A DNA stretch of 64,000 bases from Bacteroidales bacterium (GTDB taxonomy: Bacteria; Bacteroidota; Bacteroidia; Bacteroidales; 4484-276). Below, one piece after another: positions 1-64,000 of this stretch (positions within the stretch are counted from its first letter, which is position 1; each line of letters begins with the position of its first letter). The notes beneath the pieces are model-generated. The model did not search any database, was not told where the DNA came from, and was given only the letters and a program-made list of their open reading frames with translations. A program made the translations under genes and the position numbers. The DNA lies in assembly GCA_036794825.1 (NCBI GenBank), contig DAIRGA010000009.1:1697-65696 (forward strand). Reading direction: 5' to 3'.

Positions 1-209
1 GAACCACTATTTCCAACCCTGATCGAACTGTTATTGCCCATGTACAGGGTGGCTCCCTGACTCACCCTGAAAACGCCAGACTGAATACTCAGTTCACCGC
101 TTACCATAAAATTGGTTCCCGGTACCAGATTCACCGAAACACCCTGCTGGTAAACCTGGCTTTCGGCGATTAGAGGAATGATAAGTGAAAGTATTATTAA
201 TTTCCTCAT
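1..209 (-). CDS. 5' part of an exported protein of unknown function (continues beyond the window start)
   Basis: ATG at 207-209 (minus) lies 13 nt downstream of the stop of the 222..2861 gene. My translation MRKLIILSLIIPLIAESQVYQQGVSVNLVPGTNFMVSGELSIQSGVFRVSQGATLYMGNNSSIRVGNSG stays open to the window edge and starts with a signal-peptide-like segment. It is truncated and absent from the supplied ORF track. Confidence 0.4.
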   Translation of the reverse strand, partial: MRKLIILSLIIPLIAESQVYQQGVSVNLVPGTNFMVSGELSIQSGVFRVSQGATLYMGNNSSIRVGNSG

Positions 210-221
210 AGCCCGGTGTCT

Positions 222-2861
222 TTATCGGTTTGTACCTGTTGCTGCATTTTGCTCAACTGCCAGGATACGCTTTTTGAGCGCATCCATTTCATTCTGCAGA
301 ACGGAAATGGAACGTTGCTGATCTTCAATCATGGTCTGTTGCTCCATGATGAGCGCCTGTTGTTCCTGAATAGCTTTCACAAGTGGAACCACAAATTCGC
401 CATAACGGAGCCCGTAATAGTCATTTTCGTTTTTTGGTGCATCCACTCCGCTGAAATCAAAACCTGCAGCTTTGGAAGCTGCTTCTACCTCCTGGGCAAC
501 AAAGCCTGTAATTGGCCTGTCAGATTTGCCAACAATGTTTTCTTTTTCCCTGATACTATCGGGCAATTTCAGAAAGCCGGCATAAGCATCATGGTCGAAA
601 TGGTAGGTTACCGGCCTTAGTTTCATAATAAATCCAAGCCCGGGAACATCTTCCTTAATTTCTTTCTTGAACCTTTCGTCCGAAAGGGTGGTCCAGCCAA
701 CCTTACCTCCGATACTGGTGATGTATCCGTCCCCAATACGCACCTGGTTATTGGCAGTGACGGCAGTATTAGCTCCGATGGCAGTGGAATTGTCAAAATC
801 GTAGAAAAGAAATGCCTGAGAACCCAGGGCAGTATTGTAACTCCCAAGTTGTACACCAGAGAGTGATACACTTCCAATTGCCGTATTATCGTGACCTGTT
901 TTGTTTTGTGACAGCGCCAATGCACCAAATGCAGAATTACTTAATCCCTGGGTGTTATGGATAAGCGATCCAAAACCAATAGCGGTATTATAATCGCCCG
1001 ATGTATTGTCTTTCAACGCTTCATGGCCAACGGCTGTATTGAAGTAGCCTTCGGTGTTCGATTTCTGGGCGTACGTTCCGAGGGCTGTGTTATACTCCCC
1101 GTCGATGTTTGCATGAAGGGCATAATAGCCGCTTGCTACGTTATAATTACCCACAGTATTGTTGGCAAGTGCATAATAACCCGTTGCAGTATTATAAATA
1201 CCCCCGGTGTTGTAATAAAGCGACCAGTAACCGTTGGCTGTATTACCAAAACCAACATTGTTGGTGAACAAAGCGCCAGAGCCGGTAGCGGTATTAAATG
1301 AACCTGTATTATTGGCCAGAGCCGTGAAACCTGTAGCTGTGTTTCCACTGCCGCCGGTATTTTGTTCCAAAGCCGATACGCCCGTTGCCGTGTTTTCAAT
1401 TCCATTGATATTTCTGTACATAGCCCTTGAACCTATAGCCACATTGTTGGAACCAAAAGTATTTGCCTGAAGAGCCTCATGACCAACGGCGCTGTTTGAC
1501 AGTCCAAATAAATTTGAGTACATCGTTCTGTAGCCCAGGGCAACATTGTTTTGTCCCATCTGGTTGGAGTAAAGCGCCTCTGCACCCACCGCAACGTTGA
1601 AATATCCTGCCGAATTGGAAAACAATGCCAAAGATCCGACGGCAACATTTTTGTCGCCGTTTGAATTATTATGAATGGCCTGGTAACCAATGGCCGTATT
1701 ATCCGATCCCACGCCGGACGTGTAAAGTGAACCCGAACCTAAGGCAATATTTCTGCTACCTTTCACCGACCTGCCGGCAAAAAAGCCCACTGCAACATTA
1801 TCTGAACCGTCAGTATTTCCATACATGGCTTCTGTTCCAAAGGCCGAATTGCGTGACCCGGTAATGTTAGCAGTAAGGACCGATATTCCAAATCCGCTGT
1901 TATTGGAGCCGGTAGTATTATTTGCCATGGCGTCTTCTCCGAAGGCCGCATTACTATTACCTGTGGTCAATTTGGTCAGGGCCACGCTTCCGAAGGCTGA
2001 ATTCCCGCCGGTTTGTGCATTGCTGAGCGCTGCATATCCAACTGCTGTTGAGCCGCCCTCACCATCATAATTCCCAAGGGCAAAAGCGCCAATGGCTGTG
2101 TTGTAACTGCCATACCGGTTGGTAAGCAGCGCTCCTGCCCCGACAGAAGTATTAAATTCTCCATAAATGAGTGAATGTGAGGCAGAATCACCAACTGCTG
2201 TATTCTTGTTACCCATCTGGTTTTCAAAAAGAGCATCGCTGCCAATGGCCGTGTTTCCTCTCCCTTCAAGGTTACTGAATAGTGACAGGGAGCCAAGGGC
2301 TGTATTTTGCGAACCTGCGGTATTGGAATATCCCGATCGATACCCGGCAAATACATTCCGGTTATCGTCCCGTTCATCGCTGGCCCCTGCATCCTGGCCA
2401 AGAAACAGCGATTTGCCGGTATTGAATACCTCCATTTGCCCTTTCCTGGTAAACCGCACCCGCAGAGTATCATTAGTTCTGAAATCAAGGTCCTGCGCAT
2501 CGGTAGTACCTATAAAATTTGTGCCCGTAGCGGTGCCTGAATTGCCCAGTAATCCCCAGCCTCCCGAAGAAGTTTGAGAGAGGTTTGTCCAGGAAGTGCC
2601 ATTATAAAAGTAAAAACTATTGTTGTTGGTAATATAAACCAGCAGCCCGGTTGCCGGGTTTTCAATGGCATCACGCTGGATAAGCGTCATGCGGGGTACC
2701 AGCATTCCCTTGTCGGTCGACTGGATATCCAGCATTGCCGATGGATCGGGTGTGGAAACACTTTCGCTGATGGCTACCCCCTGGGCAGAAAGGGTTCCTG
2801 ACAATTGAAGAAAAAGAAGTGATACAATTACAAGAATGATTGATTTAAACTGTGATTTCAT
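222..2861 (-). CDS. Sec-exported tail-fibre-like protein: NTAxG (Hep_Hag-like) repeat array, peptidase S74 intramolecular chaperone domain and C-terminal coiled coil
   Basis: 879-aa ORF with an ATG start and signal peptide MKSQFKSIILVIVSLLFLQLSGTLSAQG. It has a long array of NTA(I/V/L)G repeats. The C-terminus reads LSDERFKKEI...LRPVTYHFD...GFVAQEVE...YGLRYGEFVVPLVKAIQEQQ, which is typical of the endosialidase-type chaperone domain. A Q/E-rich heptad tail follows. Confidence 0.85.
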   Translation of the reverse strand: MKSQFKSIILVIVSLLFLQLSGTLSAQGVAISESVSTPDPSAMLDIQSTDKGMLVPRMTLIQRDAIENPATGLLVYITNNNSFYFYNGTSWTNLSQTSSGGWGLLGNSGTATGTNFIGTTDAQDLDFRTNDTLRVRFTRKGQMEVFNTGKSLFLGQDAGASDERDDNRNVFAGYRSGYSNTAGSQNTALGSLSLFSNLEGRGNTAIGSDALFENQMGNKNTAVGDSASHSLIYGEFNTSVGAGALLTNRYGSYNTAIGAFALGNYDGEGGSTAVGYAALSNAQTGGNSAFGSVALTKLTTGNSNAAFGEDAMANNTTGSNNSGFGISVLTANITGSRNSAFGTEAMYGNTDGSDNVAVGFFAGRSVKGSRNIALGSGSLYTSGVGSDNTAIGYQAIHNNSNGDKNVAVGSLALFSNSAGYFNVAVGAEALYSNQMGQNNVALGYRTMYSNLFGLSNSAVGHEALQANTFGSNNVAIGSRAMYRNINGIENTATGVSALEQNTGGSGNTATGFTALANNTGSFNTATGSGALFTNNVGFGNTANGYWSLYYNTGGIYNTATGYYALANNTVGNYNVASGYYALHANIDGEYNTALGTYAQKSNTEGYFNTAVGHEALKDNTSGDYNTAIGFGSLIHNTQGLSNSAFGALALSQNKTGHDNTAIGSVSLSGVQLGSYNTALGSQAFLFYDFDNSTAIGANTAVTANNQVRIGDGYITSIGGKVGWTTLSDERFKKEIKEDVPGLGFIMKLRPVTYHFDHDAYAGFLKLPDSIREKENIVGKSDRPITGFVAQEVEAASKAAGFDFSGVDAPKNENDYYGLRYGEFVVPLVKAIQEQQALIMEQQTMIEDQQRSISVLQNEMDALKKRILAVEQNAATGTNR
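357..683 (-). other. Peptidase S74 / intramolecular chaperone auto-processing domain (inside 222..2861)
   Basis: Motifs SDERFK, GFVAQEVE and YGLRYGEFV are present. The predicted self-cleavage Ser is the S of LSDERFK (codon about 681-683). Confidence 0.7.
726..2408 (-). repeat. Tandem ~14-residue NTA(I/V/L)G-x-x-A-(L/M)-x-x-N repeats (roughly 35-40 units) encoded inside 222..2861
   Basis: The periodicity can be read directly, e.g. GNTAIGSDALFENQMGNKNTAVGDSASHSLIYGEFNTSVGAGALLTNRYGSYNTAIGAFALGNY. The repeats lack stop codons, so they generate many shadow ORFs in other frames and on the opposite strand. Confidence 0.75.
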
Positions 2862-2921
2862 ATTATACTTTTTTCATTGTTAAACATTGATGGATTGATA
2901 TGAAATTAAATCATTGCATTA

Positions 2922-5900
2922 TTATTGTTTGATTACTTTTGATATGATCATACCCTCATTAAGGGTGATATTAAACTGATAAATCCCCCTTGGAAATCCA
3001 GACAAATCAACCACTTCCCGGGTTTGACCTTTCCCAATGATTTCCATTTTAAGCGCTCCCACCGTGTTATAGATTTTAATGTTTTCAATACCGGATATGC
3101 TTTGGATCGTCACAATGGACGTGGCTGGGTTAGGGAAAACCGACCATACCAATGCGTTGTTGCCGATCCCGGTGGTTTCCCTTTTCAACTCCATGATCAT
3201 GGATAAACCTTCAGGTGAAAATGTTCCATCGTGGTTGGGCAGATTTTTATCAAAAACGGCATTCAACATCCATTCTTCGCTGGTTGACGGCCTGAAAATC
3301 CTGAAATGCATCTCATCATTGGCATTAAATCCATCTTTCACAGGGGTAAGCACATCATTGGCATAAGCTGATAAAGAAGTATTTTGAGTTGTATTTCCGG
3401 CTTCGGAAATTCCAACACAAAGCCCATCAGGTGTAAATACTCCGATAATGTCACCTTCGTCCAAAATCTTTAAGGCATCTGCCTCAATTCCGATAACGTG
3501 ACTTGAACCTGTTCTGATGACAGTATTCCAGGGTGTCACAGGATCGTTTTCTGGCTCGGCAGAGGTGAATGATTTACCATCCAGGTTGTTTGGAAAAATA
3601 ACCGAACCTGATGAGTTCATGCGAACAAAATAGGATTTGCCAGGTGAAAGGTGTTCCAGTGTGGTGATTCCAAATTCCGGCCAATAGATTTTGCTACCTG
3701 CTGCTTCTTTTACGATTTGAAGATTACTTCCCAAACCATCGAACAACTCCACAGTACCTACCTCAGTATTGCTGATCACCGGGATGAGGTTCCATCCGTT
3801 GGTGAGGTTCAGGGTTTTGTTATGTTCCGGTAAGCCGGCAAAGGGCAAAGTAAATGCCTCTTCCATTTTTATCAGATACGCCGACTGGCTGAACCAGTTT
3901 CCGATGGTGTTGATACCCGATCCCGGATAATAAATCCCGGAAAGATTCTGGAGTATGGTGAAATTATCCCCAGCCGGGGCAAAAAGGGCCGGAAGCGAGG
4001 TTTCGGCTGGCATGATATAGCTCGATAATCCGCTCCAACCTGCCGGCAGGGTAATGTGATGAATCGCAGGGGTTCCCTGCCAGTTGACGCGGTCAAAGGG
4101 ATCGTTTTCAAACAGTTCAGCTGCATATTCGCCACTGTACTGCATGAAAGTGATGCTTCCCGAATTCACAGTTTTAGCCACATTGTACTGGCCGTTCCAG
4201 GTATTTTCCGGGAAGATGGCGCCGGTACTTACCAATTCCTGGCTGCTGTTCATTGTGAGCAATACGCCGGAAGGCTGTCCCTGCCTGAAAGTACAGTAAT
4301 TGAAAACTTTGGCCGGATCCATCATCGCACCTTCACTGATGTATATCCCGTCGCTGCCCATGTGTTCAAATACCGTGTATTCGGCCCCAAAATTTCCGCC
4401 CGGCTGTACCGAAAATGAATAGTTACCTGCCGACGCCTGAGTAACCAGGGCTTCCTGCCCGGCTGATCCGGTTGAAATGAAGGTACCGCCAACGTAAACG
4501 GTCAGATTACTGTTCAGTTTCAACACCGAAGAGGCACCCATGTCAAGCATACCTCCGTTATCTATGGTAACGGCACCATTACAGGTGAGCTTAAATGCCT
4601 GACTCCCCGTATTGAGTTTTCCGTTAAGGATATCGAGGTTCCCGTTAATCCTCAGATCGCCGCCCAGGTTCATATCATTACCGGTAAATACCAGACCGGT
4701 TTTGCCATTCCGGTTTGTGCCCGGGACAAGGGTAACGTTTTTAGCTCCTCCCGGTTTATTGATTTCGAGGTGGTGGAAGTTTTCGGCGGAACAGAACTGA
4801 GTGGTGGTTCCGTTGAAAACAACGCTTCCGGTGGTTTCCTCAAAACCGGCATCGCCAATGTTATTGTTCCAGTTGCCTGCAATGGAAATTGTTTTGTGGT
4901 TCGCATTCAGGGTTCCCTGTAAAATTTCCAGGTTTCCGTTTATTATTACATCATCGTAAACCATGATGGAGGATCTTGGCTTATCAATCACCACATTACT
5001 AAAATAATTCCCGCCAACTGCCTGAATATAATCCCCCGGACTCAGGTTGACAAACTCAACGGTTCCGGCCGATGGCTGAAACGTGCCCGGCGCCTGTGCT
5101 GTCAGGCTTCTTCCCAGCTTAAGGGTTCCTCCCGAAATCTGGTCATTGAAAGTGGCTCCAAGGGTTACACTGCGGTTGGGAAATTCGACAATACCGGTGG
5201 TCAGGATCATCGTTCCGTTCAGGGAAACTATGCCGTTGGAACCATGATTGACGAACGATCCGGCACCTACATTCAGAACTCCCGTTGCGGGCAGGGAAAT
5301 ATCATTATATACATCGGCTACAGATCCTGATGAAAGATTCAGGGTGCCCTCAAGGATCAGATTTCCTCCAACCGAGATGTCAGCCCCTTCGGTCATCGAC
5401 AATACCACCCCGGGTTGAATGGTGGTGTTAAAACCGACCAGAAGACCGGTAGCGAGGTCAGGGACAATCGCTCCGTTCTCTATCAGCAGGTTACCTGCCA
5501 CCCGGGTGGGATAATATCCGGTTACTTCTTTGAAATTCAACGGATTTGTAAATGAGGAGGACACTATCGTCAGGTTGCCGAATTCGGCATCATCATCCTC
5601 CGAAGGAGACAGATTCCGGATTATGGCCGTATTGCCCGTTCCCAGTTTTGCTTGCGTACCGTTGGCAAATTTCCAGTGGGTGGCGCTAATGGTGCCATGG
5701 GTAATCCCAGCCTGGGAGCCCTCATTCCAGGTAATGTCCGGAGTACTGAGATAATCAGGCGCCTGGGTCATTTTCAGGGTGGCAGAATTGATGGAAACCG
5801 CCTGGTAACAGGTTACCGTACTGGCGTTAAGATCAAAAGTTCCGGCATTAAGCATCAGGTTGCCGTCAATTCTAAGCTGATTGCTGTAAACGAAAACGGT

Positions 5901-8900
5901 ACTGGCTCTGGTTTGCGGAATTTTAAGGCCTTTCCTGTCAGTTATGACGGGTAAAGTTACTTCTCCGTCGAATGTGCCTTTGTTGATGATGACATTTCCA
6001 AACTGACAATCAGAAGCCGTAGCGATGCTGGCATCGGCGCTGCCATACATTTCAAAGGTACTGCTCAGATTCACAAACCCCGGGTTCATGTTGTTGATAC
6101 TGCCCACCGTGCGGATGATTCCTCCCTCAATATAAGTATCGAAAGTATAATTTGGGAGATCAAGCATCCTGATACCCCTGTCCTTAAAATCGAGTACGCC
6201 ACCGTACATGGTGAGCGAGCCGCTGGCCGCGTATGGCCAGTCGCTGTCGGCGCTGCCTCCGTACACATTGAACTGGCCGCCGTTGATCAGCAGGTTGCCG
6301 TTTAGATCAATCCACTGGTCGTTGGTGAGGTTGATAACACCGCCCTCGTGGAGAGTGTAGTTTCCAAAAATACCGTTATCGAACAGGTCACCGGCCGTAA
6401 AGGTACCGGCCAGCACTTCAATGCCCCCGGAAGTCCAGTCGTACTGACTGCAGTTTACCAAAATCCCCGGGTTATTGATTTTGAACAGGCCACCGGTATT
6501 GATTTCAAGTATGTTGAAAGTTTCACTGCTGAGCATATTCTGATTGGCTGACCCGTTGAATACTACCCGGCTGCCCGTTTCCAGGAATGCGGCATCGCCT
6601 GCGGTGTTCTTCCAGTCTCTGCCCACTTGGATGGTTCGGTTTTGTGCATTGAGAATTCCTGATGTAATGGTAAGATTGCCTTTAACATTAAGGACAGAGG
6701 TCTGTATGTTGTCAATCAGCACGATACCGGTCTGGTTAAATTCAAGATGGTTAAAATAATCATTCAGATTGGGCTTGATGAACTGATTCGTCCCTTTCAG
6801 CGCAACCGTACCGGCTGAACAATTCAGCGTGCCATTGCTGCTGATGTTACCATGGATATAAACCGTTTGAAGTGTGGAGATATTCATCTGAGCCCCGTTT
6901 TGGATGTACAGGTTCCCTTTTATGGTAATATTTTGTGATCCGCCGGCAATGGTAACCAACTGACCGCCGGTTTTTTCCACATTCACATTATTGAACGACA
7001 GTTCATTGCCATTCCCTGAATTTATGATAACGGACGGGGTTTCTCCTGTAAACCGTACTGTTCCTGACATGAGGTTACAATTGGCTCCGGCGTTCACCCT
7101 CCAGTCGCCGTTTACATAACATTCAGCCGCTGCCGAAAAATTGGCTATCGAACCGCTTTCCCAGAATACATCGCGCAACACGTTCAGTTTGCCTGTTGCG
7201 CCGTTCATCACCAGGCTGCCATGAATGGTTACATCGAGGTTAACGTTGAGGTTGTAATTCCCAATCGTAAGGGTGGCTGAAGGGTTGATCACCAGGAAAC
7301 GACACGATGCATTGTTGTTGCTGATCACAGGCATCTGGTAGGGTGGCGACCAGGGGATAATCACATCCATGGTTGATGTTGGAAGTATTCCGGCGCTCCA
7401 GTTGGCCGGGTTGTGCCAGTCGCTACTTACCGTGCCTTTCCAGGTGCCGGGCGCTTCGGCAAAATCGATATAGAATTTGTGGGCTCCGGGGGTATTGTCC
7501 ACATCCACCACCATAAAATAATAGGTAGTAAAGGCGGTTAGCGCCAGGGTGCCGTATTTACCCGGCCCGCTGATATTCTGAATACAGTTCCACACTGTTG
7601 AGGAACAGGAACCCGATTTCCATAGATAGGCTGCCGAACCGGAAGCGGAGCTCACCTGAACGGAGTAATTGCCTGTTGTGATAGGGGTAAAGCTATAGAT
7701 CTGCTCCAATCCCGCCGCCAGGGTACCGCAAGGCGTTGAAGAATTGGTGTACCAACTGCCGTTATAACCGCCATTATAGGTTTGCTGGTAGGAGGAGCCG
7801 GTACCGCCTATGTTGATGATGTTCTGGCAGGGATCCCAGGCAATATAAAACGCATGGGTTACCGGAGACGTGGTCTCCGGATCGAGAAGCAGCTGATATT
7901 GAACTCCTTTGATGAGGTTCAGAGAACCATAGGTACCCTGCGAATACACATCGTCAATACAGGTCCAGCCGGATGAACTGCAGGTACCGGTTCGATACAT
8001 GTAATCCACCCAGGTATTGTTGGTGAGGGGTACTTCGAGCCGGTAGATGCCGGTTTCGGGAGCGGTAAAAGTGTAAATCTGCTCCACCCCGGGACAGGAA
8101 TAGCCGCAGGCCGAGTTGGTACCTGTATTCCAGATACCGGTTCCACTTCGGGTGAAAAGCTGCACATTGGCAAAACCGCCGTAGCCCATATCGATAAAAC
8201 CAGAGCAGGGATTGCCATAACCGGTAAGGGGTATTATTTTTGGGGAAGCCACATTGTCGGCATTGTGGGTGATAACTAATTGTGCCGACTTAGGGCCGGA
8301 AGAGGACGGGCTGAACCGCACCTGGAACGAACCTCCGAAACCCGGACTCAGATAGAATGAAGGTCCACCGATGATGGAAAAATCAGCAGCATCGGGTCCG
8401 GATATGGTAATATTGTAAACTTCGAGGTTGAGATTATTGGGCCGGGTTCCCGTATTATTGACCGAGAACGGAAAAGTATTTGCGCCTCCCACATCGGCAA
8501 TGCCAAAATCCCACGATAAGGAAGGAATGGTAGTCAGCACAGCGCCGTTGCCCCCGAGGGAACTGTTCAGCCAATACTGAAGGTTGTTGTTGGGATAGGA
8601 AAGTTGAAACTTTCCCCATATCCCGTCAAACGAAGAAAAATTGCACTCATCCCAGGATGGGTTATGGCATGTACCATACAATTGACCTACCACATGTCCG
8701 CTGGTATTCACAATTACACTTCCTGAACTTCCCGGTGAACTCTGCCCGGCATAGGTAGTGGTGTGGAAATACCTCGAAATGGGAAGATTGTTGCAATCAT
8801 ACTCTGGAGTATACAGGTTTTTATACCGTGAATATTTTTGTTTTTGTCCTCCGGGATGATGCACTGCATGCAGGGTTTCACCATTACCCACGTTAGCGGT

Positions 8901-9965
8901 GGTCCAGCCGAGGTAAACGTCACCCCCGAGGTTTCTGAGCAAGACCAGAGTAAAGTCGGTATCCGGATTGGTGGCAATCAGGTTGGCGCCATTCACCACC
9001 ACGATTCCGGGACTAACCGTATCGTTGTTGCAGGCTTTTGAATAGTAGTAAAACACAGCTTCCAGGCCTGCGGCCGAAGTTTGGTTATCGAAGCAGTGGT
9101 TGGCAGTAAGAAGGTAAGGCTGGGCATCTTTTGTGCGGGCATCGTTGAGCAGTCCTCCTGAACATATTCCATATCCGGCGCCAACCGGAAAATACAGAAA
9201 AGCGGTGGAACGCCGCAGCTGATTAATATAGGTGAATTCATTGGCATACGGACAATTGGCATCAATATAGCAATCGCGGAAATTTTCCTTTTCGATGTAC
9301 CGGTTATCCACATGAATGATTTTGGTGATGGTAAACGACAGGCTCCTTTCATCCCTGCTGTTTAAAGGAATCACTACCTGAATGGTAACGGATCCGGAAA
9401 ATACGGATGTGGTATAAAACCCGTATTCATCCAGCAGTCCAATCAGTTCAGTCTGTTGAAACGACTGATCGTTATCGCCAAACACATTGACCCTGACCCC
9501 GGCCGGGAAGTAACCGCTCTCAAAGAATACCCGCAGCTGATCAGCCTTCCCCGACTGAAACCTGGTGGTGAACAACAAGGTATCCTCATGAATCCTCGAT
9601 AACCTTCCGCCGGCTATTGATGTTTCGCCTTCATCGGGTAGGGATATTTTGCCGAGATCTAAAATCAATGGTTTGGCCAGATTCCTGATAACACCTACTA
9701 AGGGTGGATCGAAACTCTCCTCGATCAACCTTCTTTCAGCCAAAGATAAACTGTCCAGCGTGTGAATTTCATCTGTGCCAAGATCACTGGACAACCAGTA
9801 TAACTTGGGCTTTTCCTTGTTTATTGACCTGTTGCTGAAGTCATATTCCTCCACATCCACCGACACTTCCTCCCAATTCAATGCGCTCTGGGAATATAAA
9901 TTATTGTAAAGGGTAAACATAACTACTGCCACCCAAATCCTCAACTTGAACAAATTTACCTTCAT
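2922..9965 (-). CDS. Giant (2347 aa) T9SS-secreted protein: S1 trypsin/lysyl-endopeptidase-like protease head, Ig-like and Cys-containing domains, long beta-solenoid-like repeat region, shared pre-CTD module, T9SS CTD
   Basis: ATG start with an N-terminal signal-like segment (WVAVVMFTLYNNLYSQS). Protease triad motifs are LLTANHCF, TDFTLVLL and PGSSGSVIV. The WHNPANW...DVIIP preamble is followed by G/N/L-rich repeats. The C-terminus carries VFPNPATS...GIYQFNI. Confidence 0.9.
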   Translation of the reverse strand: MKVNLFKLRIWVAVVMFTLYNNLYSQSALNWEEVSVDVEEYDFSNRSINKEKPKLYWLSSDLGTDEIHTLDSLSLAERRLIEESFDPPLVGVIRNLAKPLILDLGKISLPDEGETSIAGGRLSRIHEDTLLFTTRFQSGKADQLRVFFESGYFPAGVRVNVFGDNDQSFQQTELIGLLDEYGFYTTSVFSGSVTIQVVIPLNSRDERSLSFTITKIIHVDNRYIEKENFRDCYIDANCPYANEFTYINQLRRSTAFLYFPVGAGYGICSGGLLNDARTKDAQPYLLTANHCFDNQTSAAGLEAVFYYYSKACNNDTVSPGIVVVNGANLIATNPDTDFTLVLLRNLGGDVYLGWTTANVGNGETLHAVHHPGGQKQKYSRYKNLYTPEYDCNNLPISRYFHTTTYAGQSSPGSSGSVIVNTSGHVVGQLYGTCHNPSWDECNFSSFDGIWGKFQLSYPNNNLQYWLNSSLGGNGAVLTTIPSLSWDFGIADVGGANTFPFSVNNTGTRPNNLNLEVYNITISGPDAADFSIIGGPSFYLSPGFGGSFQVRFSPSSSGPKSAQLVITHNADNVASPKIIPLTGYGNPCSGFIDMGYGGFANVQLFTRSGTGIWNTGTNSACGYSCPGVEQIYTFTAPETGIYRLEVPLTNNTWVDYMYRTGTCSSSGWTCIDDVYSQGTYGSLNLIKGVQYQLLLDPETTSPVTHAFYIAWDPCQNIINIGGTGSSYQQTYNGGYNGSWYTNSSTPCGTLAAGLEQIYSFTPITTGNYSVQVSSASGSAAYLWKSGSCSSTVWNCIQNISGPGKYGTLALTAFTTYYFMVVDVDNTPGAHKFYIDFAEAPGTWKGTVSSDWHNPANWSAGILPTSTMDVIIPWSPPYQMPVISNNNASCRFLVINPSATLTIGNYNLNVNLDVTIHGSLVMNGATGKLNVLRDVFWESGSIANFSAAAECYVNGDWRVNAGANCNLMSGTVRFTGETPSVIINSGNGNELSFNNVNVEKTGGQLVTIAGGSQNITIKGNLYIQNGAQMNISTLQTVYIHGNISSNGTLNCSAGTVALKGTNQFIKPNLNDYFNHLEFNQTGIVLIDNIQTSVLNVKGNLTITSGILNAQNRTIQVGRDWKNTAGDAAFLETGSRVVFNGSANQNMLSSETFNILEINTGGLFKINNPGILVNCSQYDWTSGGIEVLAGTFTAGDLFDNGIFGNYTLHEGGVINLTNDQWIDLNGNLLINGGQFNVYGGSADSDWPYAASGSLTMYGGVLDFKDRGIRMLDLPNYTFDTYIEGGIIRTVGSINNMNPGFVNLSSTFEMYGSADASIATASDCQFGNVIINKGTFDGEVTLPVITDRKGLKIPQTRASTVFVYSNQLRIDGNLMLNAGTFDLNASTVTCYQAVSINSATLKMTQAPDYLSTPDITWNEGSQAGITHGTISATHWKFANGTQAKLGTGNTAIIRNLSPSEDDDAEFGNLTIVSSSFTNPLNFKEVTGYYPTRVAGNLLIENGAIVPDLATGLLVGFNTTIQPGVVLSMTEGADISVGGNLILEGTLNLSSGSVADVYNDISLPATGVLNVGAGSFVNHGSNGIVSLNGTMILTTGIVEFPNRSVTLGATFNDQISGGTLKLGRSLTAQAPGTFQPSAGTVEFVNLSPGDYIQAVGGNYFSNVVIDKPRSSIMVYDDVIINGNLEILQGTLNANHKTISIAGNWNNNIGDAGFEETTGSVVFNGTTTQFCSAENFHHLEINKPGGAKNVTLVPGTNRNGKTGLVFTGNDMNLGGDLRINGNLDILNGKLNTGSQAFKLTCNGAVTIDNGGMLDMGASSVLKLNSNLTVYVGGTFISTGSAGQEALVTQASAGNYSFSVQPGGNFGAEYTVFEHMGSDGIYISEGAMMDPAKVFNYCTFRQGQPSGVLLTMNSSQELVSTGAIFPENTWNGQYNVAKTVNSGSITFMQYSGEYAAELFENDPFDRVNWQGTPAIHHITLPAGWSGLSSYIMPAETSLPALFAPAGDNFTILQNLSGIYYPGSGINTIGNWFSQSAYLIKMEEAFTLPFAGLPEHNKTLNLTNGWNLIPVISNTEVGTVELFDGLGSNLQIVKEAAGSKIYWPEFGITTLEHLSPGKSYFVRMNSSGSVIFPNNLDGKSFTSAEPENDPVTPWNTVIRTGSSHVIGIEADALKILDEGDIIGVFTPDGLCVGISEAGNTTQNTSLSAYANDVLTPVKDGFNANDEMHFRIFRPSTSEEWMLNAVFDKNLPNHDGTFSPEGLSMIMELKRETTGIGNNALVWSVFPNPATSIVTIQSISGIENIKIYNTVGALKMEIIGKGQTREVVDLSGFPRGIYQFNITLNEGMIISKVIKQ
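2925..3149 (-). other. T9SS type-A C-terminal sorting domain (CTD)
   Basis: The last ~75 aa read VWSVFPNPATSIVTIQS...IKIYNTVGALK...LSGFPRGIYQFNITLNEGMIISKVIKQ (FPNP box, G-x-Y box, basic C-terminus). Confidence 0.8.
3186..4058 (-). other. Shared uncharacterised pre-CTD module, copy 1 of 4
   Basis: ITLPAGWSGLSSYIMP...SGIYYPGSGINTIGNWFSQSAYLIKM...GWNLIPVIS...KIYWPEFGITTLEHLSPGKSYFVRM...TPWNTVIRTGSSHVIGI...GDIIGVFTPDGLCVG...MHFRIFRPS...EGLSMIMEL. It is collinear with the copies at 10347-11216, 24015-24884 and 29790-30650. Confidence 0.7.
8586..9203 (-). other. S1-family serine protease domain of the 2347-aa protein
   Basis: His in YLLTANHCF (aa 290), Asp in NPDTDFTLV (aa ~337) and Ser in SSPGSSGSV (aa 414). 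The order and spacing fit chymotrypsin-fold proteases of the lysyl-endopeptidase / Trypsin_2 type. Confidence 0.7.
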
Positions 9966-10079
9966 ATTGAAAAATTGTTTGATTCCAAAAATTGATTGTT
10001 TTATGATTGCTTTGGCGAATTTGATTTTATGATAAAGTTATGAGAACATAAACTACTAAATCACCAAAATGCCTGGTTT

Positions 10080-13000
10080 TTAGATTTTTACTATTTGTTT
10101 GATAGTAGTTCCGTTGTTTGAGATGAATCTGATCCGGTAAACTCCGGCAGGTAAGCGCTCAAGATCAAGGCTGATCTGAGTTTCATCTCCTGTTTTTATA
10201 CTCTTAATCACAATTCCCATCGGAGTAAGCAGTTCAATTCTTTCAACGTTAGCCAATCCTGTAATCCATACCATTCCAACCGTAGGATTAGGATAAATAT
10301 TTACTGAGCTGATGTTGAAATCATCAAAACCGACCGAAGAATTATAGAGTTGCCTTACCACCGAAATGCCTTCGGGATTGAAGTTTCCCTGATCCGGCCA
10401 GGTTTCATCGAATATGGCTTCAAGAGGAATTACCTGACTCGAAGATGGTCTGAATAATTTGAAAGACAATGATTCACCCGTCACAGCACCATCAGCTTCG
10501 GGGGTGAGCGGATCATCGGCAAATACCTGTAATGCCTGATTTGTGGACCGGTCATCAATGCCCACTGCTCCAACACACAATCCCTGAAGAGTAAACACAC
10601 CGATTATATCACCGTTTTCGAGCAACTCCATTGCAGGAAAGTCAATGCCGATGATATGACCCGAACTGGTTCGGTTAACGGGATTCCATGGCGTGTTGAG
10701 TTCTTCAGTAGGCTGATCGGGGAAGCCAGAATTGTCGGCGAGGTTGTTCGGAAAGGTGATGCTTCCCGGTGCTTCCATCCTTATGTAATAGGCTTTCCCG
10801 GTGTTAAGCTGCGATAGCGTGGCAATTCCAAATGCTGGCCAGTAAATTCGATTGCCGGCAATTTCCTTAATGATCTGCAATGAACTACCCAGGCCGCTTA
10901 CCAGTGATGAAACATTGACATCAGCGTTGCTGATTACCGGCAGCATACTCCACCCGGCAGACAGCGCCATCGTTTTGTTGTGATCGGGCAAGCCAACTAA
11001 CGGCATTGCGGCAGCTGCATTCATTTTCACAGCATAGGCCGACTGGCTGCTCCAGTTGCCAATTGTGTTGATCCCCCCGGTCGGATAATATACACCCGAA
11101 AGCGTTTGAAGGATGGTGAGATTAGCACCCACCGGGGCAAAGAGTTCCGGAAGAGAGGTTTCATATGGCATGATATAACTGGATAATCCACTCCAGCCGG
11201 CCGGCAGGCTGATGGTTTGGGTGGGTGTTGTGCTGTACCATTCAATCCGGTTGAATGGATCATTTTCGAATGCCTGGCCTGAAAAGTTACCGGTATGACC
11301 AATGAAGGTTATATATCCCTGGTTTTCAGTTTTGCTTACGTTTGATAAACTTCCAGTGGTGTTTTGAGGAAAATTCACCCCGATACTCACCAGATCCTGG
11401 TTATTATTGATAGCCAGCAAAGTTCCGCCAGGTGATCCATTCCTAAATGTGCAATTATTGAAGGCGTGATCAGGCTCGACAAAAGAATTTGGATAAAACC
11501 GGATGCCATCACCATTCATATGTTCAAAAATAGTGTAATCAGCAGCAAAAGACGCATCGGCATTAACATCGAAATAATAATTGTTCACTCCCGCCCTGGT
11601 TATCAGCACCTCACCTTCCGGCGATCCGAGAGCGGAGAATTTCCCTGATGGCTCAACAATCAATCCCTGGTCCAGTTTCAGGGTAGTCAATGGCCCCAAT
11701 TCGAGAGTACCCCCATCTCCTATAACTACGGAAGCTGCTCCGGTATTCGTTCCGCAGGTGAGTTCAATTCCCGGATAGCCGGCTTTCAGCGTGCCTTCCT
11801 GTATATCCAGAATACCCGCAACGTTTAAATTGGCTGTCATCTCCACCATACCTCCGCGGTTCATCGTAATGTTTTTGCCGTTACGATCCGTAAATGATAC
11901 CGGTATGTAACCTTCTTCTGGAGTTTTATTGATGGTAAGATGATGCAGGTTGCTGCCTCCCATGGTATTAACATAAGCATAAACATCAGAGTAGAGTTCC
12001 GTCATTCCGCCCCAGGGGTTATAATCGTTCCGGTCCACTATGAAACTGCCTGAAGTTCTGATGGTACCCCCGCTTATCCAGTTGGTGAAATTCCCGGTTG
12101 TATTGATATAGATTCCGGTGTTGTTAAAGTCAAGCGTGCCGCCGTTCATCGTCAGCGAGCCATTGCCATAAAAAGGCCAGTAGCTCATGTCGCTACCTCC
12201 CGACACCTTCAACATTCCGTCGTTGATGGTAATGTTTCCGTTCAGATCGGTATATTGCGAAAAATCCTGATTTAAATAACAAACAGCATCGGCGCCCAGG
12301 ATGGAAATGTTTCCAAAAATCCCACTGTTTACAAGATCATTGGCTGTAAAAGTACCACTTTGAACTTCCAGTGAACCTCCCATCAGAAAGCTATTGGTTG
12401 TTACATTCCCTTCGGTACCGTTGTCAATTTGCAGGCTGCCCGACGATAAATCGAGGCTGTTTACAATATGAAAATAAGGTGCGTTGATCGTGTTGTCGTT
12501 GTTAGCATAAAAAATATTGTCAACTGTCACTATATCAAGAAACTGCAAACTACCACCAGACTTGTCGTTTTGCAGGTCATAAAATGTATTGATTCCTGTT
12601 ACACTCTGATCTGAACTGCCGTTAAAAACTACCATGTTATCCATTGGGTGATACCCTCCCCAATTAAACCAGTTACCACCCACATAGATATCGGTTCCGT
12701 TTGAATATAGCTCCCCGCTGTAATTATTAAAATCATTAGCAATATTCAATGGATCAGTTTGATTTATAAACAGATAGTAATCCAGGTCTAAAGCATCTAT
12801 GGTTAGGTTGTGGAAAAAGTTACCGTTGCTGCAAGTTAATTGACGATAATCAATCTTTGGTTCGAAAGATACAGTACCGCCGGTTGGTTGAAATATCCCG
12901 GGAGTATTGGCAATAAAATTACTGCCAAGTACTATGAAGCCATCGCTCATAATTTTGGGCATACCATTCAATACAAGGACGCTGTTTCCAATTTCGATAA

Positions 13001-16000
13001 TACCATTAGTCATAGTTAGGGTTCCCGAAAAAACATTCCAGGCATCCGGCTGAACCAATTCCGACCGGAAGTAGCCGTTTTGAATAATAAGATTACTGGT
13101 GGGAGCTGTATTGAACAGCCCATAGGCTACCAGTTCTGCGTCGCCCATGTTCAGCGTTCCGTTAAGGGTAACGTCACTGTAAAACGCCAGGTACCCGCCC
13201 CGGCTCCCCGGATTTCCCGTTCTGGACCCCTCTCCGGAGGCATGGGCCGACGCGGAGGCGAAGGACAGAAACACTGTACTGGTTGGTGTATCATAAAAAT
13301 TGGAGAAAACAACCAAGCCCTGATTCTGCATGTAAAACGTATTCGAAGCTTTTACGCTTAGGTTTCCCAATAAAATAACCGTTTCTGTTGACCAGTTGGA
13401 AATATAGGCTGCATGCCCGGGATTTTTATCGATGGATACCGAGCCATACCGGGCGGAGAGTTCCCGGTTGTCGGGTCCGCCACCATTATTACCTTTAAAA
13501 GACACCAAAACTGTTTCGGGCAGGATAAAACTGCACCCATCTTCAGTGGTCAGCCATCCGTAAACGTTCAGATTTCCCTGAGTTATACTGGCAACCGAAC
13601 CGTTTTTAAACGCCAGATCGTGCACTTGTGAAGTACCTGCATTAAGGACATCCAAAGCATTGGTCATTTTCAGGGTTCCATAAACGGTGACATTTTTGTC
13701 TACCGTCAGGGTTCTGCCATTGAGAGCAAGTGTACCTGCAAGTACGGTCAGATCACCGGTGATACGGGCATTTGTGGTTAACGAAACCTGATTAGCCCTC
13801 GAACCATCAGTAAGCATTGAACCACTCCTGGCATCGAAAACTGGTTCAACAGGCAGATTGTCGCCTTCCCCTTTTGAGGATTTGTTGATGATGACATTCG
13901 GCAGCGAATTGGTGGTTCCCATAGAAATTGTCCGGTCTAAACTGCCATATAACTCAAAAGTACCGCCCACAGGAGCAAATCCGGTTCTGTTCATGTTTAG
14001 CCCGCCTGTTGTCCGGATCACTGAATATCCTGTCAACATAACATTGAGCGAATAGGATGAGTTATTGACGGTGATTCCATTATCCTTAAAATCAAGCACA
14101 CCGCCATTCATTGTAAGTGATGCATTGCGCGAAAACGCCCACCAACTGTCGCCGTTGCCGCCGTAAACATTAATGGTTCCACCGCCATCGAAAAAGACAT
14201 CCGCATCCAGATCCACCCATTGGGTGTTATCCTGGTATAAATTCAAGGTGGACCCCGCATTAACGCGGTAACTTCCGAAAAGCCCCTGCTGAGCCAGGTC
14301 AAGGGCAGTGAAGGTGGCGCCGTTCAGCACCTCCAGTCCGCCCGAGATCCAGTTGTAGCTGTTGCAGGTTACGTTTGTTCCGGCGGAATTGATTGAAATT
14401 GCTCCGGTACGGTTTACTTCAAGAGTATTAAAATTTTCCGAAGTCGTAATACTTTGTGCTCCTGTTCCATCAAAAATGACTTTACCTGAGCCAGGAATAA
14501 ATCCATCGGGAAAATTCTGGTTCGTCCAGTTCCCTCCGATATTGATGTTATACCAGGCGGTGGGCCATCCGTCATTCCCACAACTCAGTCTGCCACTGAT
14601 AATCTGCAGATTTCCTGCAATTGTCAGGTTTTTATTAGAGAGAAAAACTCCCCAATTATACCCTTTATCAACGACAACATCTCCGAATGTGAGTGTAGCA
14701 AAATTGGTTTGTAATATTTTTTGTTCATGCAAATAACCCTGAAAATAGAATTTCCCCCCCGAGAGGTTAATATTGTACCCGGCATCATTAATAAAAATGA
14801 TATTTCCACTGCAAAAGATGGTGCCACCATTCATAATAATGTTGCTTTTTTTCTTACAATAAAGATCGCCAACTATGGTAATATCAGCGTATCCATTAAG
14901 TTTCAAAGCGCCATCTGAAGCGGGAAACGTTGCTGATTGAATGATTAAGGCATCTGAACCCATACCTGATCCGACAACGAGTTGAGCCCACGACATTAAT
15001 TCAAGTATACCTCCTCTGATATCAAGCTTGTTTATAATACCTCCGCCACTGTTAATTCGCAATGTCGAACCAGTGGGCTTCTGCACTACAACTGTATTGT
15101 AACTGCTGTTCTGAGACATATCCCAATATGCAAGGTTTGTCCCATTGAATAAAAGGGTGGCGCTACTACCGGCTGTGTAATATCCATAAAAATCGTACAA
15201 AGATCCTGAGATGCTTAATGTCCCTGCATTATGCAAAAGTCCACCACTGTATACTTGTAAAGAGTTACACTCAGCATTACTGTTAATTATCGGGGTTCTT
15301 GCAACAGATTCGGCTGAGGGAATAATCACATCGTCAAGTTGAGTGGGCGCCATACCAAGCAACCAATTTGCCGGATTGTGCCAGTTTTGATCAAAGGTCC
15401 CCAGCCAAACATTTTCATAGGGTGAGATTTGAATATATTTATAATCCTCTACCTCCCCATAGGTTGTATTACCGCAAGGACTAAGAGCACCTGTCCAGGT
15501 TATTCTTATTCTCATTTTTCTAATGCCGATATATCCTAAAACAGGGTTGATAAGCGCAGTATAAGGGCCTGCGCCGGGGCTACCGCTAACAGTAAGGGTT
15601 TCATTAGCATCGTCGAAATCCCCATCTCCGTTATAGTCAATCCAAATACCGCATTGGTCGCCAGGATAGGGCGCACCGTTTGTAACTGTCACCAACGTGG
15701 GTGTATGAGGTAAATAGACCGAAGGTAAGGAATTGGAATAATCAGCATAACCAGTGCAACCACTCAGGTTATCCAAAGTTCCGAACTGCACCCGGCTGAT
15801 GTATTCGGAACATCCGCCGGAAGCGGCGCAATAGGTTACCTCAGGAAAAGATTTTGAGTGATCTGCTGGTACAAATTGATTGCTGCCATTTTCTTCAAAA
15901 TCTGTTTCATTTCCTGAATTTCTGGAAAATCTTAAGGATTGCGGGTCTGGCGCCTGGACTTTCCGAATTAATGAATCCTCCGAATACTCGGTTTGAGCCA

Positions 16001-16076
16001 ATGCAATACCAGAGGCAAAAGTGCCGAAATTCAGCACTAAATAAACTAAAACGAAAGTAAATCTAACTGCACTCAT
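10080..16076 (-). CDS. Giant (1998 aa) T9SS-secreted protein: GEVED-type head, beta-solenoid-like repeat region with an internal ~230-260-aa duplication, shared pre-CTD module, T9SS CTD
   Basis: ATG start with signal-like N-terminus FTFVLVYLVLNFGTFASGIALAQ. The GEVED motif is CGNTTYGEVEDYKY and the preamble is WHNPANW...DDVIIP. The C-terminal 555 aa are collinear with the 2347-aa neighbour. The CTD reads NIYPNPTVGMVWITG...PAGVYRIRF. Confidence 0.9.
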   Translation of the reverse strand: MSAVRFTFVLVYLVLNFGTFASGIALAQTEYSEDSLIRKVQAPDPQSLRFSRNSGNETDFEENGSNQFVPADHSKSFPEVTYCAASGGCSEYISRVQFGTLDNLSGCTGYADYSNSLPSVYLPHTPTLVTVTNGAPYPGDQCGIWIDYNGDGDFDDANETLTVSGSPGAGPYTALINPVLGYIGIRKMRIRITWTGALSPCGNTTYGEVEDYKYIQISPYENVWLGTFDQNWHNPANWLLGMAPTQLDDVIIPSAESVARTPIINSNAECNSLQVYSGGLLHNAGTLSISGSLYDFYGYYTAGSSATLLFNGTNLAYWDMSQNSSYNTVVVQKPTGSTLRINSGGGIINKLDIRGGILELMSWAQLVVGSGMGSDALIIQSATFPASDGALKLNGYADITIVGDLYCKKKSNIIMNGGTIFCSGNIIFINDAGYNINLSGGKFYFQGYLHEQKILQTNFATLTFGDVVVDKGYNWGVFLSNKNLTIAGNLQIISGRLSCGNDGWPTAWYNINIGGNWTNQNFPDGFIPGSGKVIFDGTGAQSITTSENFNTLEVNRTGAISINSAGTNVTCNSYNWISGGLEVLNGATFTALDLAQQGLFGSYRVNAGSTLNLYQDNTQWVDLDADVFFDGGGTINVYGGNGDSWWAFSRNASLTMNGGVLDFKDNGITVNNSSYSLNVMLTGYSVIRTTGGLNMNRTGFAPVGGTFELYGSLDRTISMGTTNSLPNVIINKSSKGEGDNLPVEPVFDARSGSMLTDGSRANQVSLTTNARITGDLTVLAGTLALNGRTLTVDKNVTVYGTLKMTNALDVLNAGTSQVHDLAFKNGSVASITQGNLNVYGWLTTEDGCSFILPETVLVSFKGNNGGGPDNRELSARYGSVSIDKNPGHAAYISNWSTETVILLGNLSVKASNTFYMQNQGLVVFSNFYDTPTSTVFLSFASASAHASGEGSRTGNPGSRGGYLAFYSDVTLNGTLNMGDAELVAYGLFNTAPTSNLIIQNGYFRSELVQPDAWNVFSGTLTMTNGIIEIGNSVLVLNGMPKIMSDGFIVLGSNFIANTPGIFQPTGGTVSFEPKIDYRQLTCSNGNFFHNLTIDALDLDYYLFINQTDPLNIANDFNNYSGELYSNGTDIYVGGNWFNWGGYHPMDNMVVFNGSSDQSVTGINTFYDLQNDKSGGSLQFLDIVTVDNIFYANNDNTINAPYFHIVNSLDLSSGSLQIDNGTEGNVTTNSFLMGGSLEVQSGTFTANDLVNSGIFGNISILGADAVCYLNQDFSQYTDLNGNITINDGMLKVSGGSDMSYWPFYGNGSLTMNGGTLDFNNTGIYINTTGNFTNWISGGTIRTSGSFIVDRNDYNPWGGMTELYSDVYAYVNTMGGSNLHHLTINKTPEEGYIPVSFTDRNGKNITMNRGGMVEMTANLNVAGILDIQEGTLKAGYPGIELTCGTNTGAASVVIGDGGTLELGPLTTLKLDQGLIVEPSGKFSALGSPEGEVLITRAGVNNYYFDVNADASFAADYTIFEHMNGDGIRFYPNSFVEPDHAFNNCTFRNGSPGGTLLAINNNQDLVSIGVNFPQNTTGSLSNVSKTENQGYITFIGHTGNFSGQAFENDPFNRIEWYSTTPTQTISLPAGWSGLSSYIMPYETSLPELFAPVGANLTILQTLSGVYYPTGGINTIGNWSSQSAYAVKMNAAAAMPLVGLPDHNKTMALSAGWSMLPVISNADVNVSSLVSGLGSSLQIIKEIAGNRIYWPAFGIATLSQLNTGKAYYIRMEAPGSITFPNNLADNSGFPDQPTEELNTPWNPVNRTSSGHIIGIDFPAMELLENGDIIGVFTLQGLCVGAVGIDDRSTNQALQVFADDPLTPEADGAVTGESLSFKLFRPSSSQVIPLEAIFDETWPDQGNFNPEGISVVRQLYNSSVGFDDFNISSVNIYPNPTVGMVWITGLANVERIELLTPMGIVIKSIKTGDETQISLDLERLPAGVYRIRFISNNGTTIKQIVKI
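10083..10307 (-). other. T9SS type-A C-terminal sorting domain (CTD)
   Basis: SVNIYPNPTVGMVWITGLANVERIELLTPMGIVIKS...LERLPAGVYRIRFISNNGTTIKQIVKI. Confidence 0.8.
10347..11216 (-). other. Shared uncharacterised pre-CTD module, copy 2 of 4
   Basis: ISLPAGWSGLSSYIMP...SGVYYPTGGINTIGNWSSQSAYAVKM...GWSMLPVIS...RIYWPAFGIATLSQLNTGKAYYIRM...TPWNPVNRTSSGHIIGI...GDIIGVFTLQGLCVG...LSFKLFRPS...EGISVVRQL. Confidence 0.7.
15438..15839 (-). other. GEVED-type domain at the N-terminus of the 1998-aa protein
   Basis: TYCAASGG...ISRVQFGTLDN...GYADYS...IDYNGDGDFDD...CGNTTYGEVEDY. The layout matches my memory of the Bacteroidota GEVED domain that ends in the eponymous motif. Confidence 0.6.
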
Positions 16077-16337
16077 ATTAATTTGATTTTTAGGTTAATA
16101 GGTATGACTTTTTCAATTTTGCCGCAAAACAAGTAAATCGGAAGCACAATACGTAATTAAAATATGTTAAGTCCTAAAAGCATAACTTATTCAAATGATT
16201 ATCAATAAGATATAAATCGTTAAATTTTCGTTAAAATGAAAAATGCCATCCCGGTGACCTTTTTGCTGATTTACACCGGCTTTCTTTTGAACAATTCAAA
16301 CCGGAATTGTTTAATCTATAGTTCAAAATGAAAACCT

Positions 16338-17264
16338 ATGAATATAGCCAATGATATTACCGATCTGATAGGACGGACACCATTGATAAGGCTCAGGACT
16401 TTCAGCCGGGAATGCGGAGCTAACCTTTTGGCCAAACTGGAGTACCAGAATCCCGGAGGATCAGTAAAAGACAGGCTGGCGTGGGCGATGATCCGTGATG
16501 CGGAAGAAAAAGGACTCATCAGCCGTAACACGGTAATTATTGAGCCGACCAGCGGAAATACAGGTATTGGACTGGCAATGGTATGTGCTGCAAGGGGCTA
16601 CAAATTGATTGTTACCATGCCCGAAGGAACTTCCATGGAGCGCCGGTTGCTGATAAGGGCGTATGGCGCTGAACTGGTGCTTACTGAAACCGGGAAAGGG
16701 ATGCAGGGCTCCATTGACAAAGCCATCGAGTTGAGTAGCCAGCAAAAAGAGAGTTTTATTCCTTATCAGTTTCGCAACATGGCCAATGTAGAGATGCACC
16801 GCAAAACCACGGGGCCTGAAATCTGGAAGGATACCGGTGGAATGGTAGATATTTTTGTGGCGGGCATGGGCACAGGAGGAACAGTGACAGGAAGCGGAGA
16901 ATTCCTTAAATCAATGAAAGAGACGATACATATAATTGGTGTCGAACCCGCCGGATCACCTGTGGTTTCGGGTGGTAAGCCCGGAAAGCACAAAATCGCC
17001 GGGATAGGGCCTGGCTTCATCCCTGAAGTGTTGAATACATCAATCCTCGACGAAATTATCACTGTAAAAGATGACGACGCTTTCACAATGGCACGGCGTA
17101 TGACCCGAGAAGAGGGTATTTTCAGTGGAATATCCAGCGGCGCAATACTTTGGGCGGCCATGGAGGTGGGTAAGCGACCCGAAAACCAGGGAAAAAATGT
17201 TGTTTTGATCACCTGCGATACCGGGGAGCGTTACCTCAGTACATCCCTTTACACACAAGAATAG
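16338..17264 (+). CDS. cysK: Cysteine synthase A (O-acetylserine sulfhydrylase)
   Basis: 308 aa with an ATG start. PLP-enzyme motifs are IGRTPLIRL, NPGGSVKDR and EPTSGNTGIGLA, with GTGGT further on. A serine acetyltransferase gene follows directly. Confidence 0.95.
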   Translation: MNIANDITDLIGRTPLIRLRTFSRECGANLLAKLEYQNPGGSVKDRLAWAMIRDAEEKGLISRNTVIIEPTSGNTGIGLAMVCAARGYKLIVTMPEGTSMERRLLIRAYGAELVLTETGKGMQGSIDKAIELSSQQKESFIPYQFRNMANVEMHRKTTGPEIWKDTGGMVDIFVAGMGTGGTVTGSGEFLKSMKETIHIIGVEPAGSPVVSGGKPGKHKIAGIGPGFIPEVLNTSILDEIITVKDDDAFTMARRMTREEGIFSGISSGAILWAAMEVGKRPENQGKNVVLITCDTGERYLSTSLYTQE

Positions 17265-17306
17265 ATTAGCATTGGTATTCAGAATCACCTCATAATCGAG
17301 AATAAA

Positions 17307-18233
17307 ATGATTGAAGATGCCCTGCACAACGAAGTGATCAATAAAACCACCGAAGAGTTAGCCCGGAGCGAAACTTTCAGGATGGTTTACATGCCACATC
17401 ACGGCCGCAGCATGCCTTCGGTCGCGGTGCTTGGCGAATTGGTGGAGATATTCAGGGAAATCCTTTTTCCCGGTTATTTTGGCAATTCCCTCATCAACAA
17501 AAACAACTACTCCTATCACCTGGGTGTTAATGTGGATCACGCTTTCAGGCTGCTTAAAGACCAGATTTTTAAAGGAATATGTTTTTCGTGCAGCCAGGAT
17601 AATGAATACGATTTTGAGTGTGGTGAAAGGCAATCACTCGACAAAGCTTCCAGGCTGATTTCCAGTCTGCCTGAGATCCGCCGGTTACTTACTACCGACG
17701 TAAAAGCAGCATACCAGGGCGACCCGGCAGCCAATAGTGAGGGGGAAGTAATTTTCAGCTATCCCTCCATCAGGGCGATGACTATTCACAGGATAGCCCA
17801 CGAATTGTATAAACTTGAAGTCCCGCTGATACCGCGTATCATCTCCGAAATGGCGCACTCCGAAACAGGAATAGACATTCATCCCGGGGCTCAGATCGGC
17901 GAGTACTTCGCTATAGATCACGGTACGGGTGTTGTAATCGGCGAAACCACAATTATTGGCGACAGGGTGAAAATTTACCAGGGCGTAACGCTTGGCGCTA
18001 AAAGTTTTCCGCTCGATGAGAACGGTAACCCCATCAAAGGCATCCCGCGTCATCCAATAGTGGAAAATGATGTGATCATCTATTCCAATGCGACCATTCT
18101 TGGCCGGATAACTATTGGCAAAGGATCTGTAATCGGAGGCAACATCTGGGTTACAAAGGATTTGCCACCCTTCTCAAAAATTACTCAGCAAAAGCCTATG
18201 GATCAATCGTTCAGCAATGGATCCGGAATCTAA
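17307..18233 (+). CDS. cysE: Serine O-acetyltransferase (long, EpsC-like form)
   Basis: AYQGDPAA...SYPSIRAMTIHRIAHELY...IDIHPGAQIGEYFAIDHGTGVVIGETTIIGDRVKIYQGVTLGA (hexapeptide-repeat left-handed beta-helix). It starts 43 nt after cysK. Confidence 0.9.
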   Translation: MIEDALHNEVINKTTEELARSETFRMVYMPHHGRSMPSVAVLGELVEIFREILFPGYFGNSLINKNNYSYHLGVNVDHAFRLLKDQIFKGICFSCSQDNEYDFECGERQSLDKASRLISSLPEIRRLLTTDVKAAYQGDPAANSEGEVIFSYPSIRAMTIHRIAHELYKLEVPLIPRIISEMAHSETGIDIHPGAQIGEYFAIDHGTGVVIGETTIIGDRVKIYQGVTLGAKSFPLDENGNPIKGIPRHPIVENDVIIYSNATILGRITIGKGSVIGGNIWVTKDLPPFSKITQQKPMDQSFSNGSGI

Positions 18234-18250
18234 AACGGGATGGCCGTTTG

Positions 18251-19237
18251 TTACTTTTTGCTAACCGTCAATTTTTCGACTACATTTTTAACCGGTGGTA
18301 CAGTTTGAAGGTACTCGTAAATTGCTCCGAGATCTTCTTCGGTCATTCCACTATACATATACCATGGCATAATGCTTTGAAATTCACCTGGTTGAACTGT
18401 TGGCAGGGTGTATGCAGTATCAGTATAATCCTTGAATTTGCGGATAAAGAATTCCCTGGTGTAGCCTCCTATTCCCGTTGCATCCGGAGTTATATTCGAC
18501 GACCGTAGAACAGAGCCATCCGGGAAGGGAAATACAAACCCGCCGGCAAGGTATTCGCCGGTTATCTGTCCTTTTTCCATTTTCGTATGGCAATCGGCGC
18601 AGGCAGAAGCTTTTAGCAGGTAATGGCCATAGCTCACGGCATCGGAAGGATCAGGCCGTTGTGAAAATGACGCTGGTTTGGGTATTGTATTGATGATCAG
18701 GTTCATTGGGAAATCAAGCTCTCTTGGAGGCCATGAAGCTTCAAGCGGATGAAGTGTACGGATATAGGAAATAACCGCCTCAATATCCGATTGTTCCAAA
18801 GTCCCATAACTAAGATAGGGCATCACCGAAAAAATGGCTTCTCCATTTTTGGTTACCCCGGTAGTAATAAGCCTGAAAATTTCCCCGTCAGTCCAGTTTT
18901 TTAGATTGTAAGGAGTAATATTCGGTGAATAAAACTCGCCCGGAAAACCGAATTCTCTTCCGAATCTTTCACCTCCGGCTCCTTCGGAACCTTTAACCGG
19001 TGGTCCGGAAAATAAACTCCAGTCGCGTTGCGAGTGACAATCAATACAAACCATGACATGATTGGCGAGGTATCGCCCTCTTTCAATCTGGCTATCTGTT
19101 TGTTGGATGGCGAGTTCAGGGGCAGCGCCTACATCAGGGAGGAAAAACTTCAGATATCCCACTCCGCCAAGAATAAGAACAATCACTAATGAAACCAGTA
19201 CCAACAGGACAATACCTAATTTTTTTAACGTTTTCAT
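18251..19237 (-). CDS. Membrane-anchored dihaem c-type cytochrome
   Basis: 328 aa with an N-terminal TM anchor (LGIVLLVLVSLVIVLILGGVG) and two CxxCH haem-binding motifs (CIDCH, CADCH). Confidence 0.85.
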   Translation of the reverse strand: MKTLKKLGIVLLVLVSLVIVLILGGVGYLKFFLPDVGAAPELAIQQTDSQIERGRYLANHVMVCIDCHSQRDWSLFSGPPVKGSEGAGGERFGREFGFPGEFYSPNITPYNLKNWTDGEIFRLITTGVTKNGEAIFSVMPYLSYGTLEQSDIEAVISYIRTLHPLEASWPPRELDFPMNLIINTIPKPASFSQRPDPSDAVSYGHYLLKASACADCHTKMEKGQITGEYLAGGFVFPFPDGSVLRSSNITPDATGIGGYTREFFIRKFKDYTDTAYTLPTVQPGEFQSIMPWYMYSGMTEEDLGAIYEYLQTVPPVKNVVEKLTVSKK

Positions 19238-19257
19238 TTTTGCTGTAATTTATTTTG

Positions 19258-19265
19258 CAAAAATA
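19258..19265 (-). promoter_or_regulatory. Bacteroidota-type -7 promoter box (TATTTTTG on the minus strand)
   Basis: Plus strand reads caaaaata. It matches TAnnTTTG and lies 21 nt upstream of the cytochrome c ATG (19237). Confidence 0.45.
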
Positions 19266-19420
19266 GTTACCAATGAAAAGCAAAAAGGTCAGATGAATTT
19301 AAATTTGCCAGCGATCGTGTTGAGATTGCTCAACTAATAGAAAGAAATAGATTAATCAAATCACCTGTTTTGGTCAATTTGATTCAAAGCCAACTGGGTC
19401 CTGATGTTCTCTTTGGGATT

Positions 19421-20104
19421 TCAACTTATTTCTTGACCGATTTTGTCTGGTTTAATATCTTGGATTTTAATCAGATATGTTGCTAATGTCAAGGCGCCGG
19501 TTGAGGTAAAGATATGCCAAAGCCAGTGTGTTCCGAAAGAGAAAAAGTGATTTTCCCAACTATCTGCATAGCGAAAAAATAGTGCGATAATAAGAAATAG
19601 AATACTGTAAATCAGGTACTTTACTTCGATGAAGTGCGTTCGGAACAGAAAGATCAGAGCAGGCAGAAAAATCATGACTCCGGTAAGAAAGTAGGAAAGA
19701 TTGATGGCAGTATGACCTTTTACAAAACCAAAAGCTGCAAATCTGAGCAGGAATGAAGCAGCTACGACGAGCAAAATGTAAAACCAATTGGGTAAAACCT
19801 TGTACCAGAAGTAGATGCTAATGGATAGCGTCATGAGAGCAATAGGAACAAAATCCATGTAAAGGAAAAAAGGATGAGCCCTGAAAGCGTGATACAGCGT
19901 GCTGCCAAGCCCGCCAATAGCCATCAGTGGGGCCGCCACGAAAATCAAAAACCAGTAGTGATGGTATTGCCCTTTTAGCCTGATTAACAGGAAAATGACA
20001 GGAATCAGGAAGGTTAAAGAAGAAATTGCATTCCAGGGTTCGACAAAAAGATGATCGAGATCGGTTTCGTAGTAGACCGGTCCATTATCGCGAAGCCTTT
20101 CCAT
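19421..20104 (-). CDS. 7-TM CREST-superfamily protein (alkaline-ceramidase / hemolysin-III (PAQR)-like putative membrane hydrolase)
   Basis: 227 aa with seven hydrophobic segments. The superfamily signatures are in the expected places: EPWNAISS before TM1, GSTLYH (SxxxH) at the end of TM2, D in YMDFVP at the start of TM3, and HWLWH (HxxxH) in TM7. Confidence 0.6.
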   Translation of the reverse strand: MERLRDNGPVYYETDLDHLFVEPWNAISSLTFLIPVIFLLIRLKGQYHHYWFLIFVAAPLMAIGGLGSTLYHAFRAHPFFLYMDFVPIALMTLSISIYFWYKVLPNWFYILLVVAASFLLRFAAFGFVKGHTAINLSYFLTGVMIFLPALIFLFRTHFIEVKYLIYSILFLIIALFFRYADSWENHFFSFGTHWLWHIFTSTGALTLATYLIKIQDIKPDKIGQEIS

Positions 20105-20175
20105 AAGAGATTGAATTAGCGTGTTTTAGTCAAATATTCAGGATTTCTGAACTACTTGCAGGAATCAAAAACACC

Positions 20176-21042
20176 CTAATTCGATTTTTGTTCGTCCGGA
20201 TCTTTTACAATTGCGCTGGCAAAGCTGGACGAATAGGCTCCAAAAAAGCCAAATGCACCATTCGAAATATTGCCGGGTACATTGGCCGGAGGGCCGCTAA
20301 ACAACGGAGATTGATAGCTGATTTCCTCCTGCAGTTTGTAGGTAAATTCCCATTGTTCTTTTGTAATCCGGGCAGCACGCAAAGTTACGGTATCTCCGGT
20401 CATCACAGCTTCACCTGATAAGCTCTGGTCGAGCCAGTAAACACTTACACCGTTGGTGTAGTTACCGTTGTAAAGCAGATCATCCACCACAAAAACTTTA
20501 CTGATTGTGTCATTTACCAGCCGGCCATTCACATAGGTCAGGAACATATAGTAATCCTCAGTGGGAGGGTCCCAAACATAGCATTGCACTTCCCAAAAAC
20601 CATTTTCGCCCCAGGATGGCTGAAACTTCAAAGCAATGGAATCCAACTGGTTGACAGGATATATCTTAGAGGTGGCTTCAAACTCTTTTGTTCCTCCGAT
20701 CTCTTCATCCAGCGAAATTCTGAGCTTATAATTGCGGCCTGTTGTTCCGGAAACATCAGGCGCTGTGAGGTAAATACCTGATTTGGCTGGAGTTTCGGTT
20801 AGTACGTAAAATTCGTTGTCGTTTGAGATAGTAACCTGAGCTCCGGTGACCGGTTCGGGCGCCTTGTTATCGAAATAATCAGCGGTTTGCGTTAAAATTA
20901 CCTTATGAGAAGTAGTATCAGTGGTGAAATACCCCTCCACGACTAATCTCGCAAACTCCTGGCCATCAAGCTTCAGGTCAATGCGCTCGGTGCAGGAGAA
21001 TAGCAATGAACCAGCGAAAACTGCGAAAAATATTTTTTTCAT
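20176..21042 (-). CDS. DUF4249-like lipoprotein (partner of the upstream TonB-dependent receptor)
   Basis: 288 aa with a lipoprotein-type signal (FAGSLLFSC). RLVVEGYFTTD...HKVILTQT resembles the DUF4249 start as I remember it. It lies 27 nt downstream of a CarboxypepD_reg-type TBDT, which is the usual pairing. Confidence 0.6.
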   Translation of the reverse strand: MKKIFFAVFAGSLLFSCTERIDLKLDGQEFARLVVEGYFTTDTTSHKVILTQTADYFDNKAPEPVTGAQVTISNDNEFYVLTETPAKSGIYLTAPDVSGTTGRNYKLRISLDEEIGGTKEFEATSKIYPVNQLDSIALKFQPSWGENGFWEVQCYVWDPPTEDYYMFLTYVNGRLVNDTISKVFVVDDLLYNGNYTNGVSVYWLDQSLSGEAVMTGDTVTLRAARITKEQWEFTYKLQEEISYQSPLFSGPPANVPGNISNGAFGFFGAYSSSFASAIVKDPDEQKSN

Positions 21043-21069
21043 AACGATCTGCAGATTAGGAAGTTGAGA

Positions 21070-23421
21070 TTAAAATTTAAAGTTATAGGTAATGCTTGGT
21101 ATTAATGAAAACAGATAAGTGGATTCCGCATAGGTGCTGTAGGGATCGTCAGGCTCCTGGACAAAATTTATAGTCCAGACATTTTTGCGGGCATAGGCAT
21201 TGTAAACCGAGAAATTCCATTCGCCATACCATTTACGATCCGGATTTGGACGTGGTCTTAGAGTCAGTGAGAGGTCAAGCCGGTGATAATCAGGGAGTCT
21301 GTATGCATTTCGGTCGGAGTAAATCGGAACAACTACATTTCCCCAATAGGCTCTGCCGGTGGGGTAGGTGACCGGCCGGCCAGTCGAATAGACCCAGTTT
21401 GCGCCCATGGAAATGCGCTCACTCAATTCGTAGTTCACTACGATCGAAAGGTCGTGTGGTTTATCATAAGGAGCTGAGTAAGGGTTTCCATTATTGATGG
21501 ACTCAATTTCCCGTTCCGCTTTCGAAAGTGTGTATCCAATCCAACCGGTCAGGTTGCCTTTGGTTTTTCGCAACATCAACTCAACTCCATAAGACTCAGC
21601 TGTTCCAAAACGCAGTTCTCCTTCAATCTCTTTATTTAGCAGCAGCTCGGCGTGATCCTTGAAGTCAATGGCATTCCTGATGAACTTGTAATAAGTCTCC
21701 ACCGAAAACTCAAGCGAATTATCCCGGAAATTTCGAAAATAGCCCACAGCACCCTGATCAGCAAGTTGTGGCTTTACGTTTGGGCTTGAAGGAATCCAGA
21801 TATCGAGGGGAGTTCCGGCTGTGGAGTTTTGCGCCAGGTGCAGGTACTGGGCATTATGGGTGTAACTTGCTTTCAATGAGGATCTTTCGTTGAGCAAATA
21901 AGTTATTCCTATGCGAGGCTCCAAATGACTGTATGTATTGAAAATGTTGCCTTTTGAGTAGATGGCTGAGTCAATGGTTGCATAATTCTTATCAAACTCG
22001 TAAATTGTTCCAGGACCTACATTTTGAAACAAGGAAAACCTTAGTCCATATTTCAGGGTAAGTACATCGTTAATTTTCTGTTCATTGCTGATGTAAATAC
22101 CAGATTCGATGGCGTGGCTTTCAGGTACCACATATTCGTTGAAGAAAGTTTCTTCACCAATTCCTTTGGCATCTCCAGGTGCAAAAGTATGAAAGGTACT
22201 GGCAGCGCCAAACTTTAGTGTATTGTTCTGATCAATAAAATAGGTGAAGTCGGCTTTTGCGCTATAGTCCACCAGCCTTGATTTCCATTCAAACGATACC
22301 GCCTCTCCTTCAGGAACCCCAAGCTCGTAATCGTACTGAGATCTCAGTACCGTGAAATTGGCAAATATTTTACTGGAAATCAGATGATTCCAACGCACTG
22401 TGACAGTGCTGTTTCCGAGGGTCATTTCGGCGAACTCGTTTTTAAAAACATCTCTTCCAAAATAGGATGAGATGAAGATTCGGTTCCGGTCATTGATGGT
22501 ATGATTGACTTTCGCATTAAGGTCGTAAAAATAAAGCTTGTTGTCCTGAATATCTTCGTTTCTCGAGAGTGGCAAAAAAATGTCAGCATAAGTTCTTCTG
22601 CCAGAGACAATAAAGGATGTTTGATCCTTTTGAATCGGGCCTTCTATTGTCAGCCTGCTGGAAATCAGACCAATGCCACCTGTTCCGGAGAACTTTTTGC
22701 TGTTCCCGTCCTTCATGCGCACATCCATAAGCGACGAAAGTCTGCCGCCGTGGGTTGCTGGAACATCACCTTTATATAATGCTACATCCTTTACGGCGTC
22801 GTTGTTGAACACCGAGAAGAACCCGAGCAGGTGACCGGCATTGTAAACCGTGGCCTCGTCGAGTAAAACCAGATTTTGGTCAGCGCTGCCTCCCCTTACA
22901 CTGAAACCGGTTGATCCTTCAGAAATGGTCTGAACTCCGGGTAAAAGCTGTATCGCCCGGATCAGATCAACCTCGCCAAAGAGAGCTGGTATCTGGTTAA
23001 TTGTTTTGGCTTCGATGCGTGTGACGCTCATTTCAGGCGCTCTGACGTTTTTATCCGCCCGCTCACCAACAATGACAATCTCTTCCAGCAATTTTTCCGA
23101 TGATGTAAGTTCAATGTTTATTTTGACGTCGCCTGAAAGACTAATCACTTTGCTAACCGACTGGTAGCCTATGTATGACCAGGTAATCGTATAGTCGCCG
23201 GGTAGTAGGCTTACTGCGTAGAACCCGTAAGCATTGGTTACAGTGCCGGTTTGCAGCTCAGCAACGTACACAGTGGCGCCCAACAGTGTTTCTCCGTTTT
23301 TACTGTCGGTGATGTAGCCGCTTATGGTGTACTTTTTGGCAGCCGGGTTCACATCAGAAAAAACCGGGGAGCTGCAAAGAAAAAGAGTAACTACGGCTAA
23401 GATCTTCGATTTTGAGAGCAT
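21070..23421 (-). CDS. TonB-dependent receptor with an N-terminal CarboxypepD_reg-like domain
   Basis: YTISGYITDSKNGETLLGATVYV...GYQSVSK, a plug region and a beta-barrel ending in ...SLIPSITYNFKF (terminal F). I prefer the ATG at 23421 (MLSKSKILAVVTLFLCSSPVFS signal) over the ORF-track ATG at 23481, whose 20-aa extension is not signal-like. Confidence 0.9.
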   Translation of the reverse strand: MLSKSKILAVVTLFLCSSPVFSDVNPAAKKYTISGYITDSKNGETLLGATVYVAELQTGTVTNAYGFYAVSLLPGDYTITWSYIGYQSVSKVISLSGDVKINIELTSSEKLLEEIVIVGERADKNVRAPEMSVTRIEAKTINQIPALFGEVDLIRAIQLLPGVQTISEGSTGFSVRGGSADQNLVLLDEATVYNAGHLLGFFSVFNNDAVKDVALYKGDVPATHGGRLSSLMDVRMKDGNSKKFSGTGGIGLISSRLTIEGPIQKDQTSFIVSGRRTYADIFLPLSRNEDIQDNKLYFYDLNAKVNHTINDRNRIFISSYFGRDVFKNEFAEMTLGNSTVTVRWNHLISSKIFANFTVLRSQYDYELGVPEGEAVSFEWKSRLVDYSAKADFTYFIDQNNTLKFGAASTFHTFAPGDAKGIGEETFFNEYVVPESHAIESGIYISNEQKINDVLTLKYGLRFSLFQNVGPGTIYEFDKNYATIDSAIYSKGNIFNTYSHLEPRIGITYLLNERSSLKASYTHNAQYLHLAQNSTAGTPLDIWIPSSPNVKPQLADQGAVGYFRNFRDNSLEFSVETYYKFIRNAIDFKDHAELLLNKEIEGELRFGTAESYGVELMLRKTKGNLTGWIGYTLSKAEREIESINNGNPYSAPYDKPHDLSIVVNYELSERISMGANWVYSTGRPVTYPTGRAYWGNVVVPIYSDRNAYRLPDYHRLDLSLTLRPRPNPDRKWYGEWNFSVYNAYARKNVWTINFVQEPDDPYSTYAESTYLFSLIPSITYNFKF

Positions 23422-23709
23422 TATCAAACAGATTTTTAGGTTTTCGTAACTGTCTTCCGTAAAGGTATTGAGTAACGTCATAAACTTAACGACTGTATTT
23501 CAATAACTTTGACAAATCCTTACACTTTTTTAAGTCCGTTAGAGGATTTTCAATAATCAATGACAATGGAAATTTTGTTGGGTTGCAAACGGGTAAAGAA
23601 ATTAAACAAAACACTGATCCATCGGTTCATTAGAATTCCAATGGTCAAAAAGAGGAATAATTAATTGAAATTGAATGAAATAAAGATCAACTTCGTGGTA
23701 GGTTTAGGC

Positions 23710-23742
23710 AAAAAAAAACCTGTCCGATTGCCCGGACAGGTT
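23710..23742 (-). terminator. Rho-independent terminator of the 1843-aa gene
   Basis: Minus strand reads aacctgtccg-ggcaat-cggacaggtt (10-bp stem, 6-nt loop) running into a T tract (A9 on the plus strand, 23710-23718). It sits 24 nt past the stop at 23766. Confidence 0.8.
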
Positions 23743-23765
23743 CTTTGTAAGATTTTGAAATCAGA

Positions 23766-26700
23766 TTACCTGATCACAACTTTCTGGGAGATGGTCTGGT
23801 CGTTACCCACCAGCCTGATGAAATAAACTCCGGAAGGCTGATCTGTGAGGTCAATCCTGCCGGCATTCAGCTTTCTGTTGTAAACCACCTGACCCTGGCT
23901 GTTCATAACGGTTACATTGTATGAAGCATCAGCGCCGGTAATGTTAAACAGACCATTTGACGGGTTCGGATAGATTCTCAACGCATTGCCAGAATTTCCG
24001 CCAACTCCGGTAGCTCCGGCTTTCAGATCGGTGATTAAGGAAAGTCCGTTAGTCGCATACAGATCGGTGTTAACCAATTGCGTGCTGAATACAGGCTCAG
24101 CTACGATCACTTCGTTGCTGCTGAAAATTCTGACTTCCATGAATTCACCTTCTTTCATACCATCCAGGTTGTCGGTGGTAAGGTCATTACCATAAACCGG
24201 GATTACGAAGGCTTCATTTTTGCCGGAGAATCTGGTTAAGCCTGTGCAACTTCCTTCAGCATTGAAAACGCCGATGAAGTCACCTGCTTTCAACGTACTG
24301 GCAGCTTCTGCTGATACGCCAACGATGTGGACATTTCCGGTGTTGTAGGCATCATTCCACGGTGTGGTGTTCTCGAAAACTGCAACCGAATTCGGAATTA
24401 TTTCGCTCTTGGTTACATTGAAGTTGAGCGTTGTTGTCGAGTTGAATTTCACCAGGTAGCCATAGCCGGGATAAAGCGTTTCAAGTGTATAAACGTTACC
24501 GAATGGCCACCAGATTGCACCGTCGAGGCCAAATGCAAACTCGATGTCCTTACCACCAAAAATGGAGGCAGCAGGCACTGCGGAGTTACTTAGTACAGGA
24601 ATCAGATAGGTTCCGGCAGGGAAGGTTATTGTCTTGTTTTCAATCTCTGGTCCAGTAAATACAAGCAGTCCTTCAGCTCCCATCTTGAGCTTATAGCCTA
24701 CCAGGTTGTCCCAGTTACCGATCGTGTTGATATTTTGAGACGGCCAGTAAATTCCATCGAATCCGATCATGATAATCATCTCTTCGTTGATGTTAGCCAG
24801 AGCAGCTTCGAGTGTCATTTTGCTGTCCAGGTTCAGATAGGTCGAGATGTATCCCCAGCTATTTGGAGCAGGGATCGGAATCTTCTGGAAGGGTTGGTCA
24901 AACACCTCAAGCCCAATAAGCACAACTTTTTCCAGCTCACCATCAAATGCTGAGAATGTCATGCTTGAATAGTATGCTCCCGGCAACATCCCTGTTGCAT
25001 TAAAAGTGAAATCGAGCGTTGTTGAACCAAGTGGTGGAATAGTTCCGGAAATTGCGCTTAATGAAGCCCATGTTTCGTTAAGATCAACAATCCAGTCAAT
25101 GGCTATACTGTTTGGATTTGTGATAACGACTTGATATGTAGAGGATTCGCCAACAAGCAGAGCGTCATACAACCCTCCCGGTGAAACCATCATGTTGTAA
25201 ACATCCATTGACACATCAACAGTTTTTGAAATCAGTCCATTGGCGCCCGTAAAAAGAATTTCTGTTTCATAAAATCCTGACACAAGTGCAGTAGCATCCA
25301 GGGTTAACTGGAGCATTTCGGTTGCTCCAACAGGGATTTCACCTGCTGATTTATCCAGCGAAGCCCAACCGGATTTGTCGGTGAAAGCTGCACTCCATGG
25401 AAGTGGATAAGGTCCAGGATTGGTAACTTCAATGTTCCAGACTGATGTTTCACCAATCTGTAATTCATCATAGATTGTCATTGGATTAATCACCATGTCG
25501 AACACTTCGAGCTGGATATCAATAACTTCAGATACTGCTCCGCTGGCGCCGGTTATTACAACCTGACCCTGGTAAACACCCGGAGGTACTGCTGCGCCGT
25601 TGAAATTCAATTGGATAACCTGCTGGCCACCGGCTGAAACTACTCCGCTCAATGCGCTTAAAGTTGCCCAGGGTTGCGGGAGGTTTAGTGTGGCATTCCA
25701 GAACAGCGCTTTAGCGCCCGGATTTGAAATGGTGATGGGCCACTGAGATGTTCCGGTCGTGCTGAGTTGATCTGAAATCACCGGAGGCTGAACTTCCATG
25801 AGGCTGGTAGTCAGGTAGATGTTATCTACGTACCACCAGTCAATGTTATAGTTGTCACCACCTTCGGCAGTGAATCCAAGTTGGAACATTTTCCCGGCAG
25901 CAAATTGGGAAATATCATAGCTGAAGTTTGTCCACGGGATACTTCCAGTGCCTGCGCCCTGATTATTGAATGTATTTACAACATGCCATTGCGTACCATC
26001 ATAAACTCCAAAAATGAGTTTTTCAATGGTTAATTTTGAGTAGTTCTGCAACAGCAAGTCAAACTGCGCATAAATCTTATCCTTGCCAACCCCATTAATA
26101 AAGTGACTCTGTAATCTTCTGGAATAATTATAAACGCGTGGATCCCAGTAAAAACGTGCAGTAGGTGCAGGATTACCTACAGTTGATTGAACGCTCCATT
26201 GTGGAGATGAAGGCACCACCGTCCATTGCTGCGCTGCAAATGTTCCTGATCCCCAGTTTTCGACAAACGGAATAGTGTAGGGTACAACCGGGTTCAAGGT
26301 AGTGTTCATTACGGTAGTCTGGTTCGGATTGATCGGAACGTTTGACAACGTCTTCGATGCATAGCCATACTTCGATATTGTCAGATTGTAATTTCCTGAT
26401 TCCCAATCAAAATTATAAGTACCAGTTGCATCTGTGTAAATGGTTGTGCTGTAATTTCCGGGCAATGTTTGCTGAACAAAAATTGCTGCATTTTCAACCG
26501 GCAGACCCGTTGAATTATCTGTGATCACGCCGGTAAGTTGCCCATAATAGGAAACATAGAAAAACCAGGGTTCGCATCCCAACGTTTCACCGGAGAAATT
26601 GTAAGGTACAAGCAACCATGCGAAATATGATCCCGATTCGAAAGGTTCGGCCGGAGTGTAGGAAGTAACGTTCCCGAGATCAGTATTTTCTTCGATCCAG

Positions 26701-29297
26701 ATATCGCTTGTAACGTTATAAAGGTAAAGTTTGTATCCGGTAGCTGCATTGTTACCACCCGGCGCCCATTGCAGCGAAATGTTGGGTAATACTGTCTGAT
26801 CAACGGCCGGATAAACCAAAGTTGGACAATCTGGTGCAGGAACTAGTGCCATGTTTACATTTAATTCGGTAGTTCCTGCAGGTTCAACTTCTACATTTTC
26901 AATTAGTTGCGTGATATAGTTTGCTTTTTCAAAACTTACGTCATACAACCCTGGCTCGACAGGGAAGAAAGTGTATCGTCCGAGGGCATTGGTGTATGCT
27001 ACCTCTTTTGCATTGCCCAATGTAACCTTAACATTAGGCAATCTGTTACCATTCAGGTCAAATACCAAACCGGTGACTTTGCCTGGAGGAGGCGGGTCCT
27101 GTGCGGTGATGGTGAGGTCAAAGGAAGGGATGCAATTTGGTGTTGGCCATGTGTCAACCATAACATAGTAAGTGCCGGCCTCAAGCCTTTTAGAGATCAC
27201 CATTGGAGTTGTAGCGCTACCGTTGGTCTTAAAATCAACGCAGTTAACCGGCGGGCAGTCACTGGCCAATAATATACCAGCCCACTGTGTTCCATTGGGA
27301 TTTACGGTGATAACCACATCTTTGGTTGAGGTCAAAGTAAATTGATACAAAATATCTTCACCATCGTCATATAAACCGAGGCAGGTTTCGCTGTAGAAGT
27401 TGCCATAGCCGCAGTTGGTCTGGTCAAGTGCCTCATACGGGAAATTGCCTACCACTATGGCGTTGCTGCAATTGCTACCGGCTAATTCCTCAAGAATTGC
27501 ATCCTGTGAGGTTGTTTCTCCACCCAGGATATCAATACCCACAACTGTTTGCGAAGAATAGCCAACTTTCGAAAATACTACATCATAAGTACCAACGGGT
27601 AATTCCAAGGTGTAGTCACCGTTTACGTCCGTTGTGGTGAATGCTTTGGCGAGGTCAGCTGTAACAAGGACACCTTCAAGTGGCATGTTATTGACATCAT
27701 AAGCGGTTCCAGCTAAAGTGCCGCTGGTCGGTTTTTCTGAAATTGAAAAATCATCAATCCCAAAGCCATAAAAAGTTGATTGTGAATAATATTGGTAAAA
27801 TGCAACATAAACTGTTTGCCCAGTGAAAGCGCTTAAATCCAGTGTATGTTCTGTCCATGCAGTATTGATGCAGTTGAAATCCCCCAGTTCATTTGTAAAT
27901 GAGGCGATTGCAGGAGTGGTTGTTGATACTAAAACTTTGTATTTGTTTGGATAGCTGGCACTCTCCACCTTGTCCCACCATTTAATTAGTGTATTGATTC
28001 CTGTTAGATTGAAGGGTGGAGTAATCAGCCAGTCATTTGTATTACCCATACCATGAGCAGCATAAGGTAGCGAATGCGTTGGAGTGATGTAGGTGTTTGC
28101 CTGTTTCCAGAAATAACCATCGCTGTTAGCATTTATTACAGTCCAGTTTGTAGGAGCTGCGGGTGATCCAGTCCATGTTCCGTCAAAATTTTCCGAATAG
28201 GGGAAACTGGATATCGTAGGATCAGCCATTGTAGTAAAACTCCACACACTGCATCCGGATGCGTCGCCGTTGTCATTGTAAGGAACCACCTGCCAGTAAT
28301 AGGTTGTAGAATAACCCATTGGTGGGCTGTAGGTGTTTACAGCGCCAACATTGGTTCCGTTCAGGATATTGGTTGGCGGATTGTCCGTACCAAAATAGAG
28401 TTTGTAACCTGTTGGTCCACCGCCACCGGATGCCCAGTTCAGTGAAGCATATTTGGAAATCCCTGTTGCCGCATTAGCTGGTGATACTATCGTAGCGCAG
28501 TTTGGTGGCGTTGTAATTACTGGTGGTGAAAAAGTATAAGTTAACCCTGAAGCAGGCAGAAGAGTGGTACTGTAAGCACATGAGGAAGAATTGGTCGTTC
28601 CAGGAACACTGGTTGCCCAGGTATGGGTTCCTGATGTAATCATCCTGTTGTTAACATTCAACGGGAAAGTGTTGTTTGGACCTCTTAATCCAACCTGGCC
28701 AGTCCCTGACGCTGGTGCGCCCACAAAATTAAAGTCATAAACAAACTTGATTGCATTAGTTGTTTCCAATAGCTGAATTTGAAAATTCCATCGCCAGATA
28801 GGCGTTGTTGAGGTTGATGTGCTGTAGGGTCGGAAATTCTTGTATTGAACGACGAATACCCTGTTCGGTGCAGTGCCAAGTGTTTGGTATCTGATCTCAC
28901 CTGTGTACCCTGAAATATTGAACAATGAATTTAAATCCCTGCCGATTGGGGCAATACAGCCTGCGTAGCTAGTAGTTGCACTGATTGGGGTATATGTACC
29001 TCCTAAAGGTGCAGTTGTGCCAAAAGTGATGAAACCGTTAGTGCTCAGGTTGAAACCCGTGTATCCACTTCCGTCAAAATTAAAGGTAAACGGAATTGTT
29101 CCGGCAGGTAAAGTGTAAACCACATCGTCGAGGGAGGCAGCGCCGGATGCGCCTGTAGCAGTTGCAACTACCGTTCCACCTGTGATTTCAGTGTAAGTTC
29201 CTGCAGCGCTTGAGAATGAATAAGTGCTGACTTGTGCCCATGATCCCAAAGCGAGCACAAAAAGCCACATAAAAAGTAAACTTGTAACTTTTTTCAT
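23766..29297 (-). CDS. Giant (1843 aa) T9SS-secreted protein: choice-of-anchor-J-like domain, three CarboxypepD_reg-like domains, FN3-like domains, three tandem Ig-like repeats, shared pre-CTD module, CTD
   Basis: ATG start with signal MKKVTSLLFMWLFVLALGSWAQ. DWLITPPFNL...YKVLVS is choice-of-anchor-J-like. GTAYDVNNMPLEGVLVTA, GLVFDLNGNRLPNVKVTL and GVITDNSTGLPVENAAIFV are CarboxypepD_reg-like. The CTD reads RIYPNPSNGLFNITG...PSGVYFIRL. Confidence 0.9.
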   Translation of the reverse strand: MKKVTSLLFMWLFVLALGSWAQVSTYSFSSAAGTYTEITGGTVVATATGASGAASLDDVVYTLPAGTIPFTFNFDGSGYTGFNLSTNGFITFGTTAPLGGTYTPISATTSYAGCIAPIGRDLNSLFNISGYTGEIRYQTLGTAPNRVFVVQYKNFRPYSTSTSTTPIWRWNFQIQLLETTNAIKFVYDFNFVGAPASGTGQVGLRGPNNTFPLNVNNRMITSGTHTWATSVPGTTNSSSCAYSTTLLPASGLTYTFSPPVITTPPNCATIVSPANAATGISKYASLNWASGGGGPTGYKLYFGTDNPPTNILNGTNVGAVNTYSPPMGYSTTYYWQVVPYNDNGDASGCSVWSFTTMADPTISSFPYSENFDGTWTGSPAAPTNWTVINANSDGYFWKQANTYITPTHSLPYAAHGMGNTNDWLITPPFNLTGINTLIKWWDKVESASYPNKYKVLVSTTTPAIASFTNELGDFNCINTAWTEHTLDLSAFTGQTVYVAFYQYYSQSTFYGFGIDDFSISEKPTSGTLAGTAYDVNNMPLEGVLVTADLAKAFTTTDVNGDYTLELPVGTYDVVFSKVGYSSQTVVGIDILGGETTSQDAILEELAGSNCSNAIVVGNFPYEALDQTNCGYGNFYSETCLGLYDDGEDILYQFTLTSTKDVVITVNPNGTQWAGILLASDCPPVNCVDFKTNGSATTPMVISKRLEAGTYYVMVDTWPTPNCIPSFDLTITAQDPPPPGKVTGLVFDLNGNRLPNVKVTLGNAKEVAYTNALGRYTFFPVEPGLYDVSFEKANYITQLIENVEVEPAGTTELNVNMALVPAPDCPTLVYPAVDQTVLPNISLQWAPGGNNAATGYKLYLYNVTSDIWIEENTDLGNVTSYTPAEPFESGSYFAWLLVPYNFSGETLGCEPWFFYVSYYGQLTGVITDNSTGLPVENAAIFVQQTLPGNYSTTIYTDATGTYNFDWESGNYNLTISKYGYASKTLSNVPINPNQTTVMNTTLNPVVPYTIPFVENWGSGTFAAQQWTVVPSSPQWSVQSTVGNPAPTARFYWDPRVYNYSRRLQSHFINGVGKDKIYAQFDLLLQNYSKLTIEKLIFGVYDGTQWHVVNTFNNQGAGTGSIPWTNFSYDISQFAAGKMFQLGFTAEGGDNYNIDWWYVDNIYLTTSLMEVQPPVISDQLSTTGTSQWPITISNPGAKALFWNATLNLPQPWATLSALSGVVSAGGQQVIQLNFNGAAVPPGVYQGQVVITGASGAVSEVIDIQLEVFDMVINPMTIYDELQIGETSVWNIEVTNPGPYPLPWSAAFTDKSGWASLDKSAGEIPVGATEMLQLTLDATALVSGFYETEILFTGANGLISKTVDVSMDVYNMMVSPGGLYDALLVGESSTYQVVITNPNSIAIDWIVDLNETWASLSAISGTIPPLGSTTLDFTFNATGMLPGAYYSSMTFSAFDGELEKVVLIGLEVFDQPFQKIPIPAPNSWGYISTYLNLDSKMTLEAALANINEEMIIMIGFDGIYWPSQNINTIGNWDNLVGYKLKMGAEGLLVFTGPEIENKTITFPAGTYLIPVLSNSAVPAASIFGGKDIEFAFGLDGAIWWPFGNVYTLETLYPGYGYLVKFNSTTTLNFNVTKSEIIPNSVAVFENTTPWNDAYNTGNVHIVGVSAEAASTLKAGDFIGVFNAEGSCTGLTRFSGKNEAFVIPVYGNDLTTDNLDGMKEGEFMEVRIFSSNEVIVAEPVFSTQLVNTDLYATNGLSLITDLKAGATGVGGNSGNALRIYPNPSNGLFNITGADASYNVTVMNSQGQVVYNRKLNAGRIDLTDQPSGVYFIRLVGNDQTISQKVVIR
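23769..23984 (-). other. T9SS type-A C-terminal sorting domain (CTD)
   Basis: ALRIYPNPSNGLFNITGADASYNVTVMNSQGQVVY...DQPSGVYFIRLVGNDQTISQKVVIR. Confidence 0.8.
24015..24884 (-). other. Shared uncharacterised pre-CTD module, copy 3 of 4
   Basis: IPAPNSWGYISTYLNL...DGIYWPSQNINTIGNWDNLVGYKLKM...GTYLIPVLS...AIWWPFGNVYTLETLYPGYGYLVKF...TPWNDAYNTGNVHIVGV...GDFIGVFNAEGSCTG...MEVRIFSS...NGLSLITDL. Confidence 0.65.
24903..25799 (-). repeat. Three tandem ~100-aa (303-nt) Ig-like/BACON-like repeats inside the 1843-aa gene
   Basis: The units start MEVQPPVISDQL..., MVINPMTIYDEL... and MMVSPGGLYDAL.... Each has the pattern (W/Y)-x-I-x-(I/V)-(S/T)-N-P...W(A/-)(T/S)L(S/D)...G....L...F/L....L..G.Y and ends in (L/M)(E/D)V(F/Y)(D/N). 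Confidence 0.7.
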
Positions 29298-29485
29298 AAA
29301 CGTAAAATTTTAGTTAGTAAATAATTGAAAATGAATAATCAAGGAAAAATTTGGTGTATTTTTGGAATATTTCCGGAGGGAGAAAAGGTTTACTCATAGG
29401 CGAAAAATCTTAATTTGACATACGCTTTTTGAAAGATTGAGCAAGTTTACAAAAAAATTCTGAACTCCGGGTTGAAAAAAAACAT

Positions 29486-29513
29486 AAAAAAAATCCCGGA
29501 CTAAGCCGGGACT
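29486..29513 (-). terminator. Rho-independent terminator of the 1268-aa gene (hairpin flanked by T tracts on both strands)
   Basis: Minus strand reads ag-tcccgg-cttagt-ccggga-tttttttt, about 22 nt past the TAG stop at 29535. The plus strand also shows ctcttttttt after the stem. Confidence 0.7.
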
Positions 29514-29534
29514 CTTTTTTTGTAAATAAAATCT

Positions 29535-32500
29535 CTACCTGATCACAATCTTTTCGACAAGCTGCAATTCGTTGGTGCTGATTTTCAGGTAATAAACACC
29601 CCGGCTCAACGCCGACAAATCCAATTGTGTGTCGCCATCCAAAGTTCCGCTGTAAACGATCTGTCCTTTTGTGTCAAAAACATTTACAGTGGCTTTGATG
29701 TCAGTTGCTATCAGGAACTTTCCATCGGATGGGTTAGGATAGATTGAAACCGGTAACTGGTTGTTTGAATTTACAGACAATGAACCTACTTTCAGGGTTT
29801 GGATGACAGAAAGGCCATTTTCTTCAAACTGGCCGGTATTGAAAGCAGGATCAAACGTTGCAGTAAGGTCGGCCTGCTGGCCTGTTGATGGCCTGTAGAG
29901 TCTGAAATGCAACGCTGCGTTCTCGGTCAAACCATCGGTTGAAATGGTTGTAAAATCATCACCCCAGGCTACCATGGCAAGGTTGGTTTCATATCCTTTA
30001 TAAGCCGACATTCCAACACACACACCATCGGAGGCAAATACTCCGATTACATCCCCGGCTTCGATGCTTGCGAGGGCGCTGGCCGAAACAGAGATGATGT
30101 GAGCAATGCCGGTGTTTAGCGGATCGTTCCAATTTGTTGGGTTAACCAGCGGGACGGTTGACTGCGGATTAACAGCATTCTTGCCTGCAAAGCTGAAAGT
30201 TGCTGGTTGCAGCAGTCTGACAAGATATCCTATGCCAGGCTCAAGTGTTTCGAGCGTATATAGCTGTCCCTGAGGCCAGTAAATCAAACCTTCCTGAATG
30301 TTGAATGCAAAGAGGAGCGAATTTCCAACAGGATCAAAAACATCTGAAGCATCCACCGGAACAGCGGAAAGCACCGGCAGATAATGCAAGCCTGCAGAAA
30401 ATGCTACCTCCGGTTCTGCCGGACTTCCGAAGACTTCAAGCAACGCACCCTGGTTCATTTTGATCTTGTATCCTTCGTAAGCGTTCCAGTCGCCAAACAG
30501 GTTGATATTTTGCGGCGGCCAGTAGAATCCTCCGAAGCGCAGGATGATTTCCATGTAATCCTCAATTCCGGCAAGAAGTATTTCAACATCCGGATTTTCG
30601 GGAACTATGAAACTTGAAATGCCCAGCCAGCCGGCAGGAAGATCAATTTCCTGGTAAACTTCGCTTGTGAAAGTTATCTTCACCAGAACCTCATCGGACA
30701 TGTTTCCGGTAACATCCTGAACAAATCCAGTGTACTGATAAGTGCCAAATGGATAAACGCCATTTACTCTGAGGTAGTCATCGGGCTGGCCGAGGAGGTA
30801 TTGCAGACCATCAACCAGCATAAACGGGGCAACTTTTGGTCCGGCAAGATAGCGGATGTAGAATGTTGGCAGTTCTCCGCTGATAATCTGCCACATGATC
30901 GGCTGCCAGGCGCCTGTACAACCTTCAAAGACACCTTTGCCTGCCCAGTAAGGATAGAAGTTTGCCGGCAGGCTCCCGGTATTAAGGTAGAACGGGAAGT
31001 AGCTCTCCATCAGAGGCACATTGGTTTGTGTGTTTGGTCCAAGGTCAAGATAATAATATTCAATCAATGCATCCAGTCCGATCACAAATCCGTCGGCAAG
31101 GTTGCCATCTGCAGGTTCCCATGCCGATTTATCGGTCGAAACGATCAGGTCAGCATCAAGGAAGAATGGGAAAGGAGCTGCAGATTGGTTGAGAGTGACA
31201 ATCGCCTCGGGATTCAATGCATCAGGTGCTGTAATGGTGATGATGGCAGTGCGGTCGAAACCCGTATCATTTTGATCAAAAGTGATTCCTATAGCGCTGT
31301 TGCCACTTCCGTTACCTGGCGCTGCAGCAAGCCAGGGATCAGCAACGCTAATTGACCAGTCAGAACCAATGAAACCGCTAAATCCGATTTCGAAACCAGT
31401 GACACCGGCAAGGTATCCGACATTAATCACTTCAGGATTCACAATCAGGGTAGGTTTTCCGATTTCAAAATTAATGGCTTTTGCCTGTTGGTTGGTTTGT
31501 GCAGTGATTACCCCCTGGAAGAGGCCTACACCGTTTTTGTTGAAAGTGGCCGGAGTGATTAAAGTCCCCTGAACCTGTACGGTACCACCTGGAGCGATGG
31601 CAGCGATCTGGTTGGGAGTAAAGGTGAAACTTCCGGCTGGTATTACATTGCCAAACTCATCAGTTAGCGCCGATGCAAAAATATCAATATTGAGCAGGGC
31701 CGATTCTCCTCCAGTTTCGTTTACATCGAAGGTGAAGTTGTAAGTATGACTGTATTCAAAGGGATTGTAACCGATGACAGGTGGTGAAAGTTCCATAATA
31801 GGAATCTCAGACGGGGGATTTACGATAATAACATTCAACCCTCCAATTGCATTTACAAACGAACTTGCAGCAATGGTTCTGTAAGGATCAAGGTCAATTA
31901 TGAAGCACTCTTCATCCACCAGCACATCGTCAAGTGTAAAGGCCCTGAAGCAGAGCTCAATCTCTTTGGTTGACGGGCAGAGGTTTTTGATCTGCGTATT
32001 GTAGTTGCCTGCGGTTTGCAGGTTTTTCAACCATTCCCAATAATCTGCACCTGTTGATGTCCAGCTGGATTCCGGGATATTGTTGTAATTGGATGTGCTG
32101 GTTATTCCGGCTGCATTTCCTAATTCATCAAAAATAGAAAATTCAAGACAATCGTCTTTGGCCACATCCAGGTCTAATGAAATGGTGAATTTGCTGCCCG
32201 GAGGAACCGTTCCTGTCTGCAGACAAAGCAAAGCCAGGGCTGTTTCCATCTTTGGACCGCCATATCCTCCCCATTGGTCCCAATAGTAATTGCCGTTGCC
32301 GTCAATTTTCCTCTGGCCTTCAATGGCAGAATACATATAGTCGTACCAGTTTCCTCCGCCAAAAATGGTTTTGTTACCTAAAGCCATAGCCTTTGCAAAA
32401 CCATAAAGGTAATAATAGTAACCTCCACCCTCATAAATCTGATTACCTCCAATGCTGCCCGGGTTTACCAATTGTGCCAGTGTGAAGTTGCCTAAATAGT

Positions 32501-33341
32501 TGTAAAACTGATCTTTTAAAGTAGACGCAGCGGCAACGCCATGGTCGGCGGCCAGCACAGCTCCCCATGCACCAGCGCATGTCATTCCTTGGGGACGTGT
32601 GTTACAATCCTGATAACCAACTCTGGCAGCATTGCCTGATAAGCATTTTTGCCAGTTCAGGTAGCCATAAATTTTATTCCATACACCTTTTTCTTCGTAA
32701 TCTCTGGAATCCAATGCAAGGTAAACCCACTGGTTAACCGACATATCACCGCCTGTTTCGCTGGTATATCCGCGGTGGTAACGCCAACTTACACGCGACC
32801 AGCCTACATTGATGTCCTGAGTGTAGTAATTGACTGCCAGCGCAATAGCATTTTCAATAGTGGTTTTCTGTGCTCCTGAAATGTAGCCACCACCATACAA
32901 GGGTGTTTTCAATGCAAGATTAAGAGCGAAAATAGCCATGGCTGTTTCATAACCATACGAATCACCTCCATAGCCGTAAAATGCACCATATTGCCCGCCG
33001 GAGAGGATCTGGGTGGATAAGATGTAGCCTATAGCATTGCTTACCACGGTTCCATACACCGGGTCGTCAATGTTGTGTCCGTTTTGCAGGAATGCCTGCA
33101 GGCATAACGCAGTAATACCGGATCCACCCCAGTTTCCGGGAACCTTGCTCTCCTCCGGAATAACACCACCGGGGTTGATGCTGGTAGCGCCGAACGTTAC
33201 CCCATCTTTGGTTGTACTCTGGACTGAAGCCAGATAGGCCAGTCCTTTATCAATCAGGATGTTGCCTTTTTGTGGCTGACCCACCAGAGTCAAACCAATC
33301 AAACATCCTGTTAATAACATTGTTAGAGTCTTGATTTTCAT
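29535..33341 (-). CDS. 1268-aa T9SS-secreted protein: N-terminal alpha/alpha-toroid (prenyltransferase / squalene-cyclase-repeat-like) domain, BACON-like domain, shared pre-CTD module, CTD
   Basis: ATG start with signal MKIKTLTMLLTGCLIGLTLVGQ. QW-like repeats include YLASVQSTTKDG, YILSTQILSGGQYGAF and EGQRKIDGNGNYYW. The CTD reads SIYPNPSDGKFLIAT...SRGVYYLKI. It is the last gene of a tightly spaced three-gene operon. Confidence 0.9.
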   Translation of the reverse strand: MKIKTLTMLLTGCLIGLTLVGQPQKGNILIDKGLAYLASVQSTTKDGVTFGATSINPGGVIPEESKVPGNWGGSGITALCLQAFLQNGHNIDDPVYGTVVSNAIGYILSTQILSGGQYGAFYGYGGDSYGYETAMAIFALNLALKTPLYGGGYISGAQKTTIENAIALAVNYYTQDINVGWSRVSWRYHRGYTSETGGDMSVNQWVYLALDSRDYEEKGVWNKIYGYLNWQKCLSGNAARVGYQDCNTRPQGMTCAGAWGAVLAADHGVAAASTLKDQFYNYLGNFTLAQLVNPGSIGGNQIYEGGGYYYYLYGFAKAMALGNKTIFGGGNWYDYMYSAIEGQRKIDGNGNYYWDQWGGYGGPKMETALALLCLQTGTVPPGSKFTISLDLDVAKDDCLEFSIFDELGNAAGITSTSNYNNIPESSWTSTGADYWEWLKNLQTAGNYNTQIKNLCPSTKEIELCFRAFTLDDVLVDEECFIIDLDPYRTIAASSFVNAIGGLNVIIVNPPSEIPIMELSPPVIGYNPFEYSHTYNFTFDVNETGGESALLNIDIFASALTDEFGNVIPAGSFTFTPNQIAAIAPGGTVQVQGTLITPATFNKNGVGLFQGVITAQTNQQAKAINFEIGKPTLIVNPEVINVGYLAGVTGFEIGFSGFIGSDWSISVADPWLAAAPGNGSGNSAIGITFDQNDTGFDRTAIITITAPDALNPEAIVTLNQSAAPFPFFLDADLIVSTDKSAWEPADGNLADGFVIGLDALIEYYYLDLGPNTQTNVPLMESYFPFYLNTGSLPANFYPYWAGKGVFEGCTGAWQPIMWQIISGELPTFYIRYLAGPKVAPFMLVDGLQYLLGQPDDYLRVNGVYPFGTYQYTGFVQDVTGNMSDEVLVKITFTSEVYQEIDLPAGWLGISSFIVPENPDVEILLAGIEDYMEIILRFGGFYWPPQNINLFGDWNAYEGYKIKMNQGALLEVFGSPAEPEVAFSAGLHYLPVLSAVPVDASDVFDPVGNSLLFAFNIQEGLIYWPQGQLYTLETLEPGIGYLVRLLQPATFSFAGKNAVNPQSTVPLVNPTNWNDPLNTGIAHIISVSASALASIEAGDVIGVFASDGVCVGMSAYKGYETNLAMVAWGDDFTTISTDGLTENAALHFRLYRPSTGQQADLTATFDPAFNTGQFEENGLSVIQTLKVGSLSVNSNNQLPVSIYPNPSDGKFLIATDIKATVNVFDTKGQIVYSGTLDGDTQLDLSALSRGVYYLKISTNELQLVEKIVIR
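29538..29753 (-). other. T9SS type-A C-terminal sorting domain (CTD)
   Basis: PVSIYPNPSDGKFLIATDIKATVNVFDTKGQIVYS...LSALSRGVYYLKISTNELQLVEKIVIR. Confidence 0.8.
29790..30650 (-). other. Shared uncharacterised pre-CTD module, copy 4 of 4
   Basis: IDLPAGWLGISSFIVP...GGFYWPPQNINLFGDWNAYEGYKIKM...GLHYLPVLS...LIYWPQGQLYTLETLEPGIGYLVRL...TNWNDPLNTGIAHIISV...GDVIGVFASDGVCVG...LHFRLYRPS...NGLSVIQTL. Confidence 0.65.
31182..31460 (-). other. BACON-like Ig-fold domain in the 1268-aa protein
   Basis: GKPTLIVNPEVINVGYLAGVTGFEIGFSG..SDWSISVADPWLAAAPGNGSGNSAIGITFDQNDTGFDRTAIITITAP....AIVTLNQS has the W...W...G.G.......N....R.A.I.......V.Q spacing I associate with BACON domains. Confidence 0.45.
32208..33263 (-). 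other. alpha/alpha-toroid (terpenoid-cyclase / prenyltransferase-repeat-like) domain of the 1268-aa protein
   Basis: Aromatic/Gly-rich helical-hairpin repeats with Q-x(2-5)-G-x-(W/F/Y) motifs span aa ~27-378. It is a paralogue-like relative of the 392-aa protein encoded immediately upstream. Confidence 0.55.
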
Positions 33342-33384
33342 TTCATCCTCCTTTTTGATTGTTAATTTATTAAAATACAGTGTT

Positions 33385-34557
33385 TTAGTTTAAAAAGTAA
33401 CTTTTTCGTTTTTTTATGGTTGTAGATTCGGGCAGGCCGGCAATCTCCTCCAGCGCAAGAATACTGTAGGCAGTAACCAGCACCGGGTTGTTTTCCCACC
33501 ATCGCCCGTTTTCGTTTACCCAAAATCCCTCGGGTGATTGAATTTTCAGGAGTTGATTGGCCAATTCGTATCGCCATTGGTAAGACTGGCTGGTCTGATC
33601 AGTGATAACCTCCACACCATAAGCATTCAGCGACTTGGCCATTGTTTGGTAATAATAGAACAATCCCTGATTTTTCATAAGCGGGGTTGTTTGTACAGTG
33701 AAATGACTGGATATCCAGTTAAAAGCTGCTTTGACCCGCTCATCGTCTTTGTCCACTTTTGCGTAGATCAAACTTTTCAATCCTGCATAGGTCATGCTGC
33801 CATAAGAACTCGTACCACCGGCTTTGCTCGAGCCGGGCTCATACATAAATCCGCCGTCGTTTACAGCGTAGGATTCTGAATTGACAGACTGTAGGTTCTG
33901 AACTTTGGATAAAAACACCAAAGCTTTGTCATAGAAGAGTTTCTTGCTTTCCATTCGTTGAATTTCCTCTTCTGTGAGTTTTGTTTCCGGGTCAACTGGC
34001 TTGAAATCATCAAGCGCCAAAGCTTCGATGGCCCACTGAAGATTGGAAAGATCCGGCCGGTTGTCGCTGTCGTAACCAACCCCGCCGTAGTAAAGGCTGT
34101 CGGGATTATAATCCTCACTTTCATCCATTTGTATGCCCATCAGAAATTTCTCCGCATTTAGAATTATGGTTTTGAATTCCGGTTGGTTGGCATCTTTAAA
34201 AGCAGTGAGGCAAATAGCTGTGTTGTATGCCGGGAGATCGTCCAGGTATATGCCACCGTCAGGTTTTACGCAAGCCATCAGAAATTTGAACCCATTGTCA
34301 ATAACAGGCTCATCGGTAGTGATGCTGGGATGCGCACGCAGAAAAGAAGACAGAACCAGTGCCGAAATGGCCGGGTATTGCTGCCAGGAGCCATCCTCTT
34401 CCTGCTGGTCATAAAGCCACTTCAACCCGATTTTAATCGAATGATCTACCTCCTTGGCAAGCGAAAGGTCTATTTTCGAAGTAGTACCATCACCGGTCAT
34501 AACCGGCTGATTGGTAAAGAGAATCAACAATAAAATAATGAGAGTTTTTTTCAGCAT
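33385..34557 (-). CDS. Exported prenyltransferase / squalene-oxidase-repeat (alpha/alpha-toroid) protein
   Basis: QW-type repeats are LKWLYDQQEEDGSW, MACVKPDGGIY and LLKIQSPEGFWVNENGRWW. Signal is MLKKTLIILLLILFTNQPVMTG. I use the ATG at 34557; the ORF-track start at 34563 is a TTG two codons upstream. It lies 43 nt upstream of the 1268-aa gene. Confidence 0.8.
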   Translation of the reverse strand: MLKKTLIILLLILFTNQPVMTGDGTTSKIDLSLAKEVDHSIKIGLKWLYDQQEEDGSWQQYPAISALVLSSFLRAHPSITTDEPVIDNGFKFLMACVKPDGGIYLDDLPAYNTAICLTAFKDANQPEFKTIILNAEKFLMGIQMDESEDYNPDSLYYGGVGYDSDNRPDLSNLQWAIEALALDDFKPVDPETKLTEEEIQRMESKKLFYDKALVFLSKVQNLQSVNSESYAVNDGGFMYEPGSSKAGGTSSYGSMTYAGLKSLIYAKVDKDDERVKAAFNWISSHFTVQTTPLMKNQGLFYYYQTMAKSLNAYGVEVITDQTSQSYQWRYELANQLLKIQSPEGFWVNENGRWWENNPVLVTAYSILALEEIAGLPESTTIKKRKSYFLN

Positions 34558-34568
34558 AAGCAATGTAA

Positions 34569-35282
34569 TTATTTGGAAATCAATTGGAATATCAGTTTAA
34601 CAGGTTGGTTTTCAGTTAAGCCTGCATTAGTATTCACATAGAAAAGTTCATCATCCCATTTGTCAGCATTGTTAAGCTCTATCAATGCAAGCGGATCGTG
34701 GTATGTTGCTACCATGGTGAGTTCAGGATCAATAAACACTATTCCACTTTTGTGCGTTACAGCGCCCCGGAATAGCCAGGAGCATGGAGGTAAATCCTTT
34801 TCGGTTCTTTCATCAAGGATAAAGTATTCAACCGGCTTTCGCTCAGTTTTTACTCCCGAAACCGGTTCAACCCAAATCCGCAGGCTGTCGCCGGGCGTTT
34901 CTATGGATTTGTAAGGGCTCAACGGGTCTTCTTCTGATTCATTTTCAGGTACTTCGTTCACGGGATCGAGCCCGAGAAGCAGGAGGGCGGTTTGAAGTTC
35001 CACCGGTGTAATATTGGTTTTTAAAAGGCTTTCATGGGTTTTTCCTTCAGGCCGGCACAGAACTACTTCTATCAACCCCGAAGTCATATTCACTGTGCAG
35101 GGAAAGGTGACCGTTTTTAGCCGGGTGTTGATTTCAATCTCCTTTAATTGATATAAATCATCGCTCACCTTTGTGATGATTTTCTCCAAATCCTGACCTG
35201 CTACCTGCAAATTTAGACAAGGAAATAAAATACTGATTATCAACAAAATAATAAATAAAAATCTTCTGTAGACCATATCCAT
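34569..35282 (-). CDS. Exported or membrane-anchored protein of unknown function (first gene of the alpha/alpha-toroid operon)
   Basis: 237 aa with an ATG start and N-terminal hydrophobic anchor FLFIILLIISILFPCL. The segment GLIEVVLCRPEGKTHESLLKT.ITPVELQTALLLLGLDP vaguely recalls the YdjY-domain family, but I cannot verify that from memory. Its stop lies 11 nt before the next start. Confidence 0.7.
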   Translation of the reverse strand: MDMVYRRFLFIILLIISILFPCLNLQVAGQDLEKIITKVSDDLYQLKEIEINTRLKTVTFPCTVNMTSGLIEVVLCRPEGKTHESLLKTNITPVELQTALLLLGLDPVNEVPENESEEDPLSPYKSIETPGDSLRIWVEPVSGVKTERKPVEYFILDERTEKDLPPCSWLFRGAVTHKSGIVFIDPELTMVATYHDPLALIELNNADKWDDELFYVNTNAGLTENQPVKLIFQLISK

Positions 35283-35398
35283 AATTTCAGGGTTTGAAAT
35301 TTTTTCGAAATTTCTGCCAATAAAATGACTAATGCAAGGAATCAGGGATTTTTTTTAAAAAAAACTTGGGTCTGGCTTTCATGTCAAAATAATAAGCA

Positions 35399-35406
35399 TA
35401 AATTTG
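35399..35406 (+). promoter_or_regulatory. Bacteroidota-type -7 promoter box (TAAATTTG)
   Basis: Exact TAnnTTTG match 31 nt upstream of the ATG of the first TonB-dependent receptor (35437), in the 154-nt divergent intergenic region. Confidence 0.5.
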
Positions 35407-35436
35407 CTTATCTGATTTACCATTAACCTATTTTTT

Positions 35437-37638
35437 ATGAAAGCTATAATAATTACTTTCCGTTTAGTTCGGTTTGTTTTTCTTTTTGCGGCGATTTGGG
35501 GATCGCTCCAAACGACTAAATCCCAGGATATTCAGATCAGAACCGACACAATTACTTCCATTTCACTCGACGGTGTTGTAGTCACTGCCAACCGTTTCGA
35601 AAACAGGATCATCAGTTCCGGGGCCTCGGTGAGTGCAACCAGGGCAAGGGAGATTGAGAAACTGCCGGTGGTTGATTTTTCCAATACATTGAAATACCTG
35701 CCCGGGGTTTACAGCTCATCCACTGATGGACTGGGACTGGTTCCGCAGGTCAACATCAGAGGGTTTTATGGCGGGGGAGAATCGGAATATATGACCGTGA
35801 TGGTGGATGGATTACCGCTGAACGATCCTGAAAACGGGCTTGCAAGCTGGAACATGATGCCTTTGTTGAATATGAACTCTGTTGAGATTCTCAGAGGTGG
35901 TTCATCAGCACTTTACGGTGACGTGGCTATTGGCGGTGTGCTGAACCTGATATCGGACAAGGCAGACCAAAGTTTCACAAGCGCATTCATTGGATTTGGG
36001 ACTTTTAAAAGCTACAATCTGGGGATCAATCATGGCGGTAAATTCGGGAAAGGTTCGTACGAGCTTTACGCCAGCGACCAGGGAACGGCCGGATTCAGGG
36101 AAAACAGCCAATGGAGGTCAACCACTTTTGGAGGAAAGCTAAAGTTTGCACTGGGTAGAAATGGCACTCTCAGCATCAGGTCGGTTAACCAATTACTGAA
36201 GTATGACACACCTGGGCCTCTGGATACGATCAGCCTGGCCGACGATCGTGCATCATCTTCACCCTATTATCGGGAAGACGGTAAGGAATACGCCAAATAT
36301 ATGGTCAGTGCAGGTTACCGGCAAAAACTCAATAAAAAAACTGACCTCGATGCCACTTTGACCTATCAACGGAAGAACTCAGATGAAACCCGCACCTACG
36401 TAGAACCGGCGTTGATTCTCGATCCCTTTACGTACCAGCCAGTCGGGATTTATGATACTACCCTTTATGGTAATTCGATGAAAAGGGATATCAATACCAA
36501 TCAGGCAAATCTTGCACTCCGGATTTTCCATCAGGACACGGAGGCTGGTGCAAAAATTACCGGCGGGATTGAAGCAGATTACGGAAACCTCGACAACCAG
36601 GTAAATGAGATTTTCCGGGGATTTCAAAACGATTACCAGAACGAGTATGTGGCTGAAAATAAGCCAGAGTTTGATTCTGAAGGATTTCGCTTCAAAACGG
36701 CGCTCTACGCAAGTGGCGAAATAAGGATTTTTGATGAAATGAAATTGCTCGCAGGGCTGCGCTACGACTATATTTCGGATGCAATAAACAGCAACATCCC
36801 GATGGCTGATACTTCGATGGATAAAACCTACCGGGCCTTTAGCCCTAAAATCTCCTTGAACCTCAGCACAGGGGAAACTGAAAAGTATAAAGGGAGCATT
36901 TTCGGAGGATATAGTGGTGGTTTTAAGGCGCCGACCGTTGACCAGCGAACCGACCTTAAATCATTGTCCTATGTGGTATTTTTTCCGGCAGGCCCCACTT
37001 ATCAAATGGCAATCATTGATGGAATTCCATTTTCGAATGCAGATCTGAAACCCCAGTACAGCAAAAACTATGAGCTGGGTACTCACCAGTATTTCAGATT
37101 TTCGGAGAAATTTGCCGGAGAAATCAGTCTGATAGGCTATATCATTGATGTTGAGGATGAAATAGATTTCGATCTTAGCCAGATGAAATACACCAACCTG
37201 CTCAACACCCGCCATGCTGGTCTTGAGGTTTTTATCAATTTGAAATACAGGGAGAACTGGGGAGGTTTCATCAACTTCAACAGCACTCAGGTTAAGCTCA
37301 CGTCCGGCGAAAATGAAGGAAATTATGTGAAGGGAGTTCCCCGGCTGTCGCAGTCAATTGGTGTTTCCTATGCACCTGAAACTGGTTTTGGCGCCAGCCT
37401 TGTCCATCATGGCGCTTCAGGAATCCGGCTCGATGACGAAAATACCCAAACCCTTGACCCTTACGGCGTCTTCAGCGCCAGACTGGAATACCGCTACGAC
37501 TGGCTGACCATTTTTCTTGATATCGAAAATATATTTGACAATGGCTATATTTCAACCGGTTACATGGTTTATGGGGTCAAGCAACTCTACCCGGCAGCCG
37601 GGAGATTTCTTCGTGGAGGCTTACAAGTAAAAATTTGA
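35437..37638 (+). CDS. TonB-dependent receptor
   Basis: 733 aa with a signal peptide. Plug motifs are VVVTANRFE and IEILRGGSSALYGDVAIGGVLNLIS, followed by a beta-barrel-type alternating C-terminal region. Confidence 0.9.
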   Translation: MKAIIITFRLVRFVFLFAAIWGSLQTTKSQDIQIRTDTITSISLDGVVVTANRFENRIISSGASVSATRAREIEKLPVVDFSNTLKYLPGVYSSSTDGLGLVPQVNIRGFYGGGESEYMTVMVDGLPLNDPENGLASWNMMPLLNMNSVEILRGGSSALYGDVAIGGVLNLISDKADQSFTSAFIGFGTFKSYNLGINHGGKFGKGSYELYASDQGTAGFRENSQWRSTTFGGKLKFALGRNGTLSIRSVNQLLKYDTPGPLDTISLADDRASSSPYYREDGKEYAKYMVSAGYRQKLNKKTDLDATLTYQRKNSDETRTYVEPALILDPFTYQPVGIYDTTLYGNSMKRDINTNQANLALRIFHQDTEAGAKITGGIEADYGNLDNQVNEIFRGFQNDYQNEYVAENKPEFDSEGFRFKTALYASGEIRIFDEMKLLAGLRYDYISDAINSNIPMADTSMDKTYRAFSPKISLNLSTGETEKYKGSIFGGYSGGFKAPTVDQRTDLKSLSYVVFFPAGPTYQMAIIDGIPFSNADLKPQYSKNYELGTHQYFRFSEKFAGEISLIGYIIDVEDEIDFDLSQMKYTNLLNTRHAGLEVFINLKYRENWGGFINFNSTQVKLTSGENEGNYVKGVPRLSQSIGVSYAPETGFGASLVHHGASGIRLDDENTQTLDPYGVFSARLEYRYDWLTIFLDIENIFDNGYISTGYMVYGVKQLYPAAGRFLRGGLQVKI

Positions 37639-37651
37639 AAATCCTGATTTT

Positions 37652-39904
37652 ATGAAAACAGTCATTTTTTTGCTGTGGTTTTTTCTGTTAACTATTTTGT
37701 GCACAGCACAGCAAATTAGTGGAATTGTTGCCGATGCCAAGCACGACCGCCCACTCTCCAATGTCAATGTTTACCCGAAAAATGAAGCAGAAGGCGCAAG
37801 ATCAGACATTGATGGCTTTTTCCTGATCCGGTTATCAAGCCCAGGAACTTACACACTCCGGGCGTCGCTGGTTGGTTATTTGCCCTACGAAAAAAAACTC
37901 GAACTGGCTGCTGATGAGAATCTTACTCTCGAGATTTACCTTCAACCGGTCAATATCAAACTTGGAGATGAGGTTGTAATCACCGCACGCAGAGTTGAGT
38001 CAGCCGATTTTTCATCACCGGAAGCTATGACGGTTTTAAATCAGCAATACCTTGAAAATGAGATGGCAAGATCGGTTCCTGAGTCAATGTCAGGGGCTTC
38101 TGGAGTGTTTATTCAAAAAACAAATCACGGCGGAGGCTCGCCTTTTGTGCGCGGGCTTACCGGAAACCAGGTGCTACTGATGGTGGACGGGGTCAGGCTG
38201 AACAATGCGACTTTCAGATATGGCCCTAACCAATACCTGGCAACGGTTGATCCTTTCATGGTCAACCGGATCGAAATCGTCAGGGGTGGGGGGTCGGTTT
38301 CTCATGGCAGTGATGCTATTGGCGGTGTGGTTCAGGTTTTCTCCAAAAATCCCAGGTATAGTTCACGCGGATTAAAGGCCGGAGGAAATCTCTACGGAAA
38401 ATGGATGAGCGACGAAATGGAATATACCGGCCGCGCTGAAGTGGAAGTTTCAGACAAAAACATCGCATTTCTTGGAGGTTTCACTTACAGCGATTTTGGC
38501 GATTTAGTGGCAGGCGATGGACTTGGTAAAGAGAGTCCGACAGGGTATTCCGGAATTTCGGGTGATGGAAAACTCAAAATCAAAATCGGCCGGCAAAACG
38601 AATTGGTGATGGCTTATCAATATTCCAATCAAGAGGATGTTCCGAGGTACGATAAAATCATCACCGGTTATGAGAAATACCATTTTGATCCACAAAACAG
38701 GCAATTGGGATATTTGAGGTTTAACACCAAAAACAATAGCAGATGGTTTAAACAGATCACTTACACTGCTTCTTACGGTCTTTCGGACGAAACCAGATTG
38801 CTACAAAAAGAGGGTTCTTCGAAATTGACTACCGAAGAGGATGTGGTTGATACCTGGGGAGGTAACGTGGAAATACTCTCCAAACCTGGTGATCGCTGGT
38901 CATTCAATTCTGGTGTTGATTTCTATTATGACCGCGTGGGCAGTTCAAAAACCGAAAGTCAGAATGGAGTTGAAACCGAAAAGAGGGGTTATTATCCCGA
39001 TGGCTCCACATCTTCTTCTTTTGCTTTTTTTACTTCACATTCCTATAGTTTGAAAAAGTTTATTTTTTCGGTGGGAGCAAGGATAAATGCTTATAAGATT
39101 AAAGTTGAAGACCCGGTTTTCGGAGATGTGGATAACTCACCGGTGGCACTTGTGGGAAATGGATCGGTGGTTTATAAATTGACTGAAAATCACCACATTA
39201 TCGGTTCGGTTTACTCAGCCTTCAGAGCGCCTAACATCAACGACCTGAGTAGTTTTGGGTCGTTCAACTACGGAATTGAAGTTCCAAATCCCGAACTTGA
39301 CCCGGAAAAATCACTAACCACTGAAATTGGCCTGAAAAGCCGCTGGGAAAAATTTTCAGGCTCTCTTTTCCTTTACCAGACCAACCTGAAAGATATGATT
39401 GAGCGCATGAAAGACACCTACGACGGTCAGGACTCCATTGACGGTGAAAAGGTTTACACAAAAACCAATTTTGCCAAAGCAGTAGTTCAAGGTATCGAGC
39501 TTAACCTCCGTTACGAATTCACTCCCAATTGGATTGCCAATGGGAATCTGACTTATACCTATGGACAAAACCAAACACTCAATGAACCTATGACCCGCAT
39601 ACCGCCACTCAATGGACGACTGGGAATTGAGTTCAACGACCCATCGGGATTTTGGGCAAACCTCGATTTCCTGGCTGCTGCAAAGCAGGACAGGCTTTCA
39701 TCCGCAGATGAAAACGACACCCGAATTCCGGAAGGCGGAACCCCCGGTTGGGAACTTTTCAACCTAAAGATGGGCTACCAATGGAAGTTTGTTACGCTCA
39801 CTGCCGGGTTGTTCAACATCTTTAATGAAGCATACCGCACGCATGGCTCCGGGGTGGATGGCTATGGAAGAAGTGTTTGGGCAGGAGTGAAGATCAGTTT
39901 TTAA
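37652..39904 (+). CDS. TonB-dependent receptor with an N-terminal CarboxypepD_reg-like domain
   Basis: 750 aa. ISGIVADAKHDRPLSNVNVYP...GYLPYEKK is followed by plug motifs (VVITARR, IEIVRGGGSVSHGSDAIGGVVQVFS, NNATFRYGPNQY). FRAPN and NPELDPE boxes are present and the protein ends in a terminal aromatic (VKISF). It starts 13 nt after the previous TBDT, so the two are probably co-transcribed. Confidence 0.9.
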   Translation: MKTVIFLLWFFLLTILCTAQQISGIVADAKHDRPLSNVNVYPKNEAEGARSDIDGFFLIRLSSPGTYTLRASLVGYLPYEKKLELAADENLTLEIYLQPVNIKLGDEVVITARRVESADFSSPEAMTVLNQQYLENEMARSVPESMSGASGVFIQKTNHGGGSPFVRGLTGNQVLLMVDGVRLNNATFRYGPNQYLATVDPFMVNRIEIVRGGGSVSHGSDAIGGVVQVFSKNPRYSSRGLKAGGNLYGKWMSDEMEYTGRAEVEVSDKNIAFLGGFTYSDFGDLVAGDGLGKESPTGYSGISGDGKLKIKIGRQNELVMAYQYSNQEDVPRYDKIITGYEKYHFDPQNRQLGYLRFNTKNNSRWFKQITYTASYGLSDETRLLQKEGSSKLTTEEDVVDTWGGNVEILSKPGDRWSFNSGVDFYYDRVGSSKTESQNGVETEKRGYYPDGSTSSSFAFFTSHSYSLKKFIFSVGARINAYKIKVEDPVFGDVDNSPVALVGNGSVVYKLTENHHIIGSVYSAFRAPNINDLSSFGSFNYGIEVPNPELDPEKSLTTEIGLKSRWEKFSGSLFLYQTNLKDMIERMKDTYDGQDSIDGEKVYTKTNFAKAVVQGIELNLRYEFTPNWIANGNLTYTYGQNQTLNEPMTRIPPLNGRLGIEFNDPSGFWANLDFLAAAKQDRLSSADENDTRIPEGGTPGWELFNLKMGYQWKFVTLTAGLFNIFNEAYRTHGSGVDGYGRSVWAGVKISF

Positions 39905-40037
39905 TATTTTCAATGACTGAGCGTCAACTGTATTGCTCTACAATCAGAACCAGTGTAAATTACCGCTTTCTTTCACACAAGAAATCACTTTTTATCCCAG
40001 GTGGAATTGACCTTTTAATTTTTCAAAATGCTGGTTA

Positions 40038-41168
40038 TCAGACAATTGATAACAAATATCCAAGTATTGATCCTCCAAGTACGATAAATGCGCTGTTGAT
40101 TTTTTTGTACCCGAATGCCACAGCAATACTCAGAACTGAAATCAGGATTGTCCGCCAGTCAGTAATCGCCTCTTTACCCATCACAAAGCAAACCGCAACA
40201 ATAATAGCAACTGAAGCCACATTAACTGCATCCAGAAATGCCGAAAAAAGTCTGGAATTTCTCATCTTTTTCATCAGCGGTTTCAGCAAGGCAACAAATG
40301 CAAACGAAGGCAGAAAAATTCCAAGTGTCGAAACGATGGCGCCGCTCAGGCCATTAATCTGATAACCGATGAATGTTACCGCCGATAAGACAGGACCTGG
40401 TGTAAACTGCCCGACAGCTATGGCATCAATGAGTTGAGTTCTTGTAAGCCAACCGGTGGATACAAGTTCAGCATCAAGAAAAGCAAACAGCACGTAGCCA
40501 CTGCCGTAAAGAATGGCGCCGATTTTCAAAAATATCAAAAACAGACTGGTATTGGTTGCTGAAAGCAGCGTAGTTCCAGTTATCGGCAAAATCGCAAATG
40601 GGAAAAATGAGTGGGTTTTAGTGAGTCTGTTGTTACGGATGGCAGCCAGAAGCATGGCAAGGAAACCAGCCCCAAACATCAGGTAAATTTCGTTGAAATT
40701 AAGGAGCGAGCCTGTTAAAACCACAACCCCGATAATTACCAGTTCCACCGATTTCAATGATTTTTTGGCTAAAGGGAAAATTGCTCCCAGAATAATTGCT
40801 ATGATTGAAGGTTTTATACCGTAAACAAAAGGTTGAACATCAGGCAATTGTCCGTATTCCTTGTATAGCCATGCAAAAATTCCGGTGATGATTACTGCCG
40901 GCATAATAAAACAAAGTCCGGCAACGATCAACCCTTTCCAGCCTGCTTTTTCCTGCCCGATATGGATGGCCATTTCGGTGCTGTTTGGACCGGGAATCAG
41001 GTTAACTGCTCCTACCAGATCAAGAAAATGTTGCCCTGACATCCAGTTTCTTTTTCGAACGACCTCTTCCTGCATCATGGCAATATGGGCTGCAGGGCCG
41101 CCAAAGCCGATTATTCCGAGTTTCAGAAAAAACTTGGCCAACTCTTTGAGGTCGTGGTTATTTGTCAT
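40038..41168 (-). CDS. chrA: Chromate transporter (CHR family, two-domain long form)
   Basis: FLKLGIIGFGGPAAHIAMMQEEVV..RNWMS...FLDLVGAVNLIPGPNSTEMA, and a second half with GQFTPGPVLSAVTFIGY. Confidence 0.9.
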   Translation of the reverse strand: MTNNHDLKELAKFFLKLGIIGFGGPAAHIAMMQEEVVRKRNWMSGQHFLDLVGAVNLIPGPNSTEMAIHIGQEKAGWKGLIVAGLCFIMPAVIITGIFAWLYKEYGQLPDVQPFVYGIKPSIIAIILGAIFPLAKKSLKSVELVIIGVVVLTGSLLNFNEIYLMFGAGFLAMLLAAIRNNRLTKTHSFFPFAILPITGTTLLSATNTSLFLIFLKIGAILYGSGYVLFAFLDAELVSTGWLTRTQLIDAIAVGQFTPGPVLSAVTFIGYQINGLSGAIVSTLGIFLPSFAFVALLKPLMKKMRNSRLFSAFLDAVNVASVAIIVAVCFVMGKEAITDWRTILISVLSIAVAFGYKKINSAFIVLGGSILGYLLSIV

Positions 41169-41318
41169 TTTGTGTGGCTTTTTAAAGCATTGAAGTTTTT
41201 CCTGACGTTTAGATGATCTTTCTCTTGTTTCAAGAGATTTTGTTAGCTATAATGCTCTGATTTTCTTCCTGGTGTTCATTTATAGACTGGTCGTTAGTTT
41301 GAGAAGTTTCATAATCAT

Positions 41319-43055
41319 TTACCTCACCAGACTCGCCTCATACACAGCTTCATTGCCACTCGTATCGGTTACAGTCAGCCTAAGTTGATTTTTCCCTTTT
41401 TTAGTCCGCTCATCAATTTTGTACTCCAGCAGGTTGTTTTTGGGATCCCATTCCATCAGTATCCACTCTCCGTTCATAGTGGCACGGTAAGTCTCGATGC
41501 CAGCAAGGTTGTCGTTTATATTAAACCTTATGGTTGATTGCCCGGAGATATTTTTCCCGTTCTGAACATTTACAGGGGTAATTATTGGTGGTTTTGTGTC
41601 GGCTACAACCGTGTAATTGCCAAATTCCCTGATTTTTACCGATAGAAAGTCATCATCCCACTTTCCTCCTGCAGCAGTGAATTTCCCTGAAGCCTGATCA
41701 ACTTTGACAATCAGGAGCTTATCGCGTTTTTCAGGTGGAAAGTCCTGCGGTTTAATAGATAGATTACAGCTTTTCAATATTGGAGTGTACTGATTATGAA
41801 CGTTGTAAACCGGGGAGTATCCACCTGAGATCGGCTTGCCGGCTGAGTACTTAAAATGAATGGTATCAAAAAGCGCTTCATCCGGAATTTCGAGGATAAA
41901 ACCCTCTCTTTCAAAGGTGCTTGTTCTGTCCCAGCGCATTAGCACAACACCTTCAGGCAAAGTTGCACCCTGAGCAGATTGGGATTCATCACTTTGTCCG
42001 CCTTTAATGTGGAATGTTAAAACCGATTCGTTGCCCTCAACATCGCCCACAACGTATTGTAGTCTGTAAATCCGCGATTCTAAGAAATTATAAATCCCAT
42101 TGTATTTCACTTTCTCGTAAATCGAAAGCTGGTTGTTGGGCATAACGATGGTGCGCTGGATTCTTTTTTTGTTTTTGACAAGGTAAGCATAATCAATTAG
42201 GGCAAGCATCTGGCGGGTTTCATCAAACGAAAATCTGTCCATTCGGTGGCTGTAAACCAAAACTGAGTCAATCAAAAGCTTCACCGAATAGACACCGTTG
42301 TTCATCTGTGAATCGTTGTGCCGGTCGAAGGCTTCGATTCCAAAGTAAATACTACCGCTAACTGAGATTGTGTCGTTTCCGGGCTTAGGGCGATACACAG
42401 GTCCCCATCCGGCGAGTTCTATTTCCCGGTAACGGGTTTTTCCACTCACCCTGCTGCCCTGTCCATGAGGATAGATCAGCAGTCGCTGAATCTGCGGCCG
42501 TGTGAAATCCTTCACTTTAAACCCAAAAAACAATGGGTTGATGGGAATTTCATCGTCAGTATCCCTGATTTCGAAATGAATATGCGGCCCGCCTGAAGAA
42601 CCTGAATTACCGGACTTTGCAATTACCTGACCCTGTTTTACTTCGAATTCTTTGTCTAACAGCTTAATATCGAGGGCAAAAGACTCCCGACGATATTGCT
42701 CATTTTTAACGAACTCATTCACAGCTGGATAGAAACTCTGAAGGTGGGCATAAGCCGAAGTGTAACCGTTAGGGTGATCTATGTAAATGGCTTTTCCATA
42801 CCCAAATGGTGAAACAACAATCCTTGAGACGTACCCATCGGCAATAGCCTTAACAGGCTTACCTTCAACACCCTGCGTGCGGATGTCAATGCCAGAATGC
42901 AGGTGGCCGGTTCGAAGTTCGCCGAAAGTTCCCGACAACGAAATCGGAAAGTCAACCGGTGAAATAAAATCATCTTTCGGGTACTTTTCCTGGCCGCTCA
43001 GCAGGGTTGTTATCAGAAAAAGAAAATAAATCAGGTGTTTAAGGAAAAATCGCAT
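41319..43055 (-). CDS. M23-family metallopeptidase (exported)
   Basis: HxxxD and HxH motifs are present (LRTGHLHSGIDIRT, GNSGSSGGPHIHFEIRD). I prefer the ATG at 43055 (MRFFLKHLIYFLFLITTLLSGQ signal). The ORF-track start at 43076 is a GTG that would overlap the upstream HAD gene. Confidence 0.9.
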   Translation of the reverse strand: MRFFLKHLIYFLFLITTLLSGQEKYPKDDFISPVDFPISLSGTFGELRTGHLHSGIDIRTQGVEGKPVKAIADGYVSRIVVSPFGYGKAIYIDHPNGYTSAYAHLQSFYPAVNEFVKNEQYRRESFALDIKLLDKEFEVKQGQVIAKSGNSGSSGGPHIHFEIRDTDDEIPINPLFFGFKVKDFTRPQIQRLLIYPHGQGSRVSGKTRYREIELAGWGPVYRPKPGNDTISVSGSIYFGIEAFDRHNDSQMNNGVYSVKLLIDSVLVYSHRMDRFSFDETRQMLALIDYAYLVKNKKRIQRTIVMPNNQLSIYEKVKYNGIYNFLESRIYRLQYVVGDVEGNESVLTFHIKGGQSDESQSAQGATLPEGVVLMRWDRTSTFEREGFILEIPDEALFDTIHFKYSAGKPISGGYSPVYNVHNQYTPILKSCNLSIKPQDFPPEKRDKLLIVKVDQASGKFTAAGGKWDDDFLSVKIREFGNYTVVADTKPPIITPVNVQNGKNISGQSTIRFNINDNLAGIETYRATMNGEWILMEWDPKNNLLEYKIDERTKKGKNQLRLTVTDTSGNEAVYEASLVR

Positions 43056-43059
43056 GAAA

Positions 43060-43557
43060 TTAAAATGGAATAACACAGATTAAATTTTTCATATCGAAGA
43101 TGATTTCGTCGGCTGCGGGATACTCACCCACAATCATGTTTTCATTGAAGAGAATGGTTTGTAGTCCTGACTCTTTAGCGCCAACAATGTCTTTATCGTA
43201 AAGATTGCCAATCATCACGCACATTTCGGGAGTAGTGCTGATCATATCAACAATTGCGCTGAAAAACCGTGGATCAGGTTTTTTATAACCCAACTCCTGG
43301 GATGAAAAGAAATGATGAAAGTACCGGTCAGCGCCAACACGTTTGAGGGCTGCAATCATCTCCTTCGTTCCTGAATGGTCGGCGCTTGTGGCTATCACGC
43401 ATGTGAAGATCTTCGAAAGCAATTGCAGCGACTCTTCAGCACCGGGAATCCACTCCACTCTATCCCAATCCTTCATAGGACCAGGCAGGTTGAAGTCGCG
43501 CATGATGGTATCGCCCCAGTCGAAAATCAGCGTAGTTATTGGTTTTTGGACAAGCAT
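43060..43557 (-). CDS. HAD-superfamily hydrolase (probable)
   Basis: 165 aa. The N-terminal LIFDWGDTIM is a motif I variant, SADHS resembles motif II, and K...IGNLYDKDIVGAKESG resembles motifs III/IV. Confidence 0.65.
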   Translation of the reverse strand: MLVQKPITTLIFDWGDTIMRDFNLPGPMKDWDRVEWIPGAEESLQLLSKIFTCVIATSADHSGTKEMIAALKRVGADRYFHHFFSSQELGYKKPDPRFFSAIVDMISTTPEMCVMIGNLYDKDIVGAKESGLQTILFNENMIVGEYPAADEIIFDMKNLICVIPF

Positions 43558-43684
43558 CCACTTAATTATTTTAACAGGATTTTATTCAGAAAACCGGAGA
43601 TTAATATACCCGGATTTGTACCTTTCAATCTATATACTGAAAATGAATACATTATCTTCCTGGACAATTTGTTTTAATGAAAAA

Positions 43685-44032
43685 TTAATCGAGGTCAAGG
43701 ATGATTTTTAAATTCCTGCTCACTTCTCCAATCAGGTTCTCTGGCAGCGTTCCCACTTTATTAATCAATCTGGCGTTGTCAATAGCCCGGATCTGGTCAA
43801 TCATCACATCGCAATCCTCTGCTACATTGGCTTTGCCTTTTTCCAGATGAACCCTCAGTAATTTCGACTCAGTTTTGATATTGGTTGTGATCGGGCAGAT
43901 GATTGCTGATGTGTGAGGAATTTTGTTCAGAAGATCGGTCTGAATCACAAGTACCGGCCTGATTTTCCCGGGTTCGGTACCAAATTGCGGATTCAGATCA
44001 GCTATCCAGATTTCAAATTGCTTACTCCTCAT
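43685..44032 (-). CDS. mazF: Type II toxin-antitoxin system toxin, PemK/MazF family
   Basis: IWIADLNPQFGTEPGKIRPVLVIQTD....SAIICPITTN is the canonical MazF/PemK core. I use the ATG at 44032 (the track start at 44047 is a TTG). It overlaps the antitoxin stop by 11 nt. Confidence 0.85.
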   Translation of the reverse strand: MRSKQFEIWIADLNPQFGTEPGKIRPVLVIQTDLLNKIPHTSAIICPITTNIKTESKLLRVHLEKGKANVAEDCDVMIDQIRAIDNARLINKVGTLPENLIGEVSRNLKIILDLD

Positions 44033-44252
44033 GTTCAATTGCTTCAAATTCCTTTAAAACCTGCATTGACTCTTCACGTACCAAAAACGATTCTTTCCTT
44101 AGCTGCGCTTCAAGCATCTTTCTTTTCTGAATGGCGTTGTAATAATCTATTGCCTCGTTGATGTATCTGTTCCTGGGTTTGTTGATGATAGATAACAACT
44201 GCTCGGTTTCAGAAAAGATAGCATCATCAATTTTTAAAGAGATTGTTCTCAT
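44022..44252 (-). CDS. Antitoxin, ribbon-helix-helix-like (MazE-position gene)
   Basis: 76 aa with an ATG start. It begins with a beta-strand-like segment (RTISLKIDDAIF) followed by two helices (EQLLSII..PRNRYINEAIDYYN). It sits immediately upstream of, and overlaps, the MazF-family gene. Confidence 0.7.
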   Translation of the reverse strand: MRTISLKIDDAIFSETEQLLSIINKPRNRYINEAIDYYNAIQKRKMLEAQLRKESFLVREESMQVLKEFEAIEHEE

Positions 44253-44273
44253 ATTGTGACTCTAAATGAAGCA

Positions 44274-44281
44274 CAAAGGTA
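44274..44281 (-). promoter_or_regulatory. -7 promoter box (TACCTTTG on minus) overlapping a near-palindrome; candidate autoregulated TA promoter/operator
   Basis: Plus strand reads caaaggta, 22 nt upstream of the antitoxin ATG. The adjacent aaaggtatatactttt (44275-44290) is palindromic in 7 of 8 pairs around GTATATAC, and gtatat recurs at 44292-44297. Confidence 0.45.
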
Positions 44282-44321
44282 TATACTTTTTGTATATCCT
44301 GTGGAGAATGAATTGATTTCT

Positions 44322-45095
44322 TTAAAAAGAATGAATAATCGTCAGGAACTCATCGGCTTTCAGCGATGCACCACCAACAAGGCCACCGTCAACATCGGGC
44401 TGGGAGAAGAGTTCTCGGGCATTTTTGGCATTAACCGAACCACCGTAGAGTATTGTAGTGTTGTTGGCTATTGTTTTCCCATATTTTTCGGCCAGCAGAT
44501 TTCTGATCACAGCGTGCATTTCCTGTGCCTGATCGGGAGTAGCGGTAACCCCTGTTCCAATGGCCCACACCGGTTCGTAAGCAATCACGATCTTAGTAAA
44601 AGCTTCAGCATCAATGTGAAATAGCGATTCGGCAACCTGTCTTTTCACCAGGTCGAAGTGGGTGTTCTGCTCTCTAACCTCAAGTTTCTCGCCGCAACAA
44701 AAAATGGGAGTTAGGCCATTTTTCAGCGCCAGGTCAACCTTTTTGGCCAGCATGGCATGGCTTTCAGCAAAATATTCCCTGCGTTCGGAGTGGCCAATGA
44801 TGACAAAGTCAGCGCCAACTGAGCGGATCATAGCTGTGCTGATTTCGCCGGTGAAGGCGCCTTTTTCTTCGCTGTAACAATTCTGGGCAGCAATTTTCAC
44901 CTGCTTCTGGTCTTTGGTGAGTTTTACAGCGCTTTCGAGCGTAATGAACGGGGTACCGAGCACTACCAGCAACTCATCCGGCGACTGACGCGGAGGATTT
45001 TCCTCTACACCTTTAATAATAGATTGAATCAGGGCTTTTCCTTCTTCCAGCGTGGTATGCATTTTCCAGTTACCGGCGGCTATCTTTTTTCTCAT
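44322..45095 (-). CDS. tpiA: Triosephosphate isomerase
   Basis: IAAGNWKMH, IIGHSERR, AYEPVWAIGTG and YGGSV are hallmark TIM motifs. 257 aa. Confidence 0.95.
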   Translation of the reverse strand: MRKKIAAGNWKMHTTLEEGKALIQSIIKGVEENPPRQSPDELLVVLGTPFITLESAVKLTKDQKQVKIAAQNCYSEEKGAFTGEISTAMIRSVGADFVIIGHSERREYFAESHAMLAKKVDLALKNGLTPIFCCGEKLEVREQNTHFDLVKRQVAESLFHIDAEAFTKIVIAYEPVWAIGTGVTATPDQAQEMHAVIRNLLAEKYGKTIANNTTILYGGSVNAKNARELFSQPDVDGGLVGGASLKADEFLTIIHSF

Positions 45096-45122
45096 GATTT
45101 TTCAGTTTTTAAATTTCGCCCG

Positions 45123-45130
45123 CAAAAGTA
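45123..45130 (-). promoter_or_regulatory. -7 promoter box (TACTTTTG on minus) for tpiA
   Basis: Plus strand reads caaaagta, 28 nt upstream of the tpiA ATG. The extended string ccgcaaaagta also occurs upstream of the dus gene (59727). Confidence 0.5.
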
Positions 45131-45190
45131 AGGAAACAGGGGGAATGGGTGATGATGCAGCGAAAAAGAACGGGTATGGTTGGACAAGGG

Positions 45191-45922
45191 CTATTTGCCA
45201 GAATTAAATTTTACGATTTTTTCCCAGTCAATTTCGCCGCTTGGTTTGCAGTAATCTATTGCGAATTCTAAGACAAACTTGTTGATCATCTGAGCGTAAG
45301 AAACATTGAAATCGTCATTTCTTTCTTTTGCCGTATGACCCAAAGGTTTGATAATGTCAAGGTAAAGGTTTGGATTGCCTGAAATGAACTCCCAGAATTG
45401 CTGACCACAATACTTGAAATAGTCTCCTTTATCCGGATTGTTGTTTCTTCCATAGCAGCAACCATTGATTGCCATGATATTGAGGTTAGAATTGCTTGTC
45501 CGTAAGGTCTTTTTTGCAGTCCTGAAATCGGAAATCATTTTTTTGACCTGAGAAGCATTTCCCCAATTTGGCCCTGATTTTATTGCAATGATAAAACGCA
45601 ATCCATCTTTTTCAAATTCCAAATCAATTCCTTCTATACCTGACTTATAGCCATTATAAACCTTCGAATTGACAAAAATTGCGAGACCCTCGAGCCAGTC
45701 GCCAAAAATGGTCTCCTCATTTGACGAAATAAACGCATCCACCAGATTCTTGACAAGTTGCTCAGAAGTCAGAATATATTTTGCTTTAAAGAGGTAAGGG
45801 TTTTTCCTTTTTAAAACATCTGAAAGCTTGAGCCCATTGAGCTTTTCAATTCGTTTCTTGTGAAATACTTCGATATTCTTTTCAACATATTCAAATACAT
45901 CTGCTAATTCCAACTGCTTCAT
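45191..45922 (-). CDS. Putative type II restriction endonuclease (by context and a PD-(D/E)xK-like motif)
   Basis: 243 aa, downstream of and co-oriented with a DNA methyltransferase. GIEGIDLEFEKDGLRFIIAIKSGPNWGN could supply a D...E-x-K or (A/I)-I-K catalytic core. The region is AT-rich. I have no family assignment I can verify from memory (PmeII- or TdeIII-like are guesses). Confidence 0.55.
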   Translation of the reverse strand: MKQLELADVFEYVEKNIEVFHKKRIEKLNGLKLSDVLKRKNPYLFKAKYILTSEQLVKNLVDAFISSNEETIFGDWLEGLAIFVNSKVYNGYKSGIEGIDLEFEKDGLRFIIAIKSGPNWGNASQVKKMISDFRTAKKTLRTSNSNLNIMAINGCCYGRNNNPDKGDYFKYCGQQFWEFISGNPNLYLDIIKPLGHTAKERNDDFNVSYAQMINKFVLEFAIDYCKPSGEIDWEKIVKFNSGK

Positions 45923-46113
45923 AATGTAGTGTTTTTTATGTTTAAATCCTGTTTATCAAATAGTTAGGTAACTGATTTGAAAAACTGTGTTCAACTTGTT
46001 CCTTCTGATTGCTCCCAACTTTTGGAGTGTTTATAAAGAATTCGGAGAATTTTACAGCAAATTCGGTATCATGGGTTAAAGCTTCGATAGAAAAAGCCCT
46101 AATGAGGAATATT

Positions 46114-46980
46114 TTAAGCTTTTTCATCTGGATTTTGCCCGTAAAGTGTCTGAGAATCAAAAAGTACCCACTCTGGTTGAACTATCTGGCTTTTAACCAT
46201 TTCGACATATTCAGGCACGATTTCGATTCCGATGGAATTCCTTCTCATCCTTTTAGCCACAATCAACGTTGTTCCAGAACCTGCGAATGGATCTAAAACT
46301 GTGTCATTAACTTTGGTAAACAACCTGATAAACCATTCGGGCAGGCCTTCGGGAAATGCAGCGCTGTGGTTCTTGTTACTACACTCTGTGGCCAGGTGAA
46401 GTACATTGGTAGGGTAGGCCATATCTCTCGAAAGCCAGTTAGAAATGTTTTTTCCAAAGCCGCTGCCAACTCTCGAATTGTCCCTGATTTTGTCGGTTTC
46501 TGACAATTTTTTCAAACGTGTCTTTGCCCAATCACCCATCGGAACCATCACTGCCTCCTGGTTCATGTAAAAGTGCCTGCTTTTGTTGAATTGCAGCAAC
46601 CGCTCCCATGAATCTCTGAAACGGTTAGGCCATTTTCCGGGATAGGAGTTTTTTTTGTGCCAGATAAATTCTTCAGTCCACAACCAACCCTGCTTACGCA
46701 TTTCAAGAATGAGCTCGATAACATATGTACTTCTCTCGCCATTCATCACTTTTTCCTTGATATTGAGGATGAAAGTGCCGGTTGGCTTCAGGACTCGCAG
46801 AAGTTCAGCAGCAATTGGCCGAAACCATTCGACATATTTATCGGGATGAATACCACCGTAAGTGTTCTTTCGCTGATCAGCATATGGTGGTGAAGTTACG
46901 ATCAGATCAATGGAATTTTCCTCCAGTTTTTGAAGTTCTTCAAGGCAATCCCCTAAAAATATGTCACTCCTGATTTCCAT
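46114..46980 (-). CDS. DNA methyltransferase, beta-class N4-cytosine/N6-adenine (motif IV before motif I)
   Basis: Motif IV is IVTSPPYAD and the AdoMet motif I is VLDPFAGSGTT near the C-terminus, which is the ParB-less N4/N6 MTase layout. SPPY favours m4C but does not prove it. I use the ATG at 46980; the track start at 46992 is a TTG. Confidence 0.9.
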   Translation of the reverse strand: MEIRSDIFLGDCLEELQKLEENSIDLIVTSPPYADQRKNTYGGIHPDKYVEWFRPIAAELLRVLKPTGTFILNIKEKVMNGERSTYVIELILEMRKQGWLWTEEFIWHKKNSYPGKWPNRFRDSWERLLQFNKSRHFYMNQEAVMVPMGDWAKTRLKKLSETDKIRDNSRVGSGFGKNISNWLSRDMAYPTNVLHLATECSNKNHSAAFPEGLPEWFIRLFTKVNDTVLDPFAGSGTTLIVAKRMRRNSIGIEIVPEYVEMVKSQIVQPEWVLFDSQTLYGQNPDEKA

Positions 46981-47000
46981 GATTTTTGACAATACAAGCG

Positions 47001-47008
47001 CAAATTTA
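47001..47008 (-). promoter_or_regulatory. -7 promoter box (TAAATTTG on minus) for the methyltransferase-endonuclease pair
   Basis: Plus strand reads caaattta, 21 nt upstream of the ATG at 46980. This position supports that start over the TTG at 46992. Confidence 0.5.
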
Positions 47009-47120
47009 GACTATTTTGTTCACACTGGCCGGACTGTGATCACCAAGGTTGGTAGAATTAAAAAACAGGAACGATTAAATCATTCCTGTTCTAACTTATT
47101 GTAAAATAGTTGTTTGTGAT

Positions 47121-50100
47121 CTATTTTTCTTTAGTCATCATCTCAAACTCCTCATCAAACCGTTTGTTGACGATGTCGCAGCCGTGGCGGAACATCAGGT
47201 TGTAATTATCATTTGTAGTGATTTTGAAATTGTAGGTCATCTTTTCTTTGTCTGATGCGGGCGGAAGGAGGCTGATAAATTCGTTGAGAGCATCTTCTTT
47301 GTCTGCAATCCCATTCAACCCGAATTCCTTCATCAGGGCAATCAACTGGTCAAAGGAAGTTTTCTCCATTGCCGATTGCATCTGCTTTTCGAATTTTTGC
47401 AACTTGCGCTGGGTTGTGGTAAAACTTCCGCCAATTTCGAAGGGTAGGGAAGCTGGTAAAACCAGATCGGCCATTTTTGCGGTATCGGTCATAAAATAAT
47501 CCTGAACCATCAGAAATTCTGCTTTTCCAAGCCATTCGCTTACCTGAAGGCGGTTGATGGCACAACCGACCGGGTCCTCTCCAAAGATGAAGATGTTTTT
47601 GAGTAATCCGCTAATCATTAGTTTGTAAGGGCTGTTGATCTGGCCTGGCAAATCATTGACACCCCATTTCTTTTGCAGATTTTGGATCACCCCCGGTGAG
47701 TCAAGGTTGCGGAAACCAGGAGCTATTTTGTGGCATCCGCCCATGTCAATCACACCCTGAGAGTTATTTTTTTCCTTCAACGCTATTAATCCCTGGGCTG
47801 TTTTTCCCATTTTTCCGGTGATGAGTGAAAGATTAATCAGTTCGTAATTGGTATTAGAGGATATCTCTTTTTCGGGGAAGATGAGGATGGCGTTCTTTTC
47901 CTCATTAAAGGTGCGGGCAAACTGTGCCAGTGATTCCATGCAACCAACACCTGATTTTTCAAAAAATTCATCGAAATCCTCTGCCAGCAGCGCTTTGCGG
48001 AAATCTTCGAAGCCCTCCGTTCTTCCGTTGATAAAGAGCTGATTCTGTTGTTCACCCTGCAACAGGTAATAGTTGACTGCTTTAAAGAAGTGGTAGTAAG
48101 AGCTGATATGATAAGCCTTGTCAACTTTGTGCTCAATGCTGGTTTCGTCAGAAGTAGTGATGATTTCAACCGGCACATGATAACAATGCCGGGCATTGAA
48201 AACCATGTGATTAACCAGTGGGTGATCCATATGCAGGTTGGAGCCTAACAGGTAAATCCTGCTTGCTTCTTTAATCTGCTCAAAAGGAACCGAAATCGTT
48301 GCATTACTGCCATAGCCATCACCTCTGCCAAAATATTGAAAACTGCTGATGTTGTTGGTTTTAGCCCCGGCACGGGCAAGTTTTTGAATAAGGTAAATCT
48401 CCTCATTGGTTAAGCGTGCTCCGGCAAAAAATGCGCTTTGCTCTGGATCAACGTTTTTTATTTTATTGACTATCAGGCTAAAGGCCTCATTAAAGGAGAC
48501 TGGTTTGAATTCTCCGTCCAATTTGCGCATAGGTTGTATTATCCGGGTGGGGTCGTTCAGGTATTTGTACCCGAATTTAGCCTGGCGACTTATGTTTCCG
48601 TCTTTATTCACCTCGCCTAATTTACCCGATGCACGCATAAAGAATCCGGCTTTATGATGCAGTTGCATTTCAAAACCCTCTGATCCCATGTTGTCAATCA
48701 CTTCGATGGTCTCCATTTTCACCGGGCCGGGTTTGAACGGAACATTCTCACTGATGGCTGCAGTGGGGCACGTTTCGATGCAAAGCCCGCAGCATTCGCA
48801 TGTGGTGTGGAGCAGCGAGTTGCCCATAGTTGGCGCCACGAAGGTGCTGAATCCCCGGTTTACCAAACCGAGAGCATTGGCGCCGGCAACCTCGCGGCAA
48901 ATGCGGATGCAACGCGAACAAAGTATACATTTATTATTGTCAATTTCGATGTAAGGATGGCGGAAGTCAACCTCATATTCGTTGTGGGCGCCTTCGAAGC
49001 GGTTCTGCTCAGCGCCATATTCGGTGCAGTACTTTTTGAGATCACAGGTAAATAATTCAACGCATCCGCATTCGAGACATCTTGCGGTTTCTTTACGGGC
49101 AATTTCTTCATTTTCATAACCAAGTTCCACTTCGTCAAAGTTCAGGCGCTGGTTTGGATCGAGCGTTGGCATTTCCTGGCGCAACTGTCGTTGGTACCTG
49201 CCTGCATAACTCTCTGGATTCTGCTCGTGGAAATTGGCTTTTTTACTTAGAAATTCCTTCTTTTCAGGTATTAAAGGTTGGTTGGTTAGAAACTGGTGAC
49301 AACTGCGGGAAGCGATTTTAGCCTGGGCAATGGCTTCGATGATCGTGGCGGGGCCAGTAACCCCATCTCCGGCGGCAAACATTGACTGGATGCCGGTTTG
49401 AAGTGTCTCACGGTTGCAATCAATATCACCCCAGCGATTTACTTTCAACTGGCCGCTGGTTGCTGATGAGTTCACATCTTCTAGGAAATTGACATCGGTT
49501 TTTTGCCCTATAGCTGCCAGGATGTAATCCACCTTTACATCAAAATCGGAACCTTCTTTAGGTACAGGTCTGCGGCGTCCTGAAGCATCCGGCTCTCCCA
49601 ACTCCATGGTCAGGCAGGTGATCGAAGCTACGTTCCCGTGTTCGTCTTTATTTACCTTTTTTGGATTGGTGAGGAACATGTATTCTACACCCTCAAGTTT
49701 CGATTCGTGAATCTCGATGGGATTGGCCGGCATCTCTTTCTCTGTGCGGCGATAGATCACATACACCTTGTCAGCGCCGCATCGCATAGATGTCCGGCAG
49801 CAATCCATGGCGGTGTTTCCACCGCCGACTACGGCAACCGTTTTACCTTTAAAATCGTATCGCTGGCCGGTCATTTCCATATTCCGGAGGAAATCAATCC
49901 CCGAAAATACATTTCCGGCATCTTCGCCATCGCAGCCAAGCAGAGATCCCCGTTGCGATCCGATGGTCAATATTACCGAGTCGTATTCTTTCTGTAAATC
50001 AGCATAATGCAGATTGTCTCCAAATTTCTGCTGGTAAAATATCCGTGCGCCAAGCTCGGTAACAGCTGCCACTTCCTTGTCAATTATATCGTTGGGCAGC

Positions 50101-50828
50101 CGATACTCCGGAATGCCGTACCTCAGCCACCCGCCAGGCGAGGCTGATGCCTCGAAGATATCGCACTGATGGCCCTTTTGCTGCAAAAAGTAAGCACAGG
50201 AAAGACCTCCAGGACCTGCTCCGATAATGGCAACCTTTTTTCCGGTGGATGGCGCAACTTCGGGGATAAACCTTTTGGGAGAATTTAAATCAATATCGGC
50301 GGCAAATCGTTTCAAATAATCAATGCCAACACCGGTTCCTTCGCCAAGCAAATTGCGGCGACAGGCAGCTTCGCAGGGTCTTACACAAACGCGCCCACAG
50401 ATGGCTGGTAGCGGATTTACCTCTTTGATAAGTGCAATGGCTTCGGAGTATAATCCCTTCTCGATCAGCGAAATATATCCCTGTACGTCTACTCCGGCAG
50501 GGCAGGTCTCCTTGCAGGGCGCCATGCAATCGGCGTAATGGTTGCCGGCCATCAGATCGAGCGCCATTTTTCTTGCTTTCCTGATGCGGTCATTATCGGT
50601 TTCGATTTTCATTCCTTCGGAAATTCTGGTAGAGCAGGAGGGTTGTAACCCTTTGATCCCTTCCACCTCAACCACACAAACATAGCAGGAGGAGAATGGC
50701 TCCAGCCGTGGATCGCTGCAAAGCGTTGGAATATTTATTCCGTTTCGGACGGCCAGTTCAAGAATGGTTTCGCCGGGTGTACCTTTGACAATTTTGCCGT
50801 TGAGGATGGTATTAAAAGTTTCGGTCAT
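47121..50828 (-). CDS. Fusion oxidoreductase subunit: [2Fe-2S] ferredoxin domain, GltD/NfnB-like NAD(P)H-flavin module, NuoG-like Fe-S domains and a molybdopterin-oxidoreductase-like (probably cofactor-less) domain
   Basis: 1235 aa. Segments in order: CSDPRLEPFSSCYVCVVEV (2Fe-2S, aa 1-80); CMAPCKETCP...CGRVCVRPCEAAC, KKVAIIGAGPGGLSCAY and TVAVVGGGNTAMDC (GltD-like, aa ~95-510); CLECGCVELFTCD, CILCSRCIRIC and CECCGLCIETCP (NuoG-type clusters, aa ~575-700); then ~530 aa of MopB-like sequence. It is the third gene of the nuoE/nuoF-like operon. Confidence 0.85.
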   Translation of the reverse strand: MTETFNTILNGKIVKGTPGETILELAVRNGINIPTLCSDPRLEPFSSCYVCVVEVEGIKGLQPSCSTRISEGMKIETDNDRIRKARKMALDLMAGNHYADCMAPCKETCPAGVDVQGYISLIEKGLYSEAIALIKEVNPLPAICGRVCVRPCEAACRRNLLGEGTGVGIDYLKRFAADIDLNSPKRFIPEVAPSTGKKVAIIGAGPGGLSCAYFLQQKGHQCDIFEASASPGGWLRYGIPEYRLPNDIIDKEVAAVTELGARIFYQQKFGDNLHYADLQKEYDSVILTIGSQRGSLLGCDGEDAGNVFSGIDFLRNMEMTGQRYDFKGKTVAVVGGGNTAMDCCRTSMRCGADKVYVIYRRTEKEMPANPIEIHESKLEGVEYMFLTNPKKVNKDEHGNVASITCLTMELGEPDASGRRRPVPKEGSDFDVKVDYILAAIGQKTDVNFLEDVNSSATSGQLKVNRWGDIDCNRETLQTGIQSMFAAGDGVTGPATIIEAIAQAKIASRSCHQFLTNQPLIPEKKEFLSKKANFHEQNPESYAGRYQRQLRQEMPTLDPNQRLNFDEVELGYENEEIARKETARCLECGCVELFTCDLKKYCTEYGAEQNRFEGAHNEYEVDFRHPYIEIDNNKCILCSRCIRICREVAGANALGLVNRGFSTFVAPTMGNSLLHTTCECCGLCIETCPTAAISENVPFKPGPVKMETIEVIDNMGSEGFEMQLHHKAGFFMRASGKLGEVNKDGNISRQAKFGYKYLNDPTRIIQPMRKLDGEFKPVSFNEAFSLIVNKIKNVDPEQSAFFAGARLTNEEIYLIQKLARAGAKTNNISSFQYFGRGDGYGSNATISVPFEQIKEASRIYLLGSNLHMDHPLVNHMVFNARHCYHVPVEIITTSDETSIEHKVDKAYHISSYYHFFKAVNYYLLQGEQQNQLFINGRTEGFEDFRKALLAEDFDEFFEKSGVGCMESLAQFARTFNEEKNAILIFPEKEISSNTNYELINLSLITGKMGKTAQGLIALKEKNNSQGVIDMGGCHKIAPGFRNLDSPGVIQNLQKKWGVNDLPGQINSPYKLMISGLLKNIFIFGEDPVGCAINRLQVSEWLGKAEFLMVQDYFMTDTAKMADLVLPASLPFEIGGSFTTTQRKLQKFEKQMQSAMEKTSFDQLIALMKEFGLNGIADKEDALNEFISLLPPASDKEKMTYNFKITTNDNYNLMFRHGCDIVNKRFDEEFEMMTKEK

Positions 50829-50858
50829 TGTTGGTCAGGCTTAGTTTTGGTGTGAAAA

Positions 50859-52637
50859 TTAACGAAGTATAATGGCATCGAACTTACAGCGGGAGTAGCA
50901 ATCTCCGCATTTTATACAGATTTCCTGGTTGATGAAGTGAGGTGATTTTCTCTCACCGGTAATGGCATTAACCGGACATTTCCTGGCGCAAACCGTGCAG
51001 CCGGTGCATTTTTCGGCGATTATCTCATACGTGAGCAGGCTTTTGCAAACTTTGGCAGGGCATTTTTTTTCGAGGATGTGAGCCGTGTATTCATCCCTGA
51101 AATATTTAAGCGTGGTCAGAACCGGATTGGGAGCTGTTTGTCCCAGCCCGCAAAGGGATGAATCCTTGATCTGGTGGGCAAGTTCCTCGAGTGTTTCAAG
51201 GTCTTCAATTTTTCCTTTTCCTTCGGTGATGCGCTGCAATATTTCGAGCATTCTTTTGGTTCCGATCCGGCAGAAGGTGCATTTTCCGCAGCTTTCCAAC
51301 TGGGTGAAATTAAGGAAGAATTTGGCGACGTCCACCATGCAGGTATCTTCGTCCATCACCACCATACCTCCTGAACCCATGATTGCCCCGGTGGCGTTCA
51401 CTGAATCGTAATCCACTATGGTGTCGGCAAGGTATTCGGGTATGCAACCACCAGATGGGCCTCCCAGCTGAACTGCCTTAAACCGTTTTCCGCCTGGGAT
51501 TCCTCCTCCGAGCTTAAAAATGATATCACGGATGGAAATTCCCATCGGAACTTCCACCAGGCCAGAATGCTTGATTTTTCCGGCCAGTGCAAACACTTTG
51601 GTGCCTTTGCTCTTCTCGGTTCCATACCTCGAATAAGCCTCCGGACCATTGATAATGATCCATGGAATGTTAGCCCAGGTTTCGACATTGTTGATGTTGG
51701 TGGGTTTTTTCCAAAGGCCTGAAATAGCGGGAAATGGAGGTCTTTTTCTGGGCATCCCGCGCTCGCCTTCTATAGAAGCAATCAAGGCAGTTTCTTCACC
51801 GCAGACGAAAGCTCCGGCACCCTCTTTTACATAGATATCAAAACAAAAACCCTCGATTCCCAAAATATGATCTCCCAGGTAGCCATGATCACGTGCCTGG
51901 TTGATGGCGATGTTGAGTCGTTTGATGGCAAGCGGGTATTCAGCGCGGCAGTAAATCACACCCCCATTTGCTCCGATGGCATAAGCGCCGATAATCATCC
52001 CTTCGAGTACTGCGTGCGGGTCTCCTTCCAGCAGCGAACGATCCATAAATGCCCCGGGATCGCCCTCATCGGCATTACAGATGATGTACTTTTCCCTGGA
52101 TTCACTTTTTTGTGCAAAGCGCCACTTCATCCCTGTCGGGAAACCTCCGCCGCCACGACCACGCAACCCTGATTTAAGAACCATTTCGATTACCTGATCC
52201 GGGGTAATTCCCTGGTCGGCAATTTTTTTAATGGCTTCGTATCCCTGGTGGGCTTCATACTCCTCCAGCGATTCCGGGTCAATATACCCGCAATGCCGCA
52301 GAGCGATCTTCACCTGGTTATCGAAAAACAGATTATCGGGGGTTTCGAAAAGGTCGGTTTTGACAACCAGTTCCTTAACAGGTTCATGGTTAACCACATG
52401 CTTTTCCAAAACCTCCACAGCCCGGTTTTCGTCAACATTGCCATAAATGTAAGAACCCGTTTCGTCAATGATCTCTACCAGTGGTTCTCTGAAGCACATC
52501 CCGATACAGCTGGTCTTTTTCAACTCGAAATCAAGGTTTTCGGCTTTGCGCAGCTGTTCAATTTTTTGATAGGTCTTGTTTGCGCCGGCAGCAATTCCGC
52601 AACTGCCAAGGCCAACAATTACTTTGGTTTTTGTCAT
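50859..52637 (-). CDS. NuoF/HydB-type NADH-binding flavoprotein subunit with a thioredoxin-like N-terminal extension and a C-terminal 2x[4Fe-4S] ferredoxin domain
   Basis: The FMN site is GRGGGGFPTGMKW, the NADH site is ICNADEGDPGAFMDR, and the N3 cluster is ESCGKCTFCRIG...SLCGLGQT. C-terminal CTGCTVCARKCP and CIKCGDCYSRCK form two ferredoxin clusters. Confidence 0.9.
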   Translation of the reverse strand: MTKTKVIVGLGSCGIAAGANKTYQKIEQLRKAENLDFELKKTSCIGMCFREPLVEIIDETGSYIYGNVDENRAVEVLEKHVVNHEPVKELVVKTDLFETPDNLFFDNQVKIALRHCGYIDPESLEEYEAHQGYEAIKKIADQGITPDQVIEMVLKSGLRGRGGGGFPTGMKWRFAQKSESREKYIICNADEGDPGAFMDRSLLEGDPHAVLEGMIIGAYAIGANGGVIYCRAEYPLAIKRLNIAINQARDHGYLGDHILGIEGFCFDIYVKEGAGAFVCGEETALIASIEGERGMPRKRPPFPAISGLWKKPTNINNVETWANIPWIIINGPEAYSRYGTEKSKGTKVFALAGKIKHSGLVEVPMGISIRDIIFKLGGGIPGGKRFKAVQLGGPSGGCIPEYLADTIVDYDSVNATGAIMGSGGMVVMDEDTCMVDVAKFFLNFTQLESCGKCTFCRIGTKRMLEILQRITEGKGKIEDLETLEELAHQIKDSSLCGLGQTAPNPVLTTLKYFRDEYTAHILEKKCPAKVCKSLLTYEIIAEKCTGCTVCARKCPVNAITGERKSPHFINQEICIKCGDCYSRCKFDAIILR

Positions 52638-52674
52638 TTTAGTTAGGATGAGTATCGGTGTTTTAAATTTAGGT

Positions 52675-53202
52675 TTAATTATTGGTGTTCATCTCATTGA
52701 TCCTGATATCTTTAATAATTCTCACTGCTTCATTGCCGGTGAGTTTTCCGTAGGTGTTATCCTGAATCATCATAACAGGCGCCAATGAACAGCAGCCCAG
52801 GCATGCCACCGATTCGAGGGTGAAAAGCCGATCCTCGGTGGTTTCGCCGTCATGGATTTTAAGAGCTTCTTCGAGCGCTTCACTGATCTTCGATGCATTC
52901 TGCACATGACAGGCGGTGCCGTGGCATACTTTGATGATGTATTTACCCACCGGTTTGAGCCTGAACTGTGCGTAAAAGGTAGCAACCCCATACATATCGC
53001 TTAGGCTTAAGCCGGTTTCGATCGAAATTTTTTCGAAAACATCTTTCGGGATGTAGCCGTAAATCGTCTGAGCGCCCTGCAGTAGTGGGATCATATTGCC
53101 TTTTTTACCCTTGTATTTTTCGATCAGGTGATCTATCTGTGCCAGGTCAATGGGATCGTTTACCTGCACCTCCGTCCGGGTATTAATTCTTTCGATGCGC
53201 AT
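52675..53202 (-). CDS. NuoE/HydC-type [2Fe-2S] thioredoxin-like ferredoxin subunit
   Basis: VCHGTACHV ... ESVACLGCCSLAPVM gives the C-x4-C ... C-x3-C pattern of the 24-kDa subunit family. It is the first gene of the operon. Confidence 0.9.
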   Translation of the reverse strand: MRIERINTRTEVQVNDPIDLAQIDHLIEKYKGKKGNMIPLLQGAQTIYGYIPKDVFEKISIETGLSLSDMYGVATFYAQFRLKPVGKYIIKVCHGTACHVQNASKISEALEEALKIHDGETTEDRLFTLESVACLGCCSLAPVMMIQDNTYGKLTGNEAVRIIKDIRINEMNTNN

Positions 53203-53280
53203 GATGTAGTTGTATTTTTTGAGGCCATAAAAGTACGTATTGTTTACCTTGTCTAATCAATTGAATAGCAATTTATAAGC

Positions 53281-53296
53281 AATCTAAATTTAGATT
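53281..53296. promoter_or_regulatory. Perfect 16-nt palindrome aatctaaatttagatt; candidate operator between the nuoE-like operon and nhaC
   Basis: The reverse complement of aatctaaa is tttagatt. It is centred ~86 nt upstream of the nuoE-like ATG (53202) and ~210 nt upstream of nhaC. Confidence 0.3.
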
Positions 53297-53498
53297 GAAA
53301 AATTAAAGATTTCGATTGCTGATGCGAACGGTTTCAACCCAGTTATCCAGGGTGGCTGAAATTATTACAAACCAGCATTTTATACAATAGTCACAATTGA
53401 TATTTTAAACAGATTGATCCAGAGGGTGCTATTCGTCATTTAAAAAAAATCCCTTTTCTTTACCCATCAATTGAGATTTACCAAATCAGACCTGCATT

Positions 53499-54962
53499 AT
53501 GGCCAGAATTAAACGTCCGCCAACATTGTTGGAATCCCTAACGCCTGTGGTTTTCCTTACAGCGCTGATTTCGATCAATGTCTTCATTTTTGGTGATGAT
53601 TCACTTTCAGGTTCCAATCAGATGGTATTGATACTGTCGGCTACCGTGGCAGCACTCGTTGCCATGCGTACCGGAACCACCTGGGAAGAGCTCAATCAGG
53701 GAATTGTGAAGAGCATTGGATCGGCAATGGCTGCCATACTCATATTACTTATGATTGGCTCTCTGGCCGGAACTTGGCTGCTGAGCGGAATTGTGCCTGC
53801 GATGATCTATTACGGTCTCCAGATTTTAAATCCAGCCATTTTCCTTTTTGCCGCCTGCGTGGTGAGCGCCATTGTTTCACTGGCTACCGGCAGCAGCTGG
53901 TCAACGGTAGCTACATTAGGGGTGGCTTTGTTGGGAATCGGCAGGGCTCTCGGGCTTCCAGACGGCATTATTGGCGGAGCCATTATTTCTGGTGCATATT
54001 TCGGTGATAAAATGTCCCCTCTCTCCGATACCACCAACCTTGCACCCGCAATGGCCGGAACCGACCTGTTCACGCATATCCGGTACATGGTTTTAACAAC
54101 TGCACCTACATTGACTATTACGCTGGTGCTTTTTCTAATAATCGGTTTATTCCGTACTCAACCCGATGAACTCGCTGATGTTCAACCCATTTTGTCAGCA
54201 ATTGATGGCGCTTTCAAGATCACTCCGCTTCTCTTTATTGTGCCGGTTCTGGTTATTGCCATGATCGTGATGAAAGTTCCAGCTTTGCCCGCTTTACTCA
54301 CCGGAACGCTTACCGGTGGCTTATTTGCGCTGATTTTTCAACCTCAGATTATCGAACAGGTCAGCGGAATAGAGGGGAAATACCATGTGGCGGCTTACGT
54401 TGCAATAATGAAATCAATGTATTCCAACATCAGCGTAACAACCGACCACGAAATGGTAAACAGTTTGTTGCAAACCGGCGGGATGCGCGGTATGCTGAAT
54501 ACCGTATGGCTGATCATCTGCGCCATGATTTTCGGCGGAATAATGGAATCGGCCGGATTGCTGCACCGCATTACACAGTCGGTTATCAAACTGGCTTACA
54601 ACCAGGGATCTCTGATCGCAAGCACCGCCGGAACCTGTATCTTTTTTAATATTACCGCCAGCGACCAGTACCTCAGTATCGTAGTTCCCGGCAGAATGTT
54701 TGCTGATACTTACCGCGAGCGGGGGTTGGCGCCGCAAAATCTCTCCAGAACCCTCGAAGACAGCGGGACGGTTACTTCGGTGCTCGTTCCCTGGAACACT
54801 TGCGGCGCCACACAATCCACGGTACTCGGTATTCCCACATTAACCTTTTTGCCTTATTGCTTCTTCAACCTTATTAGCCCGCTGATGACTGTTTTCTTTG
54901 GTTTTATGAATATCAAAATTGCGAAGCTCAAGGAGCATGAATACACAAAGAAAGATCAGTAA
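53499..54962 (+). CDS. nhaC: Na+/H+ antiporter, NhaC family
   Basis: 487 aa polytopic membrane protein. The N-terminus KRPPTLLESLTPVVFLT and the overall length and hydrophobic pattern match the NhaC family as I remember it. Confidence 0.85.
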   Translation: MARIKRPPTLLESLTPVVFLTALISINVFIFGDDSLSGSNQMVLILSATVAALVAMRTGTTWEELNQGIVKSIGSAMAAILILLMIGSLAGTWLLSGIVPAMIYYGLQILNPAIFLFAACVVSAIVSLATGSSWSTVATLGVALLGIGRALGLPDGIIGGAIISGAYFGDKMSPLSDTTNLAPAMAGTDLFTHIRYMVLTTAPTLTITLVLFLIIGLFRTQPDELADVQPILSAIDGAFKITPLLFIVPVLVIAMIVMKVPALPALLTGTLTGGLFALIFQPQIIEQVSGIEGKYHVAAYVAIMKSMYSNISVTTDHEMVNSLLQTGGMRGMLNTVWLIICAMIFGGIMESAGLLHRITQSVIKLAYNQGSLIASTAGTCIFFNITASDQYLSIVVPGRMFADTYRERGLAPQNLSRTLEDSGTVTSVLVPWNTCGATQSTVLGIPTLTFLPYCFFNLISPLMTVFFGFMNIKIAKLKEHEYTKKDQ

Positions 54963-55758
54963 ACTGCTGCTTATTAGTTTCTTATTAATTCATTTCCAGA
55001 TACTTGCGCAACCAGGTGAACTGCCATTTCAAACCGGGGAAAAACTATATTACAAGGTGGTTTACAACTGGCAGTTTGTATGGGTTGAGGCCGGAAAAGC
55101 AGAATTCGTTGCAGATAGCACCTCTTATGGCGACAAACCGGCCTGGTGGTTTAAAAGTTCCGGGCAAACGCTTCCTGTCTTTGACTGGATTTTCAAGGTT
55201 AGAGATGAGTTTGAATCGATGGCAGATGCATTGACTTTCAAGCCATTCTGGTTTCGCAGGTCGGTGCACGAGGGCAGTTACAATCTGGACGAAAAATTGA
55301 ATTTTGATTATAAATCAGGTAAAATTTCCATTCAACAGCAAACGAACAAAGATCAAAGAATAAAATCGGAGGTTCCCTGCCAGGATGGGGTTCTGGATGT
55401 TCAAACTGCCGTTTATTATGCACGCACCCTGGATTTCAATAAGATGAATATTGGGGAAAAGATTGATTTCAAACTGGTTATCGGTAATCAGGTTTACGAT
55501 ATCTATGGCAGATATCACGGGTTGGAAGTAGTCGAAAACTTCGATGGAAACAATTACCGATGCCATAAATTTTCCGCATTGCTGGTCGAGGGAACGATTT
55601 TTAGCGGTGGCGAAGATCTTTTTGTTTGGGTAACCGACGACAGAAACAAAATCCCGATTTTGGTTGAGGCAAAAATCCTGGTCGGTTCAGTGAAGGCCTA
55701 TTTTACTAAAGGTGAGAACCTGAAGTTTCCTTTCGAGCCATTAAAGCAAATGAAATGA
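54937..55758 (+). CDS. DUF3108-like exported protein
   Basis: Signal is MNTQRKISKLLLISFLLIHFQILAQ, and GEKLYYKVVYNWQFVWVEAGKAEF resembles the DUF3108 start. I use the ATG at 54937 (the track start at 54919 is a TTG). It overlaps the nhaC end by 26 nt. Confidence 0.6.
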   Translation: MNTQRKISKLLLISFLLIHFQILAQPGELPFQTGEKLYYKVVYNWQFVWVEAGKAEFVADSTSYGDKPAWWFKSSGQTLPVFDWIFKVRDEFESMADALTFKPFWFRRSVHEGSYNLDEKLNFDYKSGKISIQQQTNKDQRIKSEVPCQDGVLDVQTAVYYARTLDFNKMNIGEKIDFKLVIGNQVYDIYGRYHGLEVVENFDGNNYRCHKFSALLVEGTIFSGGEDLFVWVTDDRNKIPILVEAKILVGSVKAYFTKGENLKFPFEPLKQMK

Positions 55759-55811
55759 TTTGATTTGGAATGATTTATCACATGAAAAATAGCTTCCCGG
55801 GCCACTATATT

Positions 55812-56555
55812 TTACACAGTTCCTCTTTGCCTTACCACCTCATAAATCATCAAGGCGGCAGCCACTGAAGCATTTAGTGATTCTGTTTTACCGGTTATTG
55901 GAATTTTTACGGCTTGATCGGCTTTTTTGAGAAATGCTGGTGAGATGCCATCTTCCTCAGAACCAACAATTAGCGCTGTGGGCAGGCTAAAATCCACCTG
56001 GGTGTATGATTTTGAAGCTTTTTCGGTGGCGGCGACCAACTGCACGCCACTCTCTTTCAAGCTATCAAGCGTGCGGCTGAGGTTCTGCACTTTGGAAATC
56101 GGGATAAAATTCAATGCCCCGGCTGAGGTCTTCATTGCATCAGCGTTGATCTGGGCTGAGTTTTGCGCCGGAATGATGATGCCATGAACACCGGCACATT
56201 CTGCTGTTCGGGCAATAGCCCCGAAATTTCTGACATCTGTTATTCGGTCAAGAACAATCAACAATGGTGACTCACCCTTCTCAAAAGCCATTTGAACAAT
56301 CTCATTGACAGGCTGATAAGAAACCAGTGAAGCAAACGCAATGACTCCCTGGTGGTTTTTACGTGTGATCCGGTTGAGTTTCTCCAGCGGAACCTTTTGA
56401 TACAGAATGTTTCCCAATTTCATGAGGCGGAACAACTCACCCGATAGGTCGCCTTTCAGGCCAATCTGCACGAAAACTTTATCAAATTCCTTCCCTGCTT
56501 TCAGTGACTCAATCATAGGACGGATGCCAAATATCAGGTTATCAGGCTCGTTCAT
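55812..56555 (-). CDS. rlmB: 23S rRNA (guanosine-2'-O)-methyltransferase, SpoU/TrmH family (RlmB-like)
   Basis: 247 aa with an N-terminal substrate-binding domain (FGIRPMIESLKAG) and SpoU motifs (DRITDVRNFGAIARTAECAGV, LIVGSEEDGIS, IPITGKTESLNASVAAA). Confidence 0.85.
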   Translation of the reverse strand: MNEPDNLIFGIRPMIESLKAGKEFDKVFVQIGLKGDLSGELFRLMKLGNILYQKVPLEKLNRITRKNHQGVIAFASLVSYQPVNEIVQMAFEKGESPLLIVLDRITDVRNFGAIARTAECAGVHGIIIPAQNSAQINADAMKTSAGALNFIPISKVQNLSRTLDSLKESGVQLVAATEKASKSYTQVDFSLPTALIVGSEEDGISPAFLKKADQAVKIPITGKTESLNASVAAALMIYEVVRQRGTV

Positions 56556-56718
56556 AGTGATATCTATAAAATGACTGTGTAAATTATCTTGACAATTAAC
56601 TGAATAAAGTGCTGATATTCAGTAGGTTTTGTTTCAATAAAATCAACTCTTTCTCAACGGATTGAATCAATTTCCCTCTCCTGTTTTTTCAACTACCTGG
56701 TTCAGAGATACTTGGTTA

Positions 56719-58506
56719 TTAATCCAGCTTGAGTACTGCGAGGAACGCCGATTGCGGCACTTCTACATTGCCTACCTGACGCATGCGTTTTTTACCTTTT
56801 TTCTGCTTCTCCAGAAGTTTACGTTTTCGGGTGATATCGCCGCCGTAGCACTTTGCTGTTACATCTTTCCGGAGGGCTTTCACAGTTTCGCGGGAGATAA
56901 TCTTAGCACCGATTGCAGCCTGAATGGCCACATCGTATTGCTGACGAGGGATGAGTTCCTTCAGCTTTTCGCACATTCGTCTGCCGAAATTGTAAGCGTT
57001 GTCCTGGTGGATCAGCGTTGAAAGAGCGTCCACCTTTTCGCCGTTAAGCAGGATGTCGAGCCGTACAAGTTTGGCCAGCTGATAGCCCGAAATGTGGTAA
57101 TCAAATGATGCATAACCGCGCGAAATGCTCTTCAGTTTGTCGTAAAAATCAAACACTATTTCTGCAAGAGGCATTTCGAAGGTGATTTCAACCCTTTCGC
57201 TGGTGAGGTAAACCTGGTTTTTTAATATACCGCGCTTGTCAATACAAAGTTTCATTACAGCGCCTACAAATTCCGACTTGGAAATGATCTGTGCGACGAT
57301 GTATGGCTCTTCAATAAAATCCAGATAGTTGGGGTCGGGGAGGCCTGAAGGGTTGTGCACTTCAATCATTTCGCCCTTGCGTGTGTATGCTTTGTACGAC
57401 ACGTTGGGAACGGTGGTAATTACATCCATGTCAAATTCGCGGTCGAGGCGCTCCTGGATGATTTCCATATGCAACAACCCCAGAAAGCCGCAGCGGAAGC
57501 CAAACCCCAGCGCTGCCGACGATTCCGGCTCGAAAGTGAGTGAGGCATCGTTGAGTTGCAGTTTTTCTATAGAGGCTCTAAGTTCCTCATAATCATCAGC
57601 ATCCACCGGGTAAATCCCGGCAAAAACCATTGGTTTCACATGCTCGAACCCGGCAATCGCTTTATCGCTTGGATTTTCAGTGTGCGTGATTGTGTCGCCG
57701 ACCTTTACTTCGGCTGAGACTTTTATCCCTGAAATAATATAACCCACATCGCCGGCACTCAACTCTTTACGCGGCATATAACCCAGTTTAAGTACGCCAA
57801 TTTCGTCAGCATCGTATTCCTTGCCGGTGGCCATAAATTTCACAAATTCGTGCTGTCGCAGCGTGCCGTTGAAAATCCTGAAGTAGGCAATGATTCCTCT
57901 GTAGGAATTGAATACCGAGTCGAAAATCAGCGCCTGAAGCGGGGCATCCGGGTCTCCTTTTGGTTCGGGAATGCGGTTCACGATAGCATCCAGAATTTTA
58001 TCTACACCATAACCCGTCTTTCCGCTGGCTTCAATGATATCATCACGGCGGCATCCTAATAGGTCAACAATCTGATCTTTAACATCTTCTGGCATTGCAT
58101 TTTCAAGATCAACTTTGTTGAGAATAGGTATAACCTCCAGGTTGTGATCGAGTGCAAGATAAAGGTTAGAAATGGTTTGAGCCTGAATTCCCTGGCTGGC
58201 GTCCACAATAAGCAACGCGCCTTCGCAGGCAGCTATCGAGCGGGAAACTTCGTAAGAAAAATCAACATGACCGGGTGTATCAATGAGGTTAAGGAGGAAG
58301 CTCTTTCCATTATGATTGTAAACCATCTGAATGGCGTGGCTTTTAATTGTGATGCCGCGTTCTCGCTCCAGATCCATGCTGTCGAGAACCTGGTCTTTTT
58401 TTTCACGGTCGGTGAGTGTATCGGTCATGTCGAGCAATCGGTCGGCCAGGGTGCTTTTACCGTGGTCAATATGGGCAATTATGCAGAAATTTCTGATGTT
58501 TTTCAT
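56719..58506 (-). CDS. lepA: Translation elongation factor 4
   Basis: The N-terminus [25 protein letters not shown] is nearly identical to canonical LepA, and the C-terminus carries the LepA-specific domain ([21 protein letters not shown]). The ATG at 58506 is preferred; the track start at 58524 is a TTG. Confidence 0.97.
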
Positions 58507-58512
58507 GGGGTG

Positions 58513-58520
58513 CAAAATTA
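58513..58520 (-). promoter_or_regulatory. -7 promoter box (TAATTTTG on minus) only 7 nt upstream of the lepA ATG
   Basis: Plus strand reads caaaatta. This placement implies a leaderless or almost leaderless lepA mRNA if the box is functional. Confidence 0.4.
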
Positions 58521-58686
58521 GCAAAAAAGCAGTATCATCTCTGAAATCCTAAAACAGGGCAATTGAACCTCTGAAAGTTAATCATCAGGAGCCGGAAAGC
58601 TTATCCCTATTGAAATTCACTCTGGTTGTTTTTTAAAGATGACATTATTGGAAACAGTAGAAATGAAAAGTCTAACCCTCAATATG

Positions 58687-59682
58687 CTATACTTCTGAGG
58701 TTTTACCAACAGGTCGCCCGATTCTTGTTTCAAATGGTGCAAGGGGTTGATTCATCATGTAATGCCTGGCAGCGGGGATGAATTCGTTCAGTGTATTCAG
58801 CCTTGACAGGTGGGTGAAAATTTCAACGTCGCCGTCATACCACCGTGAAAAATAGGACCAGTAATCTTTGACTTTATTCAAAATTGTCCTTTCACGCTGA
58901 AACTTGTCCTTAATTTCGCAGTAGAGTTCATCCATAAAATTATACTGTCTTGTGCGGATAATCTCACCGCTGAGGTGGTCTGTGCCTTTCAGCAGGATTT
59001 CGGGCAGAAATGGATTTACCAGAACTCCGCGTCCAAGCATCCACCGGGAAATGGAGGGGTATCTGTTGCTGATCAATTCAAAATCAGCTTGTGTAACAAT
59101 ATCACCGCTGAACACTATCGGGTGCCTGATGCTGTTGATGGTTTGATCGAGGATACCGAGATGCAGCGAACCTTCATACATTTGTGTGCCAATGCGCGGG
59201 TGTATCATCAGGCTTTCGAGCGGATAATCGTTGTAAACCGTCACCAATTCATAAAATTCTCCAGGCGATTGGTAGCCAAGTCGCGTTTTGATGGAAAGAC
59301 TTACCGGAAGGTGCGGTATAATTTTATCGAGGATAGACCTGATCTTTTCCGGAAAAGGTAAAATCCCTGAACCTCTCTGTTTTCGGGCAACTGCTGGCTT
59401 TGGACAGCCCAGGTTCCAGTTCACGGTTTCGTACCCAAGGTCGGCCAATCGCTGCGAAAGACGGATAAATTTTCCTGGTTCATTCCCCAAAACCTGAGGT
59501 ATGACAGGCATTTTCAGGTTTTTATCCGGCATTACATCACGCAGATGTTTTGCCCGGAAAATCAGGCTCTCCGAAAGCGGAACAAACGGACTCACAGCGA
59601 TATCAATCCCTGTGAAAAATGAAGACCATGCCAACCTGTATTCAGCCTCCGTATAACCTTGCAATGGAGCAAGATAGATCAT
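58687..59682 (-). CDS. tRNA-dihydrouridine synthase family protein
   Basis: MIYLAPLQGYTE...VNWNLGCP...SIKTRLG are TIM-barrel Dus-family motifs. I use the ATG at 59682 (the track start at 59694 is a TTG). Confidence 0.8.
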   Translation of the reverse strand: MIYLAPLQGYTEAEYRLAWSSFFTGIDIAVSPFVPLSESLIFRAKHLRDVMPDKNLKMPVIPQVLGNEPGKFIRLSQRLADLGYETVNWNLGCPKPAVARKQRGSGILPFPEKIRSILDKIIPHLPVSLSIKTRLGYQSPGEFYELVTVYNDYPLESLMIHPRIGTQMYEGSLHLGILDQTINSIRHPIVFSGDIVTQADFELISNRYPSISRWMLGRGVLVNPFLPEILLKGTDHLSGEIIRTRQYNFMDELYCEIKDKFQRERTILNKVKDYWSYFSRWYDGDVEIFTHLSRLNTLNEFIPAARHYMMNQPLAPFETRIGRPVGKTSEV

Positions 59683-59726
59683 TGTCTGGCGCAATTGATT
59701 GATGGTTTGAAATGGTCAAACCGCCG

Positions 59727-59734
59727 CAAAAGTA
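59727..59734 (-). promoter_or_regulatory. -7 promoter box (TACTTTTG on minus) for the dus-family gene
   Basis: Plus strand reads caaaagta, 45 nt upstream of the ATG at 59682. Confidence 0.45.
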
Positions 59735-59776
59735 TTAAAATTGATTTATTGACCACCGATCGGATAAAGAGGAACT

Positions 59777-60580
59777 TTATTTTGCCAGTTGCAGAATTCT
59801 GAATGCACCCTTTATTACCAGCCCAAACACGATAATACCGATGATAAGATCAGGCCGATCTGATTGAGTGACTAGAACCAGAACTCCGGCCACAATAACC
59901 CCAATATTGGCCAAAACATCATTGGACGTAAAAATCCAGCTTGCCCTCATGTGGGCTTCTTCTCTTGATGTTTTCTGAAGCAGGATAAGACTCACGGTGT
60001 TGCCTGCGAGTGCAAAGGCAGATACCAGGATCATGGCGAGATAATCGGGCGGGGGAGCATGGCCGGTAAAGCGCCGTATCACTTCATATAACCCTATGAT
60101 CGCCAGCGCCATCTGAAAATATCCGCTAACAAGGGCAACCCTTTTCTTTTTGAGCACAGATCGGCCAACAACCATAAGGCTTAAACCGTAAACTACCGCA
60201 TCAGCCAGCATGTCAAGCGAATCGGCCACAAGCCCCATCGAACGGGATAGGAGGCCGGTAATCATCTCTACCAAGAAAAACCCAAAATTGATCAGCAGCA
60301 CTGCCCATAAAACTCTCTTTTGCTGATGATTGCTATCTTCCATAATCATTTCACATTCGGCTGAACCAACCCATTTTGCTCCCATTCCAAGTGAGTCAAG
60401 TGAAGCGGTTATCTCCGGAGTGCTGCCGGTATGAAAAACGTCTAAAGTCCTGTTGCTGAGGTCAAACCCGAGTTTTTTGATCTCGTATTTACCTTCCAGT
60501 TTCATCCTGATTATCCTCTCCTCAGATGGGCAATCCATGCCTGGAATTTTGTAGCTGGTTTTGATGAGGTTTTTTTCCAT
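59777..60580 (-). CDS. Cation diffusion facilitator family transporter with an N-terminal HMA-like domain
   Basis: YKIPGMDCPSEERIIRMKL is a degenerate heavy-metal-associated motif. It is followed by six TM segments with VADSLDMLADA (the CDF signature in TM2). Confidence 0.85.
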   Translation of the reverse strand: MEKNLIKTSYKIPGMDCPSEERIIRMKLEGKYEIKKLGFDLSNRTLDVFHTGSTPEITASLDSLGMGAKWVGSAECEMIMEDSNHQQKRVLWAVLLINFGFFLVEMITGLLSRSMGLVADSLDMLADAVVYGLSLMVVGRSVLKKKRVALVSGYFQMALAIIGLYEVIRRFTGHAPPPDYLAMILVSAFALAGNTVSLILLQKTSREEAHMRASWIFTSNDVLANIGVIVAGVLVLVTQSDRPDLIIGIIVFGLVIKGAFRILQLAK

Positions 60581-60642
60581 GTTGATCGCTTCTTCTCAAA
60601 TGCTGCAAAAATGGTAAAAGTTTTGTTTCTACCCGATTCATC

Positions 60643-60650
60643 TACCTTTG
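60643..60650 (+). promoter_or_regulatory. -7 promoter box (TACCTTTG) with an upstream TTG at 60623-60625
   Basis: Exact TAnnTTTG match 44 nt upstream of the EamA-family ATG (60694). A TTTTG lies 17 nt further upstream, where a -33 element would be. Confidence 0.5.
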
Positions 60651-60693
60651 CATCCATCGAAATTTCCTTCCACCGAATTATCTTCGAGGATTT

Positions 60694-61572
60694 ATGACTA
60701 CAGTTTATTTATTGTTAATCACCGTTTCGGGTTTGCTTCATGCTTTTTACAACTTCCTGATGCGCAGGCAGAAAGGCAGCCGTATCTTTCTCACAGGGAT
60801 GTTTATTGCCGGAGCAATATTTTCAGTGGTGGTTACATTTGTGGCAGGTGTTCCGATTGAAATACCATGGCAAGCTGTGCCCAACGTTTTCTTTGCAGCC
60901 CTTTTCTATACTCTTTACCAGGTCTTTATTTCCAAAGGTTTTGAAAAAGGCGACATTGCCCTGGTTTATCCTTTGGCGATGCTTAGTCCGCTGTTTATCC
61001 CGGTGCTGGCGATGATTTTTCTTAACGAAATAATCCCTTTTTATGTTTGGATAGGGATTTTCATAACGATTGGAGGGGTTTTCCTTATCCAAATTAGCTC
61101 CTTAACATTTCATGAGTTGAAGAAAATGATCCGGCTAAGCAAAGACTATCGTACAGCCCGGATAGCACTGTTGGCTTCGTTTATGTATGCATTTGGTTCG
61201 GTGCTGGATAAATCAAAAATTGGAGAATTTCATATATTGATCTACCTGAATCTGCTCTTGATCTTCATGGCTCTGCAGTTGATTTTATGGTCGGCACTCT
61301 TCGAGAGAAAAGCCATTGTGGGTTATTCCGGCAAAAACATCAGCCTGATTTTGGCAGCGGGCGCAGTGCTCATGCTTTCCTTTACTACTTTCCGGGTGGC
61401 TTTGCAACACGTATTTGTCAGCATTGCTGTTCCGTTGAGGCTTTCTTCGATCGTGTTTGCTGTAATGTTCGGGGTTTTTTTGCTGAAGGAAAAATTGAGC
61501 CGCAACCGTATCCTGGGTATTCTGATTTTGCTTGCAGGCCTGATATTGATACAGTTTTACAGAGGGAGATAA
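60694..61572 (+). CDS. EamA/DMT-superfamily transporter
   Basis: 292 aa with about ten TM segments arranged as two similar halves, typical of EamA-domain proteins. Confidence 0.8.
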   Translation: MTTVYLLLITVSGLLHAFYNFLMRRQKGSRIFLTGMFIAGAIFSVVVTFVAGVPIEIPWQAVPNVFFAALFYTLYQVFISKGFEKGDIALVYPLAMLSPLFIPVLAMIFLNEIIPFYVWIGIFITIGGVFLIQISSLTFHELKKMIRLSKDYRTARIALLASFMYAFGSVLDKSKIGEFHILIYLNLLLIFMALQLILWSALFERKAIVGYSGKNISLILAAGAVLMLSFTTFRVALQHVFVSIAVPLRLSSIVFAVMFGVFLLKEKLSRNRILGILILLAGLILIQFYRGR

Positions 61573-61634
61573 ACCAATCAGGATTCTGACCAGGTAGGAA
61601 ATTATCAATGAAAATGGAAGTATAAAATGTTGAT

Positions 61635-63749
61635 TTAACGCCGGATAGCTGGAGCCGTAACCTCATACAGCCTGAAATTCGACATCCGGAGGACTTTCCA
61701 CTCCTGGTTTTCGAATCCACTGCCGTCACCTTGCCTGAAACGGTAGTTGGTATAAAGCAGCGGGATATCGTGGTAAGGCAGGCAGTTTCTGAAATTCAAC
61801 CCGTATTGCATCAGCGCGCTCAGAAAAAATAGTCCAGTATCGTAGCCCCTGAAACCATAAATTTCAGGATCGGCAGCATAGAGTTCCCTGAAACTACGTA
61901 CAAAATTCTTTACAGCATCTGACTGATAATCTGCATAATCCGTAGTGATATAATGGGTATTCAGGTTCCCCAGGTGGTTGTAATCAAGCCCCTCCATTTC
62001 CATCCAGTTGGGTAGTCCAATCACGGTGATGTCGTATTTATTTCTCAGCAGATTCAGCTTACGAAGAAAATCGAGTATAACTACCTTATTATCAGAGTAA
62101 ACTACCACCACGTTGGGTTTATCCGTGTATGCCTCTCTCAGGAACGGACTAAGGCTGTCGCGGTTGATGTTGATTTCCACTACTCCGAGTTCTCCCATTA
62201 GCAAATGGTTGCCAATGGAGGATTTCAGCCTGGCAACCGGCTCCTCGTCGCGTATTGCGCTCTGGCGGGCAACAAACACTTTGGCATCCCTGAATTTATA
62301 TCCAATGTACTCGCCAACAGTGCCGTAAATCCTGTTTTCGGCCGGAATCACTTTAATTGCAAACGGATTATCCCGGATAACATCCGCACGGGATGACAAC
62401 GGGTTTACGATCGGAATGCCCTGTTCCTTTGCAAATTCGGACACCACCCTGAAACTTGAATTGTAAAATGGCCCTACAATCAGGTGCATATTTGCCAGCT
62501 GCTTGTTTTGAATGAGTTTTTGCGCCTGCGACACATTATCTTCGACATTGAAAATGTGAATTTCCGCATTCAAACCAGTTTTACGAAGCGAATCCACCGC
62601 AAGCATGAAACCTTCGTAATACCGGATAAATTGAAATGCCTTCAAGTTAACCGGATTTGGTGTTTCCGGGTTTGTTGAACTGATAAATTGAATCTTTTGG
62701 TCAAAATCATCAAAAAACAGGGGGATTAGCAGTGCGATGTTGTAGGTTGCTTTCCCCGGGCGCTGTCTGCAAAGTTCCATGCTTGTGGGTGCTGCTGATG
62801 ATTCTTCCTGTATGGGGTCGGTTTGGATGACGACAATATTATTTGTCTCAGTTTCGCCGACTTTCAACGGCGGAAGTGGGATTTTTACCATCAGTCCTGG
62901 TTGTAACTGTTTGGTTATGTATGGATTGACTTTTATTACCTCCCCTTCTGTGAGGCCATAATTTCTTGCAAGCTTCGAAAGTGGCATTCGCTGCTTAATG
63001 TTTTGGGTTATGAAGTCTTTTTGGGTAGGATTGGCCGGTATTTTAATGATCTGACTTTTTGAAAGTTGCTCGCCAAGTCCTGGATTCAGGCTGGTGATGC
63101 TATCAATACTTACCCGATAACGAATTGCCAGTTCATAGATCGTTTCCCGGTTACGTTCCTGGATTTCAAAATAACCCCTTTGTGGTTTTTCCTGTTGAAT
63201 TGGATCGTTATTAACTGTTATAGAGGGCGTTACATTAAGTGGTGAAATTTGACCAGATGAAGCAGGCTGGCTTTTCGGCGTTTCTGTCGAATGACCTGCT
63301 GTTGATCCTAAAACAGGAATTTCGATAATCATTCCCTCTTTCAACCCTTCCGGCAACCCGTAATTGGCTTGTTTGATGTCATCAATCGAAACATTATACT
63401 CTCTTGAGAGGCTGAAAAGGGTTTCACCTTTGGCTACACGACGCATGTTGGTGCTGGTTTTTATCGGTTTTGACTGGCCCTCTGCATTGGATTTTAAGGG
63501 TATGTAGAGTTTTTTACCAGCAGCCACGGATTCTTCCAGTCCAGGATTGGACTCATAAATATTTCTTACATCAACTTCGTAAGCTTTTGAAATGGAATAT
63601 AGCGTCTGTCCCTGTTCGACAGTGTGGACAATGTACTCTTTTCCATTTAGAATTTCTGTGATTTTTGATTTTTGAACAGGAGTTTGGGCGCTTAACGCAA
63701 TGGTAAGCATGAGAAGTAACGGAACCAGAATTATACTTTTCAATCTCAT
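61635..63749 (-). CDS. LysM-repeat protein fused to a periplasmic-binding-protein (type 1, amino-acid-binding-like) domain
   Basis: Signal peptide followed by at least four LysM units (YIVHTVEQGQTLYSISKAYEVDVRNIYESNPGL; RRVAKGETLFSLSREYNVSIDDIKQANYGL; FEIQERNRETIYELAIRYRVSIDSITSLNPGL; a fourth around MPLSKLARNYGLTEGEVIKVNP). The C-terminal ~370 aa are PBP1-like. Confidence 0.85.
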   Translation of the reverse strand: MRLKSIILVPLLLMLTIALSAQTPVQKSKITEILNGKEYIVHTVEQGQTLYSISKAYEVDVRNIYESNPGLEESVAAGKKLYIPLKSNAEGQSKPIKTSTNMRRVAKGETLFSLSREYNVSIDDIKQANYGLPEGLKEGMIIEIPVLGSTAGHSTETPKSQPASSGQISPLNVTPSITVNNDPIQQEKPQRGYFEIQERNRETIYELAIRYRVSIDSITSLNPGLGEQLSKSQIIKIPANPTQKDFITQNIKQRMPLSKLARNYGLTEGEVIKVNPYITKQLQPGLMVKIPLPPLKVGETETNNIVVIQTDPIQEESSAAPTSMELCRQRPGKATYNIALLIPLFFDDFDQKIQFISSTNPETPNPVNLKAFQFIRYYEGFMLAVDSLRKTGLNAEIHIFNVEDNVSQAQKLIQNKQLANMHLIVGPFYNSSFRVVSEFAKEQGIPIVNPLSSRADVIRDNPFAIKVIPAENRIYGTVGEYIGYKFRDAKVFVARQSAIRDEEPVARLKSSIGNHLLMGELGVVEININRDSLSPFLREAYTDKPNVVVVYSDNKVVILDFLRKLNLLRNKYDITVIGLPNWMEMEGLDYNHLGNLNTHYITTDYADYQSDAVKNFVRSFRELYAADPEIYGFRGYDTGLFFLSALMQYGLNFRNCLPYHDIPLLYTNYRFRQGDGSGFENQEWKVLRMSNFRLYEVTAPAIRR

Positions 63750-63934
63750 TTTGATCGTATTAACTAATGAAAAGCACTTTTAAAATACGTCGAAAATTTT
63801 GTAACCGGTTTAATTTCAATTTAATCAGGATGAAAAACAGCATTTACCCGATTTTATTTCAAACGCCTCCCAACCAAAAAACGAAAACTCTAAAATCCTT
63901 TTGTTGCAAATGAGGATTGATGGGTACACGACTC

Positions 63935-64000
63935 TTATTCCCACTCGATGGTGGCAGGCGGTTTTGAGCTGATATCGTACACAACCCGGTTTACACCTTT
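63935..64000 (-). CDS. guaA: GMP synthase, 3' end only (gene continues beyond the window end)
   Basis: The reverse-strand translation of 63938-64000 is KGVNRVVYDISSKPPATIEWE followed by TAA (63935-63937). KPPATIEWE is the conserved GuaA C-terminus. Confidence 0.8.
   Translation of the reverse strand, partial: KGVNRVVYDISSKPPATIEWE

Follow-up and report, generated by a model that had tools for sequence, protein, structure and literature searches.

Four large proteins encoded on the minus strand of the window, the 64,000-nucleotide stretch of Bacteroidales bacterium contig DAIRGA010000009.1 analysed here, share a C-terminal block that consists of two independent domains, designated D1 and D2. 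The proteins that carry this block make up a very large family, for which current domain and structure databases have no entry.

A shared C-terminal block in four predicted T9SS cargo proteins

The open reading frames of genes A, B, C and D were confirmed on the minus strand at 2347, 1998, 1843 and 1268 aa, and all four end in a collinear block plus a type A T9SS C-terminal domain (CTD). The D1 coordinates of A-D were checked against the translations. The features are as follows.

2922..9965, minus strand: gene A, 2347 aa; signal peptide, Trypsin_2 / choice-of-anchor D head, long repeat region, D1-D2-CTD
3585..4064, minus strand: D1 of A, aa 1968-2127; internally duplicated alpha/beta domain; local D1 HMM E 2.5e-69; AlphaFold pLDDT 96.6
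3174..3539, minus strand: D2 of A, aa 2143-2264; seven-strand beta-sandwich in the whole-module model; D2 HMM E 4.4e-48
3141-3173, minus strand: D2-CTD linker of A, 11 residues, predicted disordered; model residues 301-311 with pLDDT < 50
2925..3140, minus strand: type A T9SS CTD of A, aa 2276-2347; PF18962 1.5e-08, TIGR04183 4.5e-08
10080..16076, minus strand: gene B, 1998 aa; signal peptide, GEVED head, repeat region in common with A, D1-D2-CTD
10743..11225, minus strand: D1 of B, aa 1618-1778; D1 HMM E 3.3e-69
10338..10697, minus strand: D2 of B, aa 1794-1913; D2 HMM E 1.1e-44
10083..10298, minus strand: type A CTD of B, aa 1927-1998; PF18962 2.3e-08
23766..29297, minus strand: gene C, 1843 aa; signal peptide, choice-of-anchor J, three CarboxypepD_reg, BACON_2, D1-D2-CTD
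24417..24893, minus strand: D1 of C, aa 1469-1627; D1 HMM E 2.7e-55
24012..24371, minus strand: D2 of C, aa 1643-1762; D2 HMM E 2.7e-41
23769..23975, minus strand: type A CTD of C, aa 1775-1843; PF18962 2.9e-12
29535..33341, minus strand: gene D, 1268 aa; signal peptide, head without family match, BACON, D1-D2-CTD
30186..30656, minus strand: D1 of D, aa 896-1052; D1 HMM E 2.2e-57
29781..30143, minus strand: D2 of D, aa 1067-1187; D2 HMM E 2e-44
29538..29744, minus strand: type A CTD of D, aa 1200-1268; PF18962 2.1e-13

The initial annotation had described one collinear block ahead of a type A CTD in these proteins, with strings readable in all four copies, and the strings were found in the translations. 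The block itself is borne out by BLASTP matches of 1e-40 to 1e-158, which with default composition-based statistics comprise 3e-55 for A-D, 2e-47 for A-C, 1e-51 for B-D, 1e-40 for B-C, 3e-66 for C-D and 7e-158 across 809 aa for A-B. The length of the last match means that A and B have more than the block in common; beyond the block, kinship was found only between these two. When the module alone was aligned by the Smith-Waterman method, scores were 361-854, whereas residue-shuffled partners gave 37-39 +/- 6 (z = 56-126). The HMM-based module boundaries from D1 start to D2 end (3174-4064, 10338-11225, 24012-24893 and 29781-30656) lie within ~10 nt of those first drawn, and no module-bearing ORF other than A-D was found in the window.

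Against PF18962, which has a cut-off of 27 bits, the CTDs of A-D scored 34.7-50.8 bits, and against TIGR04183, with a cut-off of 23, they scored 31.3-51.9; each match runs to the last residues. By eye, all four N-termini have the basic start and following hydrophobic stretch of a signal peptide. With an N-terminal Sec signal peptide and a terminal CTD (Por_Secre_tail), A-D are predicted to be T9SS type A cargo. No T9SS machinery genes were found within the window. Pfam and NCBIfam searches identified Trypsin_2 in the head of A, GEVED in that of B, choice_anch_J, three CarboxypepD_reg and BACON_2 in that of C, and BACON in that of D; the region of D claimed to be an alpha/alpha toroid had no match in Pfam or among PDB sequences.

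Two domains absent from databases

The initial annotation could not place the block in any named domain family, and the searches agree. The four modules were compared with Pfam-A (2025) at E-values up to 10, which returned no family and a single chance match to QWRF (E 0.074). No match inside the block was found in NCBIfam (r20) or in a PDB sequence search, no Pfam family covers the block in 50 diverse homologues, and no CBM or lectin model in Pfam matches it in either the window modules or these homologues. A Foldseek search gave no PDB chain at E 1e-3, and gingipain was absent from the top 50.

The proposed ~290-aa module is real, spanning ~300 residues, but it is not a single unit, as D1 can be terminal alone and D2 forms separate tandem arrays. 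In D1 (~160 aa) an alpha/beta unit of ~78 aa is duplicated (hhalign probability between the two halves 99.1%, E 6e-19); the model predicts the order beta-beta-alpha-beta-beta-beta-beta for this unit, repeated with pseudo-twofold symmetry. The D1-only AlphaFold model has a pLDDT of 96.6 and a pTM of 0.90, and Foldseek found no PDB neighbour for it (best E 0.07, TM at most 0.23). D2 (~120 aa) is a seven-strand beta-sandwich in the whole-module model, which has a mean pLDDT of 90.3 and a pTM of 0.87; the latter value, obtained across two domains, points to a fixed D1-D2 arrangement in the model. Blocks of D2 (residues 186-298 of this model) have pLDDT values of 88-97, and the final 11 residues ahead of the CTD fall below 50. 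The D2-CTD linker, 8-16 residues long, is accordingly predicted to be disordered on the basis of this one model. Profile comparison relates D2 neither to the CTD (hhalign probability 0.5%) nor to CarboxypepD_reg.

Both domains are better conserved than the CTD. Identities within the window are 30-64% for D1, 31-45% for D2 and 23-38% for the CTD, and the means over 141 proteins are 38%, 34% and 29%, a comparison biased by the choice of that set by D1/D2 score. Sequences of D1 that are 30-50% identical retain ~20 invariant or near-invariant residues, among them Trp, Tyr, Asn, Thr and Lys. A candidate site is formed by a first-half loop with the near-invariant polar and aromatic residues N54, T55, W59 and K68, which have no counterpart in the second half. 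D2 carries a signature of His, Asp and a lone Cys, conserved at 82-100% in every context.

Family size, architecture and distribution

An exhaustive profile search for the family resulted in 11,395 protein clusters. Their heads vary widely and are usually followed by (D2)n-D1-D2-CTD. Domain orders were tabulated for A-D and 180 homologues, 184 proteins in all, and were most often D2-D1-D2-CTD (70) or D1-D2-CTD (66). Of the top representatives, about 85-90% have a type A CTD directly next to the block; these architecture statistics rest on the 150 best-scoring representatives and so on a biased sample. In 141 proteins the D1-D2-CTD order terminates 0-3 residues from the C-terminus, with gaps of 10-18 aa between D1 and D2 and of 8-16 aa between D2 and the CTD. 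D1 occupies almost invariably one fixed near-C-terminal place, usually in one copy per protein. As many as 15 copies of D2 can follow one another in tandem, often distant from the C-terminus, and arrays of 5-15 copies sit in proteins of 2,000-6,400 aa.

A CTD does not always follow the module, a regularity that the initial annotation had put forward for checking. D1 is the last domain in complete, signal-peptide-bearing proteins without a CTD, such as beta-helix proteins (NosD/Beta_helix matches) and others with unannotated heads, which makes the D1-CTD link strong and not absolute. At least one of these D1-terminal proteins is a decayed D1-D2-CTD gene (locus L053). D1 and D2 are each found in proteins without any CTD, both (D2)n-CTD and (D2)n-D1 architectures occur, and at locus L002 a gene for an N-domain plus D1 is followed by one for a paralogous N-domain plus CTD.

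The idea of a constant C-terminal module with swappable heads proved true family-wide, as 46 of 50 family representatives have Por_Secre_tail behind varied heads. The head types in these 50 include PKD, CarboxypepD_reg, GEVED, BACON, sortilin/BNR, cohesin, dockerin, peptidases C10 and M28, LamG and LRR. No single enzyme class dominates and glycoside hydrolases are not enriched: proteases occur alongside adhesin-type repeats, LRR, BNR and PKD arrays. In a few members the head separately contains true Cohesin and Dockerin domains, as defined by Pfam. The block also occurs in small proteins of 450 aa, and many members consist of a signal peptide, ~50 aa and D1-D2-CTD, with nothing else.

Module genes cluster and are multi-copy, with four in the window and 3-5 loci per MAG even under narrow search patterns. 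The hosts are mostly Lentimicrobiaceae and other Bacteroidales genomes, as seen in a pattern-limited scan of a biased sample. Neither a recurrent partner gene nor a PorP/SprF-like neighbour was found in the window or at 61 related loci.

Possible function of the D1-D2 block

We tentatively favor a reading in which the block is a cell-proximal base that is kept on the mature cargo after CTD removal and in which D1 serves as a conserved docking platform; here we infer cleavage, surface location and any binding. The N-terminal signal peptides suggest that Sec would export the protein, after which, from what is established for type A CTDs, the CTD would carry it through the T9SS with handover to PorV, a shuttle that recognises all type A CTDs (PMC12618676). 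By analogy with Porphyromonas and Prevotella, a PorU-type sortase would cleave the 8-16-residue linker after D2 and the new C-terminus would be joined to a surface glycolipid; the literature places CTD cleavage in the flexible linker between the preceding folded domain and the CTD (PMC11969387). D2-D1 would then form the membrane-proximal end of the mature protein, with D2 as a spacer packed rigidly on D1, as in the model, and D1 possibly docking a ligand common to all these proteins. The diversity of the heads argues for a ligand common to the producing cell and not to substrates, and this ligand may belong to the producer's own surface, as a glycan or as another protein that bears D1/D2. A single cell surface would in this way hold and orient very different heads. 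The earlier proposal of a surface-display or cargo-adaptor unit stays conjectural, and an obligatory adaptor role in secretion is unlikely.

Three observations weigh against the cell-proximal base. The D1-terminal proteins have a Sec signal peptide, no CTD and no obvious outer-membrane route, which is awkward for a purely surface-anchoring role; no conserved partner gene adjoins the module genes; and many heads are enzymes that might just as readily be released.

T9SS cargo commonly combines a catalytic domain, a binding module, an Ig-like domain and a CTD. D1 might be an outward-looking binder of the CBM or lectin type, directed at a polymer in the environment or at the surface of a host or prey, with D2 as an ordinary Ig-like spacer and the adjacency to the CTD incidental to modular shuffling. 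The residue types conserved in D1 and its terminal position in CTD-less enzymes, including the beta-helix proteins, are consistent with this. We nevertheless consider it rather unlikely: no CBM or lectin model matches the module, glycoside hydrolases are not enriched, CBMs are typically placed freely whereas D1 has a fixed place, fixed linkers and usually a single copy, and many members have only ~50 aa besides the signal peptide and D1-D2-CTD.

It is less probable that the block is a passive pedestal that only lengthens and stiffens the connection from the lipid-linked C-terminus to the head and has no ligand at all. The long D2 arrays do resemble PKD or Big stalk domains, linker lengths are fixed, D1-D2 packing is predicted to be rigid and a nearby conserved partner gene was not found. 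However, pure spacers usually drift fast, whereas D1 and D2 outdo the CTD signal in conservation; the ~20 retained residues of D1 and the D2 signature kept in every context also count against this reading, and the rule of one D1 per protein is hard to square with a mere spacer.

A more ambitious and distinctly improbable reading makes D1 a new-fold docking domain, its own class of Bacteroidota cell-surface targeting, and has it bind in trans to D2 units or to a surface glycan. CTD-bearing D2 arrays would then act as scaffolds, and CTD-less D1 proteins would be displayed, or even co-exported, on CTD-bearing partners. Hints in this direction are the complete CTD-less D1-terminal proteins, the predicted fixed D1-D2 contact, the coexistence of (D2)n-CTD and (D2)n-D1, and the gene pair at L002. 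If true, the T9SS would be coupled to an assembly system resembling that of cohesin and dockerin.

Least probable of all is an extension of the secretion signal that aids recognition, export competence or handover to a specialised shuttle for giant cargo by the T9SS: the strict adjacency to a type A CTD and the geometry fixed relative to it would fit, but a type A CTD alone suffices for efficient secretion of sfGFP placed upstream of it, with PorV as the general shuttle (PMC12618676), proteins of only 450 aa also carry the block, both domains occur without a CTD and D2 also far from the C-terminus, D2 is unrelated to the CTD, and the loci examined lack a conserved neighbour, PorP/SprF-like or other.

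Comparison with known systems

The type B CTD, which with PorP/SprF sets the final cell-surface destination of T9SS cargo (PMC12618676), is likewise a C-terminal element of such cargo (SprB-SprF type). The window proteins differ in matching the type A and not the type B model of NCBIfam, in lacking an adjoining PorP/SprF-like gene and in having D1-D2 upstream of the signal instead of as the signal itself.

The cohesin-dockerin system shares no homology with the block and offers an analogy only: D2 is multiplied on scaffold-like proteins, some with a CTD, D1 occurs once at the C-terminus of diverse proteins, and a fixed D1-D2 contact is predicted, within one chain only. The tandem stalk domains of giant adhesins (PKD, Big, BACON and CarboxypepD_reg) resemble D2 as a ~120-aa beta-sandwich found in arrays; D2 differs in having no Pfam match and its own His/Asp/Cys signature.

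SLH domains, GW modules and CWB2 repeats, with which Gram-positive bacteria anchor swappable heads non-covalently to the cell surface, are also constant terminal modules on unrelated secreted proteins of one organism, multi-copy per genome and built from repeats, as D1 is from an internal duplication. They have no homology to the block, whose hosts are diderm Bacteroidota and which normally adjoins the type A CTD, a signal for covalent anchoring.

In RgpB, a gingipain of Porphyromonas gingivalis, an Ig-like IgSF domain stands directly ahead of a type A CTD. The beta-sandwich of D2 holds the same position, with a short flexible linker, the expected sortase site, in between, and the pre-CTD domain is kept on the mature protein, as proposed here for D2. 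D2 has no sequence or Foldseek similarity to solved structures, and the window module differs further in having the additional, larger D1 and in a D2 that doubles as the repeat unit of long arrays.

A common block precedes the sorting domain of four giant proteins

Four giant genes on the minus strand of the window, here called A to D, had been described in the initial annotation as encoding proteins with different heads that all finish in one module of ~290 aa, placed directly upstream of the C-terminal sorting domain (CTD) of type IX secretion system (T9SS) cargo. The ORFs were found, the strings quoted for the four copies are present in their translations, and the presence of a common block before the CTD was confirmed:

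2922-9965, minus strand: A, ORF of 2347 aa; head with Trypsin_2 and choice-of-anchor D domains
10080-16076, minus strand: B, ORF of 1998 aa; GEVED head
23766-29297, minus strand: C, ORF of 1843 aa; head with choice-of-anchor J, three CarboxypepD_reg and BACON_2 domains
29535-33341, minus strand: D, ORF of 1268 aa; BACON domain in the head

The window coordinates of all module parts were verified through translation. No ORF of the window besides A-D carries the module, and the NCBI/ENA records of the window proteins hold no protein names. The last ~390 residues of the four proteins align collinearly in MAFFT with 57% mean column identity, and in BLASTP comparisons of the full proteins the similarity between unrelated pairs is confined to this common C-terminal region (E = 1e-40 to 3e-66); A and B additionally share a stretch of 809 aa (7e-158) and internal repeats. 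Smith-Waterman alignment of the modules without the CTD gave scores of 361-854 vs 37-39 +/- 6 for shuffled partners. The resulting z-scores of 56-126 mean that compositional bias, against which the initial annotation had wished the similarity to be controlled, is not its cause. All four proteins have signal-peptide-like N-termini and end in a type A sorting domain whose scores exceed the curated thresholds of PF18962 and TIGR04183; they belong to the type A class of T9SS cargo. The heads proposed for A, B and C were recovered, as was the BACON domain of D, but the alpha/alpha toroid ascribed to the head of D found no support in Pfam or PDB sequence searches.

The block is a composite of two domains

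The homologues show that the block is not a single unit, as had been supposed, but a composite of a domain of ~160 aa (D1) and a second domain of ~120 aa (D2). A first database search gave 24 matches that span the D1-D2 block wholly or in part, the majority of which also have a CTD, and 12 others that cover the first ~160 residues only and have no CTD; in these 12, the alignment stops after a conserved '...TFP', 1-14 residues (mostly 1-5) short of the stop codon. Because of this composite nature, separate HMMs were made for D1 (residues 1968-2127 of A), D2 (residues 2143-2264 of A) and the CTD. Comparison of profiles for the first and second halves of D1 with hhalign (probability 99.1%, E = 6e-19) indicates that D1 is an internal duplication, with the pattern GW...helix...YWP...Y.(I/V)K common to both halves. 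Three origins for D2 were ruled out at the level of sequence by the same program, namely that it is a diverged CTD (probability 0.5%), that it is related to the D1 halves (0.3%), and that it is a CarboxypepD_reg/transthyretin-like domain (0.3%), as short alignments in the viral structure library BFVD had hinted; CarboxypepD_reg-like matches never overlap D2.

The whole block was modelled by AlphaFold2 with an 18-sequence alignment (mean pLDDT 90.3, pTM 0.87). In this model D1 is predicted to consist of two beta-beta-alpha-beta-beta-beta-beta units and D2 of seven strands, the 25-residue connector is of lower confidence, and the stretch of 11 residues leading into the CTD is disordered. The high pTM of this two-domain model implies that D1 and D2 are held in a fixed arrangement. 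D1 modelled on its own reaches a pLDDT of 96.6 and a pTM of 0.90.

Judged by identity, conservation is higher in D1 and D2 than in the CTD: the four window paralogues are 30-64% identical in D1, 31-45% in D2 and 23-38% in the CTD, and the means are 38%, 34% and 29%, respectively, in a set of 141 proteins that was chosen by D1/D2 score and is hence biased. In D1 a number of residues are invariant or nearly so, among them W12, S16, P49, N54, T55, W59, Y65, K68, W130, P131 and Y147; several (GW, YWP, Y) are found in both halves and probably determine the fold. Four residues in a loop and strand of the first half (N54, T55, W59 and K68) have no counterpart in the second half and are our best guess for a functional site. 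Many D1 copies, such as those of the homologues P0008-P0012 and of the related loci L047 and L051, also contain a pair of Cys residues ('PVLSxC' and 'TFPxC') that probably forms a disulfide; the pair is absent from all four window copies. In D2, a His, an Asp and a single Cys are kept at 82-100% in 334 copies, whether D2 stands after D1, before D1 or in arrays, and D2 has no second conserved Cys for a disulfide. The three residues may form a metal site or have a cross-linking or redox role. Their positions in A, in module numbering, are:

3174-3539, minus strand: D2 of A; conserved H191, D207 and C218

Family size, architecture and distribution

With HMMER, 1.84 billion representative proteins were searched exhaustively, which yielded 11,395 clusters (at 50% identity) at E <= 1e-3, 6,925 at E <= 1e-10 and 2,771 at E <= 1e-30; D1 alone as a word-indexed query returned 12 short proteins. 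Architectures were tabulated for 184 proteins, comprising the best representatives, the first matches and the four window proteins. The order D2-D1-D2-CTD was found in 70 of these and D1-D2-CTD in 66, another 11 contain D1 alone, and a tail of giant proteins carries 5-15 tandem copies of D2, whether or not D1 or a CTD is present. Spacing is narrow in the 141 D1-D2-CTD proteins, with 10-18 aa between D1 and D2, 8-16 aa between D2 and the CTD, and 0-3 residues between the end of the CTD and the C-terminus. In 50 diverse homologues the heads vary widely (among them PKD, CarboxypepD_reg, GEVED, BACON, sortilin/BNR, cohesin, dockerin, peptidases C10 and M28, LamG and LRR), and Por_Secre_tail is present in 46. 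Many members are short, consisting of a signal peptide, about 50 aa and D1-D2-CTD. The widespread short members P0008-P0012 and P0017 (~455 aa) share the motif '...SGG.YE..LS.SWTLGEPVIETF....LTQGFQQP' in these ~50 N-terminal residues, which no Pfam model matches.

A scan of species-representative genomes with narrow patterns from the four-sequence alignment, which biases its taxonomic sample, yielded 61 loci, nearly all in MAGs of Lentimicrobiaceae, Bacteroidales or Bacteroidota, with 3-5 loci per MAG and module genes often side by side. One KSB1 locus has the order D2-D1. Genes that encode the module together with a CTD also occur in three loci (L046, L062 and L064) of the record SABY01, 'Clostridia bacterium INTA.CYC.150', and P0009 bears the NCBI name Candidatus Falkowbacteria; mis-binning or mislabelling seems a more likely source of these labels than true occurrence outside the FCB group.

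Proteins that end in D1

The initial annotation had asked whether the module is always followed by a CTD. It is not, as complete proteins with Sec signals terminate in D1 and lack a CTD. The stop codon lies 0-2 residues past D1 in five loci (L055, L054, L047, L051 and L037). The beta-helix protein P0031 likewise ends in D1, and the next gene is on the opposite strand. P0028 also ends in D1, and the next gene encodes a paralogue that runs from the same N-domain of 80 aa straight into a type A CTD; at 503-1852 of L002, adjacent paralogues share a signal peptide and an 80-aa N-domain, one ending in D1 without a CTD and the other directly in a type A CTD. A module split over adjacent genes, with a D1 protein followed by a D2-CTD protein, was rejected for L001/L002 and for L003. 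At 2744-4831 of L053, the ORF ends in D1, and after it, in another frame, come a relic of the final D2 strand ('NCLSAITGFE') and a CTD that is intact. The locus has the appearance of a D1-D2-CTD gene from which most of D2 has been lost, and the relic suggests that some D1-terminal proteins are decayed D1-D2-CTD genes. D1 and D2 also occur in settings of their own.

Gene neighbourhood

No partner gene was found conserved beside the module genes of the window or the 61 loci; among 213 neighbouring ORFs clustered from these loci, no family appeared in more than five, and the surroundings of P0009, a widespread short homologue, were uninformative as well. Genes close to P0009 in L065-L068 include an Lcl_C-domain gene and a bAvd-like one, suggestive of a diversity-generating retroelement, and one for a T9SS giant protein of 4984 aa. 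The following genes were noted in the window:

222-2861, minus strand: product of 879 aa, directly downstream of A, which combines long NTA/G-rich repeats with an intramolecular-chaperone domain (Peptidase_S74, E = 2e-08) at its C-terminus and resembles a fibre of the tail-fibre or endosialidase type
16338-23481: between the giant-gene pairs, a PALP (cysteine-synthase-type) gene and genes for a hexapeptide acyltransferase, a dihaem-type cytochrome c, DUF4249 and a CarboxypepD_reg/Plug TonB-type receptor
33385-34563, minus strand: ORF of 392 aa with a weak squalene-hopene-cyclase-type repeat, 44 nt upstream of D
45191-46992, minus strand: type II restriction-modification pair of an EcoO109I-like endonuclease (E = 4e-93) and an N6/N4 DNA methylase

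Because housekeeping and transport genes separate the giant-gene pairs, the four module genes do not form one operon. Similar proteins of ~400 aa with a prenyltransferase-like motif occur in four related loci (representative, 579-1778 of L022), and this family may form a conserved gene pair with D-type genes.

Absence from databases and literature

Consistent with the earlier view that the block matches no named domain family, scans of the modules and whole proteins placed no named domain on it in Pfam-A (E up to 10) or NCBIfam, and a scan of the 50 diverse full-length homologues found many head domains and no family over the block. Profile searches of PDB sequences gave chance matches only (E at least 0.3), Foldseek found no PDB match at E <= 1e-3 for the whole module or for D1 (best match of D1, E = 0.07 and TM at most 0.23), and no significant match was found in BFVD. 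The D1-D2 block belongs to no named family, and the predicted fold of D1 is possibly new. Full-text literature searches turned up no account of a conserved module of this type ahead of the CTD.

T9SS cargo is usually pictured as a head and a CTD; here, a conserved unit of 300 residues, absent from Pfam, NCBIfam and the PDB, lies between the two in thousands of proteins. We rate the block as a conserved terminal module of surface proteins made of two undescribed domains; the interpretation given in the initial annotation finds support in part. As a high-confidence prediction without a detectable structural neighbour, D1 is a good target for structure determination and family definition, and profile HMMs of both domains would help to annotate many giant proteins now called 'hypothetical' or 'T9SS type A sorting domain-containing'.

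Proposed function

The finding is solid and large in scale: homology, domain structure, the duplication in D1, the fixed geometry, the link to the CTD, family size and absence from databases were all shown. The function is inferred, as are CTD cleavage, surface location and any binding. Our tentative preference, held at somewhat less than even odds, is that D2-D1 forms a membrane-proximal base once the CTD is removed, with D2 as a rigid spacer and D1 as a conserved docking platform. The cargo would be exported by Sec and then transported by the T9SS under guidance of the CTD, which would be removed by a cut within the linker after D2. In Prevotella, CTD cleavage occurs in a flexible linker before the folded CTD (PMC11969387), and the equivalent here would be the 8-16-residue segment after D2 that is predicted to be disordered. 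D2-D1 would then be left on the mature protein, D2 acting as the same rigid unit that forms long stalks elsewhere and D1 docking onto a surface component of the producer or onto another D1/D2 protein, so that very different heads would be held and oriented. If D1 does bind the producer's surface or partners, it would constitute a second, non-covalent layer of T9SS surface display and would also explain how a coat of giant proteins is organised in poorly studied anaerobic Bacteroidales such as Lentimicrobiaceae, represented here by MAGs only.

It is unlikely that D1 instead looks outward as a carbohydrate-binding module (CBM) or lectin mounted on a spacer, and less likely again that D1-D2 is an inert pedestal. 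We see a slim chance that D1 of one protein docks onto D2 of another in the manner of cohesin and dockerin, with the CTD-less D1 proteins riding on CTD-bearing partners. Slimmer still is the prospect that D1-D2 extends the secretion signal, since efficient secretion of sfGFP placed upstream of a type A CTD and the use of PorV by all type A CTDs (PMC12618676) speak against the block as a required part of that signal.

Comparison with known systems

For cargo with a type B CTD, genetic linkage to PorP/SprF-like shuttle genes is common (PMC12618676), whereas the module genes have no conserved neighbour in the window or the 61 loci. The block can be set beside three kinds of system with which it shares no homology. 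The nearest by position is gingipain RgpB, in which an Ig-like domain precedes the CTD, and the tandem stalk domains of giant adhesins offer the nearest likeness for D2. The nearest in logic are the Gram-positive SLH, GW and CWB2 domains, which serve as constant anchoring modules of surface proteins.

Follow-up and report, generated by a model that had tools for sequence, protein, structure and literature searches.

Described relatives of the operon

The activities of purified Stn/NfnABC complexes have been described (PMC7483475, PMC11829005, PMC12018979), and structures are available for Sporomusa ovata StnABC (PDB 8OH5/8OH9; PMC7483475, PMC10482914), Caldicellulosiruptor saccharolyticus NfnABC (PDB 9BOV/9BP5; PMC11829005) and Thermococcus sibiricus NfnABC (PDB 9N5U/9N5V; PMC12018979). 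The large subunit ends in an FdhF-like domain that was called catalytically inactive in S. ovata StnC (1172 aa; residues 683-1172) and C. saccharolyticus NfnA (1178 aa). In T. sibiricus NfnA (955-963 aa) this domain is shortened, and the complex is a monomeric heterotrimer. Other enzyme types share parts of the machinery. HydABC-type bifurcating [FeFe]-hydrogenases (for example PDB 7P5H, 8A6T and 7Q4V) have a homologous BC core and presumably the same flavobicluster mechanism, but their A subunit carries an H-cluster domain instead of an NfnL insert and an FdhF-like domain. Classical NfnSL (NfnAB; PDB 4YLF, 5JCA) carries out the same overall reaction with an NfnL whose counterpart here is the homologous stretch of residues 100-520 in the large subunit (287-314 bits), whereas it bifurcates at an unrelated site, a single FAD within NfnL, its partner is NfnS, and it has no NuoE/NuoF module.

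Organization of the locus

The operon described here lies in a 64,000-nucleotide stretch of DNA, the window, from a Bacteroidales bacterium (GCA_036794825.1, DAIRGA010000009.1:1697-65696), a fermentative organism in contrast to the acetogen S. ovata. Three adjacent, co-oriented genes on the minus strand encode a NuoE-like subunit (StnA/NfnC/BfuC; 52675..53202, 175 aa), a NuoF/HydB-like flavoprotein, the B subunit (StnB/NfnB/BfuB; 50859..52637, 592 aa), and a large GltD-NuoG fusion (StnC/NfnA/BfuA; 47121..50828, 1235 aa). None contains an internal stop, and their boundaries and lengths are exactly those proposed in a first-pass annotation. This C-B-A gene order is kept in 74 of 80 related loci, the remaining six being interrupted by contig ends. 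Besides the NuoF-like gene, the neighbor of the large-subunit gene is a DNA methyltransferase.

A terminator-like hairpin with a 14-bp stem and a T tail (47062..47092, minus strand), located 29 nt past the large-subunit stop codon, likely marks the end of the operon. At the other end, 26 nt upstream of the start codon, the candidate -7 promoter box TACTTTTA (53228..53235, minus strand) matches seven of eight positions of TAnnTTTG, which we take to be the Bacteroidota -7 box consensus; six close relatives have it unchanged, while the surrounding intergenic region has diverged. Further upstream, the 16-nt perfect palindrome AATCTAAATTTAGATT (53281..53296, minus strand) is a candidate regulator binding site. 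It recurs at the same offset (-93 to -96) with 14 of 16 positions identical in relative loci L001, L003 and L004, and at -93 with 12-13 of 16 identical in L002 and L008; comparison of the upstream regions of related loci did not find it in more distant clades.

Assignment to the Stn/NfnABC family

Each of the three subunits gives full-length matches to the cryo-EM structures of the enzymes from S. ovata, C. saccharolyticus and T. sibiricus. The C. saccharolyticus complex gives the top match for the large subunit (728 bits to 9bov_A) and the NuoE-like subunit (186 bits to 9bov_C), and that of T. sibiricus for the B subunit (897 bits to 9n5u_B). Scores against S. ovata are 697, 863 and 161 bits for the large, B and NuoE-like subunits, respectively (8oh5_C, 8oh5_B, 8oh5_A), and the remaining pairs score 584 (9n5u_A), 865 (9bov_B) and 174 bits (9n5u_C). 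Other types score lower with the B subunit: hydrogenase-type BfuB reaches 647-786 bits, Fdh beta 412 and Nqo1 380. Sequence identity to the B genes of other genomes that adjoin Stn-type large subunits is 71-88%, compared with just 48-56% to the in-genome HydB paralogues (37-56% across all in-genome paralogues).

The 175-aa protein matches Pfam 2Fe-2S_thioredx (E 3e-51), and its Cys93, 98, 134, 137 and 138, the feature expected for the gating [2Fe-2S] cluster C1, are invariant among 73 orthologues. Pfam finds Complex1_51K, NADH_4Fe-4S and a C-terminal Fer4 pair (residues 537-588) in the 592-aa protein, together with a weak thioredoxin-like match near the N-terminus (residues 25-79); the HydB/HndC-type layout that the first-pass annotation had described thus reappears. 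Every BfuB feature of bifurcating members is found: the FMN/NAD(H) site, cluster B1, the B2 and B5 metal sites, the latter in the thioredoxin-like domain, and the C-terminal 2x[4Fe-4S] ferredoxin-binding domain (B3, B4). The protein carries GRGGGGFPTG at residues 160-169, and Cys450/453/456/496, His520/Cys526/Cys531, and Cys544/547/550/554 with Cys574/577/580/584 are invariant in 77 orthologues, with Cys13/44/48 kept in 74-75 of them. The three-Cys B5 pattern is shared with C. saccharolyticus NfnABC, which has the same architecture and in whose structure the site is Zn-bound.

These sequence comparisons show the operon to be an orthologue of Stn/NfnABC, and it very probably encodes an Stn/NfnABC-type (Bfu-family) electron-bifurcating/confurcating transhydrogenase, catalyzing 2 NADPH + NAD+ + Fd(ox) <-> 2 NADP+ + NADH + Fd(red). 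As such it is an ordinary further member of a family from which enzymes have been purified and their structures solved. The first-pass annotation had likewise seen an Stn-type bifurcating module linking NADPH and NADH sites through Fe-S clusters, and this reading stands, but neither of the two departures from Stn that it claimed does. The MopB-like domain of about 530 aa, thought to be additional, is the same inactive domain carried by the characterized enzymes, and occurrence in Bacteroidota was already published, Nfn-type BfuB subunits in Bacteroidetes having been listed by Schut et al. 2022; a strong match occurs in 116 of the 301 genomes that were sampled from the order.

The full bifurcating BC core (B3/B4 domain, B2 and B5 sites, gating C1) also weighs against an NADPH:acceptor oxidoreductase that uses these modules without bifurcating, for instance an Nso-like sulfur/polysulfide reductase or SfrAB-like metal reductase, in which NADPH would simply reduce an external acceptor. 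Such an enzyme is suggested by the T. litoralis homologue, originally described as an NADPH-dependent sulfur oxidoreductase, and by related GltD/NuoG fusions such as SfrAB. However, the Nso-type archaeal homologue of T. sibiricus is a proven bifurcating NfnABC (PMC12018979), and the Stn authors reinterpret Nso likewise (PMC7483475), so that we consider this explanation unlikely.

Cofactor sites of the large subunit

The Pfam domains of the 1235-aa protein are Fer2_4 (9-79), Fer4_20 (101-180), Pyr_redox_2 (197-503), Fer4_Nqo3 (625-692) and Molybdopterin (762-1165), in agreement with the layout first proposed for it and with that of S. ovata StnC, than which it is about 60 aa longer, with some extra Fdh-like segments. 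The N-terminal [2Fe-2S] domain (residues 1-100; 50529..50828, minus strand) holds Cys37/48/51/65. It is followed by the inserted NfnL/GltD-like module that splits the NuoG-like protein (residues 101-560; 49149..50528, minus strand), which scores 314 bits to NfnB (4ylf_B) and provides ligands for two [4Fe-4S] clusters, Cys101/105/109/144/148/152/156 and Lys173. The FAD fold GAGPGG (203-208) and the NADPH fold GGGNTA (335-340) are present as first noted, along with YRR at 359-361. Lys173 and YRR are kept in 79-80 of the 80 aligned sequences (79 for Lys173), and through the aligned LKRF motif Lys173 would be equivalent to K170 of S. ovata and K165 of T. sibiricus. The NuoG-type [4Fe-4S] clusters (residues 580-700; 48729..49091, minus strand) are represented by Cys584/587/589/595, Cys634/637/640 with Cys687, and Cys677/680/683 with Cys644, the last set being the off-path cluster A4. 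All Cys in these three regions are invariant in 112 homologues. Ligands are conserved for every cluster on the path that leads from FAD to the B subunit (A7-A6-A3-A2-A1), the Lys ligand of A7 among them. S. ovata StnABC shares all of these on-path ligands with the window proteins, as well as the candidate Lys ligand and the motifs for FMN, FAD and NAD(P)H.

Proposed mechanism and role in the host

Judging from its solved homologues, the enzyme would react with NADP(H) at the FAD of the NfnL-like module. Electrons would pass along the pair of NfnL-type [4Fe-4S] clusters, continue through the NuoG-type clusters and reach the B subunit by way of the N-terminal [2Fe-2S] cluster. There, a B1-FMN-C1 'flavobicluster' would split or merge electron pairs, with NAD(H) at FMN on one side and ferredoxin at the C-terminal B3/B4 domain on the other, and with movement of the [2Fe-2S] cluster of the NuoE-like subunit acting as the gate. 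The FdhF-like domain would be a scaffold without catalytic role, its own off-path [4Fe-4S] cluster having been lost in the window lineage. We infer enzyme activity, direction and oligomeric state by analogy with the characterized complexes. In a fermentative anaerobe, confurcation seems the likely direction, PFOR-reduced ferredoxin and NADH reducing NADP+ for biosynthesis; the carrier could be either ferredoxin or flavodoxin.

The genome encodes PFOR, Rnf and three HydABC-type [FeFe]-hydrogenase loci, and zwf, PntB (PntAB) and an NfnSL-type gene were not found in it. Because these three are missing, the enzyme is probably a main source of NADPH, perhaps beside others such as NADP-dependent malic enzyme or isocitrate dehydrogenase. 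The missing NfnSL agrees with Stn and Nfn being, as reported, almost mutually exclusive (PMC7483475).

A probably inactive FdhF-like domain

The C-terminal FdhF/MopB-like domain (residues 704-1235; 47124..48719, minus strand) comprises domains I-III only. Pfam detects neither Molybdop_Fe4S4 (PF04879) nor Molydop_binding (PF01568, domain IV) in the large subunit, and both are found in the genome's true Fdh, which serves as a control and has the active site CARL-TGA(Sec)-HS. At the positions of the Fdh catalytic Cys/Sec, His and Arg, the large subunit has Phe833, Gly834 and Lys, and the Cys/Sec position is L, V, M or F in 75 of the 80 aligned sequences. A Mo/W-bisPGD formate dehydrogenase (FdhF/FdsA) was rejected on these grounds. 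The domain is nonetheless predicted to be a well-ordered MopB fold: most of its AlphaFold2 model has pLDDT >90, and Foldseek superimposes it on FdhH and other Fdh structures with an rmsd of 2.8-3.2 Å over about 510 columns.

This order, a structure equally near to true Fdh and to Stn/Nfn, and some Fdh-like segments that are missing from the Firmicutes enzymes could point to a catalytic or cofactor-binding function of another kind, in which case the complex would be a Bfu enzyme tied to a substrate rather than purely a transhydrogenase. We regard this as very improbable, given the replaced catalytic residues, the missing domain IV, the absence of A5, which leaves the pocket with no cluster connecting it to the chain, and the genuine Sec-containing Fdh of the same genome, which has all the features missing here. 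The domain of the Stn-type transhydrogenase is probably a scaffold. Automatic annotations, with database entries named 'formate dehydrogenase major subunit' or 'putative NADPH-dependent glutamate synthase small subunit' and with partial matches to profiles, would make the protein a formate dehydrogenase, hydrogenase or glutamate synthase small subunit, a negligible prospect since all NCBIfam matches fall under their curated cut-offs (PRK12814, 639 versus 916 bits; Fdh-alpha, 248 versus 666). GltD/PRK12814 was further rejected for want of a GltB-like neighbor, and an [FeFe]-hydrogenase (HydA) because there is no Fe_hyd_lg_C (PF02906) match, as the first-pass annotation had anticipated from the absence of H-cluster motifs, against 268-327 bits for the three in-genome hydrogenases.

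Loss of the off-path cluster A5

On sequence comparison, the sole unusual feature of the operon is the loss of A5, a MopB-type, N7-like [4Fe-4S] site (C1 in S. ovata) that lies off the electron path. In the window protein this site is degenerate (residues 712-747; 48588..48695, minus strand), with Asp712, Gly715, Phe719 and Ser747 replacing all four Cys that S. ovata and C. saccharolyticus show in the alignment as C-x2-C-x3-C...C. C. saccharolyticus NfnA has seven Fe-S clusters including A5, whereas the window protein has ligands for six. The four Cys are present in 83 of 112 database homologues and none of them in the others. The pattern is equally all-or-none in the 80 aligned sequences (the window and 79 loci), where 61 have all four and the others have none.

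With A4 ligands present and those of A5 absent, the off-path pair A4 and A5 (C2 and C1 in S. ovata) is incomplete. This pair is not universal in the family, because T. sibiricus NfnA is active without A4. That protein is likewise a natural variant minus one off-path cluster, but in reverse: it (9n5u_A) lacks the A4 ligands and keeps A5, and the window protein combines the opposite state with a full-length FdhF-like domain. Some lineages have the corresponding MopB-type off-path [4Fe-4S] cluster, N7, in their NuoG/Nqo3 and some do not, a parallel to the loss of A5 in the window protein, although complex I is a membrane-bound, non-bifurcating enzyme without an NfnL insert.

Exchange of the C1 (A5) ligands from Cys to Ala blocked correct assembly in S. 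ovata, a point against the transhydrogenase assignment for a protein that lacks this cluster. The state without the four Cys arose at least three separate times in the order. We tentatively propose, as a possible but rather doubtful reading, that these are clean, repeated losses of A5 in Bacteroidales Stn large subunits, the four Cys always going together, while the remaining enzyme stayed constrained. If so, a cluster needed for assembly in S. ovata would be dispensable in other backgrounds, and natural variants lacking A5 may assemble differently, for example not as a D2 tetramer. Such variants would then offer a ready-made test of the role of the 'remnant' clusters and of the dead FdhF domain.

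Identity of the operon

Three minus-strand genes encode, in order, a NuoE-like subunit of 175 aa (52675-53202), a NuoF/HydB-like B subunit of 592 aa (50859-52637) and a large subunit of 1235 aa (47121-50828); the first-pass annotation had placed all three open reading frames at exactly these positions, and none has an internal stop. Pfam recovered each of the domains it had named. The NuoE-like subunit is of the thioredoxin-like [2Fe-2S] NuoE type, and the B subunit carries Complex1_51K and NADH_4Fe-4S, an extra C-terminal Fer4 pair and a weak thioredoxin-like match at its N-terminus. The large subunit comprises Fer2_4 (residues 9-79), Fer4_20 (101-180), Pyr_redox_2 (197-503), Fer4_Nqo3 (625-692) and Molybdopterin (762-1165), with the motifs GAGPGG at residues 203-208 and GGGNTA at 335-340.

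A terminator-like hairpin with a 14-bp stem (47092-47062, minus strand) lies directly 3' of the last gene. The neighbors on either side have no relation to the three genes: upstream is an NhaC-type antiporter; downstream, an N4/N6 DNA methyltransferase and an EcoO109I-type restriction enzyme precede tpiA. The three genes therefore form a self-contained operon. Their order is the same in 74 of 80 related loci, the remaining six being cut by contig ends. Between the terminator and tpiA, the N6_N4 DNA methyltransferase (46114-46992) and the EcoO109I-family endonuclease (45191-45922) form a type II restriction-modification pair, also on the minus strand.

All three subunits gave full-length matches to complexes that have been purified and structurally solved. 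Scores for the large, B and NuoE-like subunits were 697, 863 and 161 bits against StnABC of S. ovata (PDB 8OH5), 728, 865 and 186 bits against NfnABC of C. saccharolyticus (9BOV), and 584, 897 and 174 bits against NfnABC of T. sibiricus (9N5U). The B subunit scored higher against Nfn-type BfuB, the B subunits of such transhydrogenases (863-897 bits), than against the hydrogenase-type BfuB of HydABC enzymes (647-786), a formate dehydrogenase beta subunit (412) or Nqo1 (380). It is 71-88% identical to B genes adjoining Stn-type large subunits in other genomes; with the HydB paralogues of its own genome it shares only 48-56% identity. The earlier reading of the operon as a Stn-type transhydrogenase was thus right in substance. 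The S. ovata enzyme was measured to catalyze 2 NADPH + NAD+ + Fd(ox) <-> 2 NADP+ + NADH + Fd(red) (PMC7483475). Production of this enzyme in E. coli has been achieved.

As described in the papers on the solved enzymes, the large subunit begins with a [2Fe-2S] domain, continues with an inserted FAD/NADPH module of GltD/NfnL type and NuoG-type clusters, and ends in an FdhF-like domain (residues 683-1172 in S. ovata). This last domain has no catalytic activity and provides contacts within the tetramer. The window's large subunit has the same layout. The MopB-like domain of ~530 aa, which had been taken for an addition to Stn, is already present in the S. ovata and C. saccharolyticus structures and is therefore not additional.

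Cofactor ligands are correspondingly well kept. Across 112 full-length database homologues, all Cys ligands of six large-subunit Fe-S clusters are invariant: Cys37/48/51/65, Cys101/105/109/144/148/152/156, Cys584/587/589/595, Cys634/637/640/644 and Cys677/680/683/687. Judged by an aligned LKRF motif, Lys173 may correspond to the Lys ligand published for cluster A7; this residue and YRR 359-361 of the NADPH fold are kept in 79-80 of 80 aligned sequences (the window and 79 related loci). The B subunit has the FMN loop, B1 Cys450/453/456/496, B2 His520/Cys526/Cys531, the eight B3/B4 Cys and the N-terminal B5-site Cys13/44/48, and of 77 orthologues 74-77 share them. For the cluster ligands of the NuoE-like subunit, conservation is 73 of 73.

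Alternative identities

Three other identities were rejected, namely formate dehydrogenase, hydrogenase and GltD: active-site residues do not fit, domains are missing and profile scores stay below threshold, and other proteins of this genome served as positive controls. Where true formate dehydrogenases have their catalytic Cys/Sec-His pair, the aligned residues are Phe833-Gly834, and the position of the catalytic Arg is Lys; the Cys/Sec position is L, V, M or F in 75 of the 80 aligned sequences. Pfam found no MopB Fe4S4 domain in the large subunit, and no Molydop_binding domain at its C-terminus. Both Molybdop_Fe4S4 and Molydop_binding are found in a true formate dehydrogenase of the same genome, whose catalytic residue is encoded by an in-frame TGA (CARL-Sec-HS). 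No operon protein matched the H-cluster model, against which three [FeFe]-hydrogenase large subunits of this genome score 268-327 bits. The NCBIfam matches behind the database names all fall under curated cut-offs.

An AlphaFold2 model of residues 560-1235 predicts a confident MopB fold at ~704-1235, which superposes on FdhH and other formate dehydrogenase structures at 2.8-3.2 A over ~510 columns, and also matches NfnA and StnC. As modeled, the FdhF-like domain is a well-preserved pseudo-enzyme scaffold. Over the first 144 residues of the model, the Fe-S segment, pLDDT is ~30 and the geometry is not usable.

Loss of cluster A5

The large subunits of C. saccharolyticus and S. ovata carry C-x2-C-x3-C...C in the MopB-type motif, whereas the window's protein lacks these Cys and has D712, G715, F719 and S747 at the same positions. 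T. sibiricus NfnA retains the MopB-type motif; the cluster it is missing is the second ferredoxin-type one, published as A4. What the window's protein has lost is therefore A5, which corresponds to C1 of S. ovata and N7 of NuoG.

The state of A5 is all-or-none. All four Cys are present in 83 of 112 database homologues and none of the four in the rest; among the 80 aligned sequences, 61 have all four and 19 have none. The replacements vary by group (DGFS, DGVG, SGED, DSIS, STEG). On a tree computed without the motif columns, leaving aside one locus (L043) with an abnormally long branch, probably from a wrongly picked ORF, the A5 state needs six changes, at least three of which are forced by well-supported branches alone. 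The window falls within a clade that has 100% support and whose nine sequences are all without the A5 Cys.

In S. ovata, the C1 branch has been called an evolutionary remnant non-functional for electron transfer, and Cys-to-Ala exchange of the C1 ligands prevented correct assembly. Natural A5-less enzymes with all other features conserved suggest that this dependence of assembly on A5 is context-specific. There is precedent for cluster loss in the archaeal, A4-less T. sibiricus enzyme, which is active (PMC12018979). Neither of the two departures from Stn claimed earlier is real; the loss of A5 is the one real difference.

Distribution

The second of those departures was occurrence in Bacteroidota, but Schut et al. 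2022 already listed Nfn-associated BfuB subunits for Bacteroidetes. Among 301 genomes drawn evenly over the window's order, 116 genomes in 85 of 209 genera (~39% of sampled species) had a match (E <= 1e-150), mostly full-length and at 55-73% identity. Among the named carriers are MAGs of Lentimicrobiaceae, Tenuifilaceae, Rikenellaceae and Marinilabiliales, as well as one organism in culture, Perlabentimonas gracilis. A scan of loci had given the impression that the enzyme is common throughout the phylum; this was ruled out by a phylum sample, in which only 5 of 401 genomes had the full-length form. Only within the order is it common; elsewhere it is rare.

Shorter large-subunit relatives of 667-1024 aa occur in one family of the phylum sample (f25; genomes of 1.8-2.8 Mb). 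One form, of ~1000 aa, matches residues 1 to ~760-818; the other, of 667-821 aa, matches residues 1 to ~650 and lacks the FdhF-like domain, like NCBIfam PRK12814. Three loci with large subunits 59-65% identical (L014, L037, L053) are labeled as non-Bacteroidota MAGs (Thiohalospira sp., Oscillospiraceae, Rhodothermaceae), and could represent mis-binned contigs or horizontal transfer.

Upstream region

The intergenic region upstream of the operon has diverged among close relatives save for two islands. One is TACTTTTA (53228-53235, minus strand), invariant in close relatives and 26 nt before the start codon, which we take to be a likely -7 promoter box, matching 7 of 8 positions of the Bacteroidota -7 box consensus. 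The other is a perfect 16-nt palindrome, AATCTAAATTTAGATT (53296-53281, minus strand), ~94 nt upstream of the operon start codon; at the same offset, 14 of 16 positions are kept in three related loci (L001, L003, L004) and 12-13 of 16 in two others (L002, L008). Sites from a sigma-70 promoter scan were no more frequent than in shuffled sequence.

Genome context and probable physiological role

In this genome (4.8 Mb, 98.9% complete), a pyruvate:ferredoxin oxidoreductase of the nifJ type is encoded (1952 bits), RnfC is part of an rnf-like cluster, and three HydABC-type [FeFe]-hydrogenase loci lie on other contigs (C27:13706-17884, C29:48458-52965, C61:4014-7486). In the C61 set, the NuoF-like subunit is short (393 aa) and lacks the Fe-S domains at both termini, and HydA has TSCSP in place of the usual TSCCP; the C27 HydA has SSNCP. 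These may be non-bifurcating or sensory variants. The Sec-containing formate dehydrogenase described above is encoded at C20:74976-79447, followed by a NuoE-NuoF fusion of 576 aa and then an MFS-type transporter.

Neither glucose-6-phosphate dehydrogenase nor PntB was found in this genome. Its only other NfnL-like gene, in the locus C38:50189-54955, was ruled out as NfnSL or GltD, being a 1096-aa YgfK-like fusion in which a DHOD-like N-terminus and a GltD-like module precede a C-terminal Fer4 region; the gene for a 490-aa protein comes after it in the locus. With pyruvate:ferredoxin oxidoreductase, Rnf and hydrogenases present, and no zwf, PntB or NfnSL, the operon would thus be the obvious route by which reduced ferredoxin and NADH yield NADPH. 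Having a Stn-type operon but no NfnSL agrees with the report that Stn and Nfn are nearly mutually exclusive in acetogens (PMC7483475).

The operon is uncharacterized but ordinary; it belongs to a known family whose structure has been solved, and it shows minor natural variation in one off-path cluster. Its value is mainly one of annotation: proteins in databases under the names 'formate dehydrogenase major subunit', 'FAD-dependent oxidoreductase' and 'glutamate synthase small subunit' are the large subunit of a ferredoxin-dependent transhydrogenase. The A5-less natural variants offer a modest but practical resource for work on why Bfu enzymes keep off-path clusters. In genomes such as this one, without the oxidative pentose-phosphate pathway, PntAB and NfnSL, the enzyme is probably the main link of the ferredoxin, NADH and NADPH pools, a role relevant to metabolic models of anaerobic environmental Bacteroidales.
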